DNA from: Acidimicrobiia bacterium
GTDB lineage: Bacteria > Actinomycetota > Acidimicrobiia > Spongiisociales > ZC4RG35
Assembly: GCA_965203555.1 (NCBI GenBank)
Contig: CBDBCY010000004.1
Coordinates: forward strand, 1,057,554-1,121,553
Reading direction: 5' to 3'
Length of the DNA stretch: 64,000 bases
Shown: positions 1 through 64,000 of the stretch, piece by piece
Layout: each line of letters begins with the position of its first letter
Numbering within the stretch: position 1 is the first letter of the stretch
The notes under the pieces: model-generated
What the model was told of the DNA's origin: nothing
Databases searched by the model: none
What the model saw: the letters and a program-made list of their open reading frames with translations, nothing else
Position numbers and translations under genes: made by a program

Positions 1-1
1 G

Positions 2-376
2 GCCTACGGCGCCTGGGAAACCGCTCGAGCCGACATCGTCGAGAAGTGGAACTTCCTGGCCGACAAGGCCAACCTGGAACCCCGAGTGCCCCCCGCCCTC
101 CGCAGGGCCGCCGACGTGGTCCGCTCCCATCCCCCCGCCGCGATGAACCAGGACGAAATCGACCGGGCCGTCGACACCCTGCAGGCGCCCTACCCCGAAC
201 GGACCATCCGCCTCTTCCGGAACGCGCTGCGCACCTCGGACAATCCCTCCGAGCAGGCGACTCGCATCCTGGACACCATCCGCTCTCTCGGCCTCCAGCC
301 CTACACGCCGCCCCAACCCCTTCCCGAGATCACCCACGACGACGTGTACCCGGTCTGCTGGCTGGCCCTCACCTAG
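2..376 (+). CDS. Hypothetical protein, 5'-truncated by window start
   Basis: Open frame enters from window edge and stops at 376 (…AYGAWETARADIVEKWNFLADKANLEPRV…ITHDDVYPVCWLALT*). GC3-rich codon usage like neighbouring genes. No recognisable family. Confidence 0.4.
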   Translation, partial: AYGAWETARADIVEKWNFLADKANLEPRVPPALRRAADVVRSHPPAAMNQDEIDRAVDTLQAPYPERTIRLFRNALRTSDNPSEQATRILDTIRSLGLQPYTPPQPLPEITHDDVYPVCWLALT

Positions 377-689
377 CCGAGTCCCTCAACGCTCAAACAA
401 CCATCTGTAGTTGCGATAGCCAGGTTCCGAGTGGAAGGCTACGGCCTCGAATCGGTCCCCGGCTGGCCCAAGGAACCGCCGTCATGTGGTTCAGCCAGAA
501 ACGCTTCCACGTCCGCCCTGCGGTCGGAGTCCACAAGACTCAGCAGGTGTCGACGGTCTTCGGGGGGACGGAAAGAGATCTGCTGAACCGTTGCGTCACG
601 CCGCCGCTCAAGACTATCAGGGGCCGACACGATAGGTTCTGTGAAGATACTGATAGACGAGGACCTGAATATACGCCTTCGGCGCCTGT

Positions 690-1015
690 TCAAATACGAT
701 GAGCTCGGTCCCGATGCGGTTGAGCAGACAGATGGGGGGTGACGTCAAATCCGGAATCAGCCAGTTCGGCGGCCGGCTCCATGGTTGCCTCTATCCCCTT
801 GTTGGGCGAAGCCGTGACCGTGATCACCGACCCCTCGGGCAGGTACCGCGCCTGGGCCACCGCGTTCTTCAGGGGGATGATCTCGAACCGGACCCTGCGG
901 AGGACCGCGGCGATCGCCGAACGGAGGGACCCGTTCAGACCATCCAGCCGCTCGCCGTAATCGGAGGAGGCCATTATGCCTCGAAGTCCGGGGAGGTCTG
1001 TTTCTTCCGGGTTTC
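690..1015 (-). pseudogene. Truncated duplicate of the mtgB-3'end/metF-5'end junction (remnant copy)
   Basis: 690..974(-) encodes MASSDYGERLDGLNGSLRSAIAAVLRRVRFEIIPLKNAVAQARYLPEGSVITVTASPNKG…, ~95% identical at nt level to the N-terminus of MetF at 2135-2388. 975..1015 matches the last codons of the MttB-family gene (…KKQTSPDFEA vs …KKQTYPDFEA at 2389-2430). Confidence 0.6.
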
Positions 1016-1070
1016 GGGCTTGGCCGTGGCAGAGCGGCTATGATGCGACAGGAGAGAGAAGGCGCCATCG

Positions 1071-1409
1071 ATGCTGATGAGAATCGAACCCAGCGAGAAC
1101 GTTCCCTTGCTAGTTGACGAAGGAACTGGAACGATCCGGATACCGGGAACCCGTTTGAGGCTGGAAAACGTAATGGACATGCACCACAGGGGCTTTTCTG
1201 CTGAGGAAATGGCCTGGGAGCTCAGCACGCTCACGGTCGACGCCGCCCAGCGGATCATGGAGTGGTATCCCACGCGGAAACGGGAAGTGGACGACTACGT
1301 CGACTACACAGTAGAAGGAGCCGAGAGTGTCCGCTCTCGGCTGGAGCCCTTATACCAGCGTCGCACGCAAGAACTGTTGGAGAATGAAGGCGTAGCAGCC
1401 CCTCATTAA
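1071..1409 (+). CDS. DUF433 domain protein (antitoxin-like small HTH protein)
   Basis: …IRIPGTRLRLENVMDMHHRGFSAEEMAWELSTLTVDAAQRIMEWY… fits the DUF433 consensus (GTRIPV…G.S.EEI…YP.LT.E.I..AL.Y). Local GC (~57%) is lower than flanks (~68%). Confidence 0.6.
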   Translation: MLMRIEPSENVPLLVDEGTGTIRIPGTRLRLENVMDMHHRGFSAEEMAWELSTLTVDAAQRIMEWYPTRKREVDDYVDYTVEGAESVRSRLEPLYQRRTQELLENEGVAAPH

Positions 1410-1510
1410 GGCGGCGCCTGGTTGTACCATGATGTGGCGTGTGGGGAAGGGGAAAAGCGAACGTTTCACCCCCCTCAAGTCAACAAATCTGCCTGGAAAC
1501 CCCAGCTGAC

Positions 1511-2388
1511 CTAACCCTCGCCCAGGGCATCCAGGTATTCCCGGCGCCAAGCTTCGGTGGCCTCGCAGCGGTTGAAGGTGTAGACGTGCAAACCGTCGAT
1601 GGCCAGCAGGGGGTCGGTGAGGCTTTCTCCGAGGTCTTCCAGCAATTCCCCGGGATCGTATCCCCCGGGTCCCAGGAGCTTGGTCACCACCTTGGCGTTC
1701 TTGGAGAGAAACCTCATCGAATCACCCACCCCGATCCGGGCCGAGATCTGCAATAGCTTCATCCGGCCTCCCACCCCGGGCACGCCCAGCAGCGCGGGCA
1801 GCCGGATCCGGCGCTGTCGGGCGTCGGAAAGAAAAGAACGAATGGCTTCGGCGTCAAAGCACATCTGGGTGGCCAGATGGTCTGCATAGGGCTGTTTGTC
1901 AGACAGGGCCTGATCGAGCTTGGAGTCGGAAATCACCGGATGACCCTCCGGATAGGCGGGGATTCCCACCTCTTCGAAGGGGTGGCCGATTTCATCCATG
2001 GCCCGGAGCAGGGACAGGCCGTCGAAGAATTCACCCGGATGGAGATGGTCCCCACCCACCACGAATGCCCGGCGGATACCCAACCGCGCAGCCCGGTCCA
2101 GGGTTTCGGCCAGGTGAGCCCGGTCACGGTGCAGCCGAGCAGACAGATGGGGGGTGACGTCGAATCCGGAATCAGCCAGTTCGGCGGCCAGCTCCATGGT
2201 TGCCTCCATCCCCTTGTTGGGCGAAGCCGTGACGGTGATCACCGATCCCTCGGGCAGGTACCGGGCCTGGGCCACCGCGTTCTTCAGGGGGATGATCTCG
2301 AACCGGACCCGGCGGAGGACCGCGGCGATCGCCGAACGGAGGGACCCGTTCAGACCATCCAGCCGCTCGGCGTAATCGGAGGAGGCCA
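1511..2388 (-). CDS. metF: 5,10-methylenetetrahydrofolate reductase MetF
   Basis: C-terminal 292 aa of the track ORF 1511..3424 (MASSDYAERLDGL…FVVGGDHLHPGEFFDGLSLL…TFNRCEATEAWRREYLDALGEG) is MTHFR-like. Its ATG (2386-2388) directly abuts the upstream gene's stop (TAATG coupling). The upstream 345 aa of the track ORF is antisense read-through. Confidence 0.85.
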
Positions 2389-3855
2389 TTATGCCTCGAA
2401 GTCCGGGTAGGTCTGTTTCTTCCGGGCGACGTATTCCTGCAGAGCCTCGTCGACCGCCTCGTCGATCGGCGGCGGTTGATACTCGGCCAGTGACTTCTTC
2501 CACAGGGAGTTGGCCCGCTCCACCGACCGCAGCGACCCTTCCTCCGACCATTGCTCGTAGCTGTTGTTGTCGGCGGTGAACGACCGGTAGAAAGCCGTTT
2601 CGAAATTGGCCAGCGTGTGGGCTGTTCCCAGGTGATGTTGGCCCGGTCCGGTCTCGATCACCGCCTCCAGGGCCTGTCCGTTCTCGGAGAGATCCACCCC
2701 CGACAGCAGCGCCTCGGCCATGCCGCACTGGTCGGAGTCGAGGACGAACTTCTCGTACCCCATCGTCAACCCACCTTCCAGCCATCCCGCCGAATGCAGG
2801 ACGAAGTTGATTCCGGCCAACAGGGTGGGCTGAAAAGTGGCGGCCGACTCGTAGGCGGCCTGGGCGTCGGGAACCTTGGAAGCGGTCAGATTCCCGCCGG
2901 ACCGGAAGGGAATCCCCAACCTCCGACCCAACTGGGCCAGCACGAACAGCGTCAGCGAAGGCTCGGGAGTTCCGAAGGTGGGAGCTCCCGATTGCATGGA
3001 AAGCGAGGAGGCGAACGATCCGAAAATCACCGGCGCTCCCGGCCTGACCAACTGGGTGTAGGACAGGGCCACCAGCGCCTCCGCCAGGGTCTGGGCCGCC
3101 ACTCCCGCCACCGTGACCGGCGCCATCGCCCCGGCCAGGATGAAGGGGGTGATTATTGCCGCCTGGTTCCGCCTGGCGTATTCGCGGGCCGAACCCAGCA
3201 TGGCCTTGTCCCAGGTGAGAGGGGAGTTGGCATTGCACAGCCCCATGATCACCGTGTTCTCTTCCAGGAAGTCCTCCCCGAACACCAGGGCGGCCATCTC
3301 CACCGAATCGGCTGCCCGGTGGGGAGCGGTGACCGAGCCCATCAACGGCTTGTCGGACCACCGAAAGTGGGAGTAGACCATGTCCAGGTGACGTTTGGGG
3401 ATGGGCACGTCCACCGGCTCGCACAATGTCCCCCCGGAGTGATGCAGATAAGGAGTCATGTAGACCAGCTTCACGAAATTCCGGAAGTCCTCGATGGTGG
3501 CATAACGACGCCCTCCGTCGAGATCCCTCACGAAGGGAGAGCCGTAAGCGGGCGCCAGCACCATGTGGTCACCGCCGATCACCACCGACTTCTCGGGGTT
3601 GCGAGCCACCTGGGTGAACATGGACGGGGCGTTGTCGGTCACTATTCGGCGGCACATTCCCCGGGGGAAACGCACCCGCTGTCCCTCGACGTCGGCCCCG
3701 GCCTCACGGAAGGTCCGGACGGCCGGCTCATCGGTTATGTCCACGCCCACCCGCTCCAGAATGGTCTCGGCGTTGTGCTCGATTATCTCCAATCCTTCGG
3801 TGCTGAGCACCTCGTAGGGAGCGAGTTTGCTGGTGAGGAAGGGGGATCTGTTCAT
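2389..3855 (-). CDS. MttB-superfamily (non-pyrrolysine) quaternary-amine:corrinoid methyltransferase (glycine-betaine MtgB-like)
   Basis: …MNRSPFLTSKLAPYEVLSTEGLEIIEHNAETILERVGVDI…ITPFILAGAMAPVTVAGVAAQ…SGAPTFGTPEP…GINFVLHSAGWLEGGLTMGYEKFVLDSDQCGM… is the trimethylamine-methyltransferase (MttB) fold without an in-frame amber codon. Start chosen at ATG 3853-3855 (MNRSPF); an alternative ATG at 3921 (MSRRRR) is possible. Confidence 0.85.
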   Translation of the reverse strand: MNRSPFLTSKLAPYEVLSTEGLEIIEHNAETILERVGVDITDEPAVRTFREAGADVEGQRVRFPRGMCRRIVTDNAPSMFTQVARNPEKSVVIGGDHMVLAPAYGSPFVRDLDGGRRYATIEDFRNFVKLVYMTPYLHHSGGTLCEPVDVPIPKRHLDMVYSHFRWSDKPLMGSVTAPHRAADSVEMAALVFGEDFLEENTVIMGLCNANSPLTWDKAMLGSAREYARRNQAAIITPFILAGAMAPVTVAGVAAQTLAEALVALSYTQLVRPGAPVIFGSFASSLSMQSGAPTFGTPEPSLTLFVLAQLGRRLGIPFRSGGNLTASKVPDAQAAYESAATFQPTLLAGINFVLHSAGWLEGGLTMGYEKFVLDSDQCGMAEALLSGVDLSENGQALEAVIETGPGQHHLGTAHTLANFETAFYRSFTADNNSYEQWSEEGSLRSVERANSLWKKSLAEYQPPPIDEAVDEALQEYVARKKQTYPDFEA

Positions 3856-3913
3856 CTCCTGGGCGGCCGCACGGGCAGCCGCCCGGGCCCGCCGCCCTCC
3901 TGATCTTCTTCTC

Positions 3914-5911
3914 CTACTCATCACGGCCTCTCTTTGCTCTGCGGGAAGTCCGACGCCGGGTTCGGCGGGAAGACCTCCGTTTTGGATCGTCCCGGCCCTT
4001 GCTCGCACCGGGAAAGGACATGGACGCCACGAAGTGCTCCTGGAAACGGGACTCTATGGCAGTCTCGATTTTCTCAACTCTATTGATGACCTGTTCAATC
4101 TCGCGTCGACATTCTCCGCTCAACAGACACATCAACGCCCCCGTCCCCGCCGCATTGCCCGCCGAAGACGCCCGGTCGGCTTCGATCCGGGGAATAAGTC
4201 CCAGGGCCATGGAGTGGGAAGTGCTCAGATGGGACCCGAAGGCGCCGGCCAGACGGATTCGGTCCACACGATCGGACCCCAGATGATCCATCAACAACCT
4301 GGCCCCGGCCAGCAGCGCCGCCTTGGCCAGTTGCACCGCCCGAACATCATTTTGCGTAATTCGCACGACCGTTCCCTTGTCCCACAGGATATAGGAGTAG
4401 GTACGCCCGTCCTCTACCACCCGTGAGGAACGTTCACCGGCGGCGCCGTCGATTCTCCCGTTCGCCATTATCACCCCCGCCGCCGCCAATTCGGAGAGGA
4501 CCTCGATGATTCCCGATCCGCAGATGCCGGTAACGCCGATCTTTCCTTCCAACTCCGAGAACCCCGGCTCGTCGGACCAGGGGTCCATCCCGATCACCTT
4601 GATCCGGGGCTCCAGGGTGTGGGGATCGATGCGCACCCGTTCTATGGCTCCCGGCGCCGCTCTCTGTCCCGAAGAAATCTGTGCACCCTCCAATGCCGGA
4701 CCGGTGGGACTGGAGGCGGCCAGCAGCCGATCCTCGTTTCCCAGCACTATCTCGGCGTTGGTGCCGATGTCGCACAACAACATGATCTCTTCGGCGCCAT
4801 AGGGGCGTTCCGACAGGATCATCCCGGCCGCATCGGCGCCCACATGCCCGGCTATGCAGGGAAGAAGATAGATTCGGGTCGCCTCGTTCAAATCGATTCC
4901 CACTCTCGAAGCTGCAATCTCGACCGGGCCATCGGTGGCCAGGGTGAAGGGAGCCTGTCCCAGCGGACGCACGTCCAACCCCAGGAACAGGTGGTGCATG
5001 ATGGGATTGCCCACCACCACCATCTCCAGCACCGACTCCCGCTCAGCCCCGGCCTGCTCCAACAGGTCCGAACACAACTCCGAAACCGCCGAACGCACCA
5101 GGGAGGTCAGCTTCTGCGCTCCATCCTGGTTCAGAGCCACATATGAGACCCTGCTCATCAGGTCTTCCCCCAACCTGACCTGGGGATTCATCAAGCCATG
5201 GGAAGCCAGAACCTCTCCGGTGGTCAGATCGGCCAGGTGACCGGCGATGGTGGTCGAGCCCACATCCACCGCCACCCCCAGCACGTGCTCCTTGAATCCG
5301 GGCCATACCGACACCACTTCTTTTCGGTCCCGCACCGCGGCCGTCACTTTTCCGTCGCCGACCCGGAGTGCTTCCTGCAGCATTCCCAGAACTTCGGCCC
5401 CCACCGCCACGCCGGAAAGGACCCACTGCTCTTCCAGGGCCGCCAGCAGCCGCTGGGCGTCGCCCGGCGCATGTTCCAGGGTCGGGGCCTCCGTCACCAC
5501 GTAGTGGAGGGTGGTCACCGGGTCCAGCCGGAGCTTTCCCACGTCGACTTCCTTTCTGACCACCTGCCGATGAGTCTGGCTTTCGGGCGGCACATCCACC
5601 AGGACATCTTCCAGCACCCCCGCCATGCACCCCAGCCTGCGGTCGTCGGCCAACCCCCGCCGCTTGCGATAGGAAGACTCCGTTTCAGACCACTCCGTCA
5701 ACGCCTCCGGCCCCACCGAGATTCCGTGCTTGGCGAACTCTCCGAACACCGGCGTCATCTGGCAACGTCCGCAGATGCCTCTGCCGCCGCACAGGGAAGC
5801 AAGGTCGGCGCCCACCATTCGGGCCGCCTCCAGCACCGTCGTCCCCCGGGGAACCCGACCCCTCCTCCCCGAAGGTGTGAAGATTATCCGAGGATCAGCC
5901 GGCTCGGCCAT
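3914..5911 (-). CDS. Corrinoid reductive activase (RamA-like): N-terminal 2Fe-2S ferredoxin plus ASKHA/DUF4445 ATPase domain
   Basis: N-terminus PRIIFTPSGRRGRVPRGTTVLEAA…CGGRGICGRCQ is a plant-type 2Fe-2S ferredoxin. The remainder (…VAVDVGSTTIAGHLADL…LLCDIGTNAEIVLGN…ICGSGIIEV…) is an ASKHA-fold RACo C-terminal-like domain. Start taken at MAEPADP (5909-5911); the track start at 6022 would overlap the upstream gene by 127 nt. Confidence 0.8.
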   Translation of the reverse strand: MAEPADPRIIFTPSGRRGRVPRGTTVLEAARMVGADLASLCGGRGICGRCQMTPVFGEFAKHGISVGPEALTEWSETESSYRKRRGLADDRRLGCMAGVLEDVLVDVPPESQTHRQVVRKEVDVGKLRLDPVTTLHYVVTEAPTLEHAPGDAQRLLAALEEQWVLSGVAVGAEVLGMLQEALRVGDGKVTAAVRDRKEVVSVWPGFKEHVLGVAVDVGSTTIAGHLADLTTGEVLASHGLMNPQVRLGEDLMSRVSYVALNQDGAQKLTSLVRSAVSELCSDLLEQAGAERESVLEMVVVGNPIMHHLFLGLDVRPLGQAPFTLATDGPVEIAASRVGIDLNEATRIYLLPCIAGHVGADAAGMILSERPYGAEEIMLLCDIGTNAEIVLGNEDRLLAASSPTGPALEGAQISSGQRAAPGAIERVRIDPHTLEPRIKVIGMDPWSDEPGFSELEGKIGVTGICGSGIIEVLSELAAAGVIMANGRIDGAAGERSSRVVEDGRTYSYILWDKGTVVRITQNDVRAVQLAKAALLAGARLLMDHLGSDRVDRIRLAGAFGSHLSTSHSMALGLIPRIEADRASSAGNAAGTGALMCLLSGECRREIEQVINRVEKIETAIESRFQEHFVASMSFPGASKGRDDPKRRSSRRTRRRTSRRAKRGRDE

Positions 5912-6821
5912 CGGCGCCTCGTCCGGTACGCCGCCGACGACCACCTCCCCGCCGGACCCCCCTGCTGCCCGGAGGAGGGGAGGCGCGGTGAGCCCTGATC
6001 CAGCGAGAGCACTCCGGATCATTGGCCATCATCACATCCGCCGCCATCACCGCCGAGCGGACTTCCTGGTGAAGCGGATTGGTTATCGCCGAGGTCAGAC
6101 CGGCGCTGATCGCCATGGTGAGAAAAGCCGAGTTGATGCCCTGCCGGTTGGGAAGGCCGAAGCTGACGTTGGAGGCCCCGCAGGTGGAGTTGACGCCCAA
6201 CTCGTCTCTCAATCGACCCAGGATGCGAAAAACCTGCCGGCCGGCTTGCGCCAATGCACCGATCGGCATCACCAGCGGATCGACCACCACATCGGAAGCC
6301 GGGATGCCGTAGTCGGAGGCGCGGGAAACAATTCTGCGGGCCACCTCGAACCGGACGTCCGGGTCCTCGGAGATGCCCGTTTCGTCGTTGGAAATGGCCA
6401 CCACCGCCGCTCCGTGCTTTGCTACCAGGGGCAACACTCTCTCCATCACTTCATCCTCGCCCGTCACCGAATTGACCAGAGCCTTCCCCTGATACACCCC
6501 CAGCCCGGACTCCAATGCCTCGACGATGGAGGAATCGATAGAGATCGGGACATCGGTGAGCGACTGGACCAGCTTGATGGCCTCGGCCAGGATGGCGGGT
6601 TCATCCGCCAGGGGAATCCCGGCGTTGACATCCAGCATGTGTGCGCCTGCGCCCACCTGGGCCAATGCGTCGGCCTCCACCCGGCTGAAGTCGCCGCTCT
6701 TCATCTCCTGCGCCAACAGCTTGCGGCCGGTGGGGTTGATCCGCTCCCCGATGATCGTGAAGGGCCGGTTCGGCCCTATCACCCACTCCCGGGTGGCGGA
6801 GGAGACGACGGTCTCGGTCAT
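5895..6821 (-). CDS. Methyl-H4folate:corrinoid methyltransferase (pterin-binding, MtrH/AcsE/MtgA-like)
   Basis: MTETVVSSATREWVIGPNRPFTIIGERINPTGRK…GAHMLDVNAG…VPISIDSS…ALVNSVTGE…NSTCGASNVSFGLPNRQGINSAFL is a pterin-binding (DHPS-like) domain. A strong GGAGGAGGAG RBS lies 5' of its ATG. The R-rich C-terminal tail may be overlap read-through. Confidence 0.8.
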   Translation of the reverse strand: MTETVVSSATREWVIGPNRPFTIIGERINPTGRKLLAQEMKSGDFSRVEADALAQVGAGAHMLDVNAGIPLADEPAILAEAIKLVQSLTDVPISIDSSIVEALESGLGVYQGKALVNSVTGEDEVMERVLPLVAKHGAAVVAISNDETGISEDPDVRFEVARRIVSRASDYGIPASDVVVDPLVMPIGALAQAGRQVFRILGRLRDELGVNSTCGASNVSFGLPNRQGINSAFLTMAISAGLTSAITNPLHQEVRSAVMAADVMMANDPECSRWIRAHRASPPPGSRGVRRGGGRRRRTGRGADGRAG

Positions 6822-6836
6822 CTCCTCCTCCCGTGG

Positions 6837-7523
6837 CTAGGCATTGGCGCGTTGCTTTTCGACCAGGGTCTTGGCGGTCTCGGCCGCCACGGCTGCATCT
6901 CGGCAGTAGGCGTCCGCCCCCACCGCCTCGCCGAATTCCTCGTTGAGGGGCGCCCCGCCCACCATCACGATGATTTCCTCCCTGATGCCCTCTTCCTTGA
7001 GAGCGTCGATGACCACCTTCATGTACGGCATGGTGGTGGTCAGAAGCGCCGACATGCCCAGAATGTCGGGGCCGTGCTCCTCCAGCGCCTCCAGGAATTC
7101 CTGGGCGTCGGTGTTGATCCCCAGGTCGAACACCTCGAATCCCGCCCCCTCCAGCATCATGCCCACCAGGTTCTTGCCGATGTCGTGAATGTCTCCCTTG
7201 ACGGTGCCGATCACCACCTTGCCGATCGACTCGACACCCGACGCCGAAAGTATGGGCCGCAGTATCTCCATCCCGGCCTTCATGGCCTTGGCGGCCAGTA
7301 GCACTTCGGGGACGAAGAGGATTCCGTCGCGGAAATCTATCCCCACGATCCTCATGCCCTCCACCAGTGCGTCGTTCAGTACTCTTTGGGCGTCCCAGGA
7401 CCGGGCCAGTAGAATTTCGGTTCCCTCGGCTATCTCATCGGCTAAGCCGTCGTAAAGATCGTCATGCATCTGGTAGACGAGCTCCTCGTCATCAAGAGAA
7501 GCAAGGTCAAAATCTTCGGTCAT
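6837..7523 (-). CDS. Corrinoid (B12-binding) methyl-carrier protein (MtgC/MtbC-like)
   Basis: …GTVKGDIHDIGKNLVGMMLEGAGFEVFDLGINT… carries the DxHxxG cobalamin-binding motif and a Rossmann-like B12-binding domain, with an N-terminal helical cap. AGGTGA RBS 5 nt upstream of the ATG at 7523. Confidence 0.85.
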   Translation of the reverse strand: MTEDFDLASLDDEELVYQMHDDLYDGLADEIAEGTEILLARSWDAQRVLNDALVEGMRIVGIDFRDGILFVPEVLLAAKAMKAGMEILRPILSASGVESIGKVVIGTVKGDIHDIGKNLVGMMLEGAGFEVFDLGINTDAQEFLEALEEHGPDILGMSALLTTTMPYMKVVIDALKEEGIREEIIVMVGGAPLNEEFGEAVGADAYCRDAAVAAETAKTLVEKQRANA

Positions 7524-7621
7524 GATTTCACCTGTTGGAATGAGAAGGCTGGGGCTGATGGGGTTAGGGAACCGAACGGCAAAGAACTCTGACGAAAAAC
7601 CTCACCGTTGCGTCCGGTAGA

Positions 7622-7638
7622 GTTTACGCATTGTAAAC
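7622..7638. promoter_or_regulatory. Palindrome GTTTACgcattGTAAAC in the divergent mtgC / DMGDH intergenic region (candidate operator)
   Basis: Perfect 6-bp inverted arms with a 5-nt spacer. Sits in the 180-bp divergent promoter region between 7523(-) and 7704(+). Confidence 0.3.
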
Positions 7639-7703
7639 GATCCGTGCAACCACACCGACCGCCACAAGAACAATAACCCGTCCTCAGCATAGGGAGTAAA
7701 GAT

Positions 7704-10205
7704 ATGGACTTCCCCACCAGCGCCCATGTAATAGTGATTGGAGCAGGTATTGCAGGTAACTCGGTGGTAGGGCACCTTGCCGAAATGGGCTGGAGGAACA
7801 TTGTTCAAATCGACAAGGGACCTCTTCCCAATCCCGGAGGCTCCACCGGGCACGCCTCCAACTTCTGTTTCCCGGTCGATCACTCCAAGGAGATGACCCT
7901 GCTGACCCTGGATTCCACCAGGCAGTACGATGAGATGGGCGTGATGGTGGTTTCGGGGGGAATCGAGGTGGCCCGCACCCCCGAACGCATGGAGGAACTG
8001 CGTCGCCGCATGACCTCCGCCACGGCCTGGGGAGTCGAGTCGTATCTCATTTCCCCCGACGAAGTGCTCGAACTGGTGCCTTTTATAGACCGCGACGTCA
8101 TTACGGGCGGGTTCTACAGTCCCGGGGTGACGGTGGTCGACTCGCTGCGGGCGGGCACCATCATGCGCGAACGGGCCCAGGCCCTCGACGCCCTCACCGT
8201 GCTGCCCAACACCGAGATTCTGGACATGGAGGTGCGCAACGGCGCCATCCACGCCGTCATAACCGACCGCGGGCGGATAGAAACCGACTATGTGGTGATC
8301 GCATGCGGAGTGTGGAGTCCCCGCATCGCCGCAATGGCGGGGGCCACCATCCCGCTCACACCCGCCGTCCATCAAATGATCGACGTGGGCCCCATCCCGA
8401 TTCTGCAGGAGACTCGTTCGGAGATCGGGTATCCCATCGTTCGCGACATGGACACCTACATGTACGAGCGGCAGACGGCCGGGTCCATGGAGGTCGGCTC
8501 CTATGCCCACCGGCCGATCTTTCACCACCCCGATGACATTCCTTCCCTGGGGGAATCGCTGCTCTCCCCCACCGAGCTTCCCTTCACGGACGAGGACTTC
8601 GACCTGCAGATGGAACATGCCTTGGAATTGATGCCCGAGATCCTCTCGGAGGCCGAGATCCGCTACGCCATCAACGGCCTGCTGTCCCTCACCCCCGACG
8701 CCATGCCTCTTCTCGGAGAGACGGTGGAGGTGAAGAACCTCTGGTCGGCGGCGGCGGTGTGGATCAAGGAAGGCCCGGGGGTGGGAAAGATGGTGGCCCA
8801 GTGGATGACCCAGGGATATCCCGAAATCGATCCACACTCGTCCGACATAGCCCGGTTCTACCGGTTCGCCCGCACCGAGCACCACATCCATGCCCGCTGC
8901 TCGGAGCACTTCAACAAGACCTACGGCATCGTGCACCCCCGGGAGCAGTGGGAGTCCAACCGCAGAGTCCGCACCGTTCCCGCCTACCCGCGGCAGGTCG
9001 AATTGGGCGCCGTGTTCTACGAGGTGGGCGGATGGGAAAGACCCCAGTGGTACGAAGTCAACGCTCCGTTGGTGGAAAAGTACGGGGTCCGGGGGCGCGA
9101 CCACGAGTGGGACGCCCGCTGGTGGTCGCCCGTCATCAACGCCGAACATCTGGCCATGCGGGAGAACGTGGGGATGGTGGACCTCACCGCCTTCGCCATC
9201 TTCGACGTCACCGGACCCGGCGTGGTGGACTACATTCAGAAAATGGCCGTCAACCAGTGCGACGTAGCCGTGGGAAGGGCCGTCTACACCCCGCTCCTCA
9301 CGGAGACGGGGGGCTTTCGCGCCGACCTCACCATCCTCCGACTCGCCAAGCTGCACTATCGGGTGATCAGCGGCGGGGGCGACGGCGCCCGGGACCGCTA
9401 CTGGTTCCGCAAACATCTGCCCGAAGACGGGTCGGTCACTTTCGTGGACAACACCTCGGCCGTCTCCACGGTCGGTCTGTGGGGCCCGAATGCTCGCCGG
9501 GTAATAGAGAGCCTCACAGCCGACGACGTTTCAAACGAAGGATTCCCGTACGGATCGGTCAAAGAGGTCGACCTGCAGGGCATCGATGCCCTGATGTTCC
9601 GCATCTCCTATGTGGGGGAACTCGGATGGGAGATTTCGGTACCCATGGAACAGGGACTCCGCTTGTGGGACATGCTGTGGGAAGCCGGCCAGGACTGGGG
9701 AGTGGTGCCGGTGGGCATCGGAGTGTACGGGACCACCGGGCGGCTCGAGAAGGGATACCGGCTGATGGGGGCCGAGTTGGAGTCGGAGTACAACCCGGTG
9801 GAAGCCGGGCTTGCCCGGCCCAAGGTGAAGAAAGCCGACTTCATCGGCAAGGGTCCCTACCTTGCAGCCCGCCGGGAGGATCCGGCCACAATCCTTTGCA
9901 CGCTAACGGTCGAGGACCACACCTCGGCGTCGGGGATCGAACGGTACATGGGAGGCAACGAGCCGATCCTCACCCCCGACGGCGAGCGCATCACCGACAG
10001 TCACGGCCGTGCATCCTATGTCACCACCGCCGGCAACGGCCCTTCGGTGGGCAAGTACCTGCTGCTGGCATACCTGCCCCCGGCCCACGCGGTGGTCGGC
10101 CGGGAGTTGGCGGTTATGTACATGAACGAGTTGTACCCGGTGAAGGTGGCGGTGGCGGGCAGCACCCCGCTGTTCGATCCGCAGAACGCCCGGATGAAGT
10201 GCTGA
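7704..10205 (+). CDS. Dimethylglycine/sarcosine dehydrogenase family (FAD oxidoreductase plus GcvT-like folate-binding aminomethyltransferase domain)
   Basis: N-terminus VIVIGAGIAGNSVVGHLAE is a GxGxxG FAD site. The C-terminal half (…GELGWEISVPMEQGLRLWD…) is a glycine-cleavage-T-like fold. AGGGAG RBS 7 nt upstream. TGA stop is 1 nt from etfB's ATG. Confidence 0.9.
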   Translation: MDFPTSAHVIVIGAGIAGNSVVGHLAEMGWRNIVQIDKGPLPNPGGSTGHASNFCFPVDHSKEMTLLTLDSTRQYDEMGVMVVSGGIEVARTPERMEELRRRMTSATAWGVESYLISPDEVLELVPFIDRDVITGGFYSPGVTVVDSLRAGTIMRERAQALDALTVLPNTEILDMEVRNGAIHAVITDRGRIETDYVVIACGVWSPRIAAMAGATIPLTPAVHQMIDVGPIPILQETRSEIGYPIVRDMDTYMYERQTAGSMEVGSYAHRPIFHHPDDIPSLGESLLSPTELPFTDEDFDLQMEHALELMPEILSEAEIRYAINGLLSLTPDAMPLLGETVEVKNLWSAAAVWIKEGPGVGKMVAQWMTQGYPEIDPHSSDIARFYRFARTEHHIHARCSEHFNKTYGIVHPREQWESNRRVRTVPAYPRQVELGAVFYEVGGWERPQWYEVNAPLVEKYGVRGRDHEWDARWWSPVINAEHLAMRENVGMVDLTAFAIFDVTGPGVVDYIQKMAVNQCDVAVGRAVYTPLLTETGGFRADLTILRLAKLHYRVISGGGDGARDRYWFRKHLPEDGSVTFVDNTSAVSTVGLWGPNARRVIESLTADDVSNEGFPYGSVKEVDLQGIDALMFRISYVGELGWEISVPMEQGLRLWDMLWEAGQDWGVVPVGIGVYGTTGRLEKGYRLMGAELESEYNPVEAGLARPKVKKADFIGKGPYLAARREDPATILCTLTVEDHTSASGIERYMGGNEPILTPDGERITDSHGRASYVTTAGNGPSVGKYLLLAYLPPAHAVVGRELAVMYMNELYPVKVAVAGSTPLFDPQNARMKC

Positions 10206-10206
10206 G

Positions 10207-10968
10207 ATGAATATCCTGGTCTGTGTCAAGAGAGTGCCCGCCCCCGGGGCTCGGATCGTCCTGACCGACGACGCCCAGCAAATCGACACCCGGCATCTGG
10301 GTTTCACCACCAGCCCTCACGAAGAGTGCGCGGTGGAAGCCGCTGTCCAATTGAAGGAGAGGCACGGGGGGACCACCACCGTTCTCACCCTGGGACCGTC
10401 CGAAGCGACCGAACAACTACGCTATTCCGTCTCGGTCGGGGCCGACCGGGTGGTGCTGGTACCCGCCGACACCACCGAGTTGGACCCGCAGGCCACCGCC
10501 TCGGCCCTGGTGGACGCGATAGCGGAACTGGAGGCCGAGTCTGCATTCGACCTGGTCCTGTTCGGCAACGAGTCGGCGGATTCGGGAGGGTACCAGGTGG
10601 GTATCAGGGTGGCCCGCGCCCTGGGCCGTCCCGTCATCAGCGGATTGAAGGGGATCGAAATAGACGGTGACCACATGGTGGGAAGAAGGGAGACCGATGA
10701 GGGATTCGAGGTCTACCGTCTACCCCTCCCGGCCGTGGCGACCGCCAAGGAGGGAATAACCCTCCCCCGCTATCCCACCCTGCCGGGCCGTCTGAAGTCC
10801 CGAAGGGCGCAGATCGCCGAGGTGACGGTTGATTTCTCACCGGGAGGCCAGGAGATGGTCCACCTGTTGAAACCGGTGGAAGAGGTCACCGAGACAATCA
10901 TATTGGGTCATGGAGCGGACGCCGCCCCCCGGGTGGTGCGACTGTTGGAGGAGGTGGGTTTGCTATGA
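10207..10968 (+). CDS. etfB: Electron transfer flavoprotein beta subunit
   Basis: MNILVCVKRVPAPGARIVLTDD…LVLFGNESADSGGYQVG… is a typical EtfB. Overlaps etfA by ATGA. Confidence 0.9.
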   Translation: MNILVCVKRVPAPGARIVLTDDAQQIDTRHLGFTTSPHEECAVEAAVQLKERHGGTTTVLTLGPSEATEQLRYSVSVGADRVVLVPADTTELDPQATASALVDAIAELEAESAFDLVLFGNESADSGGYQVGIRVARALGRPVISGLKGIEIDGDHMVGRRETDEGFEVYRLPLPAVATAKEGITLPRYPTLPGRLKSRRAQIAEVTVDFSPGGQEMVHLLKPVEEVTETIILGHGADAAPRVVRLLEEVGLL

Positions 10969-11942
10969 GCCTCATCCTGGTTTTCCTGGACAATGACCGT
11001 GGTTCCCTGTCCCCCTCGGGGCCCGAGTCGCTCACACCCGCCCTCGAACTGGCCGCCGCCCTGGGCGCCCGGTTGGAGACGGCCACCGTCGGCGAAGCGG
11101 GCCGCGCCGCCCTGGAACAGTTGGGCCTGCCCGGACACGTCGTCTCCCACCCCGTCCTGTCGGACTACGCCCCCGAGGCCTACGGCGAGGCCCTTGCCCA
11201 GTTGGCGAACCACGCCGGGGCCTCGGTGCTGATGGCCCTGGGCGACGATCGGGGCGCCGAGGTAATGGCTCACGTCGCCGCCGTCCTGGAGGAGCCCCTG
11301 GTCGCCAACGTCACCGAGATCGTGGACGTTTCGCAGGGAACGGCGGGCGCCTGGGAGATGGTCCGGGTGAGGTGGGGAGGAAGTCTCCTCGAAAGAGCCC
11401 GACTGCAATCATCCCGAAAACTGCTGACCGTCGCTCCTCACACCTTCGCCCCGCCCGAGTCGGCCATGGGCGTTTCGACGGCGGCGAACACCTTCGTGCC
11501 GGACATACCGGACCATCTCGCCCGCACCCGGGTGGTGGAAAGAGTCCGCCTGGCGGAAGGGCTGACCCTCGCCACCGCGCCGGTGGTCGTCAGCGGGGGA
11601 AGAGGCGTGGGCAGCGCCGAAAACTTCGCCATTTTGGAGGAGTTGGCCGACTTGGTGGGCGGAGTGGTGGGGTGCTCGCGGGTCGCCACCAACAACGGAT
11701 GGAGGCCCCACTCCGATCAGGTGGGACAGACCGGCACCCGTATCGCTCCCGACCTCTACATCGCCTGCGGAATCTCCGGCGCCGTGCAGCACTGGGTCGG
11801 ATGCATGGCGTCGAAGCAGATACTGGCTATCAACACCGATCCCGAGGCGCCCCTGGTCACCAAGGCTGACTACGCCGTCATCGGAGACCTCCACGAGGTC
11901 CTGGCGGCGATCATCGCCGAAATCAGGACCCGAATCTCATAG
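10965..11942 (+). CDS. etfA: Electron transfer flavoprotein alpha subunit
   Basis: …VVVSGGRGVGSAENF…PDLYIACGISGAVQHWVGCMASKQILAINTDPEAPLVTKADYAVIGDL… carries the EtfA FAD-binding C-terminal signature. Confidence 0.9.
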   Translation: MSLILVFLDNDRGSLSPSGPESLTPALELAAALGARLETATVGEAGRAALEQLGLPGHVVSHPVLSDYAPEAYGEALAQLANHAGASVLMALGDDRGAEVMAHVAAVLEEPLVANVTEIVDVSQGTAGAWEMVRVRWGGSLLERARLQSSRKLLTVAPHTFAPPESAMGVSTAANTFVPDIPDHLARTRVVERVRLAEGLTLATAPVVVSGGRGVGSAENFAILEELADLVGGVVGCSRVATNNGWRPHSDQVGQTGTRIAPDLYIACGISGAVQHWVGCMASKQILAINTDPEAPLVTKADYAVIGDLHEVLAAIIAEIRTRIS

Positions 11943-12034
11943 GCGAGGCAACTGAACGGCTCGCAGTGCCCGAATCGAGCCGACGAAATTCCACCAGCCG
12001 GAACTATTTAGTTCTGGCCTTTCCAACCTCTACA

Positions 12035-12051
12035 GTTAACAGTCTGTTAAC
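12035..12051. promoter_or_regulatory. Perfect 17-bp palindrome GTTAACAGtCTGTTAAC upstream of proV (candidate operator)
   Basis: 8-bp perfect inverted arms with a 1-nt spacer, in an AT-richer stretch ~130 bp upstream of the proV GTG start. Confidence 0.3.
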
Positions 12052-12183
12052 TTAAGAGAGCAATATGAGCGAAACGACAAACAGCAGACATGAGCGCCAC
12101 GTATCCGCGTTTGGGGTCGCCACCGGAACCGGGCGCCTCGGTTCCACTGTGCGGGCCGCCAGGCCGCCGGCGGGAGGAGCATT

Positions 12184-13407
12184 GTGACCGCCGACGGCGA
12201 CGGGCTGATACGCTTGGAGAACATCTACAAGATCTTCGGACCCCAGCCACAGGGAAGGGCATTCGAACTCACCAAGTCAGGACTCAGCAAGGATGAGGTC
12301 CTGCGGCACTCGGGTCATGTGGTAGGCCTCAACAACGTCAATTTCTCGGTCAACAAAGGTGAGATTTTCGTGGTCATGGGCCTGTCCGGATCCGGCAAAT
12401 CCACCGCGCTCCGCACTGTCAACAAGCTCCTGACCGCCACCCACGGGCAGGTTTGGGTGGCGGGAACGGACGTGCAGACCCTGGACGGCAACGAGTTGCA
12501 GGCCTTCCGGCGAGAGAAAATGGGCATGGTGTTCCAGCATTTCGCCCTGTTCCCTCACCGGTCGGTGATCGAGAACGTGGGGTACGGGCTCAAGATACAG
12601 AAAATGTCGAGGAGTGCGCGGAATGCCGCCGCCATGAAGGCCCTGTCCCTGGTGGGGCTGAAGGACTACGCGAAATACTATCCCAAGAATTTGTCGGGTG
12701 GAATGCAGCAGCGGGTGGGTCTGGCCCGGGCGCTGGCGTCCGACCCCGACATCCTCCTGATGGACGAGGCGTTCTCCGCCCTCGACCCCCTGATTCGACG
12801 CCAGATGCAGGACGAGATGATGGAGATACAGAACGCCCTTCGCAAGACCATCTTGTTCATAACCCACGATCTGAACGAGGCGTTGCGCATCGGCGACCGG
12901 GTGTGCATCATGAAAGACGGGGCGGTGGTGCAGATCGGGACTCCCGAGGAGATTCTCACCAAACCGGCCACCGGCTATGTCGCCGAATTCGTCCAGGACG
13001 TCGACCAGGGCAGAGTCATCAAGGTCGACGACGTGATGAGCACACCGAAACCCATAAAGCTGAGCATGTCCCTGTCGGCGGCCATCACCCACCTGGGCGA
13101 GCGGGCCGGAGCGTTCGTCGTGGACGATCGAGGACACCCCACCCATCTGCTGACCATCGGAGACGGGATGCGGACCGCCGGCATGGGCACCAAAAACCTG
13201 AAAGCGGCGCTGCGCCAGGACTTCGACACCGTCCCGTCGGAGACTCATCTGAACGATGTCTACGCGGCGGCGGGCCGGGGGTTGCCCATTGCGGTGGTCG
13301 ACGAGGCCGACGCCTTGATCGGCAACCTCGATCCCCGCAAGATAATGGAGGAGATGGGCAGAGTGGAACGTCTGATCGATGACTACGAGCGAGAGGTGTT
13401 CATGTGA
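12184..13407 (+). CDS. proV: Glycine betaine/proline ABC transporter ATP-binding protein with C-terminal CBS domains (ProV/OpuAA)
   Basis: Walker A GLSGSGKST, LSGGMQQRVGLARAL signature, Walker B ILLMDEAFSALD, and a CBS-pair-like tail. GTG start preceded by GGGAGGAG. Its stop overlaps the proW start (GTGA). Confidence 0.9.
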   Translation: MTADGDGLIRLENIYKIFGPQPQGRAFELTKSGLSKDEVLRHSGHVVGLNNVNFSVNKGEIFVVMGLSGSGKSTALRTVNKLLTATHGQVWVAGTDVQTLDGNELQAFRREKMGMVFQHFALFPHRSVIENVGYGLKIQKMSRSARNAAAMKALSLVGLKDYAKYYPKNLSGGMQQRVGLARALASDPDILLMDEAFSALDPLIRRQMQDEMMEIQNALRKTILFITHDLNEALRIGDRVCIMKDGAVVQIGTPEEILTKPATGYVAEFVQDVDQGRVIKVDDVMSTPKPIKLSMSLSAAITHLGERAGAFVVDDRGHPTHLLTIGDGMRTAGMGTKNLKAALRQDFDTVPSETHLNDVYAAAGRGLPIAVVDEADALIGNLDPRKIMEEMGRVERLIDDYEREVFM

Positions 13408-15524
13408 AGTATTTAGGACCGATCCTCGCCCAGGCCGAAGGGGCGGAGGAGCCCCTGCGATTCTGGGACAACGCGGTGCTCGACTCGTGGGAGATCCCCT
13501 TCGGTTCCTGGATTGACGAGATGGTGGCTTGGGTGGTCGCCAACCTCGAGACCCTGCTGGACGTCATCAAATGGCCCTTCGCGTTCCTGTTCCGCAACTT
13601 CGTCATCAGTCCCGAATACCATCCCTGGTGGGAGTTGACGGACATGTCCTGGGTCCTGGTCTGCGGCATAGTGCTGGTGGTCGGGACACTGGTCCGCAAC
13701 CTGAAGGTGGGAGTGGGCCTGGCCTTGATGCTGGCCCTCTGCGGGCTGCTGGGCAACGAGTTCTGGGAGGAGACCGTCCTCACCATCGGCCTGGTGGTGG
13801 TCTCGGTGGTGATCTGCGCCGTGATCGGCATTCCCCTGGGGGTACTCTGCGGCCGCGTGGACGGAGTGTGGAACGCGGTGCGGCCGGTCCTCGACGCCAT
13901 GCAGGTGGTGCACTCCTTCGTCTACATCATTCCGTTCATCTTCTTCTTCGGGCTGGGACCGGAACCGGCCACCATGGTGACCATGGTGTTCGCCATACCC
14001 CCCTTGATACGGCTCACCAACCTGGGAATCCGCCAGGTCCCCGGCGATGTGGTGGAGGCGAGCCGCGCCTACGGCGCCACCGAGTGGCGGGTGTTGATCG
14101 ACGTGCAACTCCCGCTGGCCCGCCCCGCCATCATGACCGGGCTCAACCAGACCCTGCTGCTTTCCATATCGATGATCGGCATCGCCGCCATCATGGGCGC
14201 CAGCGGGCTGGGGCTTCTGGTGTTCCGGGCGGTCGTCAACGTCGACACTCCCCTCTCGGCCTCGGCAGGGCTGGCCCTCTTCATAGTGGCGGTGGTGCTG
14301 GACCGCATCTCCCAGACCCAGTCCGACGAGGGCGCCAATCTGATAACCCGTATCTACCGGGCCTGGGCTCATCGGCGCGACCCCGAACTGCTGCTGGATG
14401 ACAGCCAGGTCTCCTCGGTGCAGGCCGAGACTCCCGCTCCGGAAGGCACTCCGGCGCTGGTGGCGCCCAGGGAGCGCACCGGCGTGCTGATCGCTCTGGC
14501 CGGTTCGACGCTGGCGGCGATTTCGGTGTTCCTGCCCTGGGGAGAGAACTCGGGCCTTATCTCCGGATATAGCCGCGCCGCCGACTTGGATCTGGCCGGT
14601 TCGAGTTTCAACGGTCTGTCGGCCGCCGGGGGCAGCTACTACGGCTTGGCCGTGCTGGGAATGAGTCTGCTGGTGATTGGTTCGGCGGTGACCACCCTCA
14701 CCCGTCCCGGCAGGATAGCCCGCTGGTTCGGCGCCGACGGCGCCCTCATGTTCGCGGCGGGAAGCGTGATGGCCGCCCTCACCTATCTGTGGATAGACCC
14801 GTCGGCAGAGGCCGCCGCCTATGGGGACGGCATCGGAGTCTGGCTGGCGGTGGCAGGTGGGATCATCAGCATCCTGGGAGCGGTGATGTGGATCGGAGGC
14901 GCGCCTTACAGCCCGCTTCGCCCGCTGAAAGCCACCGTCTCTGTCAGCCGCATCGTCATTTCGGTAGCCGTAGTCGGCATGCTGGCGGTGGCGGGCCTGT
15001 CCTCCTGGTCGGTGGACTCGAGAGCGGAAGCGGTGATCACCCCCGAATTGCAGGCCGAGATCGATCGACTGGAGAAAGAAGCCCGAGAAGACCCGGCACA
15101 GGCAGGACTCAACGCTATCAGTATCGCCACCCTGGTCGCCGAGGCGCAGCGAAAGAACCCTGTGATCGTCGACGGGTACACCGGTCCTCGCCTGGGACAA
15201 CTGGCTCTGTGGCTGGGAGTGGTCGGAATCCTGGTCGGCCTTCCGGCCGCCGGCGCATTCGGGAGCAATGAACGGAGGCGCTGGGTGTGGAGCGTGGGAG
15301 TCGCGGCTCTCGGAGTGGGCATCATGGTGGCGTCGGGGGGGTGGATCGCCTCCCTGGTTCGTGCTTCCGATGCCAATTTCGTCAGCGGTCCCGGTGCATT
15401 TCTGTGCTTGCTGGCCGGATTCCTCCTGTTCATCTCCCCGCGCAGCGTTCTGAGAGAGTTCCGGCGCACCAAGGTATTCGCCGGAGACAAGGGACTGATG
15501 GATAAGGCGGAGAGTCCAGCATAG
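13404..15524 (+). CDS. proW: Glycine betaine ABC permease (ProW/OpuAB) with ~400-aa C-terminal multi-TM extension
   Basis: The first ~300 aa are a canonical ProW-type permease (…YIIPFIFFFGLGPEPATMVTMVFAIPPLIRLTNLGIRQVP…). A further ~400 aa of hydrophobic helices plus a coiled segment (ITPELQAEIDRLEKEARED) follow in the same frame with the same codon bias. Confidence 0.85.
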   Translation: MKYLGPILAQAEGAEEPLRFWDNAVLDSWEIPFGSWIDEMVAWVVANLETLLDVIKWPFAFLFRNFVISPEYHPWWELTDMSWVLVCGIVLVVGTLVRNLKVGVGLALMLALCGLLGNEFWEETVLTIGLVVVSVVICAVIGIPLGVLCGRVDGVWNAVRPVLDAMQVVHSFVYIIPFIFFFGLGPEPATMVTMVFAIPPLIRLTNLGIRQVPGDVVEASRAYGATEWRVLIDVQLPLARPAIMTGLNQTLLLSISMIGIAAIMGASGLGLLVFRAVVNVDTPLSASAGLALFIVAVVLDRISQTQSDEGANLITRIYRAWAHRRDPELLLDDSQVSSVQAETPAPEGTPALVAPRERTGVLIALAGSTLAAISVFLPWGENSGLISGYSRAADLDLAGSSFNGLSAAGGSYYGLAVLGMSLLVIGSAVTTLTRPGRIARWFGADGALMFAAGSVMAALTYLWIDPSAEAAAYGDGIGVWLAVAGGIISILGAVMWIGGAPYSPLRPLKATVSVSRIVISVAVVGMLAVAGLSSWSVDSRAEAVITPELQAEIDRLEKEAREDPAQAGLNAISIATLVAEAQRKNPVIVDGYTGPRLGQLALWLGVVGILVGLPAAGAFGSNERRRWVWSVGVAALGVGIMVASGGWIASLVRASDANFVSGPGAFLCLLAGFLLFISPRSVLREFRRTKVFAGDKGLMDKAESPA

Positions 15525-15659
15525 GACGGGGTGAAGGCCGGACCTTGATCGACAGACGCAGACCCGACACACAAGCATATGAGAGGACATTTGAAACAAA
15601 CCAGGCATAGGAAAACAACCCAGGCATGGGATTGAAGAAAGATCCCAGAAGGAGAAAAC

Positions 15660-17861
15660 ATGAAAAGGAATACCAAGATCAGATACCTGGTGGCGCTGCT
15701 TTCGGTGCTCGCCCTCCTGGCTACGGCCTGTGGAGACGATGAGGCCGATGCCCCCTCGGCAACCCCGACTACCGCCCCGGCCGCGGAGACTCCCGATGAC
15801 GCCATGGACGATGACGCCATGGACGATGACGCCATGGACGACGACACCATGGACGATGACACCATGGACGATGACACCATGGACATGGGCGACGACATGG
15901 CGCTGCCGGGTGAGGGTGTGTCGGTGACGATGGCCCGGGCCAACTGGTCGACCGGTTATATGCAGGCTGCTATCTATGCGTCGTTGCTGGCCGAGTTGGG
16001 CTATGATGTCTCCGACCCGGCCGATCTGGAGTTGGCGCCGTCCAACGCCTATGTGGCGATGGCCAACGGCGAGTTCGACTTCTGGGTCAACTCGTGGTTC
16101 CCCAACCACAACCAGTTCCTGGCCGGTGAGATGCCCGACGGATCGCTGGTCTCCGAGCACGTGACCACCCTGGGCAAAGAGATGGCCCTGGCCGGCGTGC
16201 AGGGGCTGATCACCAACAAGGCGTTCGCGGCAGAGAACGGGGTGACCACCCTCGACGCCCTGCTGTCCGATCCCGATCAGTTCGCTGCCTACGAGGCGGC
16301 GGACGCCTCTCCCGGTGACGGCATCCTTCAGATCATGGGATGCCCCGAGGGATGGGGTTGTCGAGTCAACATCGACGCCTGGATCGAGAACGCCGGCTGG
16401 ACCAACATCGAGCAGTTCGACATCGGAGGCTACGACGCCATGATCGCCGATGCCATCGCCCGTGACGCAGCCGGAGAGCCCTACATGGTCTACACGTGGG
16501 CGCCCAGTCACTACGTCAAGGACCTGCGACCCGGCGACAACTCGATCTGGCTGTCCATCTCCGACGAGTCGATCTCTCCCACCCAGATCGAAGGTCCCAA
16601 GTCGCTCGGCGGCTCGTGCACCACCGATAACTGCAACCTGGGCTGGGACGCAGCCGACATTTTGGTGACCGGCAACAACGACTTCCTGGCCGCCAACCCG
16701 GCCGCTGCCCGACTGTTCGAACTGGTGACCATCAACCCAGTCGACGTGACCCTCCAAAACGTGGCCTACAGCCTCGGAGAGGACACCGAAGACGACATCA
16801 AACGCCACGCCGCCGAATGGATCGCCGCCAACCGCGACACCGTCGACGCCTGGCTCCACGCCGCCAAGCAGCCGATCAACCTGACCCCGGGTGAGGGTGT
16901 GTCGGTGACGATGGCCCGGGCCAACTGGTCGACCGGTTATATGCAGGCTGCTATCTATGCGTCGTTGCTGGCCGAGTTGGGCTATGATGTCTCCGACCCG
17001 GCCGATCTGGAGTTGGCGCCGTCCAACGCCTATGTGGCGATGGCCAACGGCGAGTTCGACTTCTGGGTCAACTCGTGGTTCCCCAACCACAACCAGTTCC
17101 TGGCCGGTGAGATGCCCGACGGATCGCTGGTCTCCGAGCACGTGACCACCCTGGGCAAAGAGATGGCCCTGGCCGGCGTGCAGGGGCTGATCACCAACAA
17201 GGCGTTCGCGGCAGAGAACGGGGTGACCACCCTCGACGCCCTGCTGTCCGATCCCGATCAGTTCGCTGCCTACGAGGCGGCGGACGCCTCTCCCGGTGAC
17301 GGCATCCTTCAGATCATGGGATGCCCCGAGGGATGGGGTTGTCGAGTCAACATCGACGCCTGGATCGAGAACGCCGGCTGGACCAACATCGAGCAGTTCG
17401 ACATCGGAGGCTACGACGCCATGATCGCCGATGCCATCGCCCGTGACGCAGCCGGAGAGCCCTACATGGTCTACACGTGGGCGCCCAGTCACTACGTCAA
17501 GGACCTGCGACCCGGCGACAACTCGATCTGGCTGTCCATCTCCGACGAGTCGATCTCTCCCACCCAGATCGAAGGTCCCAAGTCGCTCGGCGGCTCGTGC
17601 ACCACCGATAACTGCAACCTGGGCTGGGACGCAGCCGACATTTTGGTGACCGGCAACAACGACTTCCTGGCCGCCAACCCGGCCGCTGCCCGACTGTTCG
17701 AACTGGTGACCATCAACCCAGTCGACGTGACCCTCCAAAACGTGGCCTACAGCCTCGGAGAGGACACCGAAGACGACATCAAACGCCACGCCGCCGAATG
17801 GATCGCCGCCAACCGCGACACCGTCGACGCCTGGCTCCAGACCGCCCGCCTGGTCGGCTAA
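15660..17861 (+). CDS. proX: Glycine-betaine-binding lipoprotein with two tandem, identical ProX/OpuAC substrate-binding domains
   Basis: Signal peptide plus lipobox (LLATACG), then an acidic DDAMD/DDTMD repeat linker. The SBD sequence (…WFPNHNQFLAGEMPDG…GCPEGWGC…) occurs twice with 100% identity. Confidence 0.85.
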   Translation: MKRNTKIRYLVALLSVLALLATACGDDEADAPSATPTTAPAAETPDDAMDDDAMDDDAMDDDTMDDDTMDDDTMDMGDDMALPGEGVSVTMARANWSTGYMQAAIYASLLAELGYDVSDPADLELAPSNAYVAMANGEFDFWVNSWFPNHNQFLAGEMPDGSLVSEHVTTLGKEMALAGVQGLITNKAFAAENGVTTLDALLSDPDQFAAYEAADASPGDGILQIMGCPEGWGCRVNIDAWIENAGWTNIEQFDIGGYDAMIADAIARDAAGEPYMVYTWAPSHYVKDLRPGDNSIWLSISDESISPTQIEGPKSLGGSCTTDNCNLGWDAADILVTGNNDFLAANPAAARLFELVTINPVDVTLQNVAYSLGEDTEDDIKRHAAEWIAANRDTVDAWLHAAKQPINLTPGEGVSVTMARANWSTGYMQAAIYASLLAELGYDVSDPADLELAPSNAYVAMANGEFDFWVNSWFPNHNQFLAGEMPDGSLVSEHVTTLGKEMALAGVQGLITNKAFAAENGVTTLDALLSDPDQFAAYEAADASPGDGILQIMGCPEGWGCRVNIDAWIENAGWTNIEQFDIGGYDAMIADAIARDAAGEPYMVYTWAPSHYVKDLRPGDNSIWLSISDESISPTQIEGPKSLGGSCTTDNCNLGWDAADILVTGNNDFLAANPAAARLFELVTINPVDVTLQNVAYSLGEDTEDDIKRHAAEWIAANRDTVDAWLQTARLVG
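15795..15887 (+). repeat. 18-bp tandem repeat (gatgacRccatggac x~5) encoding a (D-D-A/T-M-D-D) acidic Met-rich linker
   Basis: Read directly: gatgacgccatggac x3 then gatgacaccatggac x3, in frame within proX after the lipobox. Confidence 0.7.
15907..17840 (+). repeat. Perfect tandem duplication, period 981 bp (2 x ~953 bp identical)
   Basis: Track sub-ORFs recur exactly 981 bp apart (15976/16957, 16049/17030, 16450/17431, 16511/17492). The sequence from ccgggtgagggtgtgtcggtgacg… to …gacgcctggctcca is identical in both copies. The copies diverge only in the linker (16860-16887) and the gene 3' end. Confidence 0.8.
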
Positions 17862-17918
17862 TACCAGACCGTGAGAGATGAGGGTGCCATACGGCGCCTT
17901 CATCCTCTCTCTTTTCTA

Positions 17919-17962
17919 AAACGGGGCCTCGTCCTACCGGACGGGGCCCCGTTCTTCTGTTA
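17919..17962 (+). terminator. Putative intrinsic terminator after proX
   Basis: aaaACGGGGCCtcgtcctaccggacGGCCCCGTTcttctgtt: a GC-rich stem followed by a T-rich tract, ~60 nt after the proX stop. Confidence 0.4.
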
Positions 17963-17969
17963 ATGTCCA

Positions 17970-19064
17970 GTGTCAGTCATGTCCAATAGCTTCGGCACAA
18001 GGCTGACTGTCGGGTTGGCTGCGTTGGTACTGGTAACGGCGTCCTGTGCATCCGAAAGCCCCGACACCGACGCCCGAGAGATGCTGCCGGGTGAAGGCGT
18101 GTCGGTAACCATGGCAAGGGGGAACTGGTCGACCGGTTATATGCAGGCCGCTATCTACGCAGCCTTGCTGACTGAACTGGGCTATGAGGTAAGCCGTCCG
18201 GCTGACCTGGAATTGCCTCCCTCCAACGCCTACGTGGCCATGGCCAACGGCGAATTCGACTTCTGGGTCAACTCCTGGTTCCCCAACCACAACCAGTTCC
18301 TCGCCGGAGAGATGCCCGACGGCACCTTGGTGGGTGACCACCTGACGGTGCTCGGTTGGGAGATGCGCACCGGTGGCCTGCAGGGCGTCCTTACCAATAA
18401 GGACCTTGTGACAGAGCACGGAATAGAGACGCTCGACCAGATCGTGAACGATCCCGCCCTGTTCACGATCTTCGAGGAGGGCGATACCCATCCTGGCGAC
18501 GGCACACTCCAGTTGCTGGGATGCCCCGAGGGATGGGGATGTCACATAACCATCGACGCCTGGATCGAAAACGCGGGTTGGGAGAAGGTCGAGCAACTGG
18601 AGGTTGCTTCCTACGACGTCCTGATCGCCGAGGCCATCTCCCGGGACTCCGCCGGCATTCCGTACATCGTCTATTCCTGGGCCCCCAGTTCGTATGTGGC
18701 CGACCTGCGCCCGGGCGACAATGCCATCTGGCTGTCCACATCCCACGAGTCGATCTCCCCCAGCCAGACGGAAGGCCCGTCCACCCTGGAGGCGGGAGAG
18801 TGCTCCACCGACTCCTGCAACCTTGGGTGGGACGCAGCCGACATCCGCGTCACGGCCCACAACGATTTCCTGGCCGCCAATCCCGCCGCCGCTGCCCTCT
18901 TCGAGTTGGTGGTGATCAGCCCGATCGATGTTGCTTTGCAGAACGTTGCCTACGGCCTGGGCGAAAACACCGAGGACGACATCCACCGCCACGCTGCCGA
19001 ATGGATCGAAGGCAACCGCGACACAGTTAACCAATGGATCGCCGCTGCAAGGAGCGCAGGCTGA
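17970..19064 (+). CDS. Glycine-betaine-binding lipoprotein, single-domain paralog of proX (~75% aa identity)
   Basis: Lipobox LVTASCAS, then MLPGEGVSVTMARGNWSTGYMQAAIYAALLTELGYEV…WFPNHNQFLAGEMPDGT…GCPEGWGCHI…, colinear with each repeat unit of proX. Confidence 0.85.
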   Translation: MSVMSNSFGTRLTVGLAALVLVTASCASESPDTDAREMLPGEGVSVTMARGNWSTGYMQAAIYAALLTELGYEVSRPADLELPPSNAYVAMANGEFDFWVNSWFPNHNQFLAGEMPDGTLVGDHLTVLGWEMRTGGLQGVLTNKDLVTEHGIETLDQIVNDPALFTIFEEGDTHPGDGTLQLLGCPEGWGCHITIDAWIENAGWEKVEQLEVASYDVLIAEAISRDSAGIPYIVYSWAPSSYVADLRPGDNAIWLSTSHESISPSQTEGPSTLEAGECSTDSCNLGWDAADIRVTAHNDFLAANPAAAALFELVVISPIDVALQNVAYGLGENTEDDIHRHAAEWIEGNRDTVNQWIAAARSAG

Positions 19065-19163
19065 TCCACCGGACATACAGGCCACAGAGAGGAAGGATTC
19101 TGACCGGTCCGTCCCCCGGGCACAGGGAGGAAAGATCCCACCGCTTCCTTACACTGAACAGCC

Positions 19164-19946
19164 ATGGGTGAAGGTCTGCGGGTAGTCAAAGAGCCTCCCC
19201 TGCTGGAGGTGGTCATCGACCGGCCCAAAGCCAATGCCATAGATGCCGCGACCAGCCGGTTGATGGGAGATGTATTTGGAGCCTTCCGGGATGATCCCGC
19301 CTACCGGGTCGCCATCCTGACCGGCGCCGGGGATCGGTTCTTCTCGGCGGGCTGGGACCTGAAAGCCGCCTCGGAGGGGGAATCCTACGAAGCGGATTGG
19401 GGCTTGGGAGGTTTCGGAGGATTCCCCGAGTTGGAGGGCCTCAACAAGCCGGTGATCTGCGCGGTCAACGGCATCGCCGCCGGAGGAGGGTTCGAGATCG
19501 TGCTGGCTGCCGACCTGGTGGTGGCGGCGGACACCGCCCAGTTCCTGCTTCCCGAGGCATTCATGGGGTTTCCCCCCGACATCGGCGCCGTTCGCCTCCC
19601 CAGGCAGATCCCCCCACTGCTCGCCAAAGAGATCCTCTTGACGGGAAGACGAGTGGACATGGAGCAGGCCCTGCGGTGGGGAATGGTGAACCAGGTGGTT
19701 TCTCCCGGCCAACTCATGGATGCCGCCCGCCGCTTGGCCGAGCGGATCTGCGAAGCCGCTCCCCTGGCGGTGGAGGCCATTTTGGAGATGATCCGGGACA
19801 CCTCGCAAATGGGGGTGGCCGATGCTTTGACCCACATCCGGTCAGGCGAAGTGGCCGCATACCGCAGAGCCCTCGACTCCTCTGATGCCCTCGAAGGGCC
19901 GAGAGCCTTTGCCGAAAGACGTTCGCCCCGTTGGACCGGCGCCTAG
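19164..19946 (+). CDS. caiD: Carnitinyl-CoA dehydratase / crotonobetainyl-CoA hydratase (crotonase family)
   Basis: Near full-length colinearity with E. coli CaiD blocks recalled from memory: IDRPKANAIDAATS, FRDDP.YRVAILTGAGDRFFSAGWDLKAASEGE, KPVICAVNG.A.GGGFE..LAAD.VVAAD, and C-terminal ALEGPRAFAERRSPRW. Confidence 0.75.
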   Translation: MGEGLRVVKEPPLLEVVIDRPKANAIDAATSRLMGDVFGAFRDDPAYRVAILTGAGDRFFSAGWDLKAASEGESYEADWGLGGFGGFPELEGLNKPVICAVNGIAAGGGFEIVLAADLVVAADTAQFLLPEAFMGFPPDIGAVRLPRQIPPLLAKEILLTGRRVDMEQALRWGMVNQVVSPGQLMDAARRLAERICEAAPLAVEAILEMIRDTSQMGVADALTHIRSGEVAAYRRALDSSDALEGPRAFAERRSPRWTGA

Positions 19947-19979
19947 CGCGACGGTGACGCTTTTGGGTGGGGGGCTGTT

Positions 19980-21211
19980 TCATTTTCTCTGTTTGATCGG
20001 GCGTCGGCGCGTGGATCGGCGTCGGCCGCTCCGGTACTTAGGTCGGGGTGGGCGTCCCCATTGGGTGGGTGGCGGGCGGAGCCGGTAGGCGCCGGTTGTA
20101 GTGCGTTCAACCTGCCAGTCGTTGTCGTGTACTTTGTGGTGGCATCTGCTGCACAGAAGACACATGTTGTCCAGGTTGGTGGGACCCCGATCTTGCCAGT
20201 GGACGATGTGATGCGCCTGGCACCAGGAGGCCTTGGCGCCGCAACCGATGCAGTGTTTGTCGCGGGCGACAAGAGCGGCCCGTTGGGAACCGCTCGCCGT
20301 TCGCCGAGCCCGTCCCAAATCCAGCGGCACCGACGAACCCGAAAAGATCGCCGGGAGGATCTGAGCGTCACACGCCAACTGTCGCAGCGTCCGGGCGGGG
20401 AGGGGGGTTCCGTTCTCCAGGCGAGGGTTGCCCAACTGTTTGCTGACCGTGTCGTAGTCGGCGATCAACAACAACCTCACGCCCTGGGAACCACCGTCTT
20501 TTCCTTCCCGAGTCACCAGTTCGGCAATGGCGTCGGCCATCCGCTGACCCGCAGCAGCCCGATCCCTGGGGTCTTCCTTATGCCAGAGTTGGTTCATCAT
20601 GTGAGACACCGCCGTCTCCACCCGCGCACCCGTAACAGGGTCGAAACGCCCATACAACACGGTCATCCCGTCGTCCTGGTCAGTGGTGATCTTCGCGAAC
20701 CGCCGCGAACGCTGATGCTCCAACTTCGACACACCATCATCCTCTGAACGCCTCTGTTCGTGTTTGCGTACCGTACGGGCGAACTTGTCAGGAGACTGGG
20801 AACGGGCCCCGTCCAACAATTCGTCCTCGACGATGGTTCCCCTCTGGTTGGCGCCCGCCAAAATACGGGCGTTGTCAGCAGAGATCTCTCCCTTGCGTAA
20901 CCCTTCCCGGGTTTTGGGCAGTTCCTCCAACCCCGGGCGGTCTCCACCTCCGACCGGGCCTTCCGACGGCCCAACAGCCCGCCCTCCCGCAAAATCGTCT
21001 CCACCTTCTCTGTTCCCTGCCGTCGGCGCAACTCCGACACCGCCTGGGCGCGGACCGCGGCGGCTTGGTTCTGGACGCGGATGGTGGACTGGATACGCTG
21101 TTTCAGTTCTTCGACCGACGCATCCACGACCGGCAGAGAGGGTGACAGGAGCCTGGCCAGGTTGGCGGACCGTCGGCTGTTGACTGCTTGTTTCATGCTT
21201 ACAGTATGCAC
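19980..21211 (-). pseudogene. DUF222 / HNH endonuclease family gene, frameshifted (N-terminus in frame of 20663..21211, HNH C-terminus in frame of 19980..21278)
   Basis: The N-terminal frame gives MKQAVNSRRSANLARLLSPSL…VEELKQRIQSTIRVQNQAAAVRAQAVSELRRR… (DUF222-like). The other frame gives …HCIGCGAKASWCQAHHIVHWQDRGPTNLDNMCLLCSRCHHKVH… (HNH). The two are joined only by a ~+/-1 shift near 20780-20850. Confidence 0.55.
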
Positions 21212-21530
21212 AGAGGGTGTGACAAAACACCCCGCATATTGCTAAGTTGTGAAAACAAACACTAAAACTTTTCCGCAAGAATCCACCTCATAGTTCGACT
21301 GCTGCCGAGGGGTGACCACCCGGCAACCCCGCACACAGATACCGGGGGAACTCCAGTGATCTTGCAAAACCGAACCAATACGAGTGGAAATTCATGTAGA
21401 ATTGCAGACGTAGATCGTTCCGAGGAACCGGCGCCTATCAACCCCCGAAGATCGTTCGGAAGTCGGTTCCGGGAAGTCTTGACCACAGGCCTCACAGGCC
21501 ACCCTTTACATAAGGACGGCGTTACCTGCC

Positions 21531-22784
21531 ATGAAGCACTTAGCCGCGCTCTTTCTATCGATGTGCCTGCTTGGCGTCGGCCACGGCCTGGGCACCTCCC
21601 TCCTTGGAGTTCGCTCCACCATCGAGGGTTTTTCCGACCTGGCGGCGGGAATAGCCCTGTCCGGCTATTACGTCGGGTTCCTGGCGGGAAGCCGGTTCGT
21701 CGGGAACATGTTGGCCAACGTGGGACACATACGGGTGTTTGCCGGCCTGGCGGCCCTGATTTCCTCGGTCATGCTGCTGCACTCGCTGGTCCTGAGTCCT
21801 CCGGCATGGTTTATTCTCCGGTTGGCGGCCGGATTCTGCATGTCGGGAATCTACATCACCGCCGACAGTTGGCTGAACAACCAGGTCACCAACCACAACC
21901 GCGGCCGGGTTCTGGGCATCTACATGATGATGGGGATGGGAGGCATGGCGGTCGGACAGCTTCTGATCGGCGCCTCCGATCCCGGCGGATTCGCCCTGTT
22001 CATCCTGGTCTCGATGATGCTCTCGCTGTCCCTGGTACCGCTCTCTCTGACTCGAATAGACCCACCGGAGGTACCGGAGCGCAAGAAGGCAAACATCAGA
22101 GGCGTGTATCGGACCGCCCCGCTGGCGATCGTGGGCGCCGCCGCGGCGGGACTCACGCAGGGGGCCATCCTCACCATGGGTCCGGTGTACGGCGCCCAGG
22201 TGGGCCTGCCGAGCACCCAGGTGGGGTGGGTGATGAGCGCCCTGCTGTTCGGCTCGGCGGCGATGATCCCCCTGGGACGTCTCTCCGACCGCATCCCCCG
22301 GCGACGGGTGATCCTGGCAGTCACCGCGGGAGCGTTTGTTGTGAGCGTTCTCATGTCGATCGGGCCGGTCGACCCGGCGGCGTTCGCAGGCGTCATGCTG
22401 GCATACGGCGCGCTCACCTTCCCCGTGTATGCCTTGTCGATGAGCCATATGAACGATCTGTTGGAACGCTCCCAGCTCGTTCCCGGGATGGCCACCCTGG
22501 TCACCTTCATGGGCCTGGGCGCCATAGCCGGGCCGGTGCTCAGTTCCGCCCTGATGAGCCTGGTGGGACCGGACGGCCTGTGGATGGCCCTGGCCACCTT
22601 TCACGGCGCCTTCGCGGTCTACATTGTCTACCGGTTCGTGGAACGACCCAGAATCGCCTATCGCATGAAAAGAGCCTTCGTGCCGATAACCATCCGCAGT
22701 TCGGCGCGAGTGGCATATCTCACCAGGAGAAGCAAAAGAAGGTTCAGAGGGGGCGGACGGTTGCCCTCCTCACCGCCCACGTAG
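21531..22784 (+). CDS. MFS transporter (YcaD-like)
   Basis: 12-TM-like hydrophobic profile. The motif …NHNRGRVLGIYMMMGMGGMAVGQLL… resembles the YcaD family. Confidence 0.75.
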   Translation: MKHLAALFLSMCLLGVGHGLGTSLLGVRSTIEGFSDLAAGIALSGYYVGFLAGSRFVGNMLANVGHIRVFAGLAALISSVMLLHSLVLSPPAWFILRLAAGFCMSGIYITADSWLNNQVTNHNRGRVLGIYMMMGMGGMAVGQLLIGASDPGGFALFILVSMMLSLSLVPLSLTRIDPPEVPERKKANIRGVYRTAPLAIVGAAAAGLTQGAILTMGPVYGAQVGLPSTQVGWVMSALLFGSAAMIPLGRLSDRIPRRRVILAVTAGAFVVSVLMSIGPVDPAAFAGVMLAYGALTFPVYALSMSHMNDLLERSQLVPGMATLVTFMGLGAIAGPVLSSALMSLVGPDGLWMALATFHGAFAVYIVYRFVERPRIAYRMKRAFVPITIRSSARVAYLTRRSKRRFRGGGRLPSSPPT

Positions 22785-22921
22785 ATGAACGACCAGGCTG
22801 GTTGAAAGCGGCGCAGACGGACGCCGGTGGACACCCGCCGGGCCTTGTAACCACATCTGCTCCGGCAAGAACAGGCTGAGACATCCCCAACCTTGCAGCC
22901 GAGGCTATTAAAGTCTCCAGC

Positions 22922-24586
22922 ATGATGACCGGCGCCCAAGCGCTCGCCGAAATGCTCGACGGGTACGGGGTGACCCACGTCTTCATGGTCCCCGCCATCC
23001 TGCGGCGCACCATGGTGGAACTGGAGCGGTTCGGGGTGCACCGCATCCAGACCCATGGCGAGAAGCCGGCCGCCTACATGGCCGACGGCTTCGCCAGGAC
23101 GGCGGGCCGGCCCGGGGTGTGCATGGCCCAGGCGGTTGGCGCGCTCAACCTGGCCGCCGGGTTGCGCGACGCTCACCTGGCCAACTCCCCGGTGATCGCC
23201 CTCACGGGAGGCCTCCACCCCACCATGGCCGGCCGGGGCGTCTACCAGGAGGTCGACGATCTCCCCGCCTTCGCCAACGTCACCAAGTTCAACGCCTCCG
23301 TCGACCGGGTGGAGCAGATCCCCGACTTCATCCGCCAGGCCTTCCGTTCCGCGGTGTCGGGCTGTCCGGGACCGGCCCATGTCCGGTTCGCGGGCAACGA
23401 GGGCCAGATCGACCTCGCGGAGGGCGATCTCGACCCGCGGGTCGAGAGAGGATTCGCCTCCGTTCCGCCGGAGCGGCCGCTCCCCGACCCCGACGACGTG
23501 GCTGGGGCCCTGGAACTGTTGGACCGCGCCGAGCGGCCCGTGATCGTGGCGGGAGGGGGAGTCCGCATCTCCGGAGCTTCGAGCCAACTCACCGCCCTGG
23601 CCGAGCGTCTCTCCATCCCGGTGGTGACCTCCCTCAACGGGAAGGACACCGTCCCCGGTACCCATCCGCTGGCCGTCGGGGCGGTCGGCAGGTACTCTCG
23701 CAGCGCCGCCAACCGGGTGGTGAACCGGGCCGACCTGGTGTGCTTCGTCGGTTCCAGCACCAGCAGCATGACCACCCACTCCTGGCGGGTTCCGGCCCCG
23801 GGAACACCCGCCATCCAGGTCGACATCGACCCGGACATGCTGGGCCGCAACTACCCCCTGCAGGTGTCCATCAACGCCGATGCCCGGATGACCCTCGCCG
23901 CCATCCTGGAAAGAGCCGGCCCGCGGGATCCGGGACGGGAGGAGTGGCTGGCCGAGGTCCGCCGGGAGGTCATCGCCTGGCGGGAACAGCACCGGCGCCA
24001 TCTCGAATCCGACGCGGTGCCCATCCGCCCGGAGCGGATCTGCTCGGAACTGACCAGCCTGGTACCGGACGACGCCTGCGTGTTGGTCGACACCGGGCAC
24101 GCCGGCATGTGGATGGGCGGCATGTTCGACACCCGCACATCCGACCAGAGCTACCTGCGCAGCGCCGGTCACCTGGGCTGGGCCTTCCCGGCCTCCCTCG
24201 GCGCCAAGTGCGCGGCGCCGGACCGCCCCGTGGTCTGTTTCACCGGCGACGGGGGGTTCTGGTACCACATTGCCGAGGTGGAGACGGCGGTCCGATGGGG
24301 CATCAACACCGTCACCGTGGTCAACAACAACTCCTCGGGCAACCAGTCGACCATCGGCTTCGACCGGGCCTACGGCGGCCGGCAAACCCCGGAGGGACGC
24401 CGCCTCTGGACCTTTACCGACGTGGACTTCGCCCGCCTCGCCGAGGGAATGGGAGCCATCGGCATCCGGGTCACCAGACCCGGCCACCTCCGCTCAGCCC
24501 TGGAACAGGCGCTGGAGGCCGAGCGCCCGGTGGTCGTCGACGTGGTAACCGACATCGAAGCCCTCGCGCCCCTCCCAGTGATCTGA
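22922..24586 (+). CDS. Thiamine-pyrophosphate-dependent enzyme (acetolactate synthase / benzoylformate decarboxylase family)
   Basis: N-terminal Pyr domain (GVTHVFMVPAI…), central domain, and C-terminal PP domain with GDGGFWYH…N…N TPP-binding motif. Confidence 0.85.
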   Translation: MMTGAQALAEMLDGYGVTHVFMVPAILRRTMVELERFGVHRIQTHGEKPAAYMADGFARTAGRPGVCMAQAVGALNLAAGLRDAHLANSPVIALTGGLHPTMAGRGVYQEVDDLPAFANVTKFNASVDRVEQIPDFIRQAFRSAVSGCPGPAHVRFAGNEGQIDLAEGDLDPRVERGFASVPPERPLPDPDDVAGALELLDRAERPVIVAGGGVRISGASSQLTALAERLSIPVVTSLNGKDTVPGTHPLAVGAVGRYSRSAANRVVNRADLVCFVGSSTSSMTTHSWRVPAPGTPAIQVDIDPDMLGRNYPLQVSINADARMTLAAILERAGPRDPGREEWLAEVRREVIAWREQHRRHLESDAVPIRPERICSELTSLVPDDACVLVDTGHAGMWMGGMFDTRTSDQSYLRSAGHLGWAFPASLGAKCAAPDRPVVCFTGDGGFWYHIAEVETAVRWGINTVTVVNNNSSGNQSTIGFDRAYGGRQTPEGRRLWTFTDVDFARLAEGMGAIGIRVTRPGHLRSALEQALEAERPVVVDVVTDIEALAPLPVI

Positions 24587-24680
24587 CCCCTCCACCGGCG
24601 CGCAACCGCCGACCGCACCCCTCACCTGATCCTCGCACCCCAACCGAGGGGGTGGTCCGGAAACGCCGTCGGGGACCTGC

Positions 24681-24725
24681 AAAAAAAGAGAGTGACCGGT
24701 GGCCCCGCGGTCACCGGTCACTCTC
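24681..24725 (-). terminator. Intrinsic terminator for the minus-strand SBP gene (possibly bidirectional)
   Basis: aaaaaaaGAGAGTGACCGGTGgccccgcggtCACCGGTCACTCTC: a 14-bp perfect stem. On the minus strand it is followed by a 7-T run. Lies 24-70 nt beyond the 24749 stop. Confidence 0.55.
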
Positions 24726-24748
24726 AAGATGTCTGGTTGGTTAGTGGT

Positions 24749-26167
24749 TTACTGCTCGGCTACGTTGGCGCGCCAGCCTTCCTCGATGATCGGAACCCAG
24801 TCGCCCCGCAGTTCGGGGAGCCCGGAGATTTCACCGGGATCCACGACCGAGGGATGCCTCGGAACGTCGGCGAATGCCGACTGCGAAGCAGCGTTGAGCA
24901 CGTTGATCTGGCCCCAAACCTCGGGATAGGCCTTGTGCAACTGAGCGTCAAGGCTGAGCAGGAAGTCTGCTGCCACGAGGGTGGCTGCCTTGTTCGGAGA
25001 GTTGTAGGGAATAGCCACGAAGTTGGTGTTTCCGATCTGGCCACTGCTGAGACCGTAGGTCCTCGTCGACTCGGGGAAGACGCCGGTGTCCACCTTGGAA
25101 CCTGCGGAGGCAGGACCGTAGGCGAGGAAGTGGGTGACTTCGGAGTTGGAGTACAGGGTTTCCAGAGCGGGCTGGTCCACCGGGTAGGTGGTGCCTTCAC
25201 GCCACAGGCAGGGCTCGAGGTCGTTCAGGGTCTGCCAGGTCGCTTCGGCCACTTGGTCGTAGAGAGCCTGGTCGAAGGGGACCAACAGGTCGTTCAACCC
25301 GCCGGGGAGGATCTTCTCGGCTTCGCTGTAGAACACATGGCGCACGAACACGCTTCCGGTGAAGTCCGGAGGCGCCGGGTAGGTGAAGGTGCCCGGATTG
25401 GCGCAGGCGTGGGCCAGGAGGCCTTCGATGTCCGCGGGAGGATCGGGCAACAGGTCGCTGTTGTAGAACACCGCCGACTGGGCCTTGTTCCAGGGCACTT
25501 CGCACTCGTCAACCGGGGTGCCGAAGTCGAAGGTCAAGGTCCCGTCGTTCATGTCCACGTTCTGGAAGCTGGGAAGCAGGTCCCAATAGCCGCACAGCAG
25601 CAGGCCGCCCTGCTTCATGGTGCGGAAGTTCTCACCGTTTATCCAGATCATGTCCACCGATCCGCTGGTGTACTCGCCCGCCTCGGTCTCGCTGAGCACG
25701 GTGTCGACCGCGTTGACGGTGTCGGTGATCCTCACCTGGTTCAGGTCGATGTTGAACCGCGACTTGAGCTCGACTCCGACCCACTCGTTCACATAGGCGT
25801 TAATCGTGGCGCTGCCACCCCACATGAACCAGTTGACCCGGCCGCCGTCAGCGGCAGCCACGATCTCATCCCAGGACATTCCGCCGACCTCGGAATTGTC
25901 CACGTCCAGGAGTCCCGGACCGGTCGGGCCCATCATCATGGGCTCCTCTTCCTCCATGGCCTCTTCCTCGTGGTCGTGGTCGTCCTCTTCCATGTGCTCT
26001 TCTTCGGGAGCTTCGGTGGTGGCGGGCGCCGCAGTCGTGGCGGGCGCCGCAGTGGTAGCGGGCGCCGCAGTCGTGGCGGCGGGCTCGTCGTCGCCGCCGC
26101 ACGCAGCGGCTACCAGCATCAGGCACGCGGAAACAATCACCCAGCGCGCAAATCGGGAATTACGCAT
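24749..26167 (-). CDS. ABC transporter substrate-binding lipoprotein (family 1 SBP, YnjB/thiamine-type-like), orphan
   Basis: Start at MRNSRFARWVIVSACLMLVAAACGG (lipobox), with a GGAGG RBS upstream. An acidic His/Met-rich linker follows (EEEHMEEDDHDHEEEAMEEEEPMMM), then the SBP fold (…NWFMWGGSATINAYVNEWV…). Confidence 0.8.
   Translation of the reverse strand: MRNSRFARWVIVSACLMLVAAACGGDDEPAATTAAPATTAAPATTAAPATTEAPEEEHMEEDDHDHEEEAMEEEEPMMMGPTGPGLLDVDNSEVGGMSWDEIVAAADGGRVNWFMWGGSATINAYVNEWVGVELKSRFNIDLNQVRITDTVNAVDTVLSETEAGEYTSGSVDMIWINGENFRTMKQGGLLLCGYWDLLPSFQNVDMNDGTLTFDFGTPVDECEVPWNKAQSAVFYNSDLLPDPPADIEGLLAHACANPGTFTYPAPPDFTGSVFVRHVFYSEAEKILPGGLNDLLVPFDQALYDQVAEATWQTLNDLEPCLWREGTTYPVDQPALETLYSNSEVTHFLAYGPASAGSKVDTGVFPESTRTYGLSSGQIGNTNFVAIPYNSPNKAATLVAADFLLSLDAQLHKAYPEVWGQINVLNAASQSAFADVPRHPSVVDPGEISGLPELRGDWVPIIEEGWRANVAEQ
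26010..26090 (-). repeat. 18-bp tandem repeat encoding (A-P-A-T-T-A)n in the SBP signal-proximal linker
   Basis: Plus strand reads gtggcgggcgccgcagtc repeated ~3.5 times. Confidence 0.6.
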
Positions 26168-26456
26168 TTGTATGGTCCTCCTGTTCGTACAACTCGTTAC
26201 GGACCTGCCAACGGCGCGCAACGTTAGGCATCGCCCGCAAATCCGTTTCTCACCATAGCCCTACGCTGGCCCACCGGCAAAATCACAGCAGGTGAGGCCT
26301 ACTTCAGGTCCCCGCCTGCCCGCTTTACCCTCTCCGGCGTATCCAGGTTCGAAGCAGGCCATGTCTCCTTCCGCGTCTTCGCACAGTCCCGGATCCCGAC
26401 TCGACACACGCCCCGGGCTGATAGACCCATGTTTCAAATGAAAAGGGGGCGGTTAT

Positions 26457-26471
26457 GCACTGATGCAGTGC
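26457..26471. promoter_or_regulatory. Palindrome GCACTGatgCAGTGC overlapping the vapB promoter/start region (candidate VapB autorepression operator)
   Basis: Perfect 6-bp inverted repeat immediately 5' of vapB. Confidence 0.3.
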
Positions 26472-26487
26472 TATTATGACATGCATC

Positions 26488-26745
26488 ATGCGGACCACCA
26501 TTTCTCTCGAAGACCGACTGGCGAAGCAGGTGCGCCGGGCAGCCGCAACCCGTGGTCTCAGCGTAAGCGCCTTCATTTCCGAGACCCTGGACGATGCCCT
26601 GAAGCGTACCGAGCCATCAGAGCAGCCTCCCTTCGAGTTGATCACCGTGCGCGGGGTCCATCCTCTCCCAGGAGTCGACCTGGATCGGCCCAGAACGCTC
26701 GATGTGCAGGATGACGAAACCCGTTTCGCGTCCGGCAGTCGCTGA
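26488..26745 (+). CDS. vapB: Ribbon-helix-helix antitoxin (VapB/CopG-like)
   Basis: MRTTISLEDRLAKQVRRAAATRGLSVSAFISETLDDALKR is an RHH fold. The track ORF starts 12 nt earlier at 26476. Confidence 0.7.
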   Translation: MRTTISLEDRLAKQVRRAAATRGLSVSAFISETLDDALKRTEPSEQPPFELITVRGVHPLPGVDLDRPRTLDVQDDETRFASGSR

Positions 26746-26751
26746 TCCCGG

Positions 26752-27195
26752 ATGCTGCTTCCCGATGTCAATGTCCTGATCTATGCTCATATGGAGGACT
26801 CGACCATAGATCACGCCGAGTATGCGAGTTGGGTCACCCGTTTGGCGACGGGATCTGAACCGTTCGCTCTATCTGTGCTGGTTCTCGCCGGTTTTATCCG
26901 CATTGTGACCAATCCCCGGATCTTCAATCCTCCATCCAATCTCGACCGGTCCTTCGCTTTCGTATCTTCGCTCGTGGAGCGGCCCAAGGCCCGACTGGTG
27001 GGCCCCGGCCCCGAGCATCTGGACATATTCGAGAGACTGTGCCGGGAATCCGGGGCATCCGGGAAGCTGGTAGCCGACGCTCAACACGCAGCGGTCGCAA
27101 TAGAACATGGCTGCACAATGGTGTCAACCGACTCCGACTTCAACCGGTTCCCAGGACTCCGATGGCGGCATCCGTTGCGTCCCGCCGGCATCTAG
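26752..27195 (+). CDS. vapC: PIN-domain toxin VapC
   Basis: MLLPDVNVLIYA… carries the first conserved Asp. The acidic residues of a PIN fold follow (…VLAGF…, …TDSDF…). Starts 7 nt after vapB. Confidence 0.8.
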   Translation: MLLPDVNVLIYAHMEDSTIDHAEYASWVTRLATGSEPFALSVLVLAGFIRIVTNPRIFNPPSNLDRSFAFVSSLVERPKARLVGPGPEHLDIFERLCRESGASGKLVADAQHAAVAIEHGCTMVSTDSDFNRFPGLRWRHPLRPAGI

Positions 27196-27228
27196 CGCCC
27201 CCTGCCGGTCCCACAATCCAGCCTCTTT

Positions 27229-28428
27229 TCAACCCCGAAAGGTGTCCCCCCAGGTTTGCAGGGGGGCCAGTGCCCGGTCCGGGAACACTCCCAGGCCCGG
27301 CTCGTCGCTCAGTGTGAGCCGTCCGTCGGCCAGCGGGGGAAACGGCCGGGCCAGGCCCTCGCGAAGAGGGTTGGGGTTGCTGTCCACCTCCAATAACCCG
27401 TCGCCACCCGCCGCCGCCAGCAGATGGGCGGATGCCACCAGCCCGATACCCCCTCCCAAGTGGTGGGGACAGAACCTCCGTCCCGCTCCCAGGATCTCCC
27501 GGGCCACCGGCAGGCATCCCGATATCCCTCCCCACTTGGTGACGTCCGGTTGGATGACGGCCAGTGCGCCGGCCCCGATCGCCCGGCGGAACTCGCCCTC
27601 GCCACACAGGTTCTCCCCTCCCGCCAACCGAATCGGGGAAGCCCCGGCCAGTTCCGCCCACACCGAGTCCGGGTGGTTGGTCCGGATCGGCTCCTCCAGC
27701 CAGATCGGACCATAGGCCTCGAGAACCCTGCTCCACTTCGCTGCTTCTCCCGGAGACCAGGCCTGATTGGCGTCGACGGCAATGGGCGCCTCGGGCCCCG
27801 CCACCTCCCGCAGGGCTTCGAGGTTGGCGAGATCGGTCTCCTCTCCGAATCCGACCTTGAGCTTGAATGCCCGGTGGCCCGCCTCCGCGGCCTCCCGCGC
27901 CTGTTCTGCCACCCCATGCGGGCCGATTCCGCTGGCGTATGCGGGAACGCTCCCGCCACTCCGGCGCCCTCCCAGGAATCTCCACAGCGGATCACCTGCT
28001 CGTCGGGCCGCCATGTCCCACAGAGCGATGTCGATCCCGGCGATAGCCTGGGAAAAGGGACCCGGCTCTCCTGACTGGATCGCCACGACGCGGGTCATAG
28101 AAGAAAGGTGTTCGAACACCGCCGCCGGACCGGTCCATCGCCGGCCCACGATCAACGGCGCCAGAACCGAAAGGATCAGACGAGCGCGGTACTCGGCGGC
28201 GGGCGCGGGGAAGTTGCACCACGCCTCACCGTATCCGACGGCTCCCTCCGACGATCGGACTCCCACCACCACCGCCGGGCGATCGCTCATGGTCCCGAAG
28301 GAAGTCTGCACCGCCCGGGCCATCGGGGCGCGGTAGACATCCACCGAGACCGATTCGATCGTGAACGCATCGGTCTCGGGCCGGCCCGGAGGGTCCTCCC
28401 CCATCGATGGGCTGTCCTGGTCCTCCAT
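27229..28428 (-). CDS. Mandelate racemase / muconate-lactonizing enzyme family protein (enolase superfamily)
   Basis: The C-terminal 399 aa of the track ORF 27229..29193 (…AFKLKVGFGEETDLANLEALREV…PIAVDANQAWS…WLEEP…IQPDVTKWGGI…) is enolase-superfamily-like. The upstream ~255 aa is antisense read-through of the sulfatase gene. The start (MEDQD at 28428 vs MGED at 28404) is uncertain. Confidence 0.75.
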   Translation of the reverse strand: MEDQDSPSMGEDPPGRPETDAFTIESVSVDVYRAPMARAVQTSFGTMSDRPAVVVGVRSSEGAVGYGEAWCNFPAPAAEYRARLILSVLAPLIVGRRWTGPAAVFEHLSSMTRVVAIQSGEPGPFSQAIAGIDIALWDMAARRAGDPLWRFLGGRRSGGSVPAYASGIGPHGVAEQAREAAEAGHRAFKLKVGFGEETDLANLEALREVAGPEAPIAVDANQAWSPGEAAKWSRVLEAYGPIWLEEPIRTNHPDSVWAELAGASPIRLAGGENLCGEGEFRRAIGAGALAVIQPDVTKWGGISGCLPVAREILGAGRRFCPHHLGGGIGLVASAHLLAAAGGDGLLEVDSNPNPLREGLARPFPPLADGRLTLSDEPGLGVFPDRALAPLQTWGDTFRG

Positions 28429-28533
28429 CCGGCCAAGTATGGTTACCGGTGTCCGAAACGACGAAGCGTGCCGGACGCCCATCCAACCTCGTGCTGGACA
28501 AGACCCCGACGCAGGAAAGGGCGGTGAGTTTGA

Positions 28534-30798
28534 ATGCAACCGAACCCGATCTCCCCCGAGCCTGAAGACCTGCCAACCCCCTTCCCCGACGACGACTTCC
28601 CGGGAGTGATAGGACCGGACTTTCGCACGTCGACACCCTGGTGGCCGCCCATGGAGAACGACGCCCGCGGCAAGCCCGACGTGGTGGTGGTGGTGCTCGA
28701 CGACGTCGGCTTCGCCGGGCTGGGATGCTACGGGGCGGAGATCGACACGCCCACCATCGACTCTCTGGCCGAGGGCGGCGTGCGGTTCAACGACTTCAAC
28801 GTCACTCCCCTGTGTTCCCCCACCCGGGCCTGCCTGCTCACCGGGCGAAACCACCACAGCGTCGGGATGGCCTATCTCTCCAACGTCGACTCGGGCTTCC
28901 CCGGCTACCGGGGCCGGGTCACCGAGTCGGCCGCCACCATCGCCGAGGTCCTGCAGGACGCCGGTTACGGCACCCTGGCCATCGGCAAATGGCACCTCGC
29001 ACCCCTGGAGGAGACCACCGCGGTCGGCCCCTACCACCAGTGGCCCCTGGGACGCGGTTTCGGCCGCTACTACGGGTTCCTGGACGCCCTGACCGATCAT
29101 TTCTATCCCGACGTCGTGGAGGACAACCACCGGGTGGACCCGCCCGCAAGGCCCGAGGACGGTTACCACCTCACCGAGGACCTGATCGATCACGCCATTT
29201 CATACATAAGAGACCAGGTCTCGGTCAAGCCCGAACAACCCTTCTTCCTCTACCTGGCCTTCGGAACCGCCCACTGTCCCCACCAGGCGCCCCAAGAGTT
29301 TCTCGACAAATACCGCGGCCGCTACGACGAGGGATGGGATGTGATCCGCCAGCGCCGCTTCCAACAACAGAAAGAACTCGGGATCATCCCCCCCGACGCC
29401 GCCCTGGCGCCCCTCAACCCCGGTGTGGAGGAGTGGGCCGACCTGACCCCCGACCAGCAGCGACTGTTCGCCCGCTTCCAGGAGGCCTATGCGGCGATGC
29501 TCGACCACACCGACGCTGAACTGGGCAGGCTGGTGGCGTTTCTCGACTCGATCGGGAGGCTGGACAACACCATCGTGGTGGTGCTTTCCGACAACGGGGC
29601 CAGCCAGGAGGGCGGACCGGACGGCGGCGCCGACATCGTCACCTACGAGGAGGACCGGTTCTGCACGGTGGAGTTCAACCTGGAACGGTTCGACACCATC
29701 GGCGGTCCGCGCTCGCAGACCAACATCCCCTGGGGATGGGCGCAGGCCGCCAACACTCCCCTGCGGTGGTACAAGCAGAACACCTACGCCGGCGGGGTGC
29801 GGACGCCGCTGGTCATCTCCTGGCCGGAGGGGATCTCCGACGTCGGCGCGGTGCGGGCCCAGTTCGTGCACGCCATCGACATCGCCCCCACCCTGTTCGA
29901 CCTGGTCGGGGTGACCCCCAAGGCTTCCTACCAAGGCGTGGAACAGATGCCCTATCACGGCGCCAGCATCCGAGAGGTCCTCGACGACGCCTCCTCGCCG
30001 CCTGCCCGCGACCGCCAGTACTTCGAGATGATCGGCCACCGCGCCATGTGGCAGGACGGATGGAAGGCGCTGGCCCGCCATCGTCGGAACGAACCCTTCG
30101 AGAACGACCCCTGGGAGTTGTACCACATCGACACCGACTTCTCTGAAGTGCGGGACGTCGCCGCCGACCACCCTGACGTGCTTTCCGACCTGGTCGGCCA
30201 ATGGACCGAGGAGGCCGGGCAATATTCGGTGTTTCCCCTCGACGACCGCTACCTGGCCGTCCGCGCCTCCACCTTCCAGACCCCCGGGTCCCCCCGCGCC
30301 CGGGACACCTTCACCTACCTGGGAGGCGCCACCCGCGTCCCCGGAGGCGTCACGCCCATCATCTTCAACCGTTCCTTCTCGATCACCGCCCGGGTCGACC
30401 CGCTCACCGACTCCGACCAGGGAGTCCTGGTGGCGGTGGGCGACACCAGCGGCGGGTACGTTCTCTACCTGACCGAAGGCCGACTCGTGTTCGAGTACTG
30501 CTACCTCGGAGACCGCCAGACCCTGGCCTCCGCCCCCGCCTCGGCCAAACCCGGCACCACCGACCTGGCCTTCCGCTTCGAACGCACCGGCGACCACCGG
30601 GGCACCGGCCGGCTTGAGTCCGACGGCGAGGTGCTGAGCGAGCAGGACATGTTCGACATGGCCCGGGGCATGATCTCCTGGGGGTCGCTGAGCGTCGGCG
30701 CCGACACCCTCTCTCCGGTCAGCGACTCCTATGCGGGCGAGTTTCCCTTCAGCGGGAACATCGAACTGGTCGAATTCGCCCTCGGCGACCGCGGGTGA
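28534..30798 (+). CDS. Arylsulfatase (formylglycine-dependent sulfatase family, large mycobacterial AtsA-like form)
   Basis: PDVVVVVLDDVGFAGLGCYG… with LCSPTRACLLTGR (the C-x-P-x-R FGly motif), GKWHL, and a long C-terminal domain. The N-terminus FPGVIGPDFRTSTPWWPP resembles long AtsA forms. Confidence 0.85.
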   Translation: MQPNPISPEPEDLPTPFPDDDFPGVIGPDFRTSTPWWPPMENDARGKPDVVVVVLDDVGFAGLGCYGAEIDTPTIDSLAEGGVRFNDFNVTPLCSPTRACLLTGRNHHSVGMAYLSNVDSGFPGYRGRVTESAATIAEVLQDAGYGTLAIGKWHLAPLEETTAVGPYHQWPLGRGFGRYYGFLDALTDHFYPDVVEDNHRVDPPARPEDGYHLTEDLIDHAISYIRDQVSVKPEQPFFLYLAFGTAHCPHQAPQEFLDKYRGRYDEGWDVIRQRRFQQQKELGIIPPDAALAPLNPGVEEWADLTPDQQRLFARFQEAYAAMLDHTDAELGRLVAFLDSIGRLDNTIVVVLSDNGASQEGGPDGGADIVTYEEDRFCTVEFNLERFDTIGGPRSQTNIPWGWAQAANTPLRWYKQNTYAGGVRTPLVISWPEGISDVGAVRAQFVHAIDIAPTLFDLVGVTPKASYQGVEQMPYHGASIREVLDDASSPPARDRQYFEMIGHRAMWQDGWKALARHRRNEPFENDPWELYHIDTDFSEVRDVAADHPDVLSDLVGQWTEEAGQYSVFPLDDRYLAVRASTFQTPGSPRARDTFTYLGGATRVPGGVTPIIFNRSFSITARVDPLTDSDQGVLVAVGDTSGGYVLYLTEGRLVFEYCYLGDRQTLASAPASAKPGTTDLAFRFERTGDHRGTGRLESDGEVLSEQDMFDMARGMISWGSLSVGADTLSPVSDSYAGEFPFSGNIELVEFALGDRG

Positions 30799-30958
30799 TC
30801 GCCAGGAGGATTTCGTGGGCCCGGTCGCGAATCAAGAGGACCCCGTGGAGGTGGGCGCCGCCGGGTGCGGGTCCCGAAGGAAGACCAGCTTCTTCCCGGG
30901 GAGGAAGAAGCGAGACGGAAAACTCAGCACGAGTTCACCTTCTGACGAAAGGAAGCAA

Positions 30959-31375
30959 ATGCGAAAAGCGTTCGTGACGATGATGGTTGCCCTGGTGGCG
31001 CTGATACCCCTTGCGGCGTGTTCGAGCGACGCGGCGGTGGTGTCCAGCAACATCTCCGAGGCGGCCGACAACTTCGAGATCCAGAGACGGATCGTGTTTC
31101 TCAACGGGATCACCGACACCTATCTGCTCTCCATCGAAGGGCTGTGCTCCATCGAGGACCAGCAAATCCAACTGGAGGTCACCTGCCGGGTGGGTGAGGG
31201 TGAGTACCGAAAGCACTTCCTGGGCCTGTCCGACAACGTGACGTACTTCGCCGAGCAGTTGGCGCCGGCCCGGGTGTCCGCCTACCACTACCGGGTCACA
31301 TTCAAGCCGCAGGTGCTGTTGCCGGACATCGACTACCGAGCCGACGGTACCGACGGGCCGAGAACACAACCATAG
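30959..31375 (+). CDS. Hypothetical small lipoprotein
   Basis: MRKAFVTMMVALVALIPLAACSSD is a signal peptide plus lipobox. AGGAAG lies upstream. No family recognised. Confidence 0.5.
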   Translation: MRKAFVTMMVALVALIPLAACSSDAAVVSSNISEAADNFEIQRRIVFLNGITDTYLLSIEGLCSIEDQQIQLEVTCRVGEGEYRKHFLGLSDNVTYFAEQLAPARVSAYHYRVTFKPQVLLPDIDYRADGTDGPRTQP

Positions 31376-31562
31376 AAAGAGACAAGGACCGCCCCCCTGT
31401 GAGGCGAGGCCACATCCTCACCACGCGTTCCCCGTCGGAACCATCCAACCGCCTTCCGACTCACTGGCGGCGGGGGTGGGCCCGAAGGTGGCCGGTGTTT
31501 TCGCGGGATAGGGATCGATTTCGCAGCTTGGGAGGGTTCCCACCCATCCTCTCACCCAACCC

Positions 31563-32777
31563 ATGAGCCCGCTCCCCGACGACGCGGTGCTGGTGGCCGG
31601 GGTGGGCATGACCCCCTTCGTCGGGTTCCGGGACGACGCCGGCGTGCGGGACATGGTGGCCGAGGCCGCCCGGGCGGCTCTCTTCGATGCCGGGCTCAGG
31701 TCTCCCTCGCCGATCGACATGGGGATCGCCGCCTACGAGAGCGATCACTTCAACCGCCAGATGAGCCTCGGCCAGGTCCTCCACGACACCGTGGGCCTGG
31801 CGGGGAAGCCGGTGGTCCGGGTGGAGGGAGGCGGCGCCACCGGAGCGCTCGCCATCCGCACCGCGGCGATGGCGCTCCGCTCCGGAGAGGCCCGCTCGGT
31901 CCTGGTGTTCGGCGGGGAGACCAACGGGCGCTCGGTCGACCGGGCCACCGCCATCGAGATCCTCGCCCTCTCGGCTGACTTCGAATGGGAGACCCCGGTG
32001 TTCGGCACCTTCGCCGCTCCCTACGCACTGATGATCACCGAGCACATGCGCCGCTACGGCACCACCGCCGAGCAGTTCGCGCAGATCGCGGTCAAGAACC
32101 GCCGCCTTGCCCTGGACAATCCTCTCGCCCACCGGGGCATGTCGATCACGGTGGAGGACGTGCGCTCTTCGACGCCCCTCTCGGATCCCTACCGACTGTT
32201 CGACGCAAGCCTCCTGAGCGATGGAGCGGCGGCGGTGCTCCTCGCCACTAAGGCCTGGGCCGAACGGCACTCCCCCACCTTCACCGAGCGCCCGCCGGTG
32301 GCGATCCTGGGGAGCGGATCGGCAACCGACCATCCCCGCCTCTCGGACCGCACAGAGGAGATGTTTCCCCACTTTGAGGCCAAGCGGAAAGCCGCCGCCC
32401 AGGCCTACCGGGAGGCGGGCATCGATGATCCGGCCGGCCAGATCGACCTCGCCGAGATCTACGACTCCTTCAGCGGAGCGGAGTTGCAGGCCTACGAGGA
32501 CCTGGGGTTGTGCCCGGTCGGTCACGGGGGACGCTCCGCTTCGGAGGGACGCTTCGACCAGGGAGGGCAGGTGGTGGTGAACCCCTCGGGAGGCCTGATG
32601 GGACGTGGTTCGGCGGTGGGCGCCACCGGGATAGCCCAGGCGGTGGAGGTGGTCTCCCAGCTCCGCGGCGAGGTTGCCGGTGCCCGAGAAGTACCCGGCG
32701 CCCGCATCGGGATCACCGACACCCACGCCGGGGTGGGGTCGCTGTCCGTCGTGAACGTCTTCGGAAGGGCGGGCTGA
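31563..32777 (+). CDS. Thiolase-like SCP-x / lipid-transfer-protein-type thiolase
   Basis: Thiolase fold with …GETNGRS…, C-terminal GHGGRSASEG and NPSGGLMGRG motifs. Its stop overlaps the next start (TGATG). Confidence 0.85.
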   Translation: MSPLPDDAVLVAGVGMTPFVGFRDDAGVRDMVAEAARAALFDAGLRSPSPIDMGIAAYESDHFNRQMSLGQVLHDTVGLAGKPVVRVEGGGATGALAIRTAAMALRSGEARSVLVFGGETNGRSVDRATAIEILALSADFEWETPVFGTFAAPYALMITEHMRRYGTTAEQFAQIAVKNRRLALDNPLAHRGMSITVEDVRSSTPLSDPYRLFDASLLSDGAAAVLLATKAWAERHSPTFTERPPVAILGSGSATDHPRLSDRTEEMFPHFEAKRKAAAQAYREAGIDDPAGQIDLAEIYDSFSGAELQAYEDLGLCPVGHGGRSASEGRFDQGGQVVVNPSGGLMGRGSAVGATGIAQAVEVVSQLRGEVAGAREVPGARIGITDTHAGVGSLSVVNVFGRAG

Positions 32778-33253
32778 TGCGGGTGACGGGGACGGAACGG
32801 AGTGTCGGTCCCGGCGGCCGGGAGGTCTACCTGCTGGCCGTCGAGATGGCCCAGCGCTATCGCCATGCGGTGGGGTCCTCCAGCCCCTTCTACCTGGGTC
32901 TGGAACAACGGGTCCTCCGCGCCACCCGCTGCCCCGGTTGCGGAGCATCGTGGTTCCCTCCCCGCCGGTTCTGCGACGCTCACCTCACCGAGACCGCTTG
33001 GTATGATCTCCCCGGGACCGGAACGATCATGGCGGCGACCCGGGTGCACAGCCCTCCGCCGTTCGGAGGGATCGAACCGCCCTATATCCTTGCTTCGATC
33101 CGCCTGGACGGGGTGGAGGGAGGCATCACCCACAGAGTGATCGGCGCCGAGACGCCCCGGAAAGGAACGGTGGTCACCGTGACATTCATAGACGAAGCTC
33201 CCGCCCATCCCCTCCTGGCATTCGCCTTCGCGGCCACCGGGGAGACATCATGA
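32777..33253 (+). CDS. DUF35 Zn-ribbon/OB-fold protein (partner of SCP-x-type thiolases)
   Basis: …LRATRCPGCGASWFPPRRFC… zinc ribbon followed by an OB-fold. Classic thiolase-DUF35 pairing. Confidence 0.8.
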   Translation: MRVTGTERSVGPGGREVYLLAVEMAQRYRHAVGSSSPFYLGLEQRVLRATRCPGCGASWFPPRRFCDAHLTETAWYDLPGTGTIMAATRVHSPPPFGGIEPPYILASIRLDGVEGGITHRVIGAETPRKGTVVTVTFIDEAPAHPLLAFAFAATGETS

Positions 33254-34092
33254 GCCGCCCGGTAGGGATCGAGATCTTCTACTGGCTGGACAGCTGGTAC
33301 GACGACCAGTCCTCGGTGTTCCACAAGGCCGCCGAGGCGGGCTACGACGGGGTGGAGATGTCGTTCGTGGCCGGGACCGACGTGGGCGTGCGACAAATCG
33401 CCACCACCGCATCGTCCCTGGGACTGGATGTCCTGTGCAGCACCGGCCTCACCCCGGCCATGGACGTCTCGAGCCCCGATTCCGATATTCGCGCGGCGGG
33501 GATCTACCACCTGAAATGGTGTATCGATCAAGCCGCCGCTCTGGGAAGCCCGATCCTGGGAGGCGTCACCTACGCACCGTGGATGGGGTTCCCGGAAGGC
33601 GACCTGAGCGGTCACCGGCAACGATCCGCCGAGTCGCTGCACACGGTGGCCGAGTACGCCGCCTCGGTGGGAGTCGACCTTTGCCTGGAGGTGCTCAACC
33701 GCTTCGAGAGCTACATGTTCAACACGGTGTCGGACTGCCTGTCATTCATCGACGTGGTGGGACATGACTCCGTCAAGGTGGAACTCGACACCTTCCACAT
33801 GAACATGGAGGAAGACGATCTGGCCGGCGCGGTCCGCCAGGCGGCGGGACGGATCGGCCATGTCCAGGTGGCGGCCAACAACCGCCGCGCTCCCCAGTAC
33901 GGCCACATCGACTGGGCGTCTTTCCGACGTGCCCTGGACGACGTCGGCTACGACGGCTGGGTGGTGTTCGAGACTTTCCCCAACTCCGCGGTCCAGACCG
34001 GCCGTGACACCTACGCCTGGCGGGATCTCTATGACGACCTGGACGGAGAGGCGTCCGGCGCCGCCGCCTTCATCCGAGAGCATCTGGCATGA
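33250..34092 (+). CDS. Sugar phosphate isomerase/epimerase (xylose-isomerase-like TIM barrel)
   Basis: …GYDGVEMSF…, …CLEVLNRFESYMFNTVSD…, …VQVAANNRRAPQYGHIDW… is the AP-endonuclease-2/XI TIM-barrel family. ATGA overlaps on both sides. Confidence 0.8.
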   Translation: MSRPVGIEIFYWLDSWYDDQSSVFHKAAEAGYDGVEMSFVAGTDVGVRQIATTASSLGLDVLCSTGLTPAMDVSSPDSDIRAAGIYHLKWCIDQAAALGSPILGGVTYAPWMGFPEGDLSGHRQRSAESLHTVAEYAASVGVDLCLEVLNRFESYMFNTVSDCLSFIDVVGHDSVKVELDTFHMNMEEDDLAGAVRQAAGRIGHVQVAANNRRAPQYGHIDWASFRRALDDVGYDGWVVFETFPNSAVQTGRDTYAWRDLYDDLDGEASGAAAFIREHLA

Positions 34093-35105
34093 GCGTCCGC
34101 ACTCGTCTCTTTCTCAATGACCCCGCCCATGCGGTGGCGGAGATGCTGGAGGGCTACGCGGCCGCTCATTCCGACATCATCAGGTTGTCCGACGGGATGG
34201 TGGTCCGCGCCACGCCCAAGCCGGATGGTCACGTCGGGGTGGTGATCGGCAACGGCTCCGGTCACGAACCGGCCATGATCGGCTGGGTCGGAGAAGGCCT
34301 GTTCGACGTCAACGTGCCGGGCCCGATCTTCTCCTCGCCCGGTCCGGGAGGCATCCTCGAAGGCATCAAAGCCGCCGACCGGGGCGGAGGGGTGCTGCTG
34401 CTGGTCTCCAGCCACGCAGGCGACATTATGAACGCCGAGTTGGCCATCGACGAGGCCGATGACGAGGGGATCGAAGACGTGGAGATGGTGATCCTCTACG
34501 ACGACATCGCCTCCGCGCCCCCCGGCCGGATCACCGAGCGCCGGGGCGGAGCGGGGCTGTTCTTCGTGTGGAAGATCGTGGGCGCCCTAGCCGAGAGCGG
34601 CGCGTCTCTGACCGATTGCGTGAGGATCGCCAAGAAGGCACGGGACCGCACCCGCACTCTCTCCGCGGCGATGGGGACCGTCGCACACCCGGTCAGCGGC
34701 CAACCGCTGGGAGATCCCGGGGACACCTCGGTGGCAGTCGGCCTAGGAGTGCACGGAGAGGCGGGAACCCGCCTGGGTGAAGATGTACAGGCCGACCGGA
34801 TCTCGGAGCTGATGATCCGCCGCCTCGTGGAGGATGCCGAACTCGAGGCCGGAGCGGAGGTGGCCCTTCTGCTCAACAACGGAGGCTCCCTGACCATCAT
34901 GGAACTCTCGGTCCTCTACCGGGGAGCCCGCGCCGAACTGGAACGGCGCGGCATCAAGGTGGCCCGGTCATGGATCGGTCCCTACGCCACCACCCTCGAC
35001 ATGGCGGGATTCGCCTTCGCCATCTGCCACCTGGACGAAGAGCTGACCGACCTCTACGACGCTCCCGCCCGAGGTGCCGGATTCGGAATGCCAGGACGCG
35101 GTTAA
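34089..35105 (+). CDS. dhaK: Dihydroxyacetone-kinase-family subunit DhaK (Dak1 domain)
   Basis: …GHVGVVIGNGSGHEPAMIGWVGEGLFDVNVPGPIFSSP… and …LLVSSHAGDIMNA… are Dak1 signatures. Confidence 0.85.
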   Translation: MSVRTRLFLNDPAHAVAEMLEGYAAAHSDIIRLSDGMVVRATPKPDGHVGVVIGNGSGHEPAMIGWVGEGLFDVNVPGPIFSSPGPGGILEGIKAADRGGGVLLLVSSHAGDIMNAELAIDEADDEGIEDVEMVILYDDIASAPPGRITERRGGAGLFFVWKIVGALAESGASLTDCVRIAKKARDRTRTLSAAMGTVAHPVSGQPLGDPGDTSVAVGLGVHGEAGTRLGEDVQADRISELMIRRLVEDAELEAGAEVALLLNNGGSLTIMELSVLYRGARAELERRGIKVARSWIGPYATTLDMAGFAFAICHLDEELTDLYDAPARGAGFGMPGRG

Positions 35106-35257
35106 CTGCGAGGAACTCACCGCTCTGGAGGTCCTCGCCCAGGCGGTCCACCGCGAGCATTGAGGGGTTTCTCGTCCGCCGGCCCAAACCTACGGGTTGA
35201 GCGCCTTGCGGCTTTCGACAGGTGAATCGGGGTACCTGTCGGCATGCTCCTTTGGGG

Positions 35258-35548
35258 TCAGGCCGGAATCGAGTTCCGCCAACGTTCTGACAGTCCCAGA
35301 TGGGCGGCCAAGCCGGCGAAGACGTCGGCTGTGTCCTGAAAGTAGTTGGAGTGGGTGACTTTGATAGCCTCTATCGAGTCAGCACCCAGCAGCACAACCT
35401 CCACTCGGGAGTTGCTCCGGTACTGCTCTTCCCGCTCACTGTATGCCTTAAGAGCCTGGGCGGTGTTGCGGAACTCTTCAAGGCTGACCAACGCCCTTGC
35501 GTCATGGTCAAACGTGAGCAGAAAGTCAATGGTCTTCCGCTTTGCCAC
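35258..35548 (-). CDS. Hypothetical protein in the low-GC islet (may be the remnant C-terminal part of the disrupted RelA/SpoT-domain gene)
   Basis: 96-aa ORF with lower GC and atypical codon usage. No family recognised. Confidence 0.25.
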   Translation of the reverse strand: MAKRKTIDFLLTFDHDARALVSLEEFRNTAQALKAYSEREEQYRSNSRVEVVLLGADSIEAIKVTHSNYFQDTADVFAGLAAHLGLSERWRNSIPA

Positions 35549-35719
35549 TTTCTTCCTTCCCTCGCATTATGAGTCCGAATGCTGCCATCATAGCCAACTG
35601 GGTGAGAATATCCATGAGGTCTTCTGTGTAAGGCTGGCCAGGCTCTCGCATCGACAAGAGCGTCGACAATCTTCTGAGCTGTGCGTGTACCTCGTCTGGG
35701 CCGTCGCCGTTCTTAAAGT

Positions 35720-36364
35720 CTACGCCGGTTTGCTGGTCACATCTTCCACCATTTTGGCCCAACTGTCTTGTTCTCGGGTGCGGAGCTGCACCTCGATTCG
35801 CCGGCCGTGGTACCTCGTATAGATGTGGATGGCCCGATAACCCGAGGTTTGAGGCGACACAATATAGTCCTTGATCTTGTCGGCCTGCTGGTTGCGCCTG
35901 AGGCTGTTCGCACAGAAGCGCTCCAAGACCCGTTGGACCTGTTCTTGGGTCTTGAGAACGGCCCGACAGCCTCCGATATCCTGCATGGTCGAGAGCTTCA
36001 TCTCCGGGAGTCGTCGGAGTTTGTCCTCAATGGTGGGCAGCCTCTTGAGTCGCCGCGAGATGTCAAGATCGAAGCCCTCGGTAGTCAGGCATGATCGCAA
36101 CCCCATGTACGCGGCGTGCAAAGGCTCAGCATGAGCAGACCGGTAGGCGTCCACAACTTCCCGAGCCTTGCGGACTTCCTCAGACGACGGCCCTTGCCCC
36201 AAGGTGATCTGTGCCCGGCGCAATGTCTCACCGGCGCGTGTTACGTTGCCCAACGATCCAAAGGGAGGGAGGTTTGTGTCGGCCATCTGATCGTGTCCCA
36301 AGCTAATCGCTTGTAGCGCCCTCCTGTCCGCTAGGCCGATCTCCCGTCTCCAAAGGAAGAGCAT
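35720..36364 (-). CDS. RelA/SpoT-domain (alarmone-synthetase / toxSAS-like nucleotidyltransferase) protein, apparently truncated or frameshifted at the C-terminus
   Basis: …DIGGCRAVLKTQEQVQRVLERF… and …DYIVSPQTSGYRAIHIYTRYHGRRIEVQLRTREQDSWA… are the RelA_SpoT synthetase-fold motifs. The ORF ends 14 aa after the QLRT motif. A plausible continuation (…YTEDLMDILTQLAMMAAF…) lies in another frame (35526..35762). GC is well below the flanks. Confidence 0.5.
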   Translation of the reverse strand: MLFLWRREIGLADRRALQAISLGHDQMADTNLPPFGSLGNVTRAGETLRRAQITLGQGPSSEEVRKAREVVDAYRSAHAEPLHAAYMGLRSCLTTEGFDLDISRRLKRLPTIEDKLRRLPEMKLSTMQDIGGCRAVLKTQEQVQRVLERFCANSLRRNQQADKIKDYIVSPQTSGYRAIHIYTRYHGRRIEVQLRTREQDSWAKMVEDVTSKPA

Positions 36365-36708
36365 AACGGACTACCGCATCCTAACCAGACAAGACTCCTC
36401 AGATGACCCGAGGATCGGGCGACGTGACTCCTGCTCCGCGATAGCATGAGAGGAAGAGACTTCGGTTTGGCAGACCAGCGAGTGGCCCGGGGTCCCGGAC
36501 TCGATCCCACCGACGAGCCATCGGACGCCGGAGAGGTTCCCTTGGTGGCTCGGCAGGGCGGACGCCCACCGCTCAAGAGCCAAGGAGGAGGAAGCCGTCG
36601 AACGCCCTCTTGGTCTTTCACTGGCGATTATCCGACAGTGAGCCGCCTCCATACCAAGGTCAGCTGAGAAGACCGACCAAACATCGCCCACTACCGTTAG
36701 TCGCTGTG

Positions 36709-37347
36709 ATGGAGCCACGACTGGCCGAACGACTGATCCTTGCCGCCGCCGGGCGGGTGAGCGACCACCAGGACGAACTGTCCCGCCTGGACGCGGTGGC
36801 CGGCGACGGCGACCACGGCGTGAACATGGCCACAGCCCTGACCGAGGCAACCAGACGAATCACAGAGTCGTCTGACACCACTCCCGGCGACATCTTCCGG
36901 ACCACCGGTCGCTCATTCCACGAAACCGTGGGCGGCGCCGCCGGAGCGCTGTTCGGAGCCTTCTTCGGCGCGGTCGGCGGCCAACTCAACCGATCGGCCG
37001 TCCCCGCTTCGGCAGCCGACCTGGTGGCCGGCATGGAGAAGGGACTGGCGCGGGTGATGCGGATCGGAAAAGTCAGCACCGGCGAAAAGACGATGGTCGA
37101 CGCCCTGGCGCCTGCAGTGGACGACGCTCGAAACACATCGGGACAGGGAGCCTCGCTGTCCGGGGTGCTGGTCGCGGCCGCCCGCGCCGCCCGGCGGGGT
37201 GCTCGGTCCACCGCCTCCATGGAACCCCGCGCCGGGAGGGCCCGCTACGCCCGGGAACGCAGCATTGGGACAGAGGACCCCGGCGCCTGTACCGTGGCTC
37301 TCATATTCGAAGCCTGGGCTGAGACCGCTACAGAGGAATCAACGTGA
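36709..37347 (+). CDS. dhaL: Dihydroxyacetone-kinase-family subunit DhaL (Dak2 domain)
   Basis: MEPRLAERLILAAAGRVSDHQDELSRLDAVAGDGDHGVNM… is the Dak2 ADP-binding helical domain. The track ORF starts 33 codons upstream at 36610. Confidence 0.8.
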   Translation: MEPRLAERLILAAAGRVSDHQDELSRLDAVAGDGDHGVNMATALTEATRRITESSDTTPGDIFRTTGRSFHETVGGAAGALFGAFFGAVGGQLNRSAVPASAADLVAGMEKGLARVMRIGKVSTGEKTMVDALAPAVDDARNTSGQGASLSGVLVAAARAARRGARSTASMEPRAGRARYARERSIGTEDPGACTVALIFEAWAETATEEST

Positions 37348-38786
37348 AGAGTGACCGGCGGCTGAAAGTGGCATACGTGGGGGTGGCTTTCGGCACCTAC
37401 TACGCGGACGAGCACAACCAGTACGGCCGGGCGATCGGGGGCTTGCAACGCCTTTCAGACGAGATGGATTTCGACCTGGTGGCCATCGACAGCGGCGTTC
37501 CCGACATGGAGACCGCCCTCCGGGTGGCCGCCCGGCTGTCGGAGGAGCGAATCGACTTCCTGATGCTGCAGACCGCCGCCTGCGCCTCGGGCGAACTCCT
37601 GGAGCCCCTGGCGGAGGTAGCGCCGCGCCTGGGCATCTGGGCGACCCCCGAGCCGGTCCTGGAGGGGTCCATCCAACTCCACTCCCTGGTGTCCGCCAAC
37701 CACTACGCCTCCATCATCCGCCGCTACCTGCGAGACCGAAAGATCCCCTACAAGTGGTTCTTCGGCCACATCGACGAGCCCGATACCGAACGCCGACTCC
37801 GGGTCACCATCCGTGCTCTGCAGGGCATCAAGACCATGGCGTCGGCTCGGATCGGGTGGATAGGCGGCATCTCCCCGGGCTTCTACAACATGCAATTCGA
37901 CGAGGACTCCCTGCAGAGCCGGTTCGGCACCACCATCGGGACCCACTCGATCACAGACGTGGTGGACATCGCCCGCGCCATAGACGCCCACTCGGCCGGA
38001 TCGGTCGTCCGGGCCGCAACCGATCTGGCCACCGAGGTCACCGCTTCCGAGCTGGGCATGGACCGAAACGCCCGGGTCTACCTGGCGCTCGGCGAACTGA
38101 TCAAACGCGAGGGCTACGACGCCCTGGCGGTGCAGTGCTGGCCGACCTTCCAGGAGGAGTACCACATGGCTCCCTGCATGTCCTACAGCCTCCTCGGCTC
38201 CGAGGACGGCTTCGCGGTCTCCTGCGAGGGCGACGTCCCGGGAGCGGTCACCATGCTGCTGATGAACTCCATGTCACCGACCTTCGGCTCCTCCACCCTC
38301 CTGGACCTCACCGCACTCGACCAGGGCTCCGACGCCGCCCTGTTCTGGCACTGCGGGGTGACTCCCCGCCACTTCGGGGGCGACAACGGCATCCGGTGGG
38401 TGGAGCACGTCACCCTGGGTCGCAAGACCGACGTGAGCTACGGGGTCTCGGGTGACCTGATGTTCGCCCCCCAGCAGACCACCATCGCCTACACCGGCGA
38501 CGAGTTCACCGAGATGTTCATCGCCACCGCCGACGTGGTCGACACCGGAAAGGCAGGCTTCCACGGGACCCGCGGCTGGTTCACCAACTTCCGGCTCAAC
38601 GGAGAGCCGATTAATCTCGACGACCTGGTCAACACGGCGGTCGTCCAGGGACACGAGCACCACTACGCGGTGGCCCAGGGCGACCTCTCCTCGGAACTGG
38701 CCGAGGTGGCCGCCTGGCTGGGGATGCGGACCACCCGCCCCGTGCCCATCAGGGATTACCTGCAGATAGACGGGCTGAACGCCTGA
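37344..38786 (+). CDS. L-fucose/L-arabinose-isomerase-family sugar isomerase
   Basis: 480 aa whose N-terminal region and C-terminal domain (…VQCWPTFQEEYHMAPCMSYSLLGSEDGFAVSCEGDVPGAVTML…) match the FucI/AraA architecture. ATGA overlaps dhaL. Confidence 0.75.
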   Translation: MKSDRRLKVAYVGVAFGTYYADEHNQYGRAIGGLQRLSDEMDFDLVAIDSGVPDMETALRVAARLSEERIDFLMLQTAACASGELLEPLAEVAPRLGIWATPEPVLEGSIQLHSLVSANHYASIIRRYLRDRKIPYKWFFGHIDEPDTERRLRVTIRALQGIKTMASARIGWIGGISPGFYNMQFDEDSLQSRFGTTIGTHSITDVVDIARAIDAHSAGSVVRAATDLATEVTASELGMDRNARVYLALGELIKREGYDALAVQCWPTFQEEYHMAPCMSYSLLGSEDGFAVSCEGDVPGAVTMLLMNSMSPTFGSSTLLDLTALDQGSDAALFWHCGVTPRHFGGDNGIRWVEHVTLGRKTDVSYGVSGDLMFAPQQTTIAYTGDEFTEMFIATADVVDTGKAGFHGTRGWFTNFRLNGEPINLDDLVNTAVVQGHEHHYAVAQGDLSSELAEVAAWLGMRTTRPVPIRDYLQIDGLNA

Positions 38787-38896
38787 TCGGAGGCAGATTC
38801 CATCAACAGTGGCTGTTGAACACACTGCGCAGGCGGTGTCCAGGGTCGCTGAATACCCTCGGGCCAACTCTCCGGTACCCTCGATGACTGTTTTGG

Positions 38897-39331
38897 ATGG
38901 ATCGCCCCACATCATTACATCCGACCGATGTTTGTCACCCTATTACAATTCTGTGCATGGGTGAGCGCGAAGATGGCAACTTGAAGGTGCTCGGTCGTTG
39001 TGTTGACACCGGCGAGACACTGATTGAGGCCGACGATCTAGCTGACCTGCTGGCGTTGGCGCACAACCCCCCCGACCCCGATTCGGTGGGACGACCGCCC
39101 ACCATGAGAGAATCGGCCGATCTGGACGACGCCGCTGACAATCTCTTCCTGCACCTGACCGCCGAGGAACAGGCGCTCTACCTATCAGAGGTATCGGCGG
39201 AGGAGGCTGCCATGGACCTGGAGCGACTGACGCCTTCGCTCCGGGCGATTGTGTTCGACCTGCTTCCCCAGGTTCAGAGACAAGCCGTCGTGCGTAACTG
39301 GGATCGCCACGGTAAGGTCCTGTCCGCTTGA
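38897..39331 (+). CDS. Hypothetical protein in a degraded lower-GC region
   Basis: 144-aa ORF with no recognisable family. Weak support. Confidence 0.25.
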   Translation: MDRPTSLHPTDVCHPITILCMGEREDGNLKVLGRCVDTGETLIEADDLADLLALAHNPPDPDSVGRPPTMRESADLDDAADNLFLHLTAEEQALYLSEVSAEEAAMDLERLTPSLRAIVFDLLPQVQRQAVVRNWDRHGKVLSA

Positions 39332-39719
39332 GATTCGCCGGGTCGGCTTACGAACACGGCTACACGAAGGCGGATGTGACAATGGCTCTCAGGAAGAGGA
39401 TGGGAGATCGAATTGATTAACCGCGTGACGGCAGCCGCACCGTGGTGGCACCCGATCTGAGCGGCAATCCCATAGTTGTAATCGTGAACATACACGAAAA
39501 CATGGTGTACCACGTCTACCGCTACGAGAAATACGAAAAGGTGTTGTTCAGAGCGTTCAGGGACCGGTGAGATGTGAAGACGGCTTCAGTATGCCGATGC
39601 TGCTGAGACAACCGTCACCAAGGGGTTGTTGCCTCGTTCGACAGCCCAACCCTCCGACCACCGCCGACATCCGTCGGCGGAATTCTCGAGGTCAGGAAGT
39701 GACCAATCCGAGAGAATCC

Positions 39720-39940
39720 ATGGAAGCGCCAAACACACCAACCGGTACTGACCGGTCAGCCCGCCTCGCCACCGACACCGGACACTTCGCGGTCCTGGCC
39801 ATCGACCATGTGAGGTCCTTCGCCGCCACCGTACGACCCTACGACCCCGACTCGAAGAGCACCGAGGACATCTGGGCGGCCAAACGCCCCTTGGCGGAGA
39901 CCCTGTGCACTCACGCCTCAGCCAAGCTGGTGCACCGATA
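39720..39940 (+). pseudogene. Duplicated 5' fragment of the downstream aldolase gene (40279..)
   Basis: MEAPNTPTGTDRSARLATDTGHFAVLAIDHVRSFAATVRPYDPDSKSTEDIWAAKRPL… vs aldolase …RSARLDRVATATGHFAVLAIDHVASFAATVRPDDPGSMSTEDIWKTKLPL…, ~80% nt identity over ~200 bp, then diverges. Confidence 0.6.
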
Positions 39941-40278
39941 TCCTCCATCTCCAGTTCCGGGCATTTGGAATGACACACGTTATGGATCAGGAAACCGCCC
40001 GACCGGGCAGCTCTCAGATCAGTAGATTCTCACTGCTATTGTCCATTCCTGTCCCAGAGTTAGGGAGACACCCATATGGCCGCAGATAAGGATCAGGACC
40101 GAGAGGTAGTGCTCCGGGGCAAAAGCGAGAGCATGTCCGAACCAAAGCCTCTTCTCGACGATGCGTGGCCCCTCCACCGCACCGCGGTGTGGCCGGAGAG
40201 CCTGAGGCTCAGGCGTGAGGACCTCTATGAGGAATCGGGTGAGGACCTGATCCGACCCTGACCCATCCCCTACGCTCT

Positions 40279-41160
40279 GTGGAACCATCCACCTCACCGC
40301 TCCGATCGGCCCGCTTGGACAGGGTAGCCACCGCCACCGGACACTTCGCAGTCCTGGCGATCGATCATGTCGCTTCCTTCGCCGCCACCGTGCGACCCGA
40401 CGATCCCGGCTCGATGAGCACCGAGGACATCTGGAAGACCAAACTGCCGCTGATCGACGGGCTGGGTCCCCACGCCGGCGCGATGCTGATCGATCCGGGC
40501 TTTCTGCAAGGCTCCGGTTTCGAACGCTCCGAAGCCTTGTCCGAGACCGGCCTGATCCTGGGCATCGAGGACGGCGACTACGCGGACGTGCTCACCGCTC
40601 CTCGTTTCCTTCCCGGTTGGAGCGTGGAGAGAGCCGCTCTACTGGGGGTGGACGCGGTCAAGATCTCGATGTTCTTCGAACCCGGCGGCGACACCTCTGC
40701 GGCACAGGCCTTCGTCACCGAGGTGGTCGACCAGTGCCGACAGCAACACATGCCCCTCTTCGCCGAGCCCCTGGCCCTGTACGAGCACCCGCATGAAAGA
40801 AGAGATGCGGTCCTGGAAGGCGTAAGGCTCTTCGGACCCCTGGGCGCCGATGTCCTCAAGCTCCAGTTCCCCGAACCGGCCGAGAACACCTCCCCCGACT
40901 CCTGGGCCGAGGCCTGCCGTGAGATCGACCGGCTCAGCCCCGTCCCCTGGGCCATCCTCTCCGAGGGCGGCGACTACCACCTGTTCCGCCGTCAGCTCGC
41001 CATCGCCTGCCGAGCCGGCGCCTCCGGTTTCCTGGGCGGGCGTGCGGTCTGGCGGGAGGCAGCCACCGGCGAGGCCAGCCTGGACGGAGCAAAGGCCCGG
41101 ATCAGAGAGCTGAATTCAATCGCCGTGGCCGAGGGTGTAGATTGGAGAAGTCGAAAGTGA
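40279..41160 (+). CDS. Class I aldolase (LacD / tagatose-bisphosphate-aldolase-like DeoC-family)
   Basis: …HFAVLAIDHV… (LacD-like substrate loop), …GVDAVKISMFFEPGGD… (Schiff-base Lys region), and overall TIM-barrel aldolase layout. Confidence 0.7.
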   Translation: MEPSTSPLRSARLDRVATATGHFAVLAIDHVASFAATVRPDDPGSMSTEDIWKTKLPLIDGLGPHAGAMLIDPGFLQGSGFERSEALSETGLILGIEDGDYADVLTAPRFLPGWSVERAALLGVDAVKISMFFEPGGDTSAAQAFVTEVVDQCRQQHMPLFAEPLALYEHPHERRDAVLEGVRLFGPLGADVLKLQFPEPAENTSPDSWAEACREIDRLSPVPWAILSEGGDYHLFRRQLAIACRAGASGFLGGRAVWREAATGEASLDGAKARIRELNSIAVAEGVDWRSRK

Positions 41161-41176
41161 TCGAGAAAGGCATGGA

Positions 41177-42226
41177 ATGACCGTGTTTCCAAATGTGAGT
41201 GAGGACCGCCGTCAACAGATGTTCGCCGACCCCGACGGGCCCACCCGCGTCCTGATCGACACCGACACCAACAACGAGATCGACGACCAGTTCGCCATGG
41301 CCTGGGCGTTCCTGTCTCCCGAGCGGATCGAGGTGGAAGCCGTGGTGGCCGAGCCCTTCGGACACCTCCACTACCGCCAACGGGTGGTGGAGGCCGCCAA
41401 CGCCCTCCGGGCGGGCCGCGAACCCGACTCGGACAACCTGATGGGATACTGGGCGCGCCACCTGATCTCCGAGGGGATCGACCCCGCCACCATGGACATG
41501 TGGGGCCCCGCCGAGGGCATGGAAAGCTCCTACGAGGAGATCAAGACCGTGCTCGAAAAGATGGGCATCCCCTCCGACGGCCTGGCCTTCCGCGGAGCGC
41601 CTCAGTACATGCCGGCGCCCGACGTCCCCGTGGAGAGCGAAGGCGCGGAGAGAATCATCGAACTGGCCCTGGCGAACGACGAGCGCCCCCTGCACGTGGT
41701 GGCGATCGGATGCGTCACCAACGTCTCGTCGGCTCTTCTGATGGCGCCCGAGATCGCCACCAAGATGGTGGTGAGCTGGACCTCGGGCTTTCCCACCTGG
41801 ACCGACTTTTCGAACCACACCTCTCTCAACCTGGTGCAGGACCCCCACGCCTCGCGGCTCCTCTACGACGCAGGGGTCCCCCTGGTGTACCTGCCGGGCT
41901 TCTACATCGGCGCACAGCTGGTGATCTCCCTCCCCGAGATGGAAGCCTGGATCAGGGGAAAGGGCGAGATAGGCGACTACCTCTACCACCTGTACACCCA
42001 CAACCCGATCCGCATCGACCGGGGCGTCGGGATGTTCCCCGGCCAGTCCTGGATAGTCTGGGACCTCATCAACATCGCCTGGCTGATCAACCGGCTCCTG
42101 GGTCCCCACCCGCACCGTGCAGACCCCCCGCCTGGACGACAGACCTGGTCTGGCAACAACGAGCGGGCGCGCCCACCATGCTGGAGGCGATCAGCATCGA
42201 CCGGGACGCCATCTATCACGACCTGA
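41177..42226 (+). CDS. Nucleoside hydrolase (IU-NH family), 3' end probably frameshifted
   Basis: VLIDTDTNNEIDDQFAMAWA is the N-terminal DxDxxxDD Ca-binding motif. …HVVAIGCVTNVS… also matches. After ~aa 310 the natural continuation hops between three frames (42100-42300). Confidence 0.7.
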   Translation: MTVFPNVSEDRRQQMFADPDGPTRVLIDTDTNNEIDDQFAMAWAFLSPERIEVEAVVAEPFGHLHYRQRVVEAANALRAGREPDSDNLMGYWARHLISEGIDPATMDMWGPAEGMESSYEEIKTVLEKMGIPSDGLAFRGAPQYMPAPDVPVESEGAERIIELALANDERPLHVVAIGCVTNVSSALLMAPEIATKMVVSWTSGFPTWTDFSNHTSLNLVQDPHASRLLYDAGVPLVYLPGFYIGAQLVISLPEMEAWIRGKGEIGDYLYHLYTHNPIRIDRGVGMFPGQSWIVWDLINIAWLINRLLGPHPHRADPPPGRQTWSGNNERARPPCWRRSASTGTPSITT

Positions 42227-42312
42227 TCCACCAAGCTCGACCGACCAGGACGATATCCTCGGCGCCTACCGCACCGGGACCGCCGGGTTGAGGAGGAGAG
42301 TCCACACCACCG

Positions 42313-43366
42313 ATGAGAGCCGCGGTCCTGTCATCCCGAAGGGCGGACTCGAGATCGAGGAGCGCCCGGTCCCAGAACCCGGACCCGACGAGGTGCTGGT
42401 CTCCCCCCGGCTGGTGGGCATATGCGGATCGGACCTCCACTACTACAAGGAGGGCCGCATCGGCGACTGGCAGGTCCTCGAACCACACGTCCTGGGACAC
42501 GAGTTCGCAGGCGGTGGTGGAAGAGAGCCGGACCCGGACACCGAAACCGTCCCCGAGTGGGAACGCCACGTGGCGGTGGAACCCATCCTCCCCTGCCGGA
42601 GCCTGTGAAACCTGCCAAACGCGGCATCTACAACCTCTGCCCGCAGTCATCTCCGCTTCACCGGATCTCCCCACACCGACGGAGCCCTCCAGGAGTCGGT
42701 GGTGGTCCCCTCCCACACCCTCCACCCCCTCCCCGACGACATGGCCTTCGAACTGGGAGCCCTGGTCGAGCCCACCTCCATCGCCGTCCACGCCGTCCGA
42801 AGGAGCCAACTGCGACCCGGAGAGACGGTGACCATCATCGGCGCCGGCCCGATCGGGCTCCTGATCCTCTCGGTCTGCCGCGTCCTATCGGTGCCGGAGC
42901 AATCCACATCACCGACATCGACCCCGGACGGCTAGCCGGATAGCCGAGACCCTGGGCGCCACCACCACTCTCGATGTCCGCGGGCATGGACCCACGACGA
43001 GATCCGCCGAATGCACCGACCCCCGGAGGAACCGACATAGCATTCGAGGCGGTGGGAAGCCCCGCAACCCTCGAGACCGCCATGCACCTGGCCCGCCCCA
43101 GCGGACGGGTGATCGCGGTGGGCGTCAACATCACAGAACGCATCGCATTCAACATGATGCTCGCCCAGTCCAAGGAGACCACGGTCATCCCCATCTACCT
43201 GGGACGGGACGCTTTCGGAGAGGCGATCGAACTCCTGGCTTCGGGGCGGATCCGGGGAGACCGGCTGATCAGCCACCGCTTCCCCTTGGAACGGGCCACC
43301 GAAGCCATGGACACCGCGCTCGACGGCGGGGAGGCGGTCAAAGTGCTGATCGAAGTGAACGAGTGA
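42313..43366 (+). pseudogene. Zn-dependent polyol/sorbitol-dehydrogenase-like MDR alcohol dehydrogenase with at least 5 frameshifts
   Basis: Homologous segments are scattered over three frames: MRAAVL (42313); …EERPVPEPGPDEVLV…VGICGSDLHYYKEGRIGDWQVLEPHVLGHEFAG…VAVEPILPC; …GIYNLCP…; …MAFELGALVEPTSIAVHAVRRSQLRPGETVTIIGAGPIGLLI…; …DIAFEAVGSPATLETAMHLARPSGRVIAVGV…FPLERATEAMDTALDGGEAVKVLIEV (42974..43366). Confidence 0.6.
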
Positions 43367-43381
43367 TCGCGCCGTGAAGCG

Positions 43382-44266
43382 ATGAACAGATTCCGCCTGT
43401 CGGAGAAGGGCGCCGAGCGTCTCAGCATCGGGTTCCTCCTCACCCCCGCCATCGCCGTCATCATCCTCCTCTTCCTGGGAGGCCTGGCCTCCGGCTTCCT
43501 GCGCAGTCTCAACTACTTCCCCCTGATCGGGCTGAACGACTTCAACCTCGACGCGTATGTCGCCATCTTCACCGACAACGGGTTCATCCAGAGCCTGGTG
43601 CTCACCTTCCACATCGCCTTCACCTCCACTCTCATCGCCAGCGTCCTGGCGGTGGCCTCCGCGCTGCTGCTCCGCCCGGCCTTCCGGGGAAAGCGCATCG
43701 TCCACTTCTTCTTCTCTCTCAACCTCACCATCCCGCACCTGGTGGGCGCCATCGGAGTCCTCTACCTCTTCCAGAACAGCGGACTGATCTCCCGCATCCT
43801 GACCGGGATGGACATCATCTCCAAGCCCGCCGACTTCCCGGCCATGGTGTTCGACCCGTGGGCGATCGGGATCATCATCCAGTACGTGTGGAAGGAGATC
43901 CCCTTCATCGGGGTGATCGTCCTCGCCATCCTGCTGTCGGTGGGAGAGGACTACGAGTCGGTGGCAAGATCCCTGGGAGCCAACCGCTGGCAGGCCTTCC
44001 GCCAGGTCACCCTGCCGCTCATCATGCCCGGGGTGGTCTCCGCGTCCGTCATCGTGTTCGCCTTCACCTTCGGCGCCTTCGAGATCCCCTACCTCCTGGG
44101 ACGGACCTTCCCCGCCGCACTTCCCGTCCTGGCCTACCAGAGCTACACCGACGTGGATCTGGCGGCGCGTCCCCAGGCCATGGCCATGGCGATGGTGATC
44201 GCCTTCATCTCCACGCTCCTGATCATGGCCTACATGAAGCTCTCGCGCGTCTACATCAGAGAATGA
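43382..44266 (+). CDS. ABC transporter permease (PotB/ThiP-like)
   Basis: Six TM segments and an EAA-like loop (…LGANRWQAFRQVTLPLIMPGV…). Confidence 0.8.
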   Translation: MNRFRLSEKGAERLSIGFLLTPAIAVIILLFLGGLASGFLRSLNYFPLIGLNDFNLDAYVAIFTDNGFIQSLVLTFHIAFTSTLIASVLAVASALLLRPAFRGKRIVHFFFSLNLTIPHLVGAIGVLYLFQNSGLISRILTGMDIISKPADFPAMVFDPWAIGIIIQYVWKEIPFIGVIVLAILLSVGEDYESVARSLGANRWQAFRQVTLPLIMPGVVSASVIVFAFTFGAFEIPYLLGRTFPAALPVLAYQSYTDVDLAARPQAMAMAMVIAFISTLLIMAYMKLSRVYIRE

Positions 44267-44279
44267 CAGTGGGACAACC

Positions 44280-45129
44280 ATGACCACCGCGCCCGCGCCC
44301 ATGCCGCACTTCAACACCCGCTCGATCGGGCGGATCACCCTCCGCTGGGTGGGCATCACCGGCCTCCTCGCCTTCCTGGTGGCGCCCATGGTGCCCCTTT
44401 TCATCTGGTCGATCAGCTTCCGGTGGTTCTATCCCGAACATCCTCCCCAGCGAGTACTCCGCACGCGCCTGGGAACAGGTGATCTCGCCCACCAACAACG
44501 TGATCGGCGCCGCCTGGCAGACCACCCTGATCGCCCTGTTGGTGACCGTCCTCTCGGTCCTCTTCGGAGTCCCCGCCGGCCGCGCCCTGGGCCTCTACAA
44601 CTTCCCCGGAAAGCGCATAGTCGAGATCATGATCCTCGCTCCCATCATCGTCCCCGGCCTGGCGGTGGTGCTCGGCATCGACACCATGTTCATCCGCTAC
44701 GGCCTGTCGGGGAACATCATCGGAGTCTCCCTGGTGCACCTGGTGCCCACCCTCCCCTACATGACGCTGGTGATGTCGGGGGTGTACGCCAACTACGACG
44801 TCGACTACGAACTCCAGGCGCGCTCTCTCGGCGCGGGACGCTGGGCCACCCAGCGCTACGTGACCCTCCCGGCGGTCTTCCCCGGAGTGGTGGTGGGCGC
44901 CCTGTTCACCTTCCTGATCTCCTGGAGCCAGTACGTCCTCACCCTCCTGATCGGTGACGGACAGGTGGAGACCCTCCCCATCCTGTTGTTCAATTTCGCC
45001 CGCTCCGAACCCGCCATCGCCGGCGCGCTGAGCGTGGTCTTCATCCTGCCGGGCATACTGGTGCTGCTGCTCAGCTCCAAGTACCTGTCCGGCGACAGCG
45101 CCGCAGTAGGAGGTATCGGCAACATATGA
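44280..45129 (+). pseudogene. ABC transporter permease (PotC-like) interrupted by a single frameshift near 44436
   Basis: The N-terminus (MTTAPAPMPHF…LVAPMVPLFIWSISFRWF) is in one frame. The rest (…PSEYSARAWEQVISPTNNV…LGAGRWATQRYVTLPAVFPGV…) is in the +1 frame of the track ORF 44479..45129. Confidence 0.6.
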
Positions 45130-46202
45130 CCCAAGTGACACTCACCGGACTGACCAAGATCTTCGACCAGAAGAACCCTCCCGCGGTGGACAACCTGGAC
45201 CTGGAGATCGAATCCGGAAAGCTCACCGCCCTCCTGGGACCCTCGGGATGCGGCAAGACCACCACCATGAAGATGATCGCCGGCCTCCTCCGACCCACCT
45301 CGGGAGACATCCTATTCGACGGCGACTCCATCCTCAGCATCAAGCCCGAGGAACGCGGTGCGGTAATGGTGTTCCAGAACTACCTGCTGTTCCCCTACAT
45401 GAACATCGCCGACAACATCGGCTTCGGCCTGAAGATGCGAAAAGTCAACAAAAAAGAGATCAGATCCCGCGTCGAAGACATGCTCGACCTGGTCCAACTC
45501 CCCGGATTCGAGGACCGAAAGCCCAACCAACTCTCGGGAGGACAGCAGCAACGCATCGCCCTGGCCCGCGCGCTGATCGTCGAGCCAAACGTCCTCCTCT
45601 TGGACGAACCACTCTCCAACCTCGACGCACACCTCCGCGACGAGATGCGCGTCCTGATCAGAAGAATCCAGACCGAGATGGGGATCACCACAGTCTTCGT
45701 CACCCACGACCAGGAGGAGGCAGTCGTCCTGGCCGACAAGGTGGCGCTCTTATTCGACGGTCGCCTCCAGCAGTTCGACGGTCCCGACTCCTTCTACGAG
45801 ACACCCAACACAGTCGAGATCGCCACCTTCTTCGGCGGCACCAACTTCATACCCGGCCGGTACCAAAACGGGCAGATCACCACCGCCATCGGCAAGTTCG
45901 CGGCGCCCCACTCACTGGTCCCCGACGGAGAGGCGATACTCAGCATCCGCCCCGAAGCGGTCGACCTGGGCGCGGCAGGGGAGAACAGCGTAGAAGGGAC
46001 CGTCCTATCCCACGTCTACGCCGGACGCTACGCGCGCTTCCAGGTACGGATCGGCGACACCGAGATCGAAGCGGTCACCGAACCCGGACAGGTCAAGTTG
46101 TTCGCCGACGGAGACAATATCCCGGTGAAGTTCGATCCCGAAAAGATCTGGATCCTGGGACCCAACGCCGCAGAGCAACAGGCCGCCGATTCCACCGGAT
46201 AG
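45126..46202 (+). CDS. ABC transporter ATP-binding protein (PotA/MalK-type importer ATPase)
   Basis: Walker A GPSGCGKTT, Q-loop, LSGGQQQRIALARAL, Walker B LLLDEPLSNLD, H-loop, and a C-terminal TOBE-like domain. Confidence 0.9.
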   Translation: MTQVTLTGLTKIFDQKNPPAVDNLDLEIESGKLTALLGPSGCGKTTTMKMIAGLLRPTSGDILFDGDSILSIKPEERGAVMVFQNYLLFPYMNIADNIGFGLKMRKVNKKEIRSRVEDMLDLVQLPGFEDRKPNQLSGGQQQRIALARALIVEPNVLLLDEPLSNLDAHLRDEMRVLIRRIQTEMGITTVFVTHDQEEAVVLADKVALLFDGRLQQFDGPDSFYETPNTVEIATFFGGTNFIPGRYQNGQITTAIGKFAAPHSLVPDGEAILSIRPEAVDLGAAGENSVEGTVLSHVYAGRYARFQVRIGDTEIEAVTEPGQVKLFADGDNIPVKFDPEKIWILGPNAAEQQAADSTG

Positions 46203-46206
46203 GCGG

Positions 46207-47430
46207 TTGACCCGCCCCGGCTCCGAAAACGGGTCCCCACCAATCGGACACCAAACCCGATGGGGCCTGATCGCCGCCGGATGGTCGGTCTACGCCATCT
46301 ACTACCTGGGCAGGGTCAACTTCTCGGTAGCGGTACCCGGACTCGAGGACGAAGCCGGCCTCGACGCCACCAGGATCGGCACCCTGGCAGCCGGATTCTT
46401 CTGGGTCTACTCCCTCTCCGCAGTACCTGTTGGGCGCCTAGCCGACCGGATCGGCGCACGCCTCCTGGTGGGGCTGGGCCTGGTGGGAAGCGGGCTGATG
46501 AACGTCCTGTTCATCCTGTTCATCGAGAACTTTGCGCTGTCGCTGGTCGTATGGTCGGCCAACGGGATCTTCCAGGCCATGGGATGGACGCCACTGATCG
46601 GCGCGGTGGGGCGCTGGGCATCCGACAGGGGCGCCGCTCGGGTGATCGCCTCCTTTGGCTCCTGCTTCGTCGCCGGGACCGCTCTCACCTTCGCCTTGGG
46701 GGGACTCATTATCGAACGTGGCGGAGTCGAAGCCGTGTTCATCGCCGCAGCCACCGTGCTGATACCGGTCGGCATCGCCTGGTGGATCGGGGTACGAGAT
46801 CCGATCGAGACATCTTCTGAGGCCGAGCAACCCGGTGGCTCGACTGGACAAGCACTCTGGCTCCTCCCCCCGGCAGCAGCCATCGGAGCCGCCTATGTTG
46901 CGCTGGTGGTCTGGACACCCGCCTACTTCGTCGAAGTTCACAACGAGGCGGTGGGCCGCTCCGGCTTGCTCGCTGCAGCCATGCCCGCTTTCGCCATCCT
47001 GGCCACAATCACTGTGGGGCGCTGGTTTCGAGACGCCATCGGACCGGGTTCCGCCCTGAAGGGCGGTCTGGTCCTGGGAGTCACCTCGGTTGCTCTAGGC
47101 ATGGTTAGCCAGGCTGACGATCTCTTGGCGGGATTCGCCACAGTCGCCATCGCCACTGCGCTGGTAGGCGCGTCCTCCTCGATCGTCCTAGGCCTGTTCC
47201 CTAGGATGACATCACCCGAAGGCGTGGCACTGGTCAGCGGCATTTACGCACTGGGCTTTAACCTGGGGGGCGGTGCAGGCTCACCGGTGGTGGGCAGGTT
47301 GGTGGATCAGGATGCCTGGGATGGGGTGTTCCTGTTCCTCGCCGGTGTGGTCCTGGTCGGTGCAATCTGGACGGTCGGCTGGTATGTCTGGGCCCGATCC
47401 CACATGCCGACAGAAAGGCTCGCCTCATGA
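46207..47430 (+). CDS. MFS transporter
   Basis: ~12 predicted TM helices and a …GRLADRIGAR… MFS motif-A-like loop. Confidence 0.75.
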   Translation: MTRPGSENGSPPIGHQTRWGLIAAGWSVYAIYYLGRVNFSVAVPGLEDEAGLDATRIGTLAAGFFWVYSLSAVPVGRLADRIGARLLVGLGLVGSGLMNVLFILFIENFALSLVVWSANGIFQAMGWTPLIGAVGRWASDRGAARVIASFGSCFVAGTALTFALGGLIIERGGVEAVFIAAATVLIPVGIAWWIGVRDPIETSSEAEQPGGSTGQALWLLPPAAAIGAAYVALVVWTPAYFVEVHNEAVGRSGLLAAAMPAFAILATITVGRWFRDAIGPGSALKGGLVLGVTSVALGMVSQADDLLAGFATVAIATALVGASSSIVLGLFPRMTSPEGVALVSGIYALGFNLGGGAGSPVVGRLVDQDAWDGVFLFLAGVVLVGAIWTVGWYVWARSHMPTERLAS

Positions 47431-48215
47431 CCGATCGCCCTTCGAAGCACCGGGCGGTAATGGACCTCAGCCGTGAGGAGTGGCTGGATGCGCTGGGCAT
47501 GGACGCCGCGGACATCCCGAAGGCTGTCATCATGGAAGGTTCCTGGTGGCGAGCGCAACGCACAGAGTGGCGTCTGAGCTACCTGGACGACGTGCGGGAA
47601 CTCGCCTTTCCCGACATGTTCTACGGATTCTGGCAAGGGTCACCGGTTGTGTACTCCTGCGTCTACGGAGCACCCAGAGCTGTTGAATTGGCGCACCTGT
47701 TCGGAGTGCTGGGGACATCCCGGATGGTCATGATCGGCACGTGCGGCGCCCTGGATCCCGGATTGGCTACCGGCGACGTGGTCGTACCTTCGCAAGCGGT
47801 GGCTCGGGAAGGGGTTGCTCACCTTTACCAAGACGTGGCGGAAGACACCGGAGTCGTCTTCTCCGACCCGGATCTCACCCGAAGGGGAAAGGCCGCCCTA
47901 GAGAACAGAGGAGTCAGGACTGCCGACTCCCTGCATCTGACATGGAGTTCCATCTTCGCTCAGAGCGGAGCCATGGTCGAGGAGTGGCGGGAAAGGGGCT
48001 ACGGATCCGTGGACATGGAAGCCGCCACTCTCTTCGCCGTAGCGAGACACTTCCAATTCGCCGCCACGGCTCTGCTGGTGGTGTGGGACCAACTAGCCGC
48101 CGACCGCAGCTTCCTCGACCCCCTCACCCCAACAGAACAAAGCCATCTTCATACAGCAAACGCGGCTGTTCATAAAGTTGCTCTAGAAATAGCAATCGAC
48201 TCTGCTACCGATTGA
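47427..48215 (+). CDS. Nucleoside phosphorylase (PNP/UDP phosphorylase superfamily)
   Basis: …VMIGTCGALDPGLATGDVVVPSQAV…, …GSVDMEAATLFAVA… is the PNP_UDP_1 fold. ATGA overlaps the MFS gene. Confidence 0.8.
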   Translation: MTDRPSKHRAVMDLSREEWLDALGMDAADIPKAVIMEGSWWRAQRTEWRLSYLDDVRELAFPDMFYGFWQGSPVVYSCVYGAPRAVELAHLFGVLGTSRMVMIGTCGALDPGLATGDVVVPSQAVAREGVAHLYQDVAEDTGVVFSDPDLTRRGKAALENRGVRTADSLHLTWSSIFAQSGAMVEEWRERGYGSVDMEAATLFAVARHFQFAATALLVVWDQLAADRSFLDPLTPTEQSHLHTANAAVHKVALEIAIDSATD

Positions 48216-48353
48216 AGGCTGTAGGTGTGAACCACCCTCCAAGGCTTAGTGTCCACACTGCCGAGTATCTGGCAACCCCCAGCTGAAATCCGAAGGGGCT
48301 TATCTCCAGATGCGACCCAGGGTCTCTATCATTGTTAATATAAACTGTCCACA

Positions 48354-49322
48354 ATGTCCCATGACGCCTCTAATGGTCCCACACACGATGGCAATCTGGC
48401 AACATCCTCTGGCCGGTATGCACAACGTGCCCTTGCCTGCTACGCACAAGGTGACTGGGAGGGCTTTGTTGTCAATGCCTGTACCGCCGTGGAGTTGCTA
48501 GCCAAAGCGGTTCTTGCAAAGGTAAATATTCTGCTGATAGCAGATTGTAGAGAGAAGAGCCTTTTAGAACTAGCGTTAAGCAATCCTAGACGAGGATTTC
48601 CAACTTCGGCCCGAACAATCGGCATCGGGGCGTGCCTCAGCCGCATCAACGCGATCGGAGTGAGGTTGGACTACCGGGACGAGGTGCTGGCTTTATCCAA
48701 GATGCGTAACAGTTTGCTACATAGTGGACATTATGACCCTGATGCTGTGGATGAATCTCTACTAAGGGTTTGGGTGAGTGCATTAGTCCAACTCGCTGAT
48801 CACGGTCAATACGGCAGATCCATGATCTTCGGGGTTCACACGGAGTTTGCGGAAACCCAGATTAGCCAACACGAGGATGACTTAGCAGCTCTCCTGGCAA
48901 AGAAGATGGCGGCTGCCCAAAGTCGGTGGCGAGAGCTAGCTGATCTTGACTCGCTCAGCATCCCATTGATGCATGAAGTCCTACTAACCCAGCTTATTGC
49001 CGATAATTCCGTGGATCCAACCATCCAGTGTATGCCCTGCCCCGTCTGTGACATGCCAGCCGGTCTTTTCGGGGAATTTGAACCTGAGCCAGAATATGAC
49101 AGGATCGACGGAGAAATGATGGCTGTTGGTGTTTATCACGAATACGTGCCGGAACAACTCTTCTGTCAAACCTGTCGGTTACACTTGGACTCACGGGAAC
49201 TGGTAGAGCGATCTGGGGTGTTAGACAATTGGGAGGTCTCTGATGATGATCGTGAGCGATGGGATAAGATAGTTGCTGAAGAGGAGCTTTGGAATGACAA
49301 GGAGTGGCGATTCGACTTCTAG
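48354..49322 (+). CDS. Hypothetical protein with HEPN-like R-x4-H motif and C-terminal CxxC…CxxC zinc ribbon (candidate defense gene)
   Basis: First gene of the lower-GC island. KMRNSLLHSG is an Rx4H HEPN-type motif at the end of an alpha-helical ~150-aa N-terminal region. …CMPCPVCDM…(~45 aa)…CQTCRLH has four Cys in ribbon spacing. Confidence 0.55.
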   Translation: MSHDASNGPTHDGNLATSSGRYAQRALACYAQGDWEGFVVNACTAVELLAKAVLAKVNILLIADCREKSLLELALSNPRRGFPTSARTIGIGACLSRINAIGVRLDYRDEVLALSKMRNSLLHSGHYDPDAVDESLLRVWVSALVQLADHGQYGRSMIFGVHTEFAETQISQHEDDLAALLAKKMAAAQSRWRELADLDSLSIPLMHEVLLTQLIADNSVDPTIQCMPCPVCDMPAGLFGEFEPEPEYDRIDGEMMAVGVYHEYVPEQLFCQTCRLHLDSRELVERSGVLDNWEVSDDDRERWDKIVAEEELWNDKEWRFDF

Positions 49323-49704
49323 CCGGAGGACTGTTGAGCGGTGAGGAAGGATACTATTGTCAATGGCATGCAACCCCCGCAGATGCAATGGGATCCGCTT
49401 AACATCAGCCCTCATTGAGGCCTCCTGAATAGGCGACACAGTACCGCCCAACATCAGCGAGGCCTTAACCCCTGAACAAGGACCTCAACCATCCCCACTC
49501 CCCAACAATTCGCGAAGCCTCGATTCGCTAAGTCGCACAATCCACACAGAGGTATGGTGAACACAGCGTCCGCTCCGAAGGACAGAACACCGGCTGAGGG
49601 ACTAGGCGCTTTGCGAGTTCTTCGGATAGGAGTAAGGGGAGGCTGCGCGTTTCCATTACCGTCAGGCCCACCGCCGTCTCCAAGACCATCGACCGGACTG
49701 AGGC

Positions 49705-51918
49705 CTAAAAGGGATCCTCATAGTCGCTGTACCCACCCCGCATTTTCTCCCCTGCCGAATCCCTTCTTGCAAAGACACGACCTTCCCATTTTGCGCAAAT
49801 CTCCTCGAAGTTCGGTACCTTCTCCTCTTCGACCCAACTCTTGTACATCTGCGGATTGATGCTTTGCGGCACTGGATACGCTTCCCTAATGAGAGCTAAC
49901 GAAGGGATTTGTATACATTGCCCTAGCACCAAAGCGGTACGAGAGGGTAAGGTAGGAAGCTGATCAAGAAGTTCCGAATAGATGTTAGGAACTATCGCAC
50001 GAAAGTAGTGGAGATCTGCAGGGTTCTGCAATCGATGGACGATAAAACTATTGCATTGCGCCAGAACCGTGCGTGAGAGTTCGCTGGGTCGTTGAGAGGC
50101 TATTACCAATCCCAATCCACACTTTCTGCCCTCTCTGGCAATGCGTTCAAATATCTCCTTTGAAATAGAATCTTCCTCTGCTCGGCCAGTTTCCCGTATA
50201 TAATTGTGCGCTTCATCGAGGATCAGGACGACTGGATAATCTCCTCTCTCGACACCACTGATCGGATCAGAGAGTCGCTGCAGGAATTCGTGAATGAGCC
50301 GACCCAGAAGGGCTGTAACATTCTCAAGTGCTTCCGTAGCAAGAAGGCTCAAATCAACGATCACCACATTAGACCCGGATGATCCCTGCCGCTGCCGTTT
50401 GTAAAAGGGAAATACTTCCGGGGAAAGGGTGCAGGTGCCAATGCTGTGATCATTATCCCGAGAGCTAGCGCCGAGAATATCCCGCAAAAAGGTAGCCAAG
50501 GCATGCTCTACCTGTGGCCATTCGCTATCTGTCGGACCAAAGAGAAAGTCAAACCGGGAGTCTGCCAGGAGTCTATATATCCGCAATAGCATTGTAGAAC
50601 AATAGTCTCGGGTTCGAGGGGAATAGGCCTCGCTGCTAGCGAGAGCATCTTCGAGATACAGATCGCGAAAATCGCTCTTACTGAAGAATCTGGGGCTGTC
50701 CACAGAGGCGGCACCTCGGTGACCAGTCAACTGAGGAACACCCGCCAACTCCATAATCAAGGATTGAGCCACTTGGTTCACTTCTTGTCTAAGAGCCATA
50801 GTCAACGGATCGTAATCGCGGTCGCTCCTCCTTCTCACCTTCTTTCGTAGCTCGTGGAGTGTCTCCACTACCTCCTCTTGCAATATTGTTGGGTAGTGAC
50901 TAAGCAGTTCTCCAAGTGCACCGGCATTACCTGGGTCCTGTAGATAGGAAACAATCCCCTTGCACAATACGTCAATGGTGTTTCTTTCTTGCCATCGCCC
51001 CTCTCTTGCTGCAGTCATCATGCGTTGGCACTCTATCCGTAAGTCTTCTCTTAGTTTAACCCATGTTGGACTCTCTCCAGATTCCCGCGCGGCGGTGAGA
51101 GCTTCTAGCAACACTGGCTGCTGTACCCCCGGTGACGCTCGGAACAACCGTACAAAGTCGTCGGCGTTCATGAACCAGTATGGTATCGCCAGTTTGTCAG
51201 ATGCATCTGCGGCCGTGGGAATGTATAGAGTCTTATAGGACTCATGCACATCTGTCCAAGAGCCTTGTGGACTCCGTCGTTGGAAAGCGGAACGGTATTC
51301 GCCGTGTGTGTCAAAAATAATAAACCTGGTTTGCTTGACTGCGGGCGTATGCAGAATTGCTTGTATGATCGAAGAGATAGTACAGGACTTTCCGGAGCCG
51401 GTGCTACCGAGAACAGCGGCATGCATGCCAAAGAAGGCATCTACGTCAATGTTGATTGCGTATTCCGGGAAGACAGCGGAGCGACCAATGGACAAATGAG
51501 AATCGCCTCCCAAGGGAAAGCCTGGTTCAATGGCTCTTTGGAATATCGCATCAAGATCCTGCTGTGTTGGCATGAGAACAGGAGAATCCAGCACAGGATG
51601 GCTGCTAATGCCTTGCTGATAGATTCCTTCTTCAACAACGCCAGTCATTACTCCTCGTAGCATCTTCCTAGCGGACGGCAGGTGCACCGTATTGCCAGCA
51701 GCAGTAGCGCTTCCATCCTCCTTCACATAAAGGCGAGTAACAATAGCTACATTGCGATGTCCACCCACCGGAATGACGACATAGGAGTTTATATGCCCGG
51801 CATCCTTGGTCCCTTCAATCGTTGAACGAGTAAAACTCTTGAGATCGCTCTCTAGAGCTACCGTCACTTGTGCGGCATCTACGGCGACGACTCTACCGAT
51901 CCTGTAATCATCCATCAT
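49705..51918 (-). CDS. herA: HerA-like FtsK/HerA-superfamily ATPase of a Sir2-HerA defense pair
   Basis: Walker A GSTGSGKS, Walker B VVLILDEAHNY, …LVIASQRPSEL… (arginine-finger region). 737 aa, immediately downstream (14 bp) of the SIR2 gene on the same strand. Confidence 0.85.
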   Translation of the reverse strand: MMDDYRIGRVVAVDAAQVTVALESDLKSFTRSTIEGTKDAGHINSYVVIPVGGHRNVAIVTRLYVKEDGSATAAGNTVHLPSARKMLRGVMTGVVEEGIYQQGISSHPVLDSPVLMPTQQDLDAIFQRAIEPGFPLGGDSHLSIGRSAVFPEYAINIDVDAFFGMHAAVLGSTGSGKSCTISSIIQAILHTPAVKQTRFIIFDTHGEYRSAFQRRSPQGSWTDVHESYKTLYIPTAADASDKLAIPYWFMNADDFVRLFRASPGVQQPVLLEALTAARESGESPTWVKLREDLRIECQRMMTAAREGRWQERNTIDVLCKGIVSYLQDPGNAGALGELLSHYPTILQEEVVETLHELRKKVRRRSDRDYDPLTMALRQEVNQVAQSLIMELAGVPQLTGHRGAASVDSPRFFSKSDFRDLYLEDALASSEAYSPRTRDYCSTMLLRIYRLLADSRFDFLFGPTDSEWPQVEHALATFLRDILGASSRDNDHSIGTCTLSPEVFPFYKRQRQGSSGSNVVIVDLSLLATEALENVTALLGRLIHEFLQRLSDPISGVERGDYPVVLILDEAHNYIRETGRAEEDSISKEIFERIAREGRKCGLGLVIASQRPSELSRTVLAQCNSFIVHRLQNPADLHYFRAIVPNIYSELLDQLPTLPSRTALVLGQCIQIPSLALIREAYPVPQSINPQMYKSWVEEEKVPNFEEICAKWEGRVFARRDSAGEKMRGGYSDYEDPF

Positions 51919-51932
51919 GGAAGCTGGCGTTT

Positions 51933-53336
51933 CTACTGCTTGTCTCTGGATAGCGCCATTTTGTTGTAAGTCTGGACGACCTTCAGGGAAAGCTCTTCTT
52001 CCCGCAAATTGGGTAGCAGTGTGTCAACAAACGCATCAAAATGCCCCAGTGTCCCGCTCACAATCCATACTCGCTCATCCTTTAGCTCTTCCAGACTCGC
52101 CACAAATTCGCTCCGAGGATTAGGATCTACCACAACCAAGGTGAAGCTTGGGATTGCCAAAGCTTGACGTATTTGCGCGTTAACATGTTCGTCCCCAAAT
52201 CCGTAGCCTACAACCACCAGTGTTGATTGCGGTTGGGCAACAGCATTACCAAACCTCCGAAACATCTCCGAGTAGGGCAACCCCAAAGACTGGCCATACT
52301 TCAGCGGTGATGGGTAGATAAGCACGTCTTTATCCTCTGTTGATTCACCATATAGGGTCGCATAGAGTCCAAAAGGATTCAACCACGATGCCTCACAGCT
52401 GTGCCAATTAATGGACCCATGAAGCTTATACAGTTGTATTACCCTGTCATAGCGATGAACTCGCCCTTCAGTGGTCTGGGCGGGAAAGTAGAAGTCTATA
52501 TCATAGGACTCTGGCCTGAACACGCGGCGTAGTGTTCCGACAAAGCCATCCATCATAATCACTCCTTCAGCATCACCTGCTTGTTCAATGAGCGTATCAT
52601 AATTGAGTGTAAACAGATGAGTGCGACGCAGATTGAGGGGTCGGGTCAGAAGCTTCCTTAGTAGCAAACGATGAGTGCGGAGACTACCCTCTTTAGCAGG
52701 CACCGGTAAATCAAGCAAACGCGTTAGAGTATCCTCAATAGTCCTGATCAATGTTGCCAATACGCATTTGTTAATGTGGATGTATTCCTCATTGCACAAA
52801 ACTAGAGTGTCCGTTGATGTGAGCATACTAGCCGACCATGTGTGCAGTAGGCTCAAGAGGTGTTCTAAATTCAACGGGATGGGCTCAACCGAAGTATCCG
52901 AGGATGGACACTCCGTGCTCCGCTCTTCAAATGACAAGTCCTGTCCAGTAAGAATGGAAGCTACCTTATAGAAGAGGTCAAGCCAATCCGGCATGGAATC
53001 AGACGACCGCGGCATCCCTGCTCTTTGAATCAGATGCTTTTCCAATGGCCAAGGTATTGCAGCAAGCGATACACCACCGGCATCAATGGAAGCCCCTGCG
53101 CCCAATAGAAAGGACACATTTTCGGTCTTTAGGATCGTGCCAAATCGAACACGCATCCGCTTGAGAGTGTTCTCAAGAGCTGCTTGGGCCACCGTTGCTT
53201 GGGCTTCGTCCTCTGGATCTAAGGGGTTGAGGGCGTCCAGAGCCTGGCTTATGATGTCATCCTTGCCTAGCAGGATCCGGGAATCAGTGTAAGGAAGTGC
53301 TGACTTGTGGTTCATTGTTTCGCCGCGCGGAGTCAT
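51933..53336 (-). CDS. SIR2-family NADase-like protein of a Sir2-HerA defense pair
   Basis: FLLGAGASIDAGG (SIR2 GAGxS NAD-binding loop), LYKLHGSINW (catalytic His), VVGYGFGDEHVN (GYSFxD motif). An alternative start at 53315 (MNHKS) is possible. Confidence 0.85.
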   Translation of the reverse strand: MTPRGETMNHKSALPYTDSRILLGKDDIISQALDALNPLDPEDEAQATVAQAALENTLKRMRVRFGTILKTENVSFLLGAGASIDAGGVSLAAIPWPLEKHLIQRAGMPRSSDSMPDWLDLFYKVASILTGQDLSFEERSTECPSSDTSVEPIPLNLEHLLSLLHTWSASMLTSTDTLVLCNEEYIHINKCVLATLIRTIEDTLTRLLDLPVPAKEGSLRTHRLLLRKLLTRPLNLRRTHLFTLNYDTLIEQAGDAEGVIMMDGFVGTLRRVFRPESYDIDFYFPAQTTEGRVHRYDRVIQLYKLHGSINWHSCEASWLNPFGLYATLYGESTEDKDVLIYPSPLKYGQSLGLPYSEMFRRFGNAVAQPQSTLVVVGYGFGDEHVNAQIRQALAIPSFTLVVVDPNPRSEFVASLEELKDERVWIVSGTLGHFDAFVDTLLPNLREEELSLKVVQTYNKMALSRDKQ

Positions 53337-54014
53337 AGGATTTCGTTACGGAAGGATACCAATGGAGGTGATGAGGCAAGCGTATTTTGGGAATTTGGGA
53401 TGTAAGTGGGGAGTGCCACTGGACGGCGCGCAGGTAGAATCAACCGAATCGACGTCGCATGGCGGCGTGGTCACGGGTCTTTGATCTAATCGACACCCGA
53501 TGGTACGGATACCTGAGCGAAAGTGTCGTGGAGAGCTGGACCCACTCCCATCTCATCCCGCCAAGAGAGCGGCACTTGTGTGAGGTGCTCGCCAAGGGGA
53601 ACGCCAGGGTCACAGCGGAGGCTTAACCAGGTCGCGAATCCTTCCCGCACCGACTCAGCAGAACGGTGGCAACAGGGCAAACCCCACCCTCTCAGACCGA
53701 CCAAGTCAAGGTATCACCCTTGTCAACCTCCCCCCTGGCAACATCAGGTGGAAGGGGGAAGTGCACCCTTTGGTTGGTCACGCCGAGATGAACGACAACG
53801 TGGTTAAGGTCACAAACGCAGAGAAATCTGAACCACTCCGAGTGTCCGGAGGTGCAGCCCTTGGGAGGTGCAGCCCTTGGGAGATCCAGCTTAGGGAAAG
53901 ACAAGAAGAAACGTTAGCCGGAAGTCCGCTAGAGGGCTGTTCGGTTGATGTTCGTTGGTAAGCGCGAGCGTCGGTAGCAGTGGGCGGCGATTCATTGATC
54001 ACCGAGAAGGCGGG

Positions 54015-57000
54015 ATGTTGTCTGAAACCCTGCGTAAGTGGGTTGTCAGTCAGAATGCGAGTGCCTTGCCAGATCCAGCGGGGCCATGCTCAGTTTTCGC
54101 CGATACTTGGTGGAGAGCAGACATTAGGGTTCATCGAGTCTCCCGAGCCAGCCTATGGATGTCACACCCGGTAGGTAATCTGGCAGGGGAACGCATCAGA
54201 GGAGGACCATCCCAAGTGCAGTTGGAAGACCTAGCGCCCGGAACGGTGGTGGATGGATTGGTTGTGGGCGAGCGGGCTACCGTGGTGGCGGTCGATTGGC
54301 ATGGTGCGGGCACCGTCCAGGTGGTTTACCGAACGTTCCAAGGTGTCTCGGAGAGACTGCTCTCCCGGGCCGATGAGGCCCGTCTGTCGGTTGCCACCGA
54401 AGAGCGACCCTGGACGCTCGATGCGCCGGGGCACGCATTCAAGCTTGCCTCGGAGGCGCACCGCATCCAGCTGGCGCATCTGTTCGACCCCTACCTGGCT
54501 GTCCAGGGATCCAACATCGATCCTCTCCCGCACCAGATCGAGGCGGTATATCAGGAGATGCTTCCCCGTCAGCCGCTCCGGTTCCTTCTGGCTGATGATC
54601 CGGGAGCAGGCAAAACGATCATGTCGGGACTCCTGATCCGAGAATTGGATATACGAGGAGACGCCGACCAGGTGCTAATCGTGGCTCCGGGATCGTTGGT
54701 GGAACAGTGGCAGGAGGAACTTCATCAGAGATTCCACCTCTCTTTCGACATCTTCTCCCGTGACATGGTGGAGGCGGCTCGTACGGGCAATCCCTTCAAG
54801 GAACGCTCCCGCTTGATCGCTCGTCTAGATCAGTTGGCCAGAAACGAGGAACTGCAGGAACGGCTGAAGGCCTCAGAGTGGGACCTGGTGGTGGTCGATG
54901 AGGCTCACAAGATGTCTGCTCACCTCTATGGCCAAAAGCTGGAGAAGACCAAACGCTATCGGGTGGGAGAGATCCTCAGGGCCATTACTCGCCACTTTCT
55001 GCTGCTTACCGCCACCCCGCACAACGGTAAGGAAGAAGAATTTCACCTTTTCCTGGCCCTACTGGACCCCGACCGATTCGAGGGACGGTTAAAGGGAGAG
55101 GCCATTCCCGATTACTCCGATGCTATGCGCCGCTACGTAAAGGAGAAACTTCTCACCTTCGACGGTCGCCGCCTGTTCCCGGAGCGATTTGCTATCTCGG
55201 CCCAATACGAACTGTCGCTACCGGAGCAGGAGCTCTACGAGGCGGTCACGTCCTATGTGCGGATAGGCATGAACCGGGCCAAGCAGATGGAAGAGGGTGG
55301 TGATCGCCGGCGGGGATTGGCCGTGGGCTTTGCTTTGGCCGCTCTGCAAAGAAGATTGGCCTCATCCCCACAAGCCATCCATAGGTCTCTAGAGCGCCGA
55401 CGGGATCGCTTGAACAAGCGGCTCGATGAAATGAGAGACATCGCCGAGGGGAAAGCAGTTCCCAAAACCTCCACCAAGTCCGCAAAGCGAACGATCAACT
55501 TCGACGATTTCGACTTCGACGACTTCCGCGATGATGAGTTGGAGGAAATCGAAGACGCAGTCATCGACCAGGAAACCGCCGCCCGCACTATCCCAGAACT
55601 GGAAATAGAAATCTCCCAGCTCGCAGACCTAGAGAAAAAGGCTGCCCGATTGCGGGGTTTGAAGACCGACCGCAAATGGGAAGAGCTCCGGTCAATCCTC
55701 CACTCCGAAGAGATGACCTCTGCCAATGGTGTGGCTCGCAAGATCATCATCTTCACCGAACACCGGGACACGCTCGAGTACTTGGTGGCACGGATCGGAA
55801 CTCTGATAGGACGCTCCGAGGCGGTGGGATGGATACACGGTGGGATGAAGCGACACGACCGCCGCCGAGTCCAGCATGCCTTCGTCAACGATCCCAATCT
55901 GCGAGTGCTGGTGGCAACCGACGCTGCCGGAGAGGGAGTGAACCTACAACGAGCAAACCTGATGGTGAATTACGACCTCCCTTGGAATCCCAACCGTATC
56001 GAACAGCGTTTCGGTCGCATCCACCGGATCGGGCAGACGGAGGTTTGTTACCTGTGGAACCTGGTGGCACACGAAACGCGGGAAGGCGCGGTCTTCCATC
56101 GATTGTTCGAGAAGATCGAACAGCAACGGAAGGCGCTGGGCGGCCAGGTGTACGATGTGCTGGGTGACTCGATGATCGGGAAGTCCCTACGAGAGCTTCT
56201 GATCGAGGCGATCCGCTACGGGGACGATCCCAAAGTGAAAGCAAAGCGGGACGAAGTGATCGACGCCGATGTGGGCGAGCGCCTGCGGGACCTGGTGGAA
56301 CACCAGCAACTCGCTGAGGGGTGGATGGGGATAGACAAACTGTCCGACATTCGGGATGAGATGGAACGAGCCAGAGTCCGAAAGCTCCAGCCTGGATTCA
56401 TCCAAGCCTTCTTCATCGACGCCTTTCGCTTGCTACGTGGACGGATCCCCGAACGGGAGAAGAACCGATTCCAGATCACCCGCGTACCCCAGGGGCTCCG
56501 GGCCGACCCCTTGACCACCGTAGCCCGGGAATACGAGAGAGTCACCTTCGAACCCAGCCTGGAGACCGTGGAGGGAAAACCACCCGCTGAAGTCTTGAGC
56601 CCTGGACATCCACTCCTGGATGTGGTCATAGGGGCGATCAGAGCACAGTACGGTCGCTTTTTGCAGACCGGCACGGTGCTGGTTGATCCCGACGACTCGG
56701 GTACTACACCACGGGTCGTGGTGTATCTGGAACATCGGATCACCGATGGCAAACCCGAACGCAATGGTCGCCGTCCGGTGTCTCGACGATATCAGTACAT
56801 AGAGATACCGAAAGATGGGAAGCCCACCAGCGCCGGGCAGGCACCCTATCTGGACTACCGGCCTATCCGTGACGAAGAGCAGTCGATGATTAAGGCATTG
56901 GCTGAGGATGATTGGATCACGACCGCTCTGACGACCACCGCTCAGAGGTATGCCATAGAGCACCTGGCCCAAGTCCACTACCAGGAAGTTTCCCGCATCG

Positions 57001-57269
57001 TCACCACTCGGGTACAGAAGGTGAGAGCAGCGGTGAAGGAACGTTTGAAGAAAGAGATCCGCTACTGGGACGAACGGGTGTACGCCCTCAAGGAAAGGGA
57101 ATTGGCTGGCAAATCGACCGGTGGGTTCACCTCCGGGCACGCTCGCAATTTCGCCGACGATCTCGAGGCGCGCCTAGAGCGGCGCAATCGAGAACTCGAC
57201 CAAGAACTTGATCTTTCCAACCTGGATCCACCGGTGGGTTTGGTGGTGTGGGGTGGTGAAATGCTGTGA
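54015..57269 (+). CDS. SNF2-family (COG0553) helicase, C-terminally truncated by IS insertion (BrxHII-like / DUF3883-helicase)
   Basis: N-terminal SH3/Tudor-like region, then helicase motifs LADDPGAGKT (I), DLVVVDEAHK (II), LLLTATP (III), and C-terminal helicase motifs …LVATDAAGEGVNLQ…, …QRFGRIHRIGQ… (VI). The ORF terminates at 57269, exactly at the left IS junction. The track start at 53955 is a TTG, so the ATG at 54015 is preferred. Confidence 0.8.
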   Translation: MLSETLRKWVVSQNASALPDPAGPCSVFADTWWRADIRVHRVSRASLWMSHPVGNLAGERIRGGPSQVQLEDLAPGTVVDGLVVGERATVVAVDWHGAGTVQVVYRTFQGVSERLLSRADEARLSVATEERPWTLDAPGHAFKLASEAHRIQLAHLFDPYLAVQGSNIDPLPHQIEAVYQEMLPRQPLRFLLADDPGAGKTIMSGLLIRELDIRGDADQVLIVAPGSLVEQWQEELHQRFHLSFDIFSRDMVEAARTGNPFKERSRLIARLDQLARNEELQERLKASEWDLVVVDEAHKMSAHLYGQKLEKTKRYRVGEILRAITRHFLLLTATPHNGKEEEFHLFLALLDPDRFEGRLKGEAIPDYSDAMRRYVKEKLLTFDGRRLFPERFAISAQYELSLPEQELYEAVTSYVRIGMNRAKQMEEGGDRRRGLAVGFALAALQRRLASSPQAIHRSLERRRDRLNKRLDEMRDIAEGKAVPKTSTKSAKRTINFDDFDFDDFRDDELEEIEDAVIDQETAARTIPELEIEISQLADLEKKAARLRGLKTDRKWEELRSILHSEEMTSANGVARKIIIFTEHRDTLEYLVARIGTLIGRSEAVGWIHGGMKRHDRRRVQHAFVNDPNLRVLVATDAAGEGVNLQRANLMVNYDLPWNPNRIEQRFGRIHRIGQTEVCYLWNLVAHETREGAVFHRLFEKIEQQRKALGGQVYDVLGDSMIGKSLRELLIEAIRYGDDPKVKAKRDEVIDADVGERLRDLVEHQQLAEGWMGIDKLSDIRDEMERARVRKLQPGFIQAFFIDAFRLLRGRIPEREKNRFQITRVPQGLRADPLTTVAREYERVTFEPSLETVEGKPPAEVLSPGHPLLDVVIGAIRAQYGRFLQTGTVLVDPDDSGTTPRVVVYLEHRITDGKPERNGRRPVSRRYQYIEIPKDGKPTSAGQAPYLDYRPIRDEEQSMIKALAEDDWITTALTTTAQRYAIEHLAQVHYQEVSRIVTTRVQKVRAAVKERLKKEIRYWDERVYALKERELAGKSTGGFTSGHARNFADDLEARLERRNRELDQELDLSNLDPPVGLVVWGGEML

Positions 57270-58908
57270 AGTGCCTCTCTGACCTGGGAGAATAGCTGTT
57301 ACCAAACACGGCTATTTGCCCTGGCAGAGGAGGCACTTCTTGTGAAAATGATAACCAGGTTGGACAGGTTGGAGGTGAGGTTCGACGAGGGGTCGTTGGT
57401 CGCAGACGCGGGTCTGCTACTGGCCGGGAGTTTTTTGTCCCGGTTGGGTGTGGAACAGTTGGTGGACGACACCGTGAACATTCCCGGCAAACAGGGCGGC
57501 GCCCGTCCGGGCCGCAAGATACTGTCGTTGGTGGCGTCGATGCTGCTGGGCGGCACCCATATCGATCATGCCGATCGGCTGCGGTCTGCAGCCACCCGTA
57601 GGGTGCTGCCGTTTCGGGTGATGGCCCCTTTTCACGCTGGGAACGTTTCTTCGTTCTTTCACATGGGGTCATGTCTGCCAGTTGAACAAAGCCTTGGGAC
57701 TGCTGCTGGCCCGGGTCTGGTCCCAGCCGGGCATCGGCCCGGGCGACCGTCCGTTGATTATTGATGTGGACTCCACCATCTGCGAGGTTCACGGCAAGAA
57801 AAAGGAAGGCGCCGTCTACGGTCACACCGGTGTGTTGGGATACCATCCGCTGACGGCGATCGTGTCCGACACCGGCGAGATTGTTCATCATCGCCTGCGG
57901 AAAGGATCCTCGCAGAGAGGAAACACCCGGTTCATGGTGGAGACGGTCAACCGGGTGAGACGGGCCGGAGCGACCGGTACGATCACCGTCCGGGCGGACA
58001 AGGGCTTTTGGTCGGGTAAGACCGTGCAGAAACTGGAGTCCATGGGAGCGGAGTGGTTTATCGGTGTTCGACGATATCCCAACGTTAAACGTGCTATAGA
58101 GAACATAGACAAGGACGATTGGGTGGATATCGGCTACACCCCGGACGGTCAGGCGCAGGTGGCCGAGACCACTATCACCACCAAGATCGACAAAGAAGAA
58201 CACACCCTGCGGGTGGTGGTCAGACGCACCCGCCTCACCGACCGCCAACACCCCCCAGTTGCCGATCTGGTCCGACTGGCGACACCACGCGTTCGCCACC
58301 AGCAACCGTGTCCTCGAAGCGGTGGAAGCCGACAGTATGTACCGCCGTCATGCCTGTGTGGAACTGGGCATCCGCGACCTCAAACACCACGCCGGACTGG
58401 CCCACTGTCCATCAGGGCGGTTCTTCGCCAACGCCGCCTGGATGGCCGCCGCGGTGGCGGCTCACAACCTGTACCGGTGGATCAACCACCACACCGGCGC
58501 AACACCGAAGGGAAAGCTCACCTGCGGTCGCACGGTCCGCACCCGCCTTTTCAACCTGCCCGGAAGAATCGTCAACCACAGCCACAAACTCCTCCTGCGA
58601 CTACCCACCCGCTGGCCATGGGCACACACCTACCACACCGCTCTCAACAGCATCCGCACCCTGCCACAACTCTGCTGAACAACCCCGCCAGCAACCCAAA
58701 CCCTCTATCAGGACTGCATCACCCCGGCTGCCGCATACCCCAAAAGCCCCCCACCGGACCGTTCCCACCCCGCAACCCCACCGACAGACCCCGACCACCG
58801 TCCAAAGAACAAAACCCGCCCGCCAAAACACCAAAAACAAGCCCGATCACACCAACCACACCCACCCAAACCACCCGATCGGTGGATTGAGGTTCCAACC
58901 ATCCGCCT
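57262..58908 (+). mobile_element. IS1380-family insertion sequence (boundaries approximate) with frameshifted transposase
   Basis: The transposase is spread over three frames (57342..57764, 57682..~58260, 58259..58678) with IS1380-like blocks: …DVDSTICEVHGKKKEGAVYGHTGVLGYHPL…, …RADKGFWS…, …RHACVELGIRDLKHHAGLAHCPSGRFFANAAWMAAAVAAHNLYRW…. It is followed by a ~230-bp C/A-rich tail. It interrupts the helicase reading frame between …PPVGLVVWGG and VVGGALIIPQ…. Confidence 0.7.
57342..58678 (+). pseudogene. IS1380-family DDE transposase with two or more frameshifts
   Basis: See the mobile_element entry. Colinear homology needs +1/-1 shifts near ~57690 and ~58255. Confidence 0.65.
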
Positions 58909-59376
58909 GTGGTGGTTGGGGGTGCATTGATCATCCCACAGGGATTGCTCGAAGTTGAGAACCCGACGTTGCCCGTGAACCCGGACAGTCGGGAGGAGAT
59001 CGACCGGCGAGCGGTAGCAGCAGTGATGGCTGCCGAGCGCCGTCTGAGCCGAGAGCCGACCGAGATGGAGCATCACAACCCCGGGTACGACATCGAAAGC
59101 AAATGCCCCGCCACAGGTGACCTGTACTTCATCGAGGTGAAAGGGCGGATCGAAGGAGCCGATGCCATAAGCGTCAAGTCTCGGCAGATCCGCCAAGGTC
59201 TCAACCATCCGCATCGGTTCATTTTGGCTGTCGTGCAGGTGCCATCCGACCCCGATCCTGAGCCAGTCGTGCGCTATGTGCGCCATCCATTCAAAGGTGT
59301 GACTATGCCCTTCAGCACATATTCGGTCAACCTTCCTCTGAAAGAACTGCTAACTCGATCCACGGATCCATCATGA
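58891..59376 (+). pseudogene. Orphaned DUF3883 C-terminal domain of the IS-split SNF2 helicase
   Basis: …HHNPGYDIESKCPATGDLYFIEVKGRIEGAD… is the DUF3883 signature (GYDI.S…IEVKG). The open frame resumes immediately after the IS at 58891. It has no good own start (track calls GTG 58909) and continues the helicase C-terminus (…LVVWGG // VVGGALII…). Confidence 0.65.
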
Positions 59377-59460
59377 CCCAGAGTCGACCGAAGGAGTGCT
59401 TGTTACCCTTCCATGGGGCCTATCCCATACCCTGCCCCGACATCCGTGCGAAGTTACACC

Positions 59461-62214
59461 ATGGCCTATAAGAAGAAGCTGATCGAGGTGGCGTTGCCGT
59501 TGCAGACCATCAGCAAAGAGGCGGCACGGGAGAAGTCAATTCGTCATGGACACCCTTCTACCTTGCATCTGTGGTGGGCACGGCGCCCGCTGGCAGCGGC
59601 TCGTGCAGTGCTGTGGGCGTCGCTGGTAGATGACCCCTCGGCTCATCCCGGCCGATTTCCTACCGAACAGGATCAGTCGGATGAACGGAAGCGACTGTTC
59701 GAAACGCTCACAGACTTGGTGAAGTGGAAGAACACCAATAACGTCCAGGTGCTGTCCGCTGCGAAGGCCGAGATCCTGGCATCCTGTGACGGTGAGTTAC
59801 CCAACATCCTGGACCCCTTCTGCGGGGGCGGGACTATTCCTTTGGAAGCGCAGCGGCTGGGATTGCCTGCCTATGGCGGGGATTTGAATCCGGTGGCGGT
59901 CTTGATCTCGAAGGCCATGGTAGAGATTCCACCCCGGTTTGCAGGAATACCGCCGATCAACCCCGAAGCGGGGAACAGCATGGACGTTGGTTCTTGGGAA
60001 GGGGCACGAGGTCTGGCTGAAGACATTGTCTATTACGGCCGGTGGGTGCGAGACCAGGCTTTAAAGCGTATCGGACATCTCTACCCAAGAGCTCAGGTCC
60101 CCGAAGGTGTCGGAGGGCGGAGGGAGACTGTTATCGCCTGGATATGGGCTCGCACCGTCCAGTCCCCGGACCCGGCTTGGGACGGGCACGTGCCGCTTGT
60201 CGGCTCATGGGTATTGCGAAGGAGACCCGGGAAGCCGTGGGTATGGGTGAAGCCTTTGGTTGATCACGACACCCAAACCATCAGCTATCAAATCCGAGAG
60301 GGAGGCACACCTCCCAAAGGCACAGTAAAGCGGGCAGTTGGCACCTGCATAGCCACCGGGGCCACCATCCCAAATGCCTACATTAAAGAAGAGGGACAGG
60401 CAGGAAGGATGGGGCAACACCTGATAGCCGTGGTTTGTGAGGGACATGACGGACGCCGGTACCTGCCACCAGAAAGCACTCCACATGTAGAAGTGCCTAT
60501 ACCGGAGTGGGAACCTAGGGGAAGGCTGGACGGCAAGGCAGGGGATCAAATGCCTCTCTATGGCTCCACTCATTGGAGACATCTGTTCACAGATCGTCAA
60601 CTTGTCGCGCTGACCACCTTCTCGGATCTTCTGCTGGAGGTTCGATCATCCATAGAGCAAGATGCGCGAAAGGCGGATCTCCCCGCAGACAACAGGCCCC
60701 TTCGACAGGGGGGTTCTGGAGCCAACGCCTATGGTGAAGCTCTTCTGACCTTCCTGGCGTTTGCATTAGACCGATGCGCGGTTAGGTGGTCGGAATGCGT
60801 TCCATGGCATGCTGGCCGCGAAACCGTGGAACACGTGTTCGGGCGTCAGGCCATCGCAATGGTGTGGTACTTCCCGGAAGCCAACCCCTTCTCTTCCTCC
60901 ACCGGCAACTGGTTGGGACAGCTCACTTGGATCGGCAAGGTGGTCGAGAACCTCCCGGCTCAAGGATTGGGGGAGGTGTTTCAGCAGGATGCCCGAGCAC
61001 GGCTGAGTTCAGTTCCTAATCCGGTTGTGACCACCGATCCACCCTATTACGACAACATCTGCTATGCCGATATCTCGGACTTCTTCTACGTGTGGCTTCG
61101 ACACAACCTCCGCTCTATCTGGCCCGATGAGTTGTCCACCCTTGCTACCCCCAAGGCGGAAGAACTGATTGCCAGTGCCTACCGCCACCAGAGCAAAACA
61201 GCAGCCGCGCACTTTTTCGAGTCTGGAATGAGGGAAGTCTTGGGAGAAGCCGCTCAGGTGCAGCATCCCGATTTTCCAGTCTCCATTTTCTACGCTTTCA
61301 AACAAGCAGAAACCAAAAAAGGCGAAACCGTCTCCACCGGATGGCAGACGTTTCTCCAGGCACTCAACGACACAGGACTCAGAGTCTTGGCCACCTGGCC
61401 CATGCGCACAGAGATGACTTCCGGACTTAGGAGCCTGGCTTCCACGTTGGCATCATCAATCGTGATCGTATGCCGCCCTCGACCCGCCAATTCACCCCTG
61501 GCCACTCGTGGCGAGCTACTGGCGGCTCTCCGCTCTGAACTCCCTTCCGCTATGCGACTGTTACGAGAACAGGCTATTGCTCCTGTGGACATGGACCAAT
61601 CCATGATCGGCCCGGGTATGGCAGTGTTTTCCCGTTACTCCCGGGTACTAAATGCCGATGGAACCGCCATGTCGGTCCGTCAGGCCTTGGCTCTCATCGA
61701 CCAGATAAAGGAAGAGACCCTCTCGGAGGAAGAGACCGAGTTCGACTACGAGACCCGGTGGGCTCTCACATGGTATCGACAGTTTGGGGCAGACCTCGGC
61801 TCCTACGGAGACGCAGAGACCCTATCGAAAGCCAAGAACACCTCGGTGTCCAGCGTGGTCAGAGCCGGAATCGCCACTTCTGTGGCTGGTAAGGTGCAAC
61901 TCGTCCCGCGCGCCGACCTTAACCCAAACTGGGATCCTAGGGCAGATCCCAGCCCGAAGGTGTGGCAGGTTACTCAGCACCTTTTGGACCGCTTGGAGAG
62001 ATCCGAGACCGAAGCCGCCGATCTTCTCCGTCAAGCCGGTTCGGGTATGGGCGATCGAGCCCGGCAACTCGCCTATTTGCTCTATCAAACCGCGGATCGC
62101 CGGGGGTGGGCGCAAGAGAGAATCGTTTACAACATGCTGGTGACCGTCTGGCCGACTCTCGTTGACTTGGCTGCCCAGCCATCCCCCGGACAAGGCAGCC
62201 TCCTGGAAGCATGA
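59461..62214 (+). CDS. DUF1156 (COG1743) putative adenine-specific DNA methyltransferase of defense systems (PglXI-like)
   Basis: MAYKKKLIEVALPLQTISKEAAREKSIRHGHPSTLHLWWARRPLAAARAVLWASLVDDP is the conserved DUF1156 N-terminus. …DPFCGGGTIPLEAQRLGL… is a motif-I-like SAM-binding loop. …VVTTDPPYYDNICYADISDFFYVW… is a DPPY motif IV. The track ORF begins 16 codons earlier at 59413. Confidence 0.85.
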   Translation: MAYKKKLIEVALPLQTISKEAAREKSIRHGHPSTLHLWWARRPLAAARAVLWASLVDDPSAHPGRFPTEQDQSDERKRLFETLTDLVKWKNTNNVQVLSAAKAEILASCDGELPNILDPFCGGGTIPLEAQRLGLPAYGGDLNPVAVLISKAMVEIPPRFAGIPPINPEAGNSMDVGSWEGARGLAEDIVYYGRWVRDQALKRIGHLYPRAQVPEGVGGRRETVIAWIWARTVQSPDPAWDGHVPLVGSWVLRRRPGKPWVWVKPLVDHDTQTISYQIREGGTPPKGTVKRAVGTCIATGATIPNAYIKEEGQAGRMGQHLIAVVCEGHDGRRYLPPESTPHVEVPIPEWEPRGRLDGKAGDQMPLYGSTHWRHLFTDRQLVALTTFSDLLLEVRSSIEQDARKADLPADNRPLRQGGSGANAYGEALLTFLAFALDRCAVRWSECVPWHAGRETVEHVFGRQAIAMVWYFPEANPFSSSTGNWLGQLTWIGKVVENLPAQGLGEVFQQDARARLSSVPNPVVTTDPPYYDNICYADISDFFYVWLRHNLRSIWPDELSTLATPKAEELIASAYRHQSKTAAAHFFESGMREVLGEAAQVQHPDFPVSIFYAFKQAETKKGETVSTGWQTFLQALNDTGLRVLATWPMRTEMTSGLRSLASTLASSIVIVCRPRPANSPLATRGELLAALRSELPSAMRLLREQAIAPVDMDQSMIGPGMAVFSRYSRVLNADGTAMSVRQALALIDQIKEETLSEEETEFDYETRWALTWYRQFGADLGSYGDAETLSKAKNTSVSSVVRAGIATSVAGKVQLVPRADLNPNWDPRADPSPKVWQVTQHLLDRLERSETEAADLLRQAGSGMGDRARQLAYLLYQTADRRGWAQERIVYNMLVTVWPTLVDLAAQPSPGQGSLLEA

Positions 62215-62222
62215 GATAGGAC

Positions 62223-64000
62223 ATGGCTCTTTCCAACCACGAACGTGTAGGACAGGCACTCACTCTGCTCCGCGACGGCATCAGTGTTGGGGTGGAGCGA
62301 GCCTGGCGGGAAATATACGGTCTTTCCTGGATGCAAAAGGTCAACAGCTTTTTGCATCAGCCGGATCACAGCCCCTCTGCCGACGACCTATCGTTTTTGC
62401 TTAAGGGTGTACAGGCCACCTGGAACCCTATCTTCGGCAAAGTCCTCCCCTACCAAACCCGCAACTATGTGTCCCTCTTGCGAGACGCCCGCAACAAATG
62501 GGCTCACAATCGCAAGTTCGGTTCAGACGAAACCATCCGCATCCTCGACCAGTGCGAGGTAGTGCTCAAAGACTTCAAGGCACCCGAACAAGCCGAGCAG
62601 GTCCGGAGTCTGAAAAAAGCGTTGCAGAGACAGGTGTACGAGCAGGAAGGTCGCGACGAACGCAAACGGCTAATCAGTGTCTCGGATCTCACTAAGGGAC
62701 AGCCTGCGGGTCAGTACCCGCCTTGGCGGGAGGTGGTGGCTCCCCATCCCGATGTCCGGGAAGGCCGCTTCACCCAGGCCGAGTTCGCCGCCGACCTCTG
62801 GCAGGTGCTCAACGGACGGGCCGAAGAGGAGTATCAAGACCCGGCAGCCTTCTTTGCCCGCACCTTTATCACCGACGGTCTGGCGGATTTGATTCGCATC
62901 GCCGCCCAGCGTCTCTCGGGTCAGGGCGGAGAGCCGGTAGTGGAACTCCAAACCAGCTTCGGCGGTGGCAAGACCCACAGCCTGATCGCCCTTTACCACT
63001 TGGCGTCGGAGACCTCCACCCACAAACTGCCCGGAGTGGACGAATTATTGATCCGTGAGAACCTGACCATCCCGAAGACGGTCAACCGGGCAGCATTTGT
63101 CGGTCAGGCTTTTTCGGCTTCCGATCCCGCTCCTAAACCGGACGGCACGCCGGTGCGCACCCTGTGGGGAGAAATCGCTTGGCAACTTGGCGGCCCGGAG
63201 GCTTATGCCATCTTGGCTAAGGACGATCAAAACGCCACCAACCCCGGCGCCAAGCTGGTGGAGTTGTTCGAGAGATTCGGACCCGCCCTGGTTTTGATCG
63301 ATGAATGGGTGGCCTACGCCCGCGACCTCCCGACCCGGACGGACGAGACCCGAGTAGCTGGCGGGGACTTCGACACCCAGTTCACCTTTGCGCAGGCACT
63401 CACGGAAGCTGCCGCAGCCGCGAAGAACGCCTTGGTGCTGGTTTCCATTCCCTCCTCGAACATGGAAGTGGGAGGAGAAAAAGGACAGCAGGCCCTGGAA
63501 AAGCTCAAGAATGTCGTGTCACGCCGAGCAACCGAGTGGCGGGCCGCCACCACGGACGAGTCTTTCGAGATCGTGCGCCGCCGTCTGTTCGAACCACTCC
63601 CCCACGGATCGGCCCGTAAACGTGACGCGGTCATCCGGGCCTATCACGATCTGTACCGAAACCAGCCCGATCACTTTCCGCCCGAAACCCGTGAAACCTC
63701 CTACCGGAAACGGATGAAGGGATCCTATCCAATCCATCCGGAGCTATTCGACCGGCTCTACGAGGACTGGTCAACTCTGGAACGTTTCCAACGGACCCGA
63801 GGAATGCTGCGACTGATGGCCGCGGTAATCGCCAGCCTATGGGAACAAGGTGATCCTTCACAAATGATCATGCCGGGCATCCTCCCAATGGAATCCGGAA
63901 GAGTGCTTCCGGAGATCACCAAATACCTTGAGGACCGCTGGGATCCGATCATCCACACCGATGTGGACGGCCCCAACAGCTTGCCCCGCCGTATCGACAA
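62223..64000 (+). CDS. HEPN(Swt1-like)-DUF499 (COG1483) AAA-type ATPase, 3'-truncated by window end (BrxC/PglY-related)
   Basis: Not in the ORF track because it has no stop in the window. My own translation from ATG 62223 gives MALSNHERVGQALTLLRDGISV…LRDARNKWAHNRKF (Rx4H HEPN) …VVELQTSFGGGKTHSLIALYHL (P-loop) …LVLIDEWVAY (Walker B) …, open to the window end. It starts 6 nt after the DUF1156 stop. Confidence 0.85.
   Translation, partial: MALSNHERVGQALTLLRDGISVGVERAWREIYGLSWMQKVNSFLHQPDHSPSADDLSFLLKGVQATWNPIFGKVLPYQTRNYVSLLRDARNKWAHNRKFGSDETIRILDQCEVVLKDFKAPEQAEQVRSLKKALQRQVYEQEGRDERKRLISVSDLTKGQPAGQYPPWREVVAPHPDVREGRFTQAEFAADLWQVLNGRAEEEYQDPAAFFARTFITDGLADLIRIAAQRLSGQGGEPVVELQTSFGGGKTHSLIALYHLASETSTHKLPGVDELLIRENLTIPKTVNRAAFVGQAFSASDPAPKPDGTPVRTLWGEIAWQLGGPEAYAILAKDDQNATNPGAKLVELFERFGPALVLIDEWVAYARDLPTRTDETRVAGGDFDTQFTFAQALTEAAAAAKNALVLVSIPSSNMEVGGEKGQQALEKLKNVVSRRATEWRAATTDESFEIVRRRLFEPLPHGSARKRDAVIRAYHDLYRNQPDHFPPETRETSYRKRMKGSYPIHPELFDRLYEDWSTLERFQRTRGMLRLMAAVIASLWEQGDPSQMIMPGILPMESGRVLPEITKYLEDRWDPIIHTDVDGPNSLPRRID

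What the first reader, a model, noticed from the sequence alone, without database searches (positions are those of the whole stretch)
35110..36700. Lower-GC islet with a RelA/SpoT-domain (toxSAS-like) gene inserted between dhaK and dhaL
dhaK (34089-35105) and dhaL (36709-37347) are normally adjacent and co-transcribed. Here they are separated by ~1.6 kb of lower-GC DNA. That DNA encodes, on the opposite strand, a protein with clear RelA_SpoT synthetase motifs (DIGGCRAVL…, DYIVSP…GYRAIHIY…IEVQLRT). The protein appears C-terminally truncated or frameshifted. There is also a 96-aa ORF of unknown function.

Small RelA/SpoT-domain proteins can be alarmone synthetases or tRNA-modifying toxins (toxSAS) with adjacent antitoxins. 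The insertion may inactivate or uncouple the Dha kinase.
Basis: partly seen in the sequence, partly recalled or inferred. Interest (0 to 1): 0.6.

Follow-up and report, generated by a model that had tools for sequence, protein, structure and literature searches.

The report
CapRel-type toxin–antitoxin pair between dhaK/dhaL
A two-gene toxin–antitoxin module of an already known type (a CapRel/PhRel-like enzyme expected to block tRNAs, plus its small inhibitor) sits between two normally adjacent sugar-kinase genes of a sponge-symbiont actinobacterium, with a one-base frameshift in the toxin gene; it is ordinary in kind and only mildly unusual in placement.

Summary
dhaK (34089-35105) and dhaL (36709-37347) are intact. 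They are separated by 1603 bp of lower-GC DNA (59% against 67-69%). In 55 of 63 related species the two genes are -4 to 83 bp apart.

The islet carries, on the minus strand, a two-gene operon:
- **Toxin:** a RelA/SpoT-type gene (35526-36286). Its closest solved relative is the tRNA pyrophosphokinase CapRelSJ46.
- **Antitoxin:** the 96-aa ORF (35258-35548). It is homologous to the ATphRel/ATcapRel antitoxins and to the C-terminal antitoxin domain of fused CapRel.

This is the unfused CapRel/PhRel architecture that the literature describes as typical of Actinobacteria.

The toxin gene lacks one base in a T-run (35729-35731). Adding it back gives a 253-aa protein identical to one on a metagenome contig. 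The frameshift is therefore very recent or an assembly error.

The same module occupies the same site in at least four other sponge-associated Acidimicrobiia sequences (L001, L011, L012, L072). The same gene pair occurs in unrelated contexts elsewhere. No integrase, terminal repeats or tRNA mark the borders.

Verdict: new member of a known kind, low to moderate interest. The side observation is that this operon's intergenic gaps hold varied defence or toxin-antitoxin genes across relatives.

The parts
34089..35105 (+). dhaK (Dak1 domain), intact. Its last ~300 bp (from about 34750) are ~100% identical to contig L001, while the rest is ~75-93% identical.
   Evidence: Pfam Dak1 E 1.7e-91 over 1-310 of 313. 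Identity profile against L001.
35106..35257 (.). Spacer between the convergent dhaK and antitoxin gene. It holds two hairpins (about 35108-35138 and 35216-35241) that could act as terminators; this is inference.
   Evidence: DNA fold (z -1.7, not significant overall). No Rfam match. No homology to L011 or L012.
35258..35548 (-). Antitoxin gene (96 aa, GTG start) of the ATcapRel/ATphRel (pseudo-zinc-finger) type. The invariant T-H-S-N-Y-F motif has its HSNY residues at 35342-35353.
   Evidence: PADLOC PDC-S33 positions 265-338, E 3.4e-11. hhalign against Phrann gp30: probability 94%, E 1.2e-7. hhalign against CapRelSJ46 residues 308-367: E 2.9e-4. Family alignment A2. The profile also hits the C-terminus of the fused RelA_SpoT protein P0282.
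35526..36286 (-). Toxin gene (toxSAS, CapRel/PhRel clade). The intact form is 253 aa. Here it is split by a 1-nt deletion: codons 1-186 plus two out-of-frame codons end at TAG 35720-35722, and the remaining 67 codons (35526-35728) lie in another frame. Key codons are R79 at 36050-36052, R108 at 35963-35965, G-loop Y150 at 35837-35839 and E165 at 35792-35794.
   Evidence: Pfam RelA_SpoT. P0001 and L001 carry the intact allele. The repaired window sequence equals P0001 at 253 of 253 residues. PDB and Foldseek top hits are 7ZTB and 9ERV. hhalign E 1.2e-24. Invariant residues.
35729..35731 (.). Frameshift site: a run of three T on the plus strand (AAA on the coding strand) where the intact allele has four.
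   Evidence: Pairwise alignment with L001.
36287..36667 (.). Region upstream of the toxin gene and divergent from dhaL. It presumably holds the module's promoter. Positions 36287-36442 are shared with L001, and 36443-36667 have no detected homolog.
   Evidence: The consensus scan found no promoter here. No significant structure.
36668..36708 (+). Conserved dhaL leader, with CCACTACCGTTAGTCGCTGTG at 36688-36708. It is shared by relatives whose dhaK-dhaL gap is enlarged, whatever the cargo.
   Evidence: blastn, alignment of dhaL upstream regions, and pattern searches that found a single copy per locus.
36709..37347 (+). dhaL (Dak2 domain), intact. It overlaps the next operon gene (480-aa sugar isomerase-like protein) by 4 nt.
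   Evidence: Pfam Dak2 E 9e-44 over 2-174 of 174. ORF list.

Best explanation
The islet is a bicistronic (unfused) toxSAS toxin-antitoxin module of the CapRel/PhRel clade.

**Components (shown).** The upstream gene encodes a 253-aa RelA/SpoT-fold pyrophosphokinase. The overlapping downstream gene encodes a 96-aa pseudo-zinc-finger antitoxin.

**Mechanism (inferred from characterised relatives).** The toxin transfers pyrophosphate from ATP to the 3' CCA end of tRNAs. This stops aminoacylation and translation. The antitoxin binds the toxin and pushes its H-S-N-Y motif between the two adenine-coordinating arginines (R79 and R108). That motif is the counterpart of the YXXY neutralisation motif, and its insertion closes the ATP donor site. 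The likely role is abortive-infection phage defence or plain addiction. What triggers the toxin is unknown.

**Origin (shown and inferred).** It is shown that the module lies in the dhaK-dhaL intergenic space of a subset of sponge-associated Acidimicrobiia. It is inferred that it spread there by recombination through the flanking operon genes, because it carries no mobility genes.

**State in this genome.** A 1-nt deletion truncates the toxin after its catalytic core. The deletion removes 67 conserved C-terminal residues, while the antitoxin gene stays intact. The toxin is therefore probably newly inactivated here (about 60% likely). Otherwise the base is an assembly error and the module is intact.
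For: **Toxin identity**
- Pfam RelA_SpoT, E 6.9e-16.
- PADLOC PDC-S33, E about 1e-55. CapRelSJ46 itself matches that model at E 7e-87.
- The best PDB sequence hit is 7ZTB/9ERV at E 1.3e-14, ahead of RelQ at 3e-8.
- The AF2 model has pLDDT 89. Its top Foldseek hits are 7ZTB/9ERV at E 2e-12 to 8e-12, TM 0.62-0.65.
- hhalign gives 99.6% probability and E 1.2e-24 against CapRelSJ46. Against Phrann gp29 it gives 98.9% and E 1e-17.
- R79, R108, G149-Y150 and E165/Q167/R169 are invariant in 47 homologs.

**Antitoxin identity**
- It matches the C-terminal third of PDC-S33 at E 3.4e-11.
- Against the validated antitoxin Phrann gp30, hhalign gives 94% probability and E 1.2e-7, with a shared THS[NR]YF motif.
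- It aligns to CapRelSJ46 residues 308-367, which include AYPNYF.
- The predicted topology is beta-beta-alpha-beta plus a C-terminal helix, as described for the pseudo-ZFD (PMC9712102).
- A profile search finds 955 relatives. Nearly all of the 150 best that are listed are 53-133 aa. One is a fused RelA_SpoT protein matched at its C-terminus, E 1.8e-14.

**Operon structure**
- A partner ORF of about 90-101 aa lies immediately downstream of the toxin in 8 of 8 genomic contexts examined.
- The gene order is the same as in Phrann gp29-gp30.

**Literature**
- Unfused CapRel is the form found in Actinobacteria (PMC9712102).
- PhRel and CapRel share a homologous antitoxin (PMC7229694).
- Both inhibit translation specifically (bioRxiv 10.1101/2021.04.30.441581).
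- The YXXY motif blocks the ATP site (PMC11782079).

**Frameshift:**

**C-terminal residues lost by the truncation are conserved.** G188, K192, G196 and L204 are invariant.
Against: **No experiment.** Toxicity, neutralisation and the substrate are all inferred.

**The structural evidence for the antitoxin is weak.**
- The model has pLDDT 63.
- Foldseek against the PDB found nothing significant.
- hhalign against CapRelSJ46 gives only 40% probability.
- The first Tyr of YXXY is His in this family.

**Substrate.** Kurata et al. state that no sequence signature separates tRNA-targeting from nucleotide-targeting toxSAS, so the substrate rests on clade membership alone.

**Subfamily.** CapRel could not be told apart from PhRel without the reference RSH phylogeny.

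**No phage link.** IMG/VR holds only relatives of 39% identity or less.

**The frameshift may be an artefact.** All 9 nucleotide differences from L001 inside the toxin gene are synonymous, including 5 downstream of the frameshift. This fits an assembly error as well as a very recent mutation.
Confidence: 0.85

Rival explanations
1. The module is fully intact in the organism. The missing base in the T-run at 35729-35731 is a sequencing or assembly error, so the genome carries a working toxin-antitoxin pair.
For: - Adding one base gives a protein identical to P0001 at 253 of 253 residues.
- All 9 nucleotide differences from L001 in the gene are synonymous, including 5 downstream of the shift. 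No relaxation of constraint is visible.
- The indel lies in a homopolymer.
Against: - A run of 3 against 4 bases is short for a homopolymer error.
- L012, a chromosome-level assembly, has an independent 1-nt deletion at nt 235 of its copy.
- At least a dozen family members on contigs longer than 20 kb are fragments. Antitoxin homologs are almost all full length. This is the usual pattern of toxin decay.
- No independent contig with either allele could be found.
Confidence: 0.4
2. The enzyme is a (pp)pApp- or (p)ppGpp-producing toxic alarmone synthetase (FaRel/Tas1-like), not a tRNA pyrophosphokinase. It would act by depleting ATP or by alarmone toxicity.
For: - The RelA_SpoT fold and catalytic residues are common to both chemistries.
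- The literature states that no sequence signature separates the two (bioRxiv 10.1101/2021.04.30.441581).
Against: - The nearest relatives, CapRelSJ46 and PhRel, are translation inhibitors.
- The antitoxin is of the pZFD/YXXY type that blocks the ATP donor site. PMC11782079 links that type to tRNA-targeting toxSAS. The (pp)pApp producers are instead neutralised by Tis1-like domains or SAH hydrolases.
- No SAH gene is adjacent.
Confidence: 0.07
3. The gene is a housekeeping small alarmone synthetase (RelQ/RelP-like) that makes (p)ppGpp for stress signalling, and the 96-aa ORF is unrelated.
For: There are weak matches to the NCBIfam spoT_relA and YjbM models and to RelQ structures.
Against: - The NCBIfam YjbM score is 35 bits against a cut-off of 320.
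- CapRel hits are stronger than RelQ hits in every comparison.
- The 96-aa partner is conserved and translationally linked in 8 of 8 contexts, and it is homologous to validated antitoxins.
- The gene is patchily distributed and often broken.
Confidence: 0.03
4. The arrangement dhaK-[module]-dhaL is ancestral for the operon and was lost elsewhere, so it is not an insertion.
For: - The module sits at the same site in WIN, L001, L011, L012 and L072, with divergence of 73-82% aa. That is comparable to, or greater than, the divergence of the flanking genes.
- The carriers are not monophyletic in a 3-protein NJ tree. A single old gain followed by several losses within this clade is therefore possible.
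Against: - 55 of 63 loci, including all distant Acidimicrobiia and Chloroflexota outgroups, have dhaK and dhaL abutting.
- The islet has lower GC and GC3.
- The same gene pair occurs in unrelated contexts next to integrases or an IS630 transposase.

The arrangement is therefore derived for the operon. Only the number of gains within the close clade is open.
Confidence: 0.03

Closest known systems
Unfused CapRel:ATcapRel of Mycobacterium sp. AB308 (Jimmy et al. 2020, PMC7229694)
   Same: It is a two-gene operon in an actinobacterium. A toxSAS toxin is followed by a small antitoxin of the family shared by CapRel and PhRel, and the toxin inhibits translation. Zhang et al. 2022 (PMC9712102) state that the unfused form is the one found in Actinobacteria.
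   Different: The host is a sponge-symbiont Acidimicrobiia, the module sits inside a catabolic operon, and the toxin is frameshifted in this genome.
PhRel:ATphRel (gp29:gp30) of mycobacteriophage Phrann
   Same: Same gene order, toxin then antitoxin. hhalign gives E 1e-17 for the toxin. For the antitoxin it gives 94% probability and E 1.2e-7, with a shared THS[NR]YF motif.
   Different: Phrann's pair is prophage-borne and acts in superinfection exclusion. Here there is no phage context. The toxin is somewhat closer to CapRelSJ46 (E 1.2e-24). gp30 is shorter, at 71 aa.
CapRelSJ46 (PDB 7ZTB, 9ERV), a fused toxin-antitoxin and phage capsid sensor
   Same: It is the best solved relative by sequence and fold. 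It belongs to the same PADLOC family, PDC-S33. R79, R116 and Y155 correspond to R79, R108 and Y150 here. Its C-terminal pseudo-ZFD aligns with the 96-aa protein, including the YXXY position.
   Different: It is a single polypeptide, whereas this family is split into two ORFs in all 8 contexts seen. The motif is HSNY, not YPNY. Capsid sensing has been shown only for the fused proteins.
FaRel2:ATfaRel2 (Coprobacillus sp. D7)
   Same: It is a bipartite tRNA-targeting toxSAS whose antitoxin pZFD blocks the ATP donor site through a YXXY 3-10 helix (PMC11782079). It is the only bipartite complex with a solved structure, so it is the best mechanistic model for neutralisation in trans.
   Different: It belongs to a different toxSAS clade, and its antitoxin is a circularly permuted distant homolog. 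No direct comparison was run here.
Housekeeping small alarmone synthetases RelQ/RelP (YjbM/YwaC)
   Same: They share the RelA_SpoT catalytic fold.
   Different: They have no antitoxin partner and form tetramers that make (p)ppGpp. The match falls far below the NCBIfam cut-off (35 against 320 bits).

Membership tests
toxSAS, CapRel/PhRel clade | RelA/SpoT (toxSYNTH) fold with the G-loop Tyr, two adenine-coordinating Arg residues and the catalytic ExQxRT strand | tested here: met
   Pfam E 6.9e-16. AF2 model pLDDT 89. R79, R108, Y150, E165, Q167 and R169 are invariant in alignment A1. They align to CapRelSJ46 R79, R116 and Y155.
toxSAS, CapRel/PhRel clade | Closer to CapRel/PhRel than to housekeeping SAS or long RSH enzymes | tested here: met
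   PDB phmmer: 7ZTB at 1.3e-14 against RelQ at 3e-8. Foldseek: 7ZTB/9ERV at 2e-12 to 8e-12 against RelQ at 5e-9. PADLOC PDC-S33 at 1e-55.
toxSAS, CapRel/PhRel clade | An adjacent cognate antitoxin of the ATcapRel/ATphRel (pZFD) family. Per Jimmy et al. 2020 this family is shared only by these two subfamilies. | tested here: met
   hhalign against Phrann gp30: 94% probability, E 1.2e-7. PDC-S33 C-terminal match, E 3.4e-11. Fused homolog P0282. The partner lies downstream in 8 of 8 contexts.
toxSAS, CapRel/PhRel clade | YXXY neutralisation motif in the antitoxin | tested here: inconclusive
   The aligned position reads H66-S-N-Y69. T65, H66, N68 and F70 are invariant, and Y69 is conserved in at least 90% of sequences. 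The validated antitoxin gp30 also has H-S-R-Y, while CapRelSJ46 has Y-P-N-Y. The literal YXXY is not met, but the ATphRel form of the motif is.
toxSAS, CapRel/PhRel clade | Assignment to CapRel or to PhRel in the reference RSH phylogeny | not tested
   No reference tree or subfamily HMMs were available. The only proxies are the hhalign E-values: 1.2e-24 against CapRelSJ46 and 1e-17 against PhRel.
toxSAS, CapRel/PhRel clade | The toxin is growth-inhibitory and is neutralised by its partner, and it pyrophosphorylates the tRNA 3' CCA end | not testable with these tools
   This needs expression and biochemical assays.
Fused CapRel (PADLOC PDC-S33, single-gene system) | Toxin and antitoxin domains in one polypeptide | tested here: not met
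   There are two ORFs, with a 23-nt overlap here and in L001 and spacing of -1 to +15 nt elsewhere. The toxin matches profile positions 9-219 and the 96-aa ORF matches 265-338.
Housekeeping SAS (RelQ/YjbM) | Score above the NCBIfam equivalog cut-off | tested here: not met
   NF053588 scores 35.4 bits against a cut-off of 320.
Dihydroxyacetone kinase DhaK/DhaL pair | Full-length Dak1 and Dak2 domains in an operon | tested here: met
   Pfam matches cover 1-310 of 313 and 2-174 of 174. The order xylose-isomerase-like TIM, dhaK, dhaL, isomerase is conserved in 60 or more loci.
Transposon, integrative element or integron cassette | Terminal inverted or direct repeats, an attC-like structure, an integrase or transposase, or a tRNA target | tested here: not met
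   No convincing repeats. No tRNA genes. No tandem repeats. No significant folding of the border regions. No mobility gene lies in the 1603 bp. The conserved 21-mer upstream of dhaL occurs once per locus.

The most novel reading that the evidence does not exclude
The conserved sugar-catabolic operon of sponge-associated Spongiisociaceae-like Acidimicrobiia acts as a multi-slot cargo site. The operon order is xylose-isomerase-like TIM, dhaK, dhaL, isomerase, DeoC.

Different toxin-antitoxin and defence genes occupy its intergenic gaps in different species:
- the CapRel-type pair;
- VapBC;
- a TIR protein;
- a GmrSD/Schlafen protein;
- DUF2335 and DUF3224 proteins.

On this reading the cargo is exchanged between species by recombination anchored in the operon's own genes, without dedicated mobility genes. 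Such exchange would leave partial copies of the neighbouring core gene. Two such copies were seen: the truncated dhaK next to the module in L001, and the DeoC 5' fragment at window 39720-39932.
Probability: 0.35. Interest if true: 0.5.

Novelty: new member of a known kind. Interest (0 to 1): 0.3.

Why it matters
- **Host range.** It extends the unfused CapRel/PhRel toxin-antitoxin family to uncultured sponge-symbiont Acidimicrobiia. It also supplies a family of about 600 toxin homologs and about 950 antitoxin relatives whose neutralisation motif is HSNY, not YXXY.
- **A natural comparison.** The window holds an almost identical pair of intact and frameshifted alleles. This could be used to ask whether the C-terminal 'anchor' helices are needed for toxicity or for neutralisation in a two-protein system.
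- **Genome dynamics.** It shows a small defence or addiction module lodged inside a working catabolic operon and apparently moving with pieces of that operon.
- **Limits.** None of this changes current understanding of toxSAS systems. For annotation, the practical point is that the gene should not be called a GTP pyrophosphokinase, and that the 96-aa ORF has an assignable function.

Tried and rejected
- **Mobile-element signatures at the islet borders.** I looked for direct and inverted repeats, tRNA genes, tandem repeats, Rfam families and attC-like single-strand structure. Nothing was found.
- **A remnant of dhaK or dhaL in the unexplained 36300-36720 stretch.** I tried blastn with word size 7 and tblastn. 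Neither gave a significant match.
- **The conserved 21-mer upstream of dhaL as a repeated att-like site.** It occurs once per locus, so I rejected this idea.
- **An independent copy of the frameshift allele.**
  - An exact look-up of the window's DhaK found nothing on record.
  - A pattern scan of JGI metagenomes gave 0 hits.
  - A protein-guided scan found only relatives of 64-73% identity.
- **A phage origin.** IMG/VR holds only relatives of 31-39% identity. The phage GenBank set holds only Phrann, SJ46 and similar phages, at about 28-31% identity.
- **Programmed frameshifting.** I rejected this because all homologs read in a single frame, and the broken copies are broken at different positions.
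- **Literature.** Searches for PDC-S33 and for the host family returned nothing useful.
Full report
**Observation**

- dhaK (34089-35105) is a full-length Dak1 protein, and dhaL (36709-37347) is a full-length Dak2 protein.
- They are separated by 1603 bp with GC 0.591, against 0.670 and 0.690 for the two genes.
- GC3 of the islet genes is 0.60-0.71, against 0.77-0.90 for the neighbouring operon genes.
- On the minus strand lie a 214-aa ORF (35720-36364) with a Pfam RelA_SpoT match at E 6.9e-16, and a 96-aa ORF (35258-35548).

I fetched the dhaK locus from 68 species-representative genomes. The closest are sponge-associated Acidimicrobiia (Candidatus Spongiisocius and Spongiisociaceae), at up to 90% DhaK identity. 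Both genes lie on one strand in 63 of these loci. In 55 of them the dhaK-to-dhaL gap is -4 to 83 bp, with a median of 8. The wide spacing is therefore derived.

**The toxin gene and its frameshift**

The RelA_SpoT reading frame stops at TAG 35720-35722 but continues in another frame down to 35526. Most are 245-256 aa. The best, P0001, is 99% identical to that hand-repaired query.

P0001 lies on contig L001, where it is followed by a 96-aa ORF and then dhaK, as in the window. Aligning the two DNAs places the defect exactly. The window has TTT at 35729-35731 where L001 has TTTT. Adding one base gives a 253-aa protein identical to P0001 at every residue. All nine nucleotide differences within the gene are synonymous, including five downstream of the shift.

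The true start is the ATG at 36286 (MADTNL...), as in the homologs, and not the upstream ATG at 36364. As the sequence stands, the product would be 188 aa. It would keep every beta strand and the helix after the catalytic strand. It would lose two long C-terminal helices (model residues 198-213 and 222-250) that contain invariant residues G188, K192, G196 and L204.

**What the toxin is**
- The best solved relative by sequence is CapRelSJ46 (7ZTB, 9ERV) at E 1.3e-14, ahead of RelQ at 3e-8.
- The AlphaFold model (pLDDT 89) has CapRelSJ46 as its top three Foldseek hits, at E 2e-12 to 8e-12 and TM 0.62-0.65.
- Profile comparison gives 99.6% probability and E 1.2e-24 against CapRelSJ46. Against PhRel (gp29) of mycobacteriophage Phrann it gives 98.9% and E 1e-17.
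- PADLOC assigns the protein to PDC-S33 at about 1e-55. I fetched CapRelSJ46 from phage SJ46, and it matches that model end to end at E 7e-87.
- The residues Zhang et al. (PMC9712102) identify as functional are R79 and R116, which coordinate adenine, and G-loop Y155. They correspond to R79, R108 and Y150 here. These, together with E165, Q167 and R169, are invariant in 47 homologs.
- The NCBIfam RelQ model scores 35 bits against a cut-off of 320, so this is not a housekeeping synthetase.

**What the 96-aa ORF is**

It has no Pfam or PDB sequence match. Several lines nevertheless tie it to the toxSAS antitoxins.
- It matches positions 265-338 of the 349-position PDC-S33 profile at E 3.4e-11, which is the C-terminal antitoxin region of fused CapRel.
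- It has about 127 close homologs, all stand-alone proteins of roughly 58-153 aa (most 86-119), with a strongly conserved core VEVVLLGADSIDAIKVTHSNYF.
- The family profile aligns to the validated antitoxin Phrann gp30 (ATphRel) at 94% probability and E 1.2e-7. The two share the motif THS[NR]YF.
- It aligns to CapRelSJ46 residues 308-367, which include AYPNYF, the YXXY neutralisation motif.
- An exhaustive profile search of 1.84 billion representatives found 955 relatives. Nearly all of the 150 best that are listed are 53-133 aa. One is a 331-aa protein with an N-terminal RelA_SpoT domain, matched at residues 242-307 at E 1.8e-14. This is a natural fusion.

**Operon structure**

The antitoxin's GTG start lies 23 nt before the toxin's stop in the intact allele. 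A partner ORF of about 90-101 aa lies directly downstream of the toxin in all eight contexts examined. These are L001, L002, L072, L073/L074, L099, L100 and L101, plus the window itself. The order, toxin then antitoxin, is the same as in Phrann gp29-gp30.

**How it most likely works**

The steps below are inferred from characterised relatives.
- CapRel and PhRel form one clade, share a homologous antitoxin, and inhibit translation specifically (PMC7229694; bioRxiv 10.1101/2021.04.30.441581).
- CapRelSJ46 pyrophosphorylates tRNA. It is held inactive by its pseudo-ZFD, whose YXXY motif inserts between the two arginines of the ATP site (PMC9712102).
- The same mechanism has been demonstrated structurally for the two-protein FaRel2:ATfaRel2 complex (PMC11782079).
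- By homology, the 253-aa protein should be a tRNA 3'-CCA pyrophosphokinase. The 96-aa protein should neutralise it in trans by placing H66 and Y69 at R79 and R108.
- Zhang et al. note that the fused architecture predominates 'except in Actinobacteria', so the split form in an Acidimicrobiia is what one would expect.
- The trigger and the biological role (phage defence or addiction) cannot be read from the sequence.

**State in this genome**

Two readings remain open: the toxin was inactivated very recently, or the missing base is an assembly error.

For a real mutation:
- L012 has an independent 1-nt deletion at nt 235 of its copy, with an intact antitoxin gene.
- At least a dozen family members on contigs longer than 20 kb are N- or C-terminal fragments, some with frameshift tails.
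- Antitoxin homologs are almost all full length.

For an error:
- The site is a homopolymer.
- There is no sign of relaxed constraint downstream of the shift.

I put about 60% on a real mutation. No independent copy of either allele could be found.

**History of the insertion**

The same module lies between dhaK and dhaL in L001, L011, L012 and L072. It is 73-82% identical at the protein level in the last three. It is absent from equally close relatives (L006-L009, L013, L015). The carriers are not monophyletic in a neighbour-joining tree of three flanking proteins. Only the coding part (35258-36307) is alignable between carriers.

L001 is a mosaic.
- Its xylose-isomerase-like gene and the 5' two-thirds of its dhaK are 93-98% identical to L004, a species that lacks the module.
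- From about 34750 to 36442 it is 98.5-100% identical to the window.
- Beyond 36442 it carries a 5'-truncated third dhaK allele.

This is either inter-species recombination that carried the module along with a patch of dhaK, or a chimeric metagenome contig.

No repeats, tRNA genes, integrase or structured ends mark the islet. Elsewhere the same gene pair sits next to tyrosine recombinases (L073/L074), next to an IS630 transposase (L002), beside a HipA module (L101), or between unrelated core genes (L100).

**Effect on the Dha kinase**

Both kinase genes are intact here and in the other carriers. The module converges on dhaK and diverges from dhaL. Hairpins follow both converging stop codons. 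A conserved leader (36668-36708) precedes dhaL in most relatives whose gap is enlarged, whatever the gap contains. It is plausible that dhaL is transcribed separately from dhaK, but this is untested. Inactivation of the kinase is not supported.

**Wider pattern (noticed in passing)**

Other relatives carry different cargo in the same operon.
- **dhaK-dhaL gap:** a DUF3224 gene (L005, L011), and an IS1595 fragment with unknown ORFs (L014).
- **dhaL-isomerase gap:**
  - a TIR protein (L072);
  - VapBC (L008);
  - a GmrSD_N plus Schlafen/AlbA_2 protein (L027-L030), interrupted by an IS in L028;
  - a DUF2335 protein (L004, L006; split across ORFs in L015).
- **Isomerase-DeoC gap in the window:** this gap is 1.5 kb, against 6-70 bp in most relatives. 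It holds an unknown 144-aa ORF and a diverged copy of the DeoC 5' end.

This suggests, but does not prove, that the operon's gaps are recurrent cargo sites served by flank-anchored recombination.

**Verdict**

This is a new member of a known kind: an unfused CapRel/PhRel-type toxSAS toxin-antitoxin module. Interest is low to moderate.

Noticed in passing
window 38787-40278: A third enlarged gap in the same operon. The isomerase-to-DeoC distance is about 1.5 kb here, against 6-70 bp in most relatives. It holds an unknown 144-aa ORF (38897-39331) and a diverged duplicate of the DeoC 5' end (about 39720-39932). The duplicate is 62% identical at the protein level to the first 71 residues of the resident DeoC (40279-41160).
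   Followed up: partly
window 49705-53336: A SIR2 (51933-53336, minus strand) plus HerA (49705-51918, minus strand) anti-phage pair lies in a low-GC island (GC about 0.50, GC3 about 0.5). PADLOC gives HerA E 2e-141 and SIR2 E 2e-79.
   Followed up: partly
window 53955-57269: A 1104-aa SNF2/DEAD helicase matches PADLOC HmaA over its full length (1327 bits), next to the SIR2-HerA pair. Other Hma components were not looked for.
   Followed up: no
L072 3744-4118; L008 7141-7853; L027-L030 (e.g. L029 7714-10002); L006 7939-8496: The dhaL-to-isomerase gap of relatives holds different defence or toxin-antitoxin cargo:
- a TIR_2/ThsB-like protein (PDC-S66) in L072;
- a VapB-VapC (RHH plus PIN) pair in L008;
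- a 763-aa GmrSD_N plus Schlafen/AlbA_2 protein in L027-L030, interrupted by an IS5-family transposase in L028;
- a DUF2335 membrane protein in L004 and L006 (split across ORFs in L015).

   Followed up: partly
L005 2180-2632; L011 8186-8635; L014 7015-8810: Other cargo occupies the dhaK-dhaL gap. L005 has a 150-aa DUF3224 gene in the operon orientation. L011 has the same gene alongside the CapRel-type pair. L014 has about 1.8 kb with an IS1595 zinc-ribbon fragment and ORFs with no family match.
   Followed up: partly
L001 1-330 (junction at window 36442): Contig L001 is a mosaic: an L004-like left flank, a window-like dhaK 3' end plus module, then a sharp junction to a 5'-truncated dhaK copy that starts at about codon 152. 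That copy is a third allele, 92% identical to L004, 89% to the window and 85% to L001's own dhaK. It is either a real recombinant or a chimeric assembly.
   Followed up: partly
L012 about 7330-8090 (nt 235 of the toxin gene): There is an independent 1-nt deletion in the toxin gene of another chromosome-level assembly (OZ219757.1), within the codons for the RRLKRL motif, with an intact antitoxin gene. Many other family members on long contigs are toxin fragments.
   Followed up: yes
window 36688-36708; L004 7491-7509; L012 8184-8202; L014 8792-8810; L072 4781-4799: A conserved 19-21-nt leader (CCACTACCGTTRGYCGCTGTG) abuts the dhaL start in most relatives with an enlarged dhaK-dhaL gap, whatever the gap contains. 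It is absent from loci where the genes abut. Its function is unknown.
   Followed up: partly
L010 4031-4640 and L016 7015-7521: The ~500-600-bp dhaK-dhaL gaps of these two genomes appear to share a homologous stretch with no convincing ORF. The evidence is that similar spurious translations appear in both. It could be a non-coding element or a decayed gene.
   Followed up: no
L033 8209-9132: The dhaL-isomerase gap of L033 is a high-GC (0.70) run of near-identical repeats of roughly 90 codons, visible in the ORF translation. It was not analysed further.
   Followed up: no

What the first reader, a model, noticed from the sequence alone, without database searches (positions are those of the whole stretch)
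48216..64000. Defense island with sharply lower GC begins right after the nucleoside-phosphorylase gene and runs past the window end
At ~48.2 kb GC drops from ~68% to ~50-58% and the gene content switches completely. It now comprises a HEPN-like/Zn-ribbon protein, Sir2-HerA, an SNF2-DUF3883 helicase, an IS1380 element, a DUF1156 methylase and a HEPN-DUF499 ATPase.

No tRNA, integrase or direct repeat was recognisable at the left border. The right border is outside the window.
Basis: seen in the sequence. Interest (0 to 1): 0.6.

Follow-up and report, generated by a model that had tools for sequence, protein, structure and literature searches.

The report
Layered anti-phage island, one system broken
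Next to a conserved nucleoside-phosphorylase gene, this Acidimicrobiia genome carries foreign, lower-GC DNA with three known kinds of anti-phage defence, one cut by a decayed jumping gene; it is a well-documented but ordinary defence-gene hotspot.

Summary
GC falls from 0.642 (1-48,215) to 0.516 (48,216-53,954) and 0.58-0.61 (to 64,000). Tetranucleotide correlation with the native part falls from 0.81-0.92 to 0.45-0.47.

The SNF2 helicase, DUF1156 methylase and HEPN-DUF499 ATPase are a single Hma (Type-1 BREX-related) system. The IS1380 element sits inside hmaA and cuts off its NOV_C/DUF3883 nuclease domain, which published work shows is needed for defence. The IS transposase carries two frameshifts.

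The island has two layers. A related contig (L045) has phosphorylase followed directly by intact hmaABC. So window 48,194-54,099 (a HEPN/Zn-ribbon gene plus SIR2-HerA, GC3 about 0.50) is a later insertion between the phosphorylase gene and an older Hma cassette.

In 8 of 11 close relatives the same site holds low-GC DNA. Where I annotated it (seven distinct loci), the cargo differs each time: Type I R-M, NurA-HerA, TIR, Ppl, PbeC and another SIR2-HerA. More distant relatives keep native GC there. This is therefore a lineage-specific defence hotspot.

The right border lies outside the window and I could not retrieve it. Every component is a known kind, so interest is modest.

The parts
47427..48215 (+). 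Nucleoside phosphorylase gene (PNP_UDP_1). It is the last gene of the conserved ABC-MFS-PNP block and marks the left border.
   Evidence: Pfam PF01048, E 7e-25. The block is syntenic in all 32 relatives. Homology among relatives ends in the last ~60 nt of the gene; the window's tail is 0.51 identical to relatives versus 0.64 among the relatives themselves, with GC 0.43.
48194..54099 (.). Younger low-GC layer of 5.9 kb. It is an insertion or replacement relative to contig L045, where PNP is followed by a 0.63-kb spacer and then hmaA.
   Evidence: Homology between the window and L045 stops at 48,193 and resumes at 54,100. GC is 0.516, GC3 0.49-0.52 and tetranucleotide r 0.45-0.47. No flanking direct repeat above chance.
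48354..49322 (+). Orphan HEPN + Zn-ribbon protein (322 aa); predicted stand-alone RNase effector.
49398..49521 (.). Conserved non-coding element between two convergent genes, with a predicted long hairpin. Unexplained.
   Evidence: 84% identical to L003 12,812-12,933 inside an otherwise unrelated island. The hairpin has 18 pairs in two stacked stems, 2 of them compensatory (21 predicted pairs in all). Only its 45-nt 5' core recurs in three JGI contigs. No Rfam family.
49705..51918 (-). HerA ATPase of a SIR2-HerA system.
   Evidence: PADLOC HerA PDLC04102, E 1.9e-141, profile 9-643/654. Pfam DUF87. PDB 8j4u_M, E 9e-33.
51933..53336 (-). SIR2 NADase-type effector of SIR2-HerA. It lies 14 nt upstream of herA on the same strand.
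   Evidence: PADLOC SIR2 PDLC04084, E 1.8e-79. PDB 8j4u_A, E 3.7e-32. The GAGAS, NYD and KLHGS motifs are present.
54159..57222 (+). hmaA 5' part (SNF2 helicase), truncated by the IS. The listed ORF 53,955-57,269 ends in a 15-codon IS-encoded tail.
   Evidence: PADLOC HmaA 1327 bits, but only profile positions 2-1016 of 1176. The start at 54,159 is inferred from where homology with L045 and L006 begins.
57223..58893 (+). IS1380-family element (1,671 bp) inserted in hmaA, flanked by the target duplication TCCAACC (57,216-57,222 and 58,894-58,900). The transposase is split over three reading frames.
   Evidence: NCBIfam NF033539 positions 2-74, 127-299 and 310-419 lie in three different frames. 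Imperfect terminal inverted repeats. Intact hmaA genes in L044 and L045 carry a single TCCAACC at this point, i.e. an empty site.
58901..59376 (+). hmaA 3' fragment encoding the NOV_C/DUF3883 PD-(D/E)xK nuclease domain, now detached from the helicase.
   Evidence: Pfam NOV_C, E 1e-15. PADLOC HmaA profile 1015-1172. Removing the IS in silico gives one ORF that matches HmaA profile 2-1172/1176 in a single stretch at 1449.9 bits. The motifs GYDIES...FIEVKG are present.
59413..62214 (+). hmaB, a DUF1156 N6-adenine-type DNA methyltransferase; apparently intact.
   Evidence: PADLOC HmaB 1026.9 bits, profile 5-955/967. Pfam DUF1156. Motif I FCGGG at residue 136 and motif IV DPPY at residue 542.
62223..64000 (+). 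hmaC, a HEPN_Swt1 + DUF499 AAA+ ATPase. Only the first 592 codons are in the window; the gene runs off the end.
   Evidence: PADLOC HmaC E 4e-177, profile 5-426/941. Pfam HEPN_Swt1 E 1.7e-19 and DUF499. RNKWAH, GGGKT and LVLIDE motifs. Full-length homologues are 1088-1092 aa, so the gene should end near 65,490.

Best explanation
Window 48.2 kb to beyond 64 kb is horizontally acquired defence DNA. It sits in a lineage-specific hotspot that starts at the stop codon of a conserved nucleoside-phosphorylase gene in an uncultured Acidimicrobiia genome. Related records include Candidatus Spongiisociaceae, which suggests a sponge-associated lineage (inferred from those names only).

The island has at least two layers.

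Older layer: an hmaA-hmaB-hmaC cassette (Hma, also called the Type-1 BREX-related system). According to the literature it works like a restriction-modification system. HmaB methylates the cell's own DNA, the HEPN-DUF499 ATPase HmaC senses or scans, and the SNF2 helicase-nuclease HmaA attacks invading DNA.

In this genome an IS1380 element has inserted at codon ~1022 of 1179 of hmaA, duplicating TCCAACC. This separates the helicase from its PD-(D/E)xK nuclease domain. The restriction arm is therefore most likely dead (inferred), while hmaB and hmaC remain intact (shown, as far as the window reaches). The IS has since decayed through two frameshifts.

Younger layer: a 5.9-kb segment of 51.6% GC inserted between the phosphorylase gene and hmaA. 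It carries a canonical SIR2-HerA pair, which by analogy to solved systems acts by NAD+ depletion and abortive infection. It also carries an orphan HEPN + Zn-ribbon protein, predicted to be a stand-alone RNase effector built like the validated HEC-08.

No integrase, tRNA or flanking repeat is visible in the window, so how cargo turns over is unknown. Recombination through the conserved left flank is my guess.
For: Composition: (GC, tetranucleotide, GC3; p = 1.4e-8).

Gene identities.

IS inside hmaA:
- The truncated ORF covers HmaA profile positions 2-1016. The 155-aa ORF after the IS covers 1015-1172.
- In-silico excision restores one ORF covering 2-1172/1176.
- Intact homologues L044 and L045 have a single TCCAACC at that point.
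- In the 120 best HmaA homologues listed, only the source genome's own call (P0161, 1017 aa) lacks NOV_C.
- The transposase is spread over three frames, while about 11 kb of neighbouring long ORFs show no frameshift.

The nuclease domain is needed for defence: PMC11232893. System model: PMC8565338 and PMC12839542.

Layering:
- L045 has PNP, a 0.63-kb spacer and intact hmaABC. Nucleotide identity to the window is 82% for PNP and 84% for hma, with the homology gap exactly at 48,194-54,099.
- L006 has a 359-nt hmaA remnant (81% identity) 4.5 kb downstream of PNP, behind a different low-GC gene.

Hotspot:
- The left flank is syntenic in 32 loci.
- GC drops by 0.07-0.13 in the 5 kb after PNP in 8 of 11 close relatives and in 0 of 16 distant ones (p = 7e-4).
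- In the close-relative loci I annotated (seven distinct ones), the cargo differs from locus to locus and is largely defence genes: NurA-HerA, Type I R-M, DUF1883-TIR, a GajB-like helicase, HKD-Snf2, another SIR2-HerA, Ppl, PbeC and a QueC fusion.
Against: - The right border is not visible and the source contig could not be fetched. An integrase, tRNA or flanking repeat may therefore lie just beyond 64 kb.
- Loss of Hma function is inferred from one published HmaA study in a distant host. The detached 155-aa nuclease ORF has a GTG start and could in principle be expressed.
- The two transposase frameshifts could be assembly errors.
- Co-divergence of Hma with the flank (84% versus 82%) also fits independent site-specific capture of related cassettes. 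L045's cassette is bracketed by 54-nt direct repeats, and Hma homologues of 74-78% identity sit at other loci in L044 and L046.
- Three close relatives (L008, L013, L032) show no GC drop. No common right-flank gene was found, so the hotspot is anchored on one side only.
- No activity was measured for any component.
Confidence: 0.85

Rival explanations
1. The whole of 48.2 kb to the right end is one mobile element (an integrative island, ICE or prophage remnant), acquired in a single event by an integrase encoded beyond the window.
For: The right end is unseen. In L045 the Hma cassette is bracketed by 54-nt direct repeats, which look att-like. The defence-only cargo is compatible with a mobile island.
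Against: - There are two clearly different composition classes: GC3 about 0.50 versus 0.63-0.70, and tetranucleotide r 0.45 versus 0.7-0.84.
- L045 has Hma at this site without the 5.9-kb segment.
- L006 has an hmaA remnant behind different cargo.
- No integrase or tRNA is found in 15.8 kb.
- The L045 repeat is absent from the window.
Confidence: 0.08
2. The split Hma system still defends. The helicase (with a 15-aa IS-encoded tail) and the 155-aa nuclease would be made as two polypeptides that cooperate. Read-through or an outward promoter of the IS would drive the nuclease fragment, hmaB and hmaC.
For: - The nuclease fragment keeps its D...ExK motif and an in-frame GTG start at 58,909.
- An isolated 142-aa C-terminal region of HmaA nicks plasmid DNA in vitro (PMC11232893).
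- The IS has the same orientation as the operon.
- IS1380-family elements such as ISEcp1 are known to supply outward promoters (my own knowledge).
- hmaB and hmaC are intact.
Against: - All 119 other listed HmaA homologues keep helicase and NOV_C fused.
- The only Shine-Dalgarno-like GAGG lies 17 nt upstream of the GTG, which is too far.
- The promoter and terminator scan found no more sites than in shuffled sequence.
- Nothing tethers an untargeted nuclease to the helicase.
Confidence: 0.12
3. The compositional break is an assembly or binning chimera that joins DNA from two organisms at about 48.2 kb.
For: The source and its relatives are metagenome-assembled genomes. The GC step is abrupt.
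Against: - Independent assemblies show the same adjacency: PNP next to hmaABC in L045, and PNP followed by low-GC cargo and an hmaA remnant in L006, L007 and L009.
- Eight other species-level relatives show a GC drop at the same nucleotide-level position.
- The source proteins are recorded on a 3.14-Mb contig.
Confidence: 0.02
4. The region is native DNA whose lower GC reflects local mutation or selection rather than horizontal acquisition.
For: The hma genes have near-native GC3 (0.63-0.70). They diverge from L045 about as much as the flanking PNP does.
Against: - The island genes are absent at this locus in 32 relatives.
- The cargo differs in every close relative annotated.
- GC3 of about 0.50 for three genes stands against 0.64-0.82 in the flank.
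- Distant relatives have native-GC metabolic genes downstream.
Confidence: 0.02

Closest known systems
Hma system (HmaA/B/C; Payne et al. 2021, PMC8565338), renamed Type-1 DUF499-centred BREX-related (BR) system (PMC12839542); HmaA tested by Liu et al. 2024 (PMC11232893)
   Same: Same three genes in the same order on one strand. All three give very strong full-length PADLOC matches. It is the HEPN-fused DUF499 variant reported in 1370 taxa. The methylase has DUF1156 followed by FCGGG...DPPY. Foreign DNA lodged inside the hma locus is a known habit of this system: 62.7% of Hma loci have embedded genes and 3.1% of embedded genes are mobility genes.
   Different: Here the foreign DNA is not embedded between genes. 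It interrupts the hmaA coding sequence and removes the nuclease domain that Liu et al. found essential. PADLOC-style curation would class this locus as a pseudogenised system.
SIR2-HerA anti-phage system (solved complexes such as PDB 8j4u and 8su9)
   Same: The gene order is sir2 then herA, 14 nt apart. The best PADLOC hits are SIR2 and HerA. The GAGAS, NYD and HG motifs of SIR2 are retained. HerA has DUF87/FtsK-type ATPase domains.
   Different: It is only distantly related to the solved examples: the phmmer alignment covers just residues 214-408 of SIR2. HerA is 737 aa versus 562-696 aa for the solved defence HerA chains and 500 aa for archaeal repair HerA. A relative (L012) has a different SIR2-HerA at the same hotspot (36% and 29% identity), so the two are independent acquisitions.
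HEC-08 (Payne et al. 2024 preprint, 10.1101/2024.01.29.577857): a single-gene defence protein with an N-terminal HEPN (DUF3644) and C-terminal Zn-ribbon-like domains
   Different: No HEC-08 model appears in the hits to the PADLOC library used here (v2.0.0), either for the window protein or in the family summary over 42 relatives. I did not check that this version holds an HEC-08 model. Only 6 of 42 relatives weakly hit the untested candidate PDC-S64. I did not have the HEC-08 sequence, so no direct comparison was made.
Defence islands and core-genome defence hotspots (Makarova et al. 2011; hotspot studies in E. coli, Pseudomonas and Vibrio; named from my own knowledge, not read here)
   Same: A fixed chromosomal position next to a conserved gene holds different defence systems in different relatives. 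The DNA has deviant composition and carries IS elements.
   Different: It is anchored on only one side as far as can be seen. No integrase or satellite/prophage backbone is visible. The host lineage is an uncultured Acidimicrobiia clade, where such a hotspot has not, to my knowledge, been described.
IS1380 family insertion sequences (for example ISEcp1)
   Same: The DDE transposase matches NF033539 over positions 2-419. The element is about 1.67 kb long with imperfect terminal inverted repeats and a target-site duplication.
   Different: The transposase is broken into three frames.

Membership tests
Hma / Type-1 BR system | SNF2 helicase fused to a C-terminal NOV_C (DUF3883) PD-(D/E)xK nuclease (HmaA) as one protein | tested here: not met
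   The gene is split by IS1380. The 5' ORF covers profile positions 2-1016 and the 3' ORF covers 1015-1172. The feature is met only after in-silico excision (2-1172/1176 at 1449.9 bits). The locus is therefore a disrupted member.
Hma / Type-1 BR system | DUF1156-type N6 DNA methyltransferase (HmaB) | tested here: met
   PADLOC HmaB 1026.9 bits, profile 5-955/967. Pfam DUF1156 E 1.9e-30. FCGGG and DPPY motifs present.
Hma / Type-1 BR system | DUF499 AAA+ ATPase (HmaC), here the HEPN-fused variant | tested here: met
   PADLOC HmaC E 4e-177. Pfam HEPN_Swt1 and DUF499. Only the N-terminal 592 of about 1090 residues are in the window.
Hma / Type-1 BR system | Genes on one strand in the order A-B-C | tested here: met
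   Coordinates. The order is the same in L044, L045 and L046.
Hma / Type-1 BR system | Methylation of host DNA and restriction of phage | not testable with these tools
   This needs methylome data and plaque assays.
SIR2-HerA | SIR2-family protein with an NAD-binding/catalytic core | tested here: met
   PADLOC SIR2 E 1.8e-79. PDB 8j4u_A E 3.7e-32. GAGAS, TLNYD and KLHGS motifs present.
SIR2-HerA | Adjacent co-oriented HerA (DUF87/FtsK-type) ATPase | tested here: met
   PADLOC HerA E 1.9e-141. There is a 14-nt gap on the same strand.
SIR2-HerA | NADase activation in a SIR2-HerA supercomplex | not testable with these tools
   This is a biochemical property.
IS1380 family | DDE transposase matching the family profile | tested here: met
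   NF033539 positions 2-74, 127-299 and 310-419 at 47.8, 128 and 84.3 bits. Each piece alone is below the 180-bit cut-off because the ORF is split. Pfam DDE_Tnp_1_4 also matches.
IS1380 family | Terminal inverted repeats and a target-site duplication | tested here: met
   Imperfect inverted repeats of about 30 nt. TCCAACC is duplicated, and L044 and L045 show the empty site.
IS1380 family | Intact transposase (autonomous element) | tested here: not met
   The profile is covered in three different reading frames.
HEPN superfamily (322-aa protein) | Rx4-6H motif in a four-helix HEPN fold | tested here: met
HEC-08 / PADLOC defence candidates (322-aa protein) | Match to a PADLOC model | tested here: not met
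   The window protein has no PADLOC hit. Of 42 relatives, 6 weakly hit PDC-S64 (best E 1.9e-7) and 4 hit DUF3644.
Horizontally acquired genomic island | Deviant composition and absence from relatives | tested here: met
Horizontally acquired genomic island | Integrase, tRNA target or flanking direct repeats | tested here: not met
   No tRNA. No integrase domain among the ORFs scanned. No repeat flanks the 5.9-kb layer. The right end is outside the window, so this is inconclusive for the island as a whole.
Defence hotspot | Conserved flanking genes with variable defence cargo among relatives | tested here: inconclusive
   The left flank is conserved in 32 loci and the cargo is variable and rich in defence genes. 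No conserved right-flank gene was found within 10 kb.

The most novel reading that the evidence does not exclude
The 3' end of the phosphorylase gene is a site-specific docking point where defence cassettes are swapped without a cassette-encoded integrase. Three observations hint at this:
- Breakpoints in a dozen species all fall within the last ~60 nt of the gene.
- 54-nt direct repeats bracket hmaABC in L045.
- A conserved hairpin-forming ~125-nt element is shared by two otherwise unrelated islands (the window and L003).

Together these could point to a trans-acting recombinase or an integron-like capture mechanism not yet described for defence islands.

Separately, the HEPN + Zn-ribbon family (at least 508 clusters at 50% identity, with no Pfam or NCBIfam model) may be an uncharacterised stand-alone anti-phage RNase family.
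Probability: 0.1. Interest if true: 0.6.

Novelty: new member of a known kind. Interest (0 to 1): 0.3.

Why it matters
The locus gives a clean natural history of a defence hotspot in an uncultured Acidimicrobiia lineage whose relatives include Candidatus Spongiisociaceae. An older restriction-like Hma cassette had its nuclease arm knocked out by an IS. A newer abortive-infection layer (SIR2-HerA plus a HEPN effector) was added beside it, and each related species holds different cargo at the same nucleotide position.

It is useful in three ways:
- It is an annotated example of defence turnover and decay.
- It corrects automated calls, which would list the split hmaA as two unrelated genes.
- It points to a moderately large, unmodelled HEPN + Zn-ribbon family that could be tested as a single-gene defence.

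It does not reveal a new kind of system.

Tried and rejected
1. Retrieving the source contig to see the right border. Exact-product look-ups for HmaB, HerA, PNP, the 322-aa protein (P0001) and the source's own HmaA call (P0161) all returned nothing. Exact 60-mer scans of genome contigs and metagenome contigs also found nothing. The right border stays unknown.

2. A common right-flank gene among relatives. Clustering of downstream ORFs and tblastn with L013's native-looking downstream genes (amidohydrolase, PfkB kinase, ABC uptake) found no shared gene.

3. The 322-aa protein as a third SIR2-HerA component. Rejected: in four other contexts its homologues are solo genes among IS, integrase, RES, TIR, SNF2 and methylase genes, never next to SIR2-HerA.

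4. Direct or inverted repeats flanking the 5.9-kb low-GC layer. Only an 11-mer turned up, and it lies inside the 322-aa gene rather than at the segment's edge; I judged it not meaningful (10-mers: 2 observed, 0.17 expected in shuffles).

5. Small regulators or RNAs in the 0.8-kb SIR2/hmaA spacer. No Pfam hit (one of the small ORFs was scanned) and no Rfam hit. The promoter and terminator scans were below shuffle expectation.

6. The 322-aa ORF in L046 as a HEPN-Zn homologue embedded in Hma. Rejected: it is a fragment of a decayed second hmaB.

7. The Rfam hit Ms_IGR-7 as a real sRNA. It coincides exactly with the IS left end, so it is most likely an IS terminus.

8. The afdb50 fold library was unavailable.

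Full report
OBSERVATION

The compositional break is real and sharp. In 1-kb windows the first 48 kb average 0.642 GC (sd 0.029, minimum 0.573). The last 16 kb average 0.562 (maximum 0.611). A one-sided Mann-Whitney test gives p = 1.4e-8, and the five windows at 48-53 kb lie 3.8-5.4 sd below the native mean.

There are two foreign composition classes, not one. Positions 48,216-53,954 are 0.516 GC, with GC3 0.49-0.52 and tetranucleotide-deviation correlation of 0.45-0.47 with the native part. Positions 53,955-64,000 are 0.58-0.61 GC, with GC3 0.63-0.70 and correlation 0.69-0.84. Native windows score 0.81-0.92 and flanking genes have GC3 0.64-0.82. ARAGORN finds no tRNA in the whole window.

GENE CONTENT

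- 47,427-48,215 is a PNP_UDP_1 phosphorylase, preceded by an MFS transporter and an ABC ATPase.
- 51,933-53,336 (-) and 49,705-51,918 (-) are a SIR2-HerA pair. PADLOC gives E 1.8e-79 and 1.9e-141. The solved SIR2-HerA complex 8j4u is hit at 3.7e-32 and 9e-33, and the GAGAS, NYD and HG motifs are retained.
- The large plus-strand genes match PADLOC HmaA (1327 bits), HmaB (1027 bits) and HmaC (E 4e-177). HmaC carries HEPN_Swt1 plus DUF499.

THE HELICASE, METHYLASE AND ATPASE ARE ONE KNOWN SYSTEM

Payne et al. (PMC8565338) named this triad Hma. A 2026 survey renamed it the Type-1 DUF499-centred BREX-related system and notes the HEPN-fused ATPase variant in 1370 taxa (PMC12839542). That survey proposes an R-M-like logic: the methylase marks the cell's own DNA, the ATPase scans, and the helicase-nuclease restricts. 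Liu et al. (PMC11232893) showed that HmaA alone defends against T4 and that the nickase activity of its C-terminal NOV_C PD-(D/E)xK domain is required.

THE IS1380 ELEMENT LIES INSIDE hmaA

The upstream ORF stops matching the HmaA profile at position 1016 of 1176. The 155-aa ORF just after the IS (58,909-59,376) carries NOV_C and matches HmaA profile positions 1015-1172. Deleting 57,223-58,900 in silico fuses the two in frame. The resulting protein matches the profile in one stretch, 2-1172/1176, at 1449.9 bits.

The element is 1,671 bp with imperfect terminal inverted repeats, flanked by duplicated TCCAACC. Two related intact hmaA genes (L044 at 76% and L045 at 84% nucleotide identity) carry a single TCCAACC at that point, which is a textbook empty site. 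In the 120 best HmaA homologues listed, only the source genome's own gene call (P0161, 99% identical, 1017 aa) lacks NOV_C.

The transposase matches the IS1380 model NF033539 in three pieces, at positions 2-74, 127-299 and 310-419, each in a different frame. That means two frameshifts. About 11 kb of adjacent long ORFs are unbroken, so I read this as real decay rather than sequencing error, but read-level data are needed.

Inference: the restriction arm of Hma is inactivated, while hmaB (FCGGG...DPPY) and the visible part of hmaC (RNKWAH, GGGKT, LVLIDE) remain intact.

THE ISLAND IS LAYERED

The key comparator is L045, an 11.3-kb metagenomic contig found through the closest intact HmaA (P0159, 89% identity). 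It reads PNP, a 0.63-kb spacer, then hmaA, hmaB and hmaC, with no IS. Nucleotide identity to the window is 82% in PNP and 84% in hma. Homology stops at window 48,193 and resumes at 54,100, about 60 nt before the hmaA start that I infer at 54,159.

So 48,194-54,099, exactly the 51.6%-GC segment with the HEPN-Zn gene and SIR2-HerA, is an insertion or replacement between PNP and an older Hma cassette. A second relative (L006, L007 and L009, all from sponge-type MAG bins) has a 359-nt hmaA remnant (81% identity) 4.5 kb downstream of PNP, behind a different low-GC 1353-aa gene.

The similar divergence of Hma and flank fits vertical inheritance of Hma at this site. Repeated site-specific capture is not excluded. 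L045's cassette is bracketed by 54-nt direct repeats of 89% identity, and Hma homologues of 74-78% identity sit at other loci in L044 and L046.

THE SITE IS A HOTSPOT

A scan of one genome per species found 35 loci with a PNP relative. All are uncultured, mostly labelled Acidimicrobiia, and the more distant ones Candidatus Spongiisociaceae. The block upstream of PNP is syntenic in 32 of them.

Homology ends within the last ~60 nt of PNP in all close relatives. The window's PNP tail is itself unusually divergent and AT-rich.

In 8 of 11 close relatives (PNP at least 79% identical), GC drops by 0.07-0.13 in the 5 kb after PNP. In 16 more distant relatives the change is -0.03 to +0.03 (p = 7e-4). 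Downstream ORFs in the close clade are almost all unique to one locus and many are defence genes:
- L001: NurA-HerA.
- L004 and L011: Type I R-M.
- L010: DUF1883-TIR, a GajB-like helicase and HKD-Snf2.
- L012: a different SIR2-HerA (36% and 29% identity) plus a Schlafen/AlbA_2 protein.
- L014: Ppl and PbeC.
- L003: HTH-Peptidase_M78 and a PfkB-NDT-QueC fusion.

L013, which shows no GC drop, has an amidohydrolase, a PfkB kinase and ABC-uptake genes downstream. That is a plausible native neighbourhood, but it is not shared with other loci. The hotspot is therefore anchored only on its left side as far as I can see.

THE HEPN-Zn PROTEIN

Word-based search finds only 9 homologues. A profile search of 1.84 billion cluster representatives finds 1181 at E<=1e-3 and 508 at E<=1e-10, mostly 300-340 aa and matching full length. 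In four other contexts the gene is solo, lying among IS elements, an integrase, RES, TIR and HATPase genes, or SNF2 and methylase genes. It is never next to SIR2-HerA.

Of 42 members, none hits a Pfam family convincingly. Six weakly hit the untested PADLOC candidate PDC-S64 and four hit DUF3644. Its architecture mirrors HEC-08, a validated single-gene defence with a DUF3644-type HEPN and a C-terminal Zn ribbon whose Rx4-6H histidine is essential. I therefore predict a stand-alone RNase effector. Membership of HEC-08 itself is not shown.

WHAT COULD NOT BE DONE

The source contig is known to the protein database (3.14 Mb), but its gene positions are not indexed. Exact-match scans also failed. 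By homology with L045, hmaC should end near 65,490, and a right-hand copy of the 54-nt repeat, if present, would lie near 65,735-65,788. An integrase or tRNA beyond the window remains possible.

VERDICT

Every component belongs to a described kind: Hma/Type-1 BR, SIR2-HerA, IS1380, a HEPN effector and a defence hotspot. Novelty is 'new member of a known kind' and interest is about 0.3. Three small leads remain open: the unmodelled HEPN-Zn family, the repeat-bracketed Hma cassette, and a conserved hairpin element shared between unrelated islands.

Noticed in passing
window 57222-57341 (-): The only Rfam hit above the gathering score in 47-64 kb is Ms_IGR-7 ('Actinobacteria sRNA'; 48.3 bits, E 3.7e-7). 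It coincides exactly with the left end of the IS1380 element, upstream of the transposase start. This Rfam family may really be an IS terminus rather than a free-standing sRNA.
   Followed up: partly
window 49398-49521; L003 12812-12933; L041, L042, L043: A ~125-nt non-coding stretch between the convergent HEPN-Zn and herA genes is 84% identical to a stretch in the otherwise unrelated island of relative L003. It folds into an 18-pair hairpin in two stacked stems, with 2 compensatory changes. Only its 45-nt 5' core (TAACATCAGCCCTCATTGAGGCCTCCTGGATAGGTGAC) recurs in three JGI metagenome contigs, next to Schlafen/AlbA_2 and PD-(D/E)xK genes. It matches no Rfam family and its function is unknown.
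   Followed up: partly
L045 806-859 and 11268-11321: In the closest contig with an intact system, hmaABC is bracketed by a 54-nt direct repeat (89% identical, 10,462 nt apart). The right copy is at the contig end, so the repeat may be longer. It is absent from the window and from the other 44 loci. It could be an att-like scar of cassette integration.
   Followed up: partly
L008 5432-10771 and 13982-17762: One relative (OY762464.1) carries a tandem duplication of the conserved ABC-MFS-PNP block at this locus. This may be a trace of recombination at the hotspot.
   Followed up: no
L046 13692-18240: A 75%-identical Hma system in another contig has a DarT toxin gene, a 231-aa gene of unknown function and a decayed second copy of hmaB embedded between hmaA and hmaB. 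It sits next to a ubiquitin-like (Multi_ubiq/E2/ThiF) gene set and an SMC-like ATPase gene. This illustrates the known 'embedding' habit of Hma.
   Followed up: partly
L003 10894-12653; L044 1984-3741; L014 12571-13623: A two-gene module (a 205-aa unknown protein plus a 367-aa HTH-Peptidase_M78 protein) is 82% identical at the nucleotide level between L003, where it directly follows PNP, and L044, where it lies near an Hma system at another locus. A related gene is also present in L014. It looks like a mobile ImmA/IrrE-type regulator pair that travels with defence islands.
   Followed up: no
window 53851-53882: A perfect 16-nt tandem duplication (GGTGCAGCCCTTGGGA x2) lies in the 0.8-kb non-coding spacer between the SIR2 gene and hmaA. 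The GC switch between the two layers falls at about 53,340-53,400.
   Followed up: no
window 7001-8000, 35001-36000, 21001-22000: There are isolated 1-kb GC dips (0.573, 0.584, 0.591) within the otherwise 64%-GC native part. They were not examined.
   Followed up: no

Follow-up and report, generated by a model that had tools for sequence, protein, structure and literature searches.

The locus examined here raises the question of whether a lone gene at the edge of a defence island in an Acidimicrobiia bacterium acts as an immune effector in its own right, or serves one of the systems beside it. The gene encodes a 322-residue protein and lies within a window of 64,000 nucleotides, the whole stretch of DNA that was analysed, where it is followed by a Sir2-HerA pair and then by a complete Hma system (Table 1). 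A first-pass annotation had described a plus-strand ORF standing convergent with Sir2-HerA at the head of the island, with a HEPN-like N-terminus and a four-cysteine ribbon, and had proposed either a single-gene defence effector or a regulator of the neighbouring system.

Position and composition of the locus

The coordinates, the strands and the PADLOC matches to the HerA and SIR2 genes agree with the convergent arrangement first described, with a gap of 380 bp between the gene and herA. Upstream lies an ABC-transporter/MFS/PNP_UDP_1 operon of core transport function (GC ~0.64), ending at position 48215, with a PNP_UDP_1 phosphorylase of this operon as the immediate upstream gene. The GC profile falls from ~0.64 to ~0.51 exactly at the start of the HEPN-zinc-ribbon gene, which places the gene at the left edge of the island and bears out the position at its head. 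The GC3 of the gene (0.52) is akin to that of HerA (0.49) and SIR2 (0.51), and unlike that of the PNP core gene (0.68) or the Hma helicase (0.67), indicating that the gene opens a compositionally foreign block of ~5.2 kb. The atypical composition shared with Sir2-HerA, set against values of 0.67–0.68 for host and Hma genes, suggests co-acquisition, and together with the short distance to herA would suit an accessory subunit or regulator of Sir2-HerA with no independent action. However, the gene lies on the strand opposite Sir2-HerA and is therefore a separate transcription unit, which counts against such a role.

Table 1. Positions of the gene, of the parts of its product, and of neighbouring defence genes in the window.
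Feature	Position	Strand	Remarks
Upstream intergenic region, presumed own promoter	48216..48353	+	Sequence and GC profile; GC drop at left island boundary
CDS, HEPN-zinc-ribbon protein (322 aa and stop)	48354..49322	+	ATG start; ORF list and translation; homologs ~300–320 aa, full-length
N-terminal HEPN domain, residues 1–150	48354..48803	+	Helices 11–31, 35–57, 108–124, 134–150; insert 58–107
E47–K51 (TAVELLAKA helix), conserved polar pair of HEPN core	48492..48506	+	E47 invariant, K51 99% in 111 relatives
R118-N119-x3-H123, predicted catalytic Rx4H motif	48705..48722	+	R118 and H123 invariant, N119 81% (111 relatives)
Two long linker helices, residues 151–222 (155–195, 202–220)	48804..49019	+	Model; colinear with HEC-08 linker in hhalign
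Cys4 zinc-ribbon domain, residues 223–280	49020..49193	+	Unusually long beta-hairpin between knuckles
First zinc knuckle, C229-P-V-C232	49038..49049	+	Invariant in 111 relatives; equivalent to C212, C215 of HEC-08
Second zinc knuckle, C271-Q-T-C274	49164..49175	+	Invariant in 111 relatives
Acidic helical C-terminal tail, residues 281–322	49194..49319	+	Model helices 281–286, 297–309, 317–321
HerA gene	49705..51918	-	PADLOC E 1.9e-141
SIR2 gene	51933..53336	-	PADLOC E 1.8e-79
HmaA	53955-57269		Complete Hma system beyond Sir2-HerA
HmaB	59413-62214		Complete Hma system beyond Sir2-HerA
HmaC	starts 62223		Complete Hma system beyond Sir2-HerA

A promoter scan, uninformative for a high-GC actinobacterial host, found no sigma-70 consensus upstream of the start codon, and its one promoter-like match falls within the CDS (49222-49250). 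The same scan, which does not include actinobacterial promoters, recognised neither a sigma-70-type promoter nor a terminator flanking the gene. Searches of the island returned no tRNA and no Rfam element, and no convincing att-like repeats were found to bound it. A 15-nt repeat bracketing Sir2-HerA was considered as an att-like candidate and rejected as lying at chance level, with ~16 exact 10-mer seed pairs estimated to be expected in 5.9 kb.

Domain architecture of the predicted protein

The AlphaFold2 model, computed from an alignment of nine sequences, is confident (mean pLDDT 83, pTM 0.67), and its helices agree with the mostly alpha-helical N-terminus noted at first. The structure-prediction check that the first-pass annotation had proposed for a HEPN-like bundle found one, with the N-terminal domain modelled as the all-alpha, up-down helical bundle characteristic of the HEPN fold. 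The motif KMRNSLLH, read at the outset as a HEPN Rx4H, is present and supplies residues R118 to H123, in keeping with the Rx4-6H pattern of HEPN domains in which Asn often follows the Arg (R118, N119, and H123 here). Metal-independent RNase activity is a further criterion of the HEPN superfamily. Rx4H arises in 49% of shuffles of the query protein and is, alone, not beyond chance, while RNx3H arises in 2% and two CxxC pairs spaced by 20–60 residues in 0.4%; the motifs are significant because they are conserved across relatives.

Following the HEPN domain, two long helices form a linker, which we infer may serve dimerisation. The region beyond, in a model of pLDDT 90, has the form of a zinc ribbon, a three-stranded sheet (strands 224–228, 235–251, and 254–270) whose beta-hairpin turns carry the two CxxC knuckles, and is followed by short C-terminal helices. 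The knuckle at residues 229–232 lies between the first and second strands, and that at 271–274 follows the third, an arrangement from which zinc binding is predicted. Cysteines occur at positions 226, 229, and 232 (CMPCPVC) and at 271 and 274 (CQTC). The four-cysteine ribbon of the first-pass annotation stands insofar as a Cys4 site is present and invariant in the family, with C229, C232, C271, and C274 as its predicted ligands, but C226, the first Cys of CMPCPVC, is not conserved and drops out. The spacing between knuckles varies across the family from 29 to 47 residues, with a median of 40. Whilst the HEPN domain is roughly neutral in charge, the ribbon domain and the tail of the query protein carry net charges of -9 and -8 respectively, and both regions are negative in 111/111 relatives (means of -7.9 and -9.7).

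Family and conservation

Direct scans of the query against Pfam, NCBIfam, and PADLOC returned nothing above threshold. Sub-threshold hints were obtained for DUF3644 (E 0.26, residues 36–126) and a Lar zinc ribbon (E 0.18, residues 227–293), with the score against DUF3644 (PF12358), 11.3 bits, falling below the gathering cut-off of 27.6. The query forms a singleton cluster in the databases, and close homologs are rare, with nine proteins of ~315–335 aa, including the query, found among 5.8 billion at 42–59% identity. Searched exhaustively with phmmer, 1.84 billion cluster representatives yield a wider set of 434 relatives at E<=1e-3, 117 of which fall at E<=1e-10, nearly all being full-length at ~300–320 aa and the family being mainly actinobacterial.

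Alignment of 111 of these relatives, at a mean column identity of 22%, leaves E47, R118, H123, C229, C232, C271, and C274 as the only invariant columns, with K51, L54, T88, P230, and G240 nearly so, and exactly four Cys residues occur in the C-terminal part of 83 of the 111 members. Judged from this alignment, the catalytic-looking set E/K...RNx3H, together with one Cys4 site, is the putative functional core of a real family. Scanned singly against PADLOC, the 111 relatives gave matches to PDC-S64 (19), DUF3644 (8), the Csx1/Csm6 HEPN (2), and HEC-08 (1), with the corresponding Pfam scan giving DUF3644 in six (E<=0.01) and the PF05168 HEPN in four. A sequence-profile search of the PDB yielded spurious helical matches only (best E 0.006), which were discarded. 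Foldseek found no match among BFVD viral structures at E<=0.001, and no match to the query was obtained by tblastn against phage and plasmid collections or by a scan of IMG/VR viral contigs.

This conservation bears on two explanations that would deny the gene an immune role. The protein could be a non-catalytic or housekeeping HEPN whose proximity to defence genes is coincidental, either regulatory or nucleotide-binding, as in MtlR and the C-terminal domains of KNTase, or engaged in RNA processing. Inactive HEPN families lose both the Arg and the His of the Rx4H motif (PMC3710099), whereas both are invariant in the 111 relatives. The patchy and rare distribution of the close homologs, the foreign composition, the mobile or variable locations of the gene, and its homology to a validated defence protein, described below, also weigh against a housekeeping role, which we regard as improbable. 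It is barely conceivable, on the other hand, that horizontally acquired DNA has brought the gene in as a passenger ORF that is decaying or without function. The failure to recognise flanking sigma-70-type signals and the singleton status of the protein would fit such a passenger, however the frame is intact, full-length, and colinear with its close homologs, every catalytic and zinc-ligand residue is retained, the structure prediction is confident, and the promoter scan is not one that covers actinobacterial promoters.

Relationship to HEC-08

HEC-08, which consists of an N-terminal DUF3644 HEPN and C-terminal zinc-ribbon-like domains, was discovered embedded in Hma systems and is anti-phage as a single gene when cloned, with mutation of H128 in its Rx4-6H motif abolishing phage defence (Payne et al., bioRxiv 10.1101/2024.01.29.577857). 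As reference we took Hma-embedded candidate 08 of E. coli ECOR52 (WP_001313577.1), the sequence being that of Payne et al., Table S2, and collected a HEC-08 family of 267 clusters, mostly mis-named 'hsdR', from which 35 members were aligned. Pairwise BLASTP of the query against HEC-08 was not significant, the PADLOC HEC-08 model (PDLC04162) gave no match to the query at E<=10, and among the 111 relatives the same model matched a single protein (E 1e-3, 53 residues). Comparison of profiles by hhalign, however, aligned the 111-member family with the 35-member HEC-08 profile at 95.2% probability (E 2.5e-8) over 198 columns, and the family profile with the single HEC-08 sequence at 85% probability (E 6e-6).

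The alignment pairs residues 12–243 of the query with 20–224 of HEC-08, and remains colinear from the HEPN domain across the linker as far as and including the first CxxC. E47 and K51 correspond to E56 and K60 of HEC-08, and R118, N119, and H123 to R123, N124, and H128, with an FG motif and the first knuckle (C229/C232, corresponding to C212/C215) as further equivalents, all of which are invariant in HEC-08 too. The query family therefore has an N-terminal HEPN of the HEC-08 type with a His equivalent to H128, the residue needed for defence. Whilst the first-pass annotation did not recognise the family, this profile match places the protein with the DUF3644-like HEPN and zinc-ribbon proteins, and the family is accordingly not wholly unknown.

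Genomic contexts of the homologs

Contexts were compared at 11 independent chromosomal or metagenomic loci and on seven Streptomyces plasmids. The search with the close-homolog alignment had contributed only two genome loci and two metagenome loci, the latter duplicating L004. In 6 of the 11 sampled chromosomal or metagenomic contexts, defence-type genes are present at a distance of up to 10 kb, a count and not an enrichment statistic. Besides the window itself, with Sir2-HerA and then the complete Hma system, these are a locus with an integrase, HATPase_c_3, HEPN_RES_NTD1-RES, and TIR (L004/5/6/13), one in Ca. Aldehydirespirator (Acidimicrobiia) with GmrSD and Mrr directly upstream (L007), one in Ornithinimicrobium pekingense with an integrase, two KAP NTPases, an SLFN-like helicase, HNH, and MazG (L008/9), one with a TIR protein (L011), and one with MTaX1, SNF2, AAA_23, and a methyltransferase (L003). 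Recognisable defence genes were found neither in the remaining 5 of the 11, two of which are IS-rich variable regions with no clear defence genes (L001, L002) and three of which show no recognised defence genes (L010, L014, L015), nor in most of the seven plasmid contexts. Such contexts suggest a mobile gene with an accessory or defence role.

All-vs-all BLAST of the flanking ORFs from 18 loci revealed no conserved neighbour, partner, or antitoxin gene, its matches being confined to copies of IS elements, antisense artefacts, and a pair of related plasmids. Sir2 and HerA are absent from the other ten chromosomal or metagenomic contexts and from the seven plasmids, so that the role of regulator of the neighbouring Sir2-HerA, offered in the first-pass annotation, is not upheld. 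Sir2-HerA is moreover already a complete two-gene system in the PADLOC models. An accessory role towards Hma would draw on the discovery of the related HEC-08 inside Hma loci and on the presence of a full Hma system 4.6 kb from the gene, but cloned HEC-08 works alone. We consider it highly improbable that the protein serves either neighbour as an accessory subunit or as a regulator.

Members of the wider family were found on at least 33 plasmids in PLSDB, of which 27 are from Streptomyces. The plasmid copies are surrounded by hypothetical genes, IS elements, and recombinases, in some cases with parAB adjacent (L023, L024), and chromosomal copies often lie beside integrases or transposases. Such surroundings would suit a HEPN toxin whose role belongs to the biology of mobile elements and not to phage defence, either in addiction or stabilisation of a plasmid or island, or as an anti-plasmid or incompatibility factor. 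Defence systems are, however, commonly carried on plasmids and islands, so that these contexts do not discriminate between a toxin and an anti-phage role. The homologs share no neighbouring gene for a cognate antitoxin or an MNT, and the closest demonstrable relative of the family, HEC-08, is anti-phage. The anti-plasmid form of the argument finds its model in Ishtar, a set of patchily distributed, monogenic HEPN anti-conjugation proteins with an N-terminal HEPN and a C-terminal beta-rich domain, these being reported to clear plasmid RP4 (bioRxiv 10.64898/2026.07.06.735840). The query protein resembles these in its N-terminal HEPN, its monogenic nature, and its patchy distribution, but the Ishtar proteins are without a cysteine ribbon. 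Kinship with Ishtar beyond the HEPN motif was tried and rejected, with hhalign giving a probability of 1% against 16 Ishtar homologs, among which the original Ist2 (DUF3644-type) was not identified, and the signature motifs of the query family being absent from the Ishtar homolog tables. A toxin dedicated to mobile-element biology is thus a rather unlikely reading of the gene.

Proposed function and significance

The remote homology to HEC-08, the PDC-S64 matches in 19 of the 111 relatives, the lack of a conserved partner, and the defence genes found in 6 of the 11 contexts argue for the candidate single-gene defence effector that had first been suggested, and the gene probably encodes an autonomous HEPN RNase with an immune function. 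The elements computed here, namely the HEPN fold, the invariant catalytic and zinc-ligand residues, the homology to HEC-08, the stand-alone gene, and its foreign block, can be assembled into a working model of such an effector. The N-terminal DUF3644-like HEPN ribonuclease would employ R118 and H123 as catalytic residues, with E47, K51, and N119 in supporting roles, and the two long helices would join it to the C-terminal Cys4 zinc ribbon and acidic tail. Dimerisation would probably create a composite active site, as in other HEPN RNases, with the enzyme probably kept inactive in uninfected cells.

As the ribbon and tail are acidic in all 111 relatives, we infer that the C-terminal module would not be an RNA-binding element. 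It is more likely to be a protein binder, acting as a sensor and/or auto-inhibitor that engages a phage or mobile-element component, in parallel with the zinc-finger domain of RAZR acting on its HEPN. Engagement of the invader component would set the RNase free to cleave RNA nonspecifically, or to cleave tRNA or mRNA, and the resulting stop in translation and growth arrest would end the infection abortively or eliminate the invader. This specific gating model, whereby the acidic zinc-ribbon module controls the HEPN active site, is offered tentatively and is less likely than the general immune assignment.

Were the gene functional, it would add to the known RNase immune effectors a compact one that needs a single gene and is found in Actinomycetota (Acidimicrobiia and Streptomyces plasmids included), and the combination of HEPN and zinc ribbon seen in HEC-08 would have a range far wider than the Enterobacteria. 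A simpler relative of HEC-08 with one ribbon could be a convenient model for zinc-ribbon gating of a HEPN nuclease. No current idea is overturned by these results, as HEPN effectors are expected in defence islands. Their practical value lies in annotation, with the query protein missed by current detection (PADLOC v2, Pfam, NCBIfam), and the gene is a reasonable experimental target.

Comparison with known systems

DUF3644 was classified as HEPN by Anantharaman et al. (2013, PMC3710099), who report ZnR fusions (as well as fusions to wHTH and REase) and a location in R-M operons for the overlapping EC042_2821 family. Between six and eight of the 111 relatives match DUF3644, weakly and in all cases below or near threshold. 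PDC-S64 is a PADLOC single-gene phage-defence candidate, resting like the query family on genomic association, with a profile length of 339. Its model (PDLC05059) gives no match to the query at E<=10, but reaches the close homolog P0003 at E 0.016 and 19 of the 111 relatives, the best at E 7.2e-10 over residues 3–223, which suggests that it partly captures the query family. HepT of HepT-MntA (HEPN-MNT, a type VII toxin-antitoxin system) acts with an MNT partner, whereas the gene studied here has neither MNT nor any conserved partner, and its product has an additional 170-residue C-terminal region containing the zinc ribbon.

The best mechanistic analogue is RAZR/PD-T7-4, like the query one protein with a Cys4 zinc ribbon and a HEPN. 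In RAZR, the Cys4 ribbon at the N-terminus recognises phage rings of the portal or recombinase type, and the C-terminal DUF4145 HEPN cleaves ssRNA in an abortive-infection response (Zhang et al., Nature 2026, PMC13017515). The order of domains differs, with ZnR preceding a HEPN of the DUF4145 clade in RAZR, and HEPN preceding ZnR in the query, and no DUF4145 or PD-T7-4 match was found in the query or in any of the 111 relatives. The resemblance to RAZR is one of analogy, with no detectable homology.

With HEC-08 the likeness goes further. Both are single-gene proteins of similar size (366 aa for HEC-08, 322 aa for the query), the TAVExLxK and RNx3H signatures, the helical linker, and a C-terminal CxxC region are common to HEC-08 and the query family, and both are associated with Hma loci, the query gene lying adjacent to Hma and HEC-08 embedded within it. 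HEC-08, however, comes from enterobacteria, where it is usually found inside RM or Hma loci, in contrast to the mainly actinobacterial query family, and it possesses eight invariant CxxC pairs (several ribbons) compared with two (one ribbon). As the homology ends after the first CxxC and the numbers of pairs differ, equivalence of the sensing parts is not implied. The query family, as read from its sequences, has a simpler, one-ribbon, and strongly acidic C-terminal module. The query protein is best placed, as a divergent member, among the DUF3644-like HEPN and zinc-ribbon single-gene defence proteins typified by HEC-08.

Composition and boundaries of the Sir2-HerA block

The gene encoding the HEPN and zinc-ribbon protein (HEPN-ZnR) and the two-gene Sir2-HerA system share a GC3 of ~0.5 (window 48216-53500), compared with ~0.67-0.68 in the Hma genes and in the core gene next to the block, and this contrast suggests that the ~5.2 kb HEPN-ZnR and Sir2-HerA block was acquired separately from Hma, possibly as a single unit. 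The Sir2-HerA cassette is flanked almost exactly by the copies of an imperfect 15-nt direct repeat. We estimate that such a repeat is at chance level in a 5.9 kb region, and it is thus probably not an insertion scar. The 16-nt repeats in the divergent sir2-hmaA intergenic region (window 53757-53879) could be an operator-like element.

Features of the window and of loci carrying HEPN-ZnR homologs
Feature	Location	Coordinates	Detail
15-nt imperfect direct repeat	window	49345-49359; 53350-53364	GGAAGGATACTATTG vs GGAAGGATACCAATG
16-nt repeat	window	53848-53879 (tandem); 53757 (81% copy)	GGAGGTGCAGCCCTTG
HmaA	window	53955-57269	PADLOC, 1327 bits
DDE transposase ORF	window	57682-58890	DDE_Tnp_1_4, E 3e-17
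HmaB	window	59413-62214	DUF1156 methylase
HmaC	window	from 62223	continues past window end
HEPN-ZnR homolog neighbourhood	L001	11278-13279	
HEPN-ZnR homolog neighbourhood	L002	11441-13022	
Distant HEPN-ZnR member	L024	7980-8861	Streptomyces linear plasmid
Distant HEPN-ZnR member	L023	7992-8900	Streptomyces linear plasmid

The neighbouring Hma system

Sir2-HerA is followed on its right by a complete Hma system (window 53955-64000). The PADLOC alignment of HmaA begins at residue 88, so its true start may be further downstream than the TTG. A mobile element, represented by the DDE transposase ORF, is embedded in the system between hmaA and hmaB, and may or may not disrupt expression of the operon. 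At its N-terminus HmaC has a Swt1-like HEPN domain (Pfam E 1.7e-19), which gives the island a second HEPN domain besides that of the HEPN-ZnR protein.

Genomic contexts of homologs

In L001 and L002, two Acidimicrobiia-like MAG contigs from one shared sample, a DUF6338 gene comes after the HEPN-ZnR homolog, complete in L001 but truncated in L002, and is itself followed by a 92%-identical ISL3 transposase, an arrangement that shows recent IS activity around the homolog. The distant family members on Streptomyces plasmids (L023 and L024) lie directly downstream of, or within a few kb of, parA-parB partition genes, a proximity that hints at a role in plasmid maintenance or plasmid competition for that branch.

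Most public homologs (P0171-P0290) of HEC-08, a distantly related single-gene anti-phage protein also combining HEPN and zinc-ribbon domains, are annotated as 'hsdR', presumably a propagated mis-naming that stems from the gene's position inside type I R-M loci.
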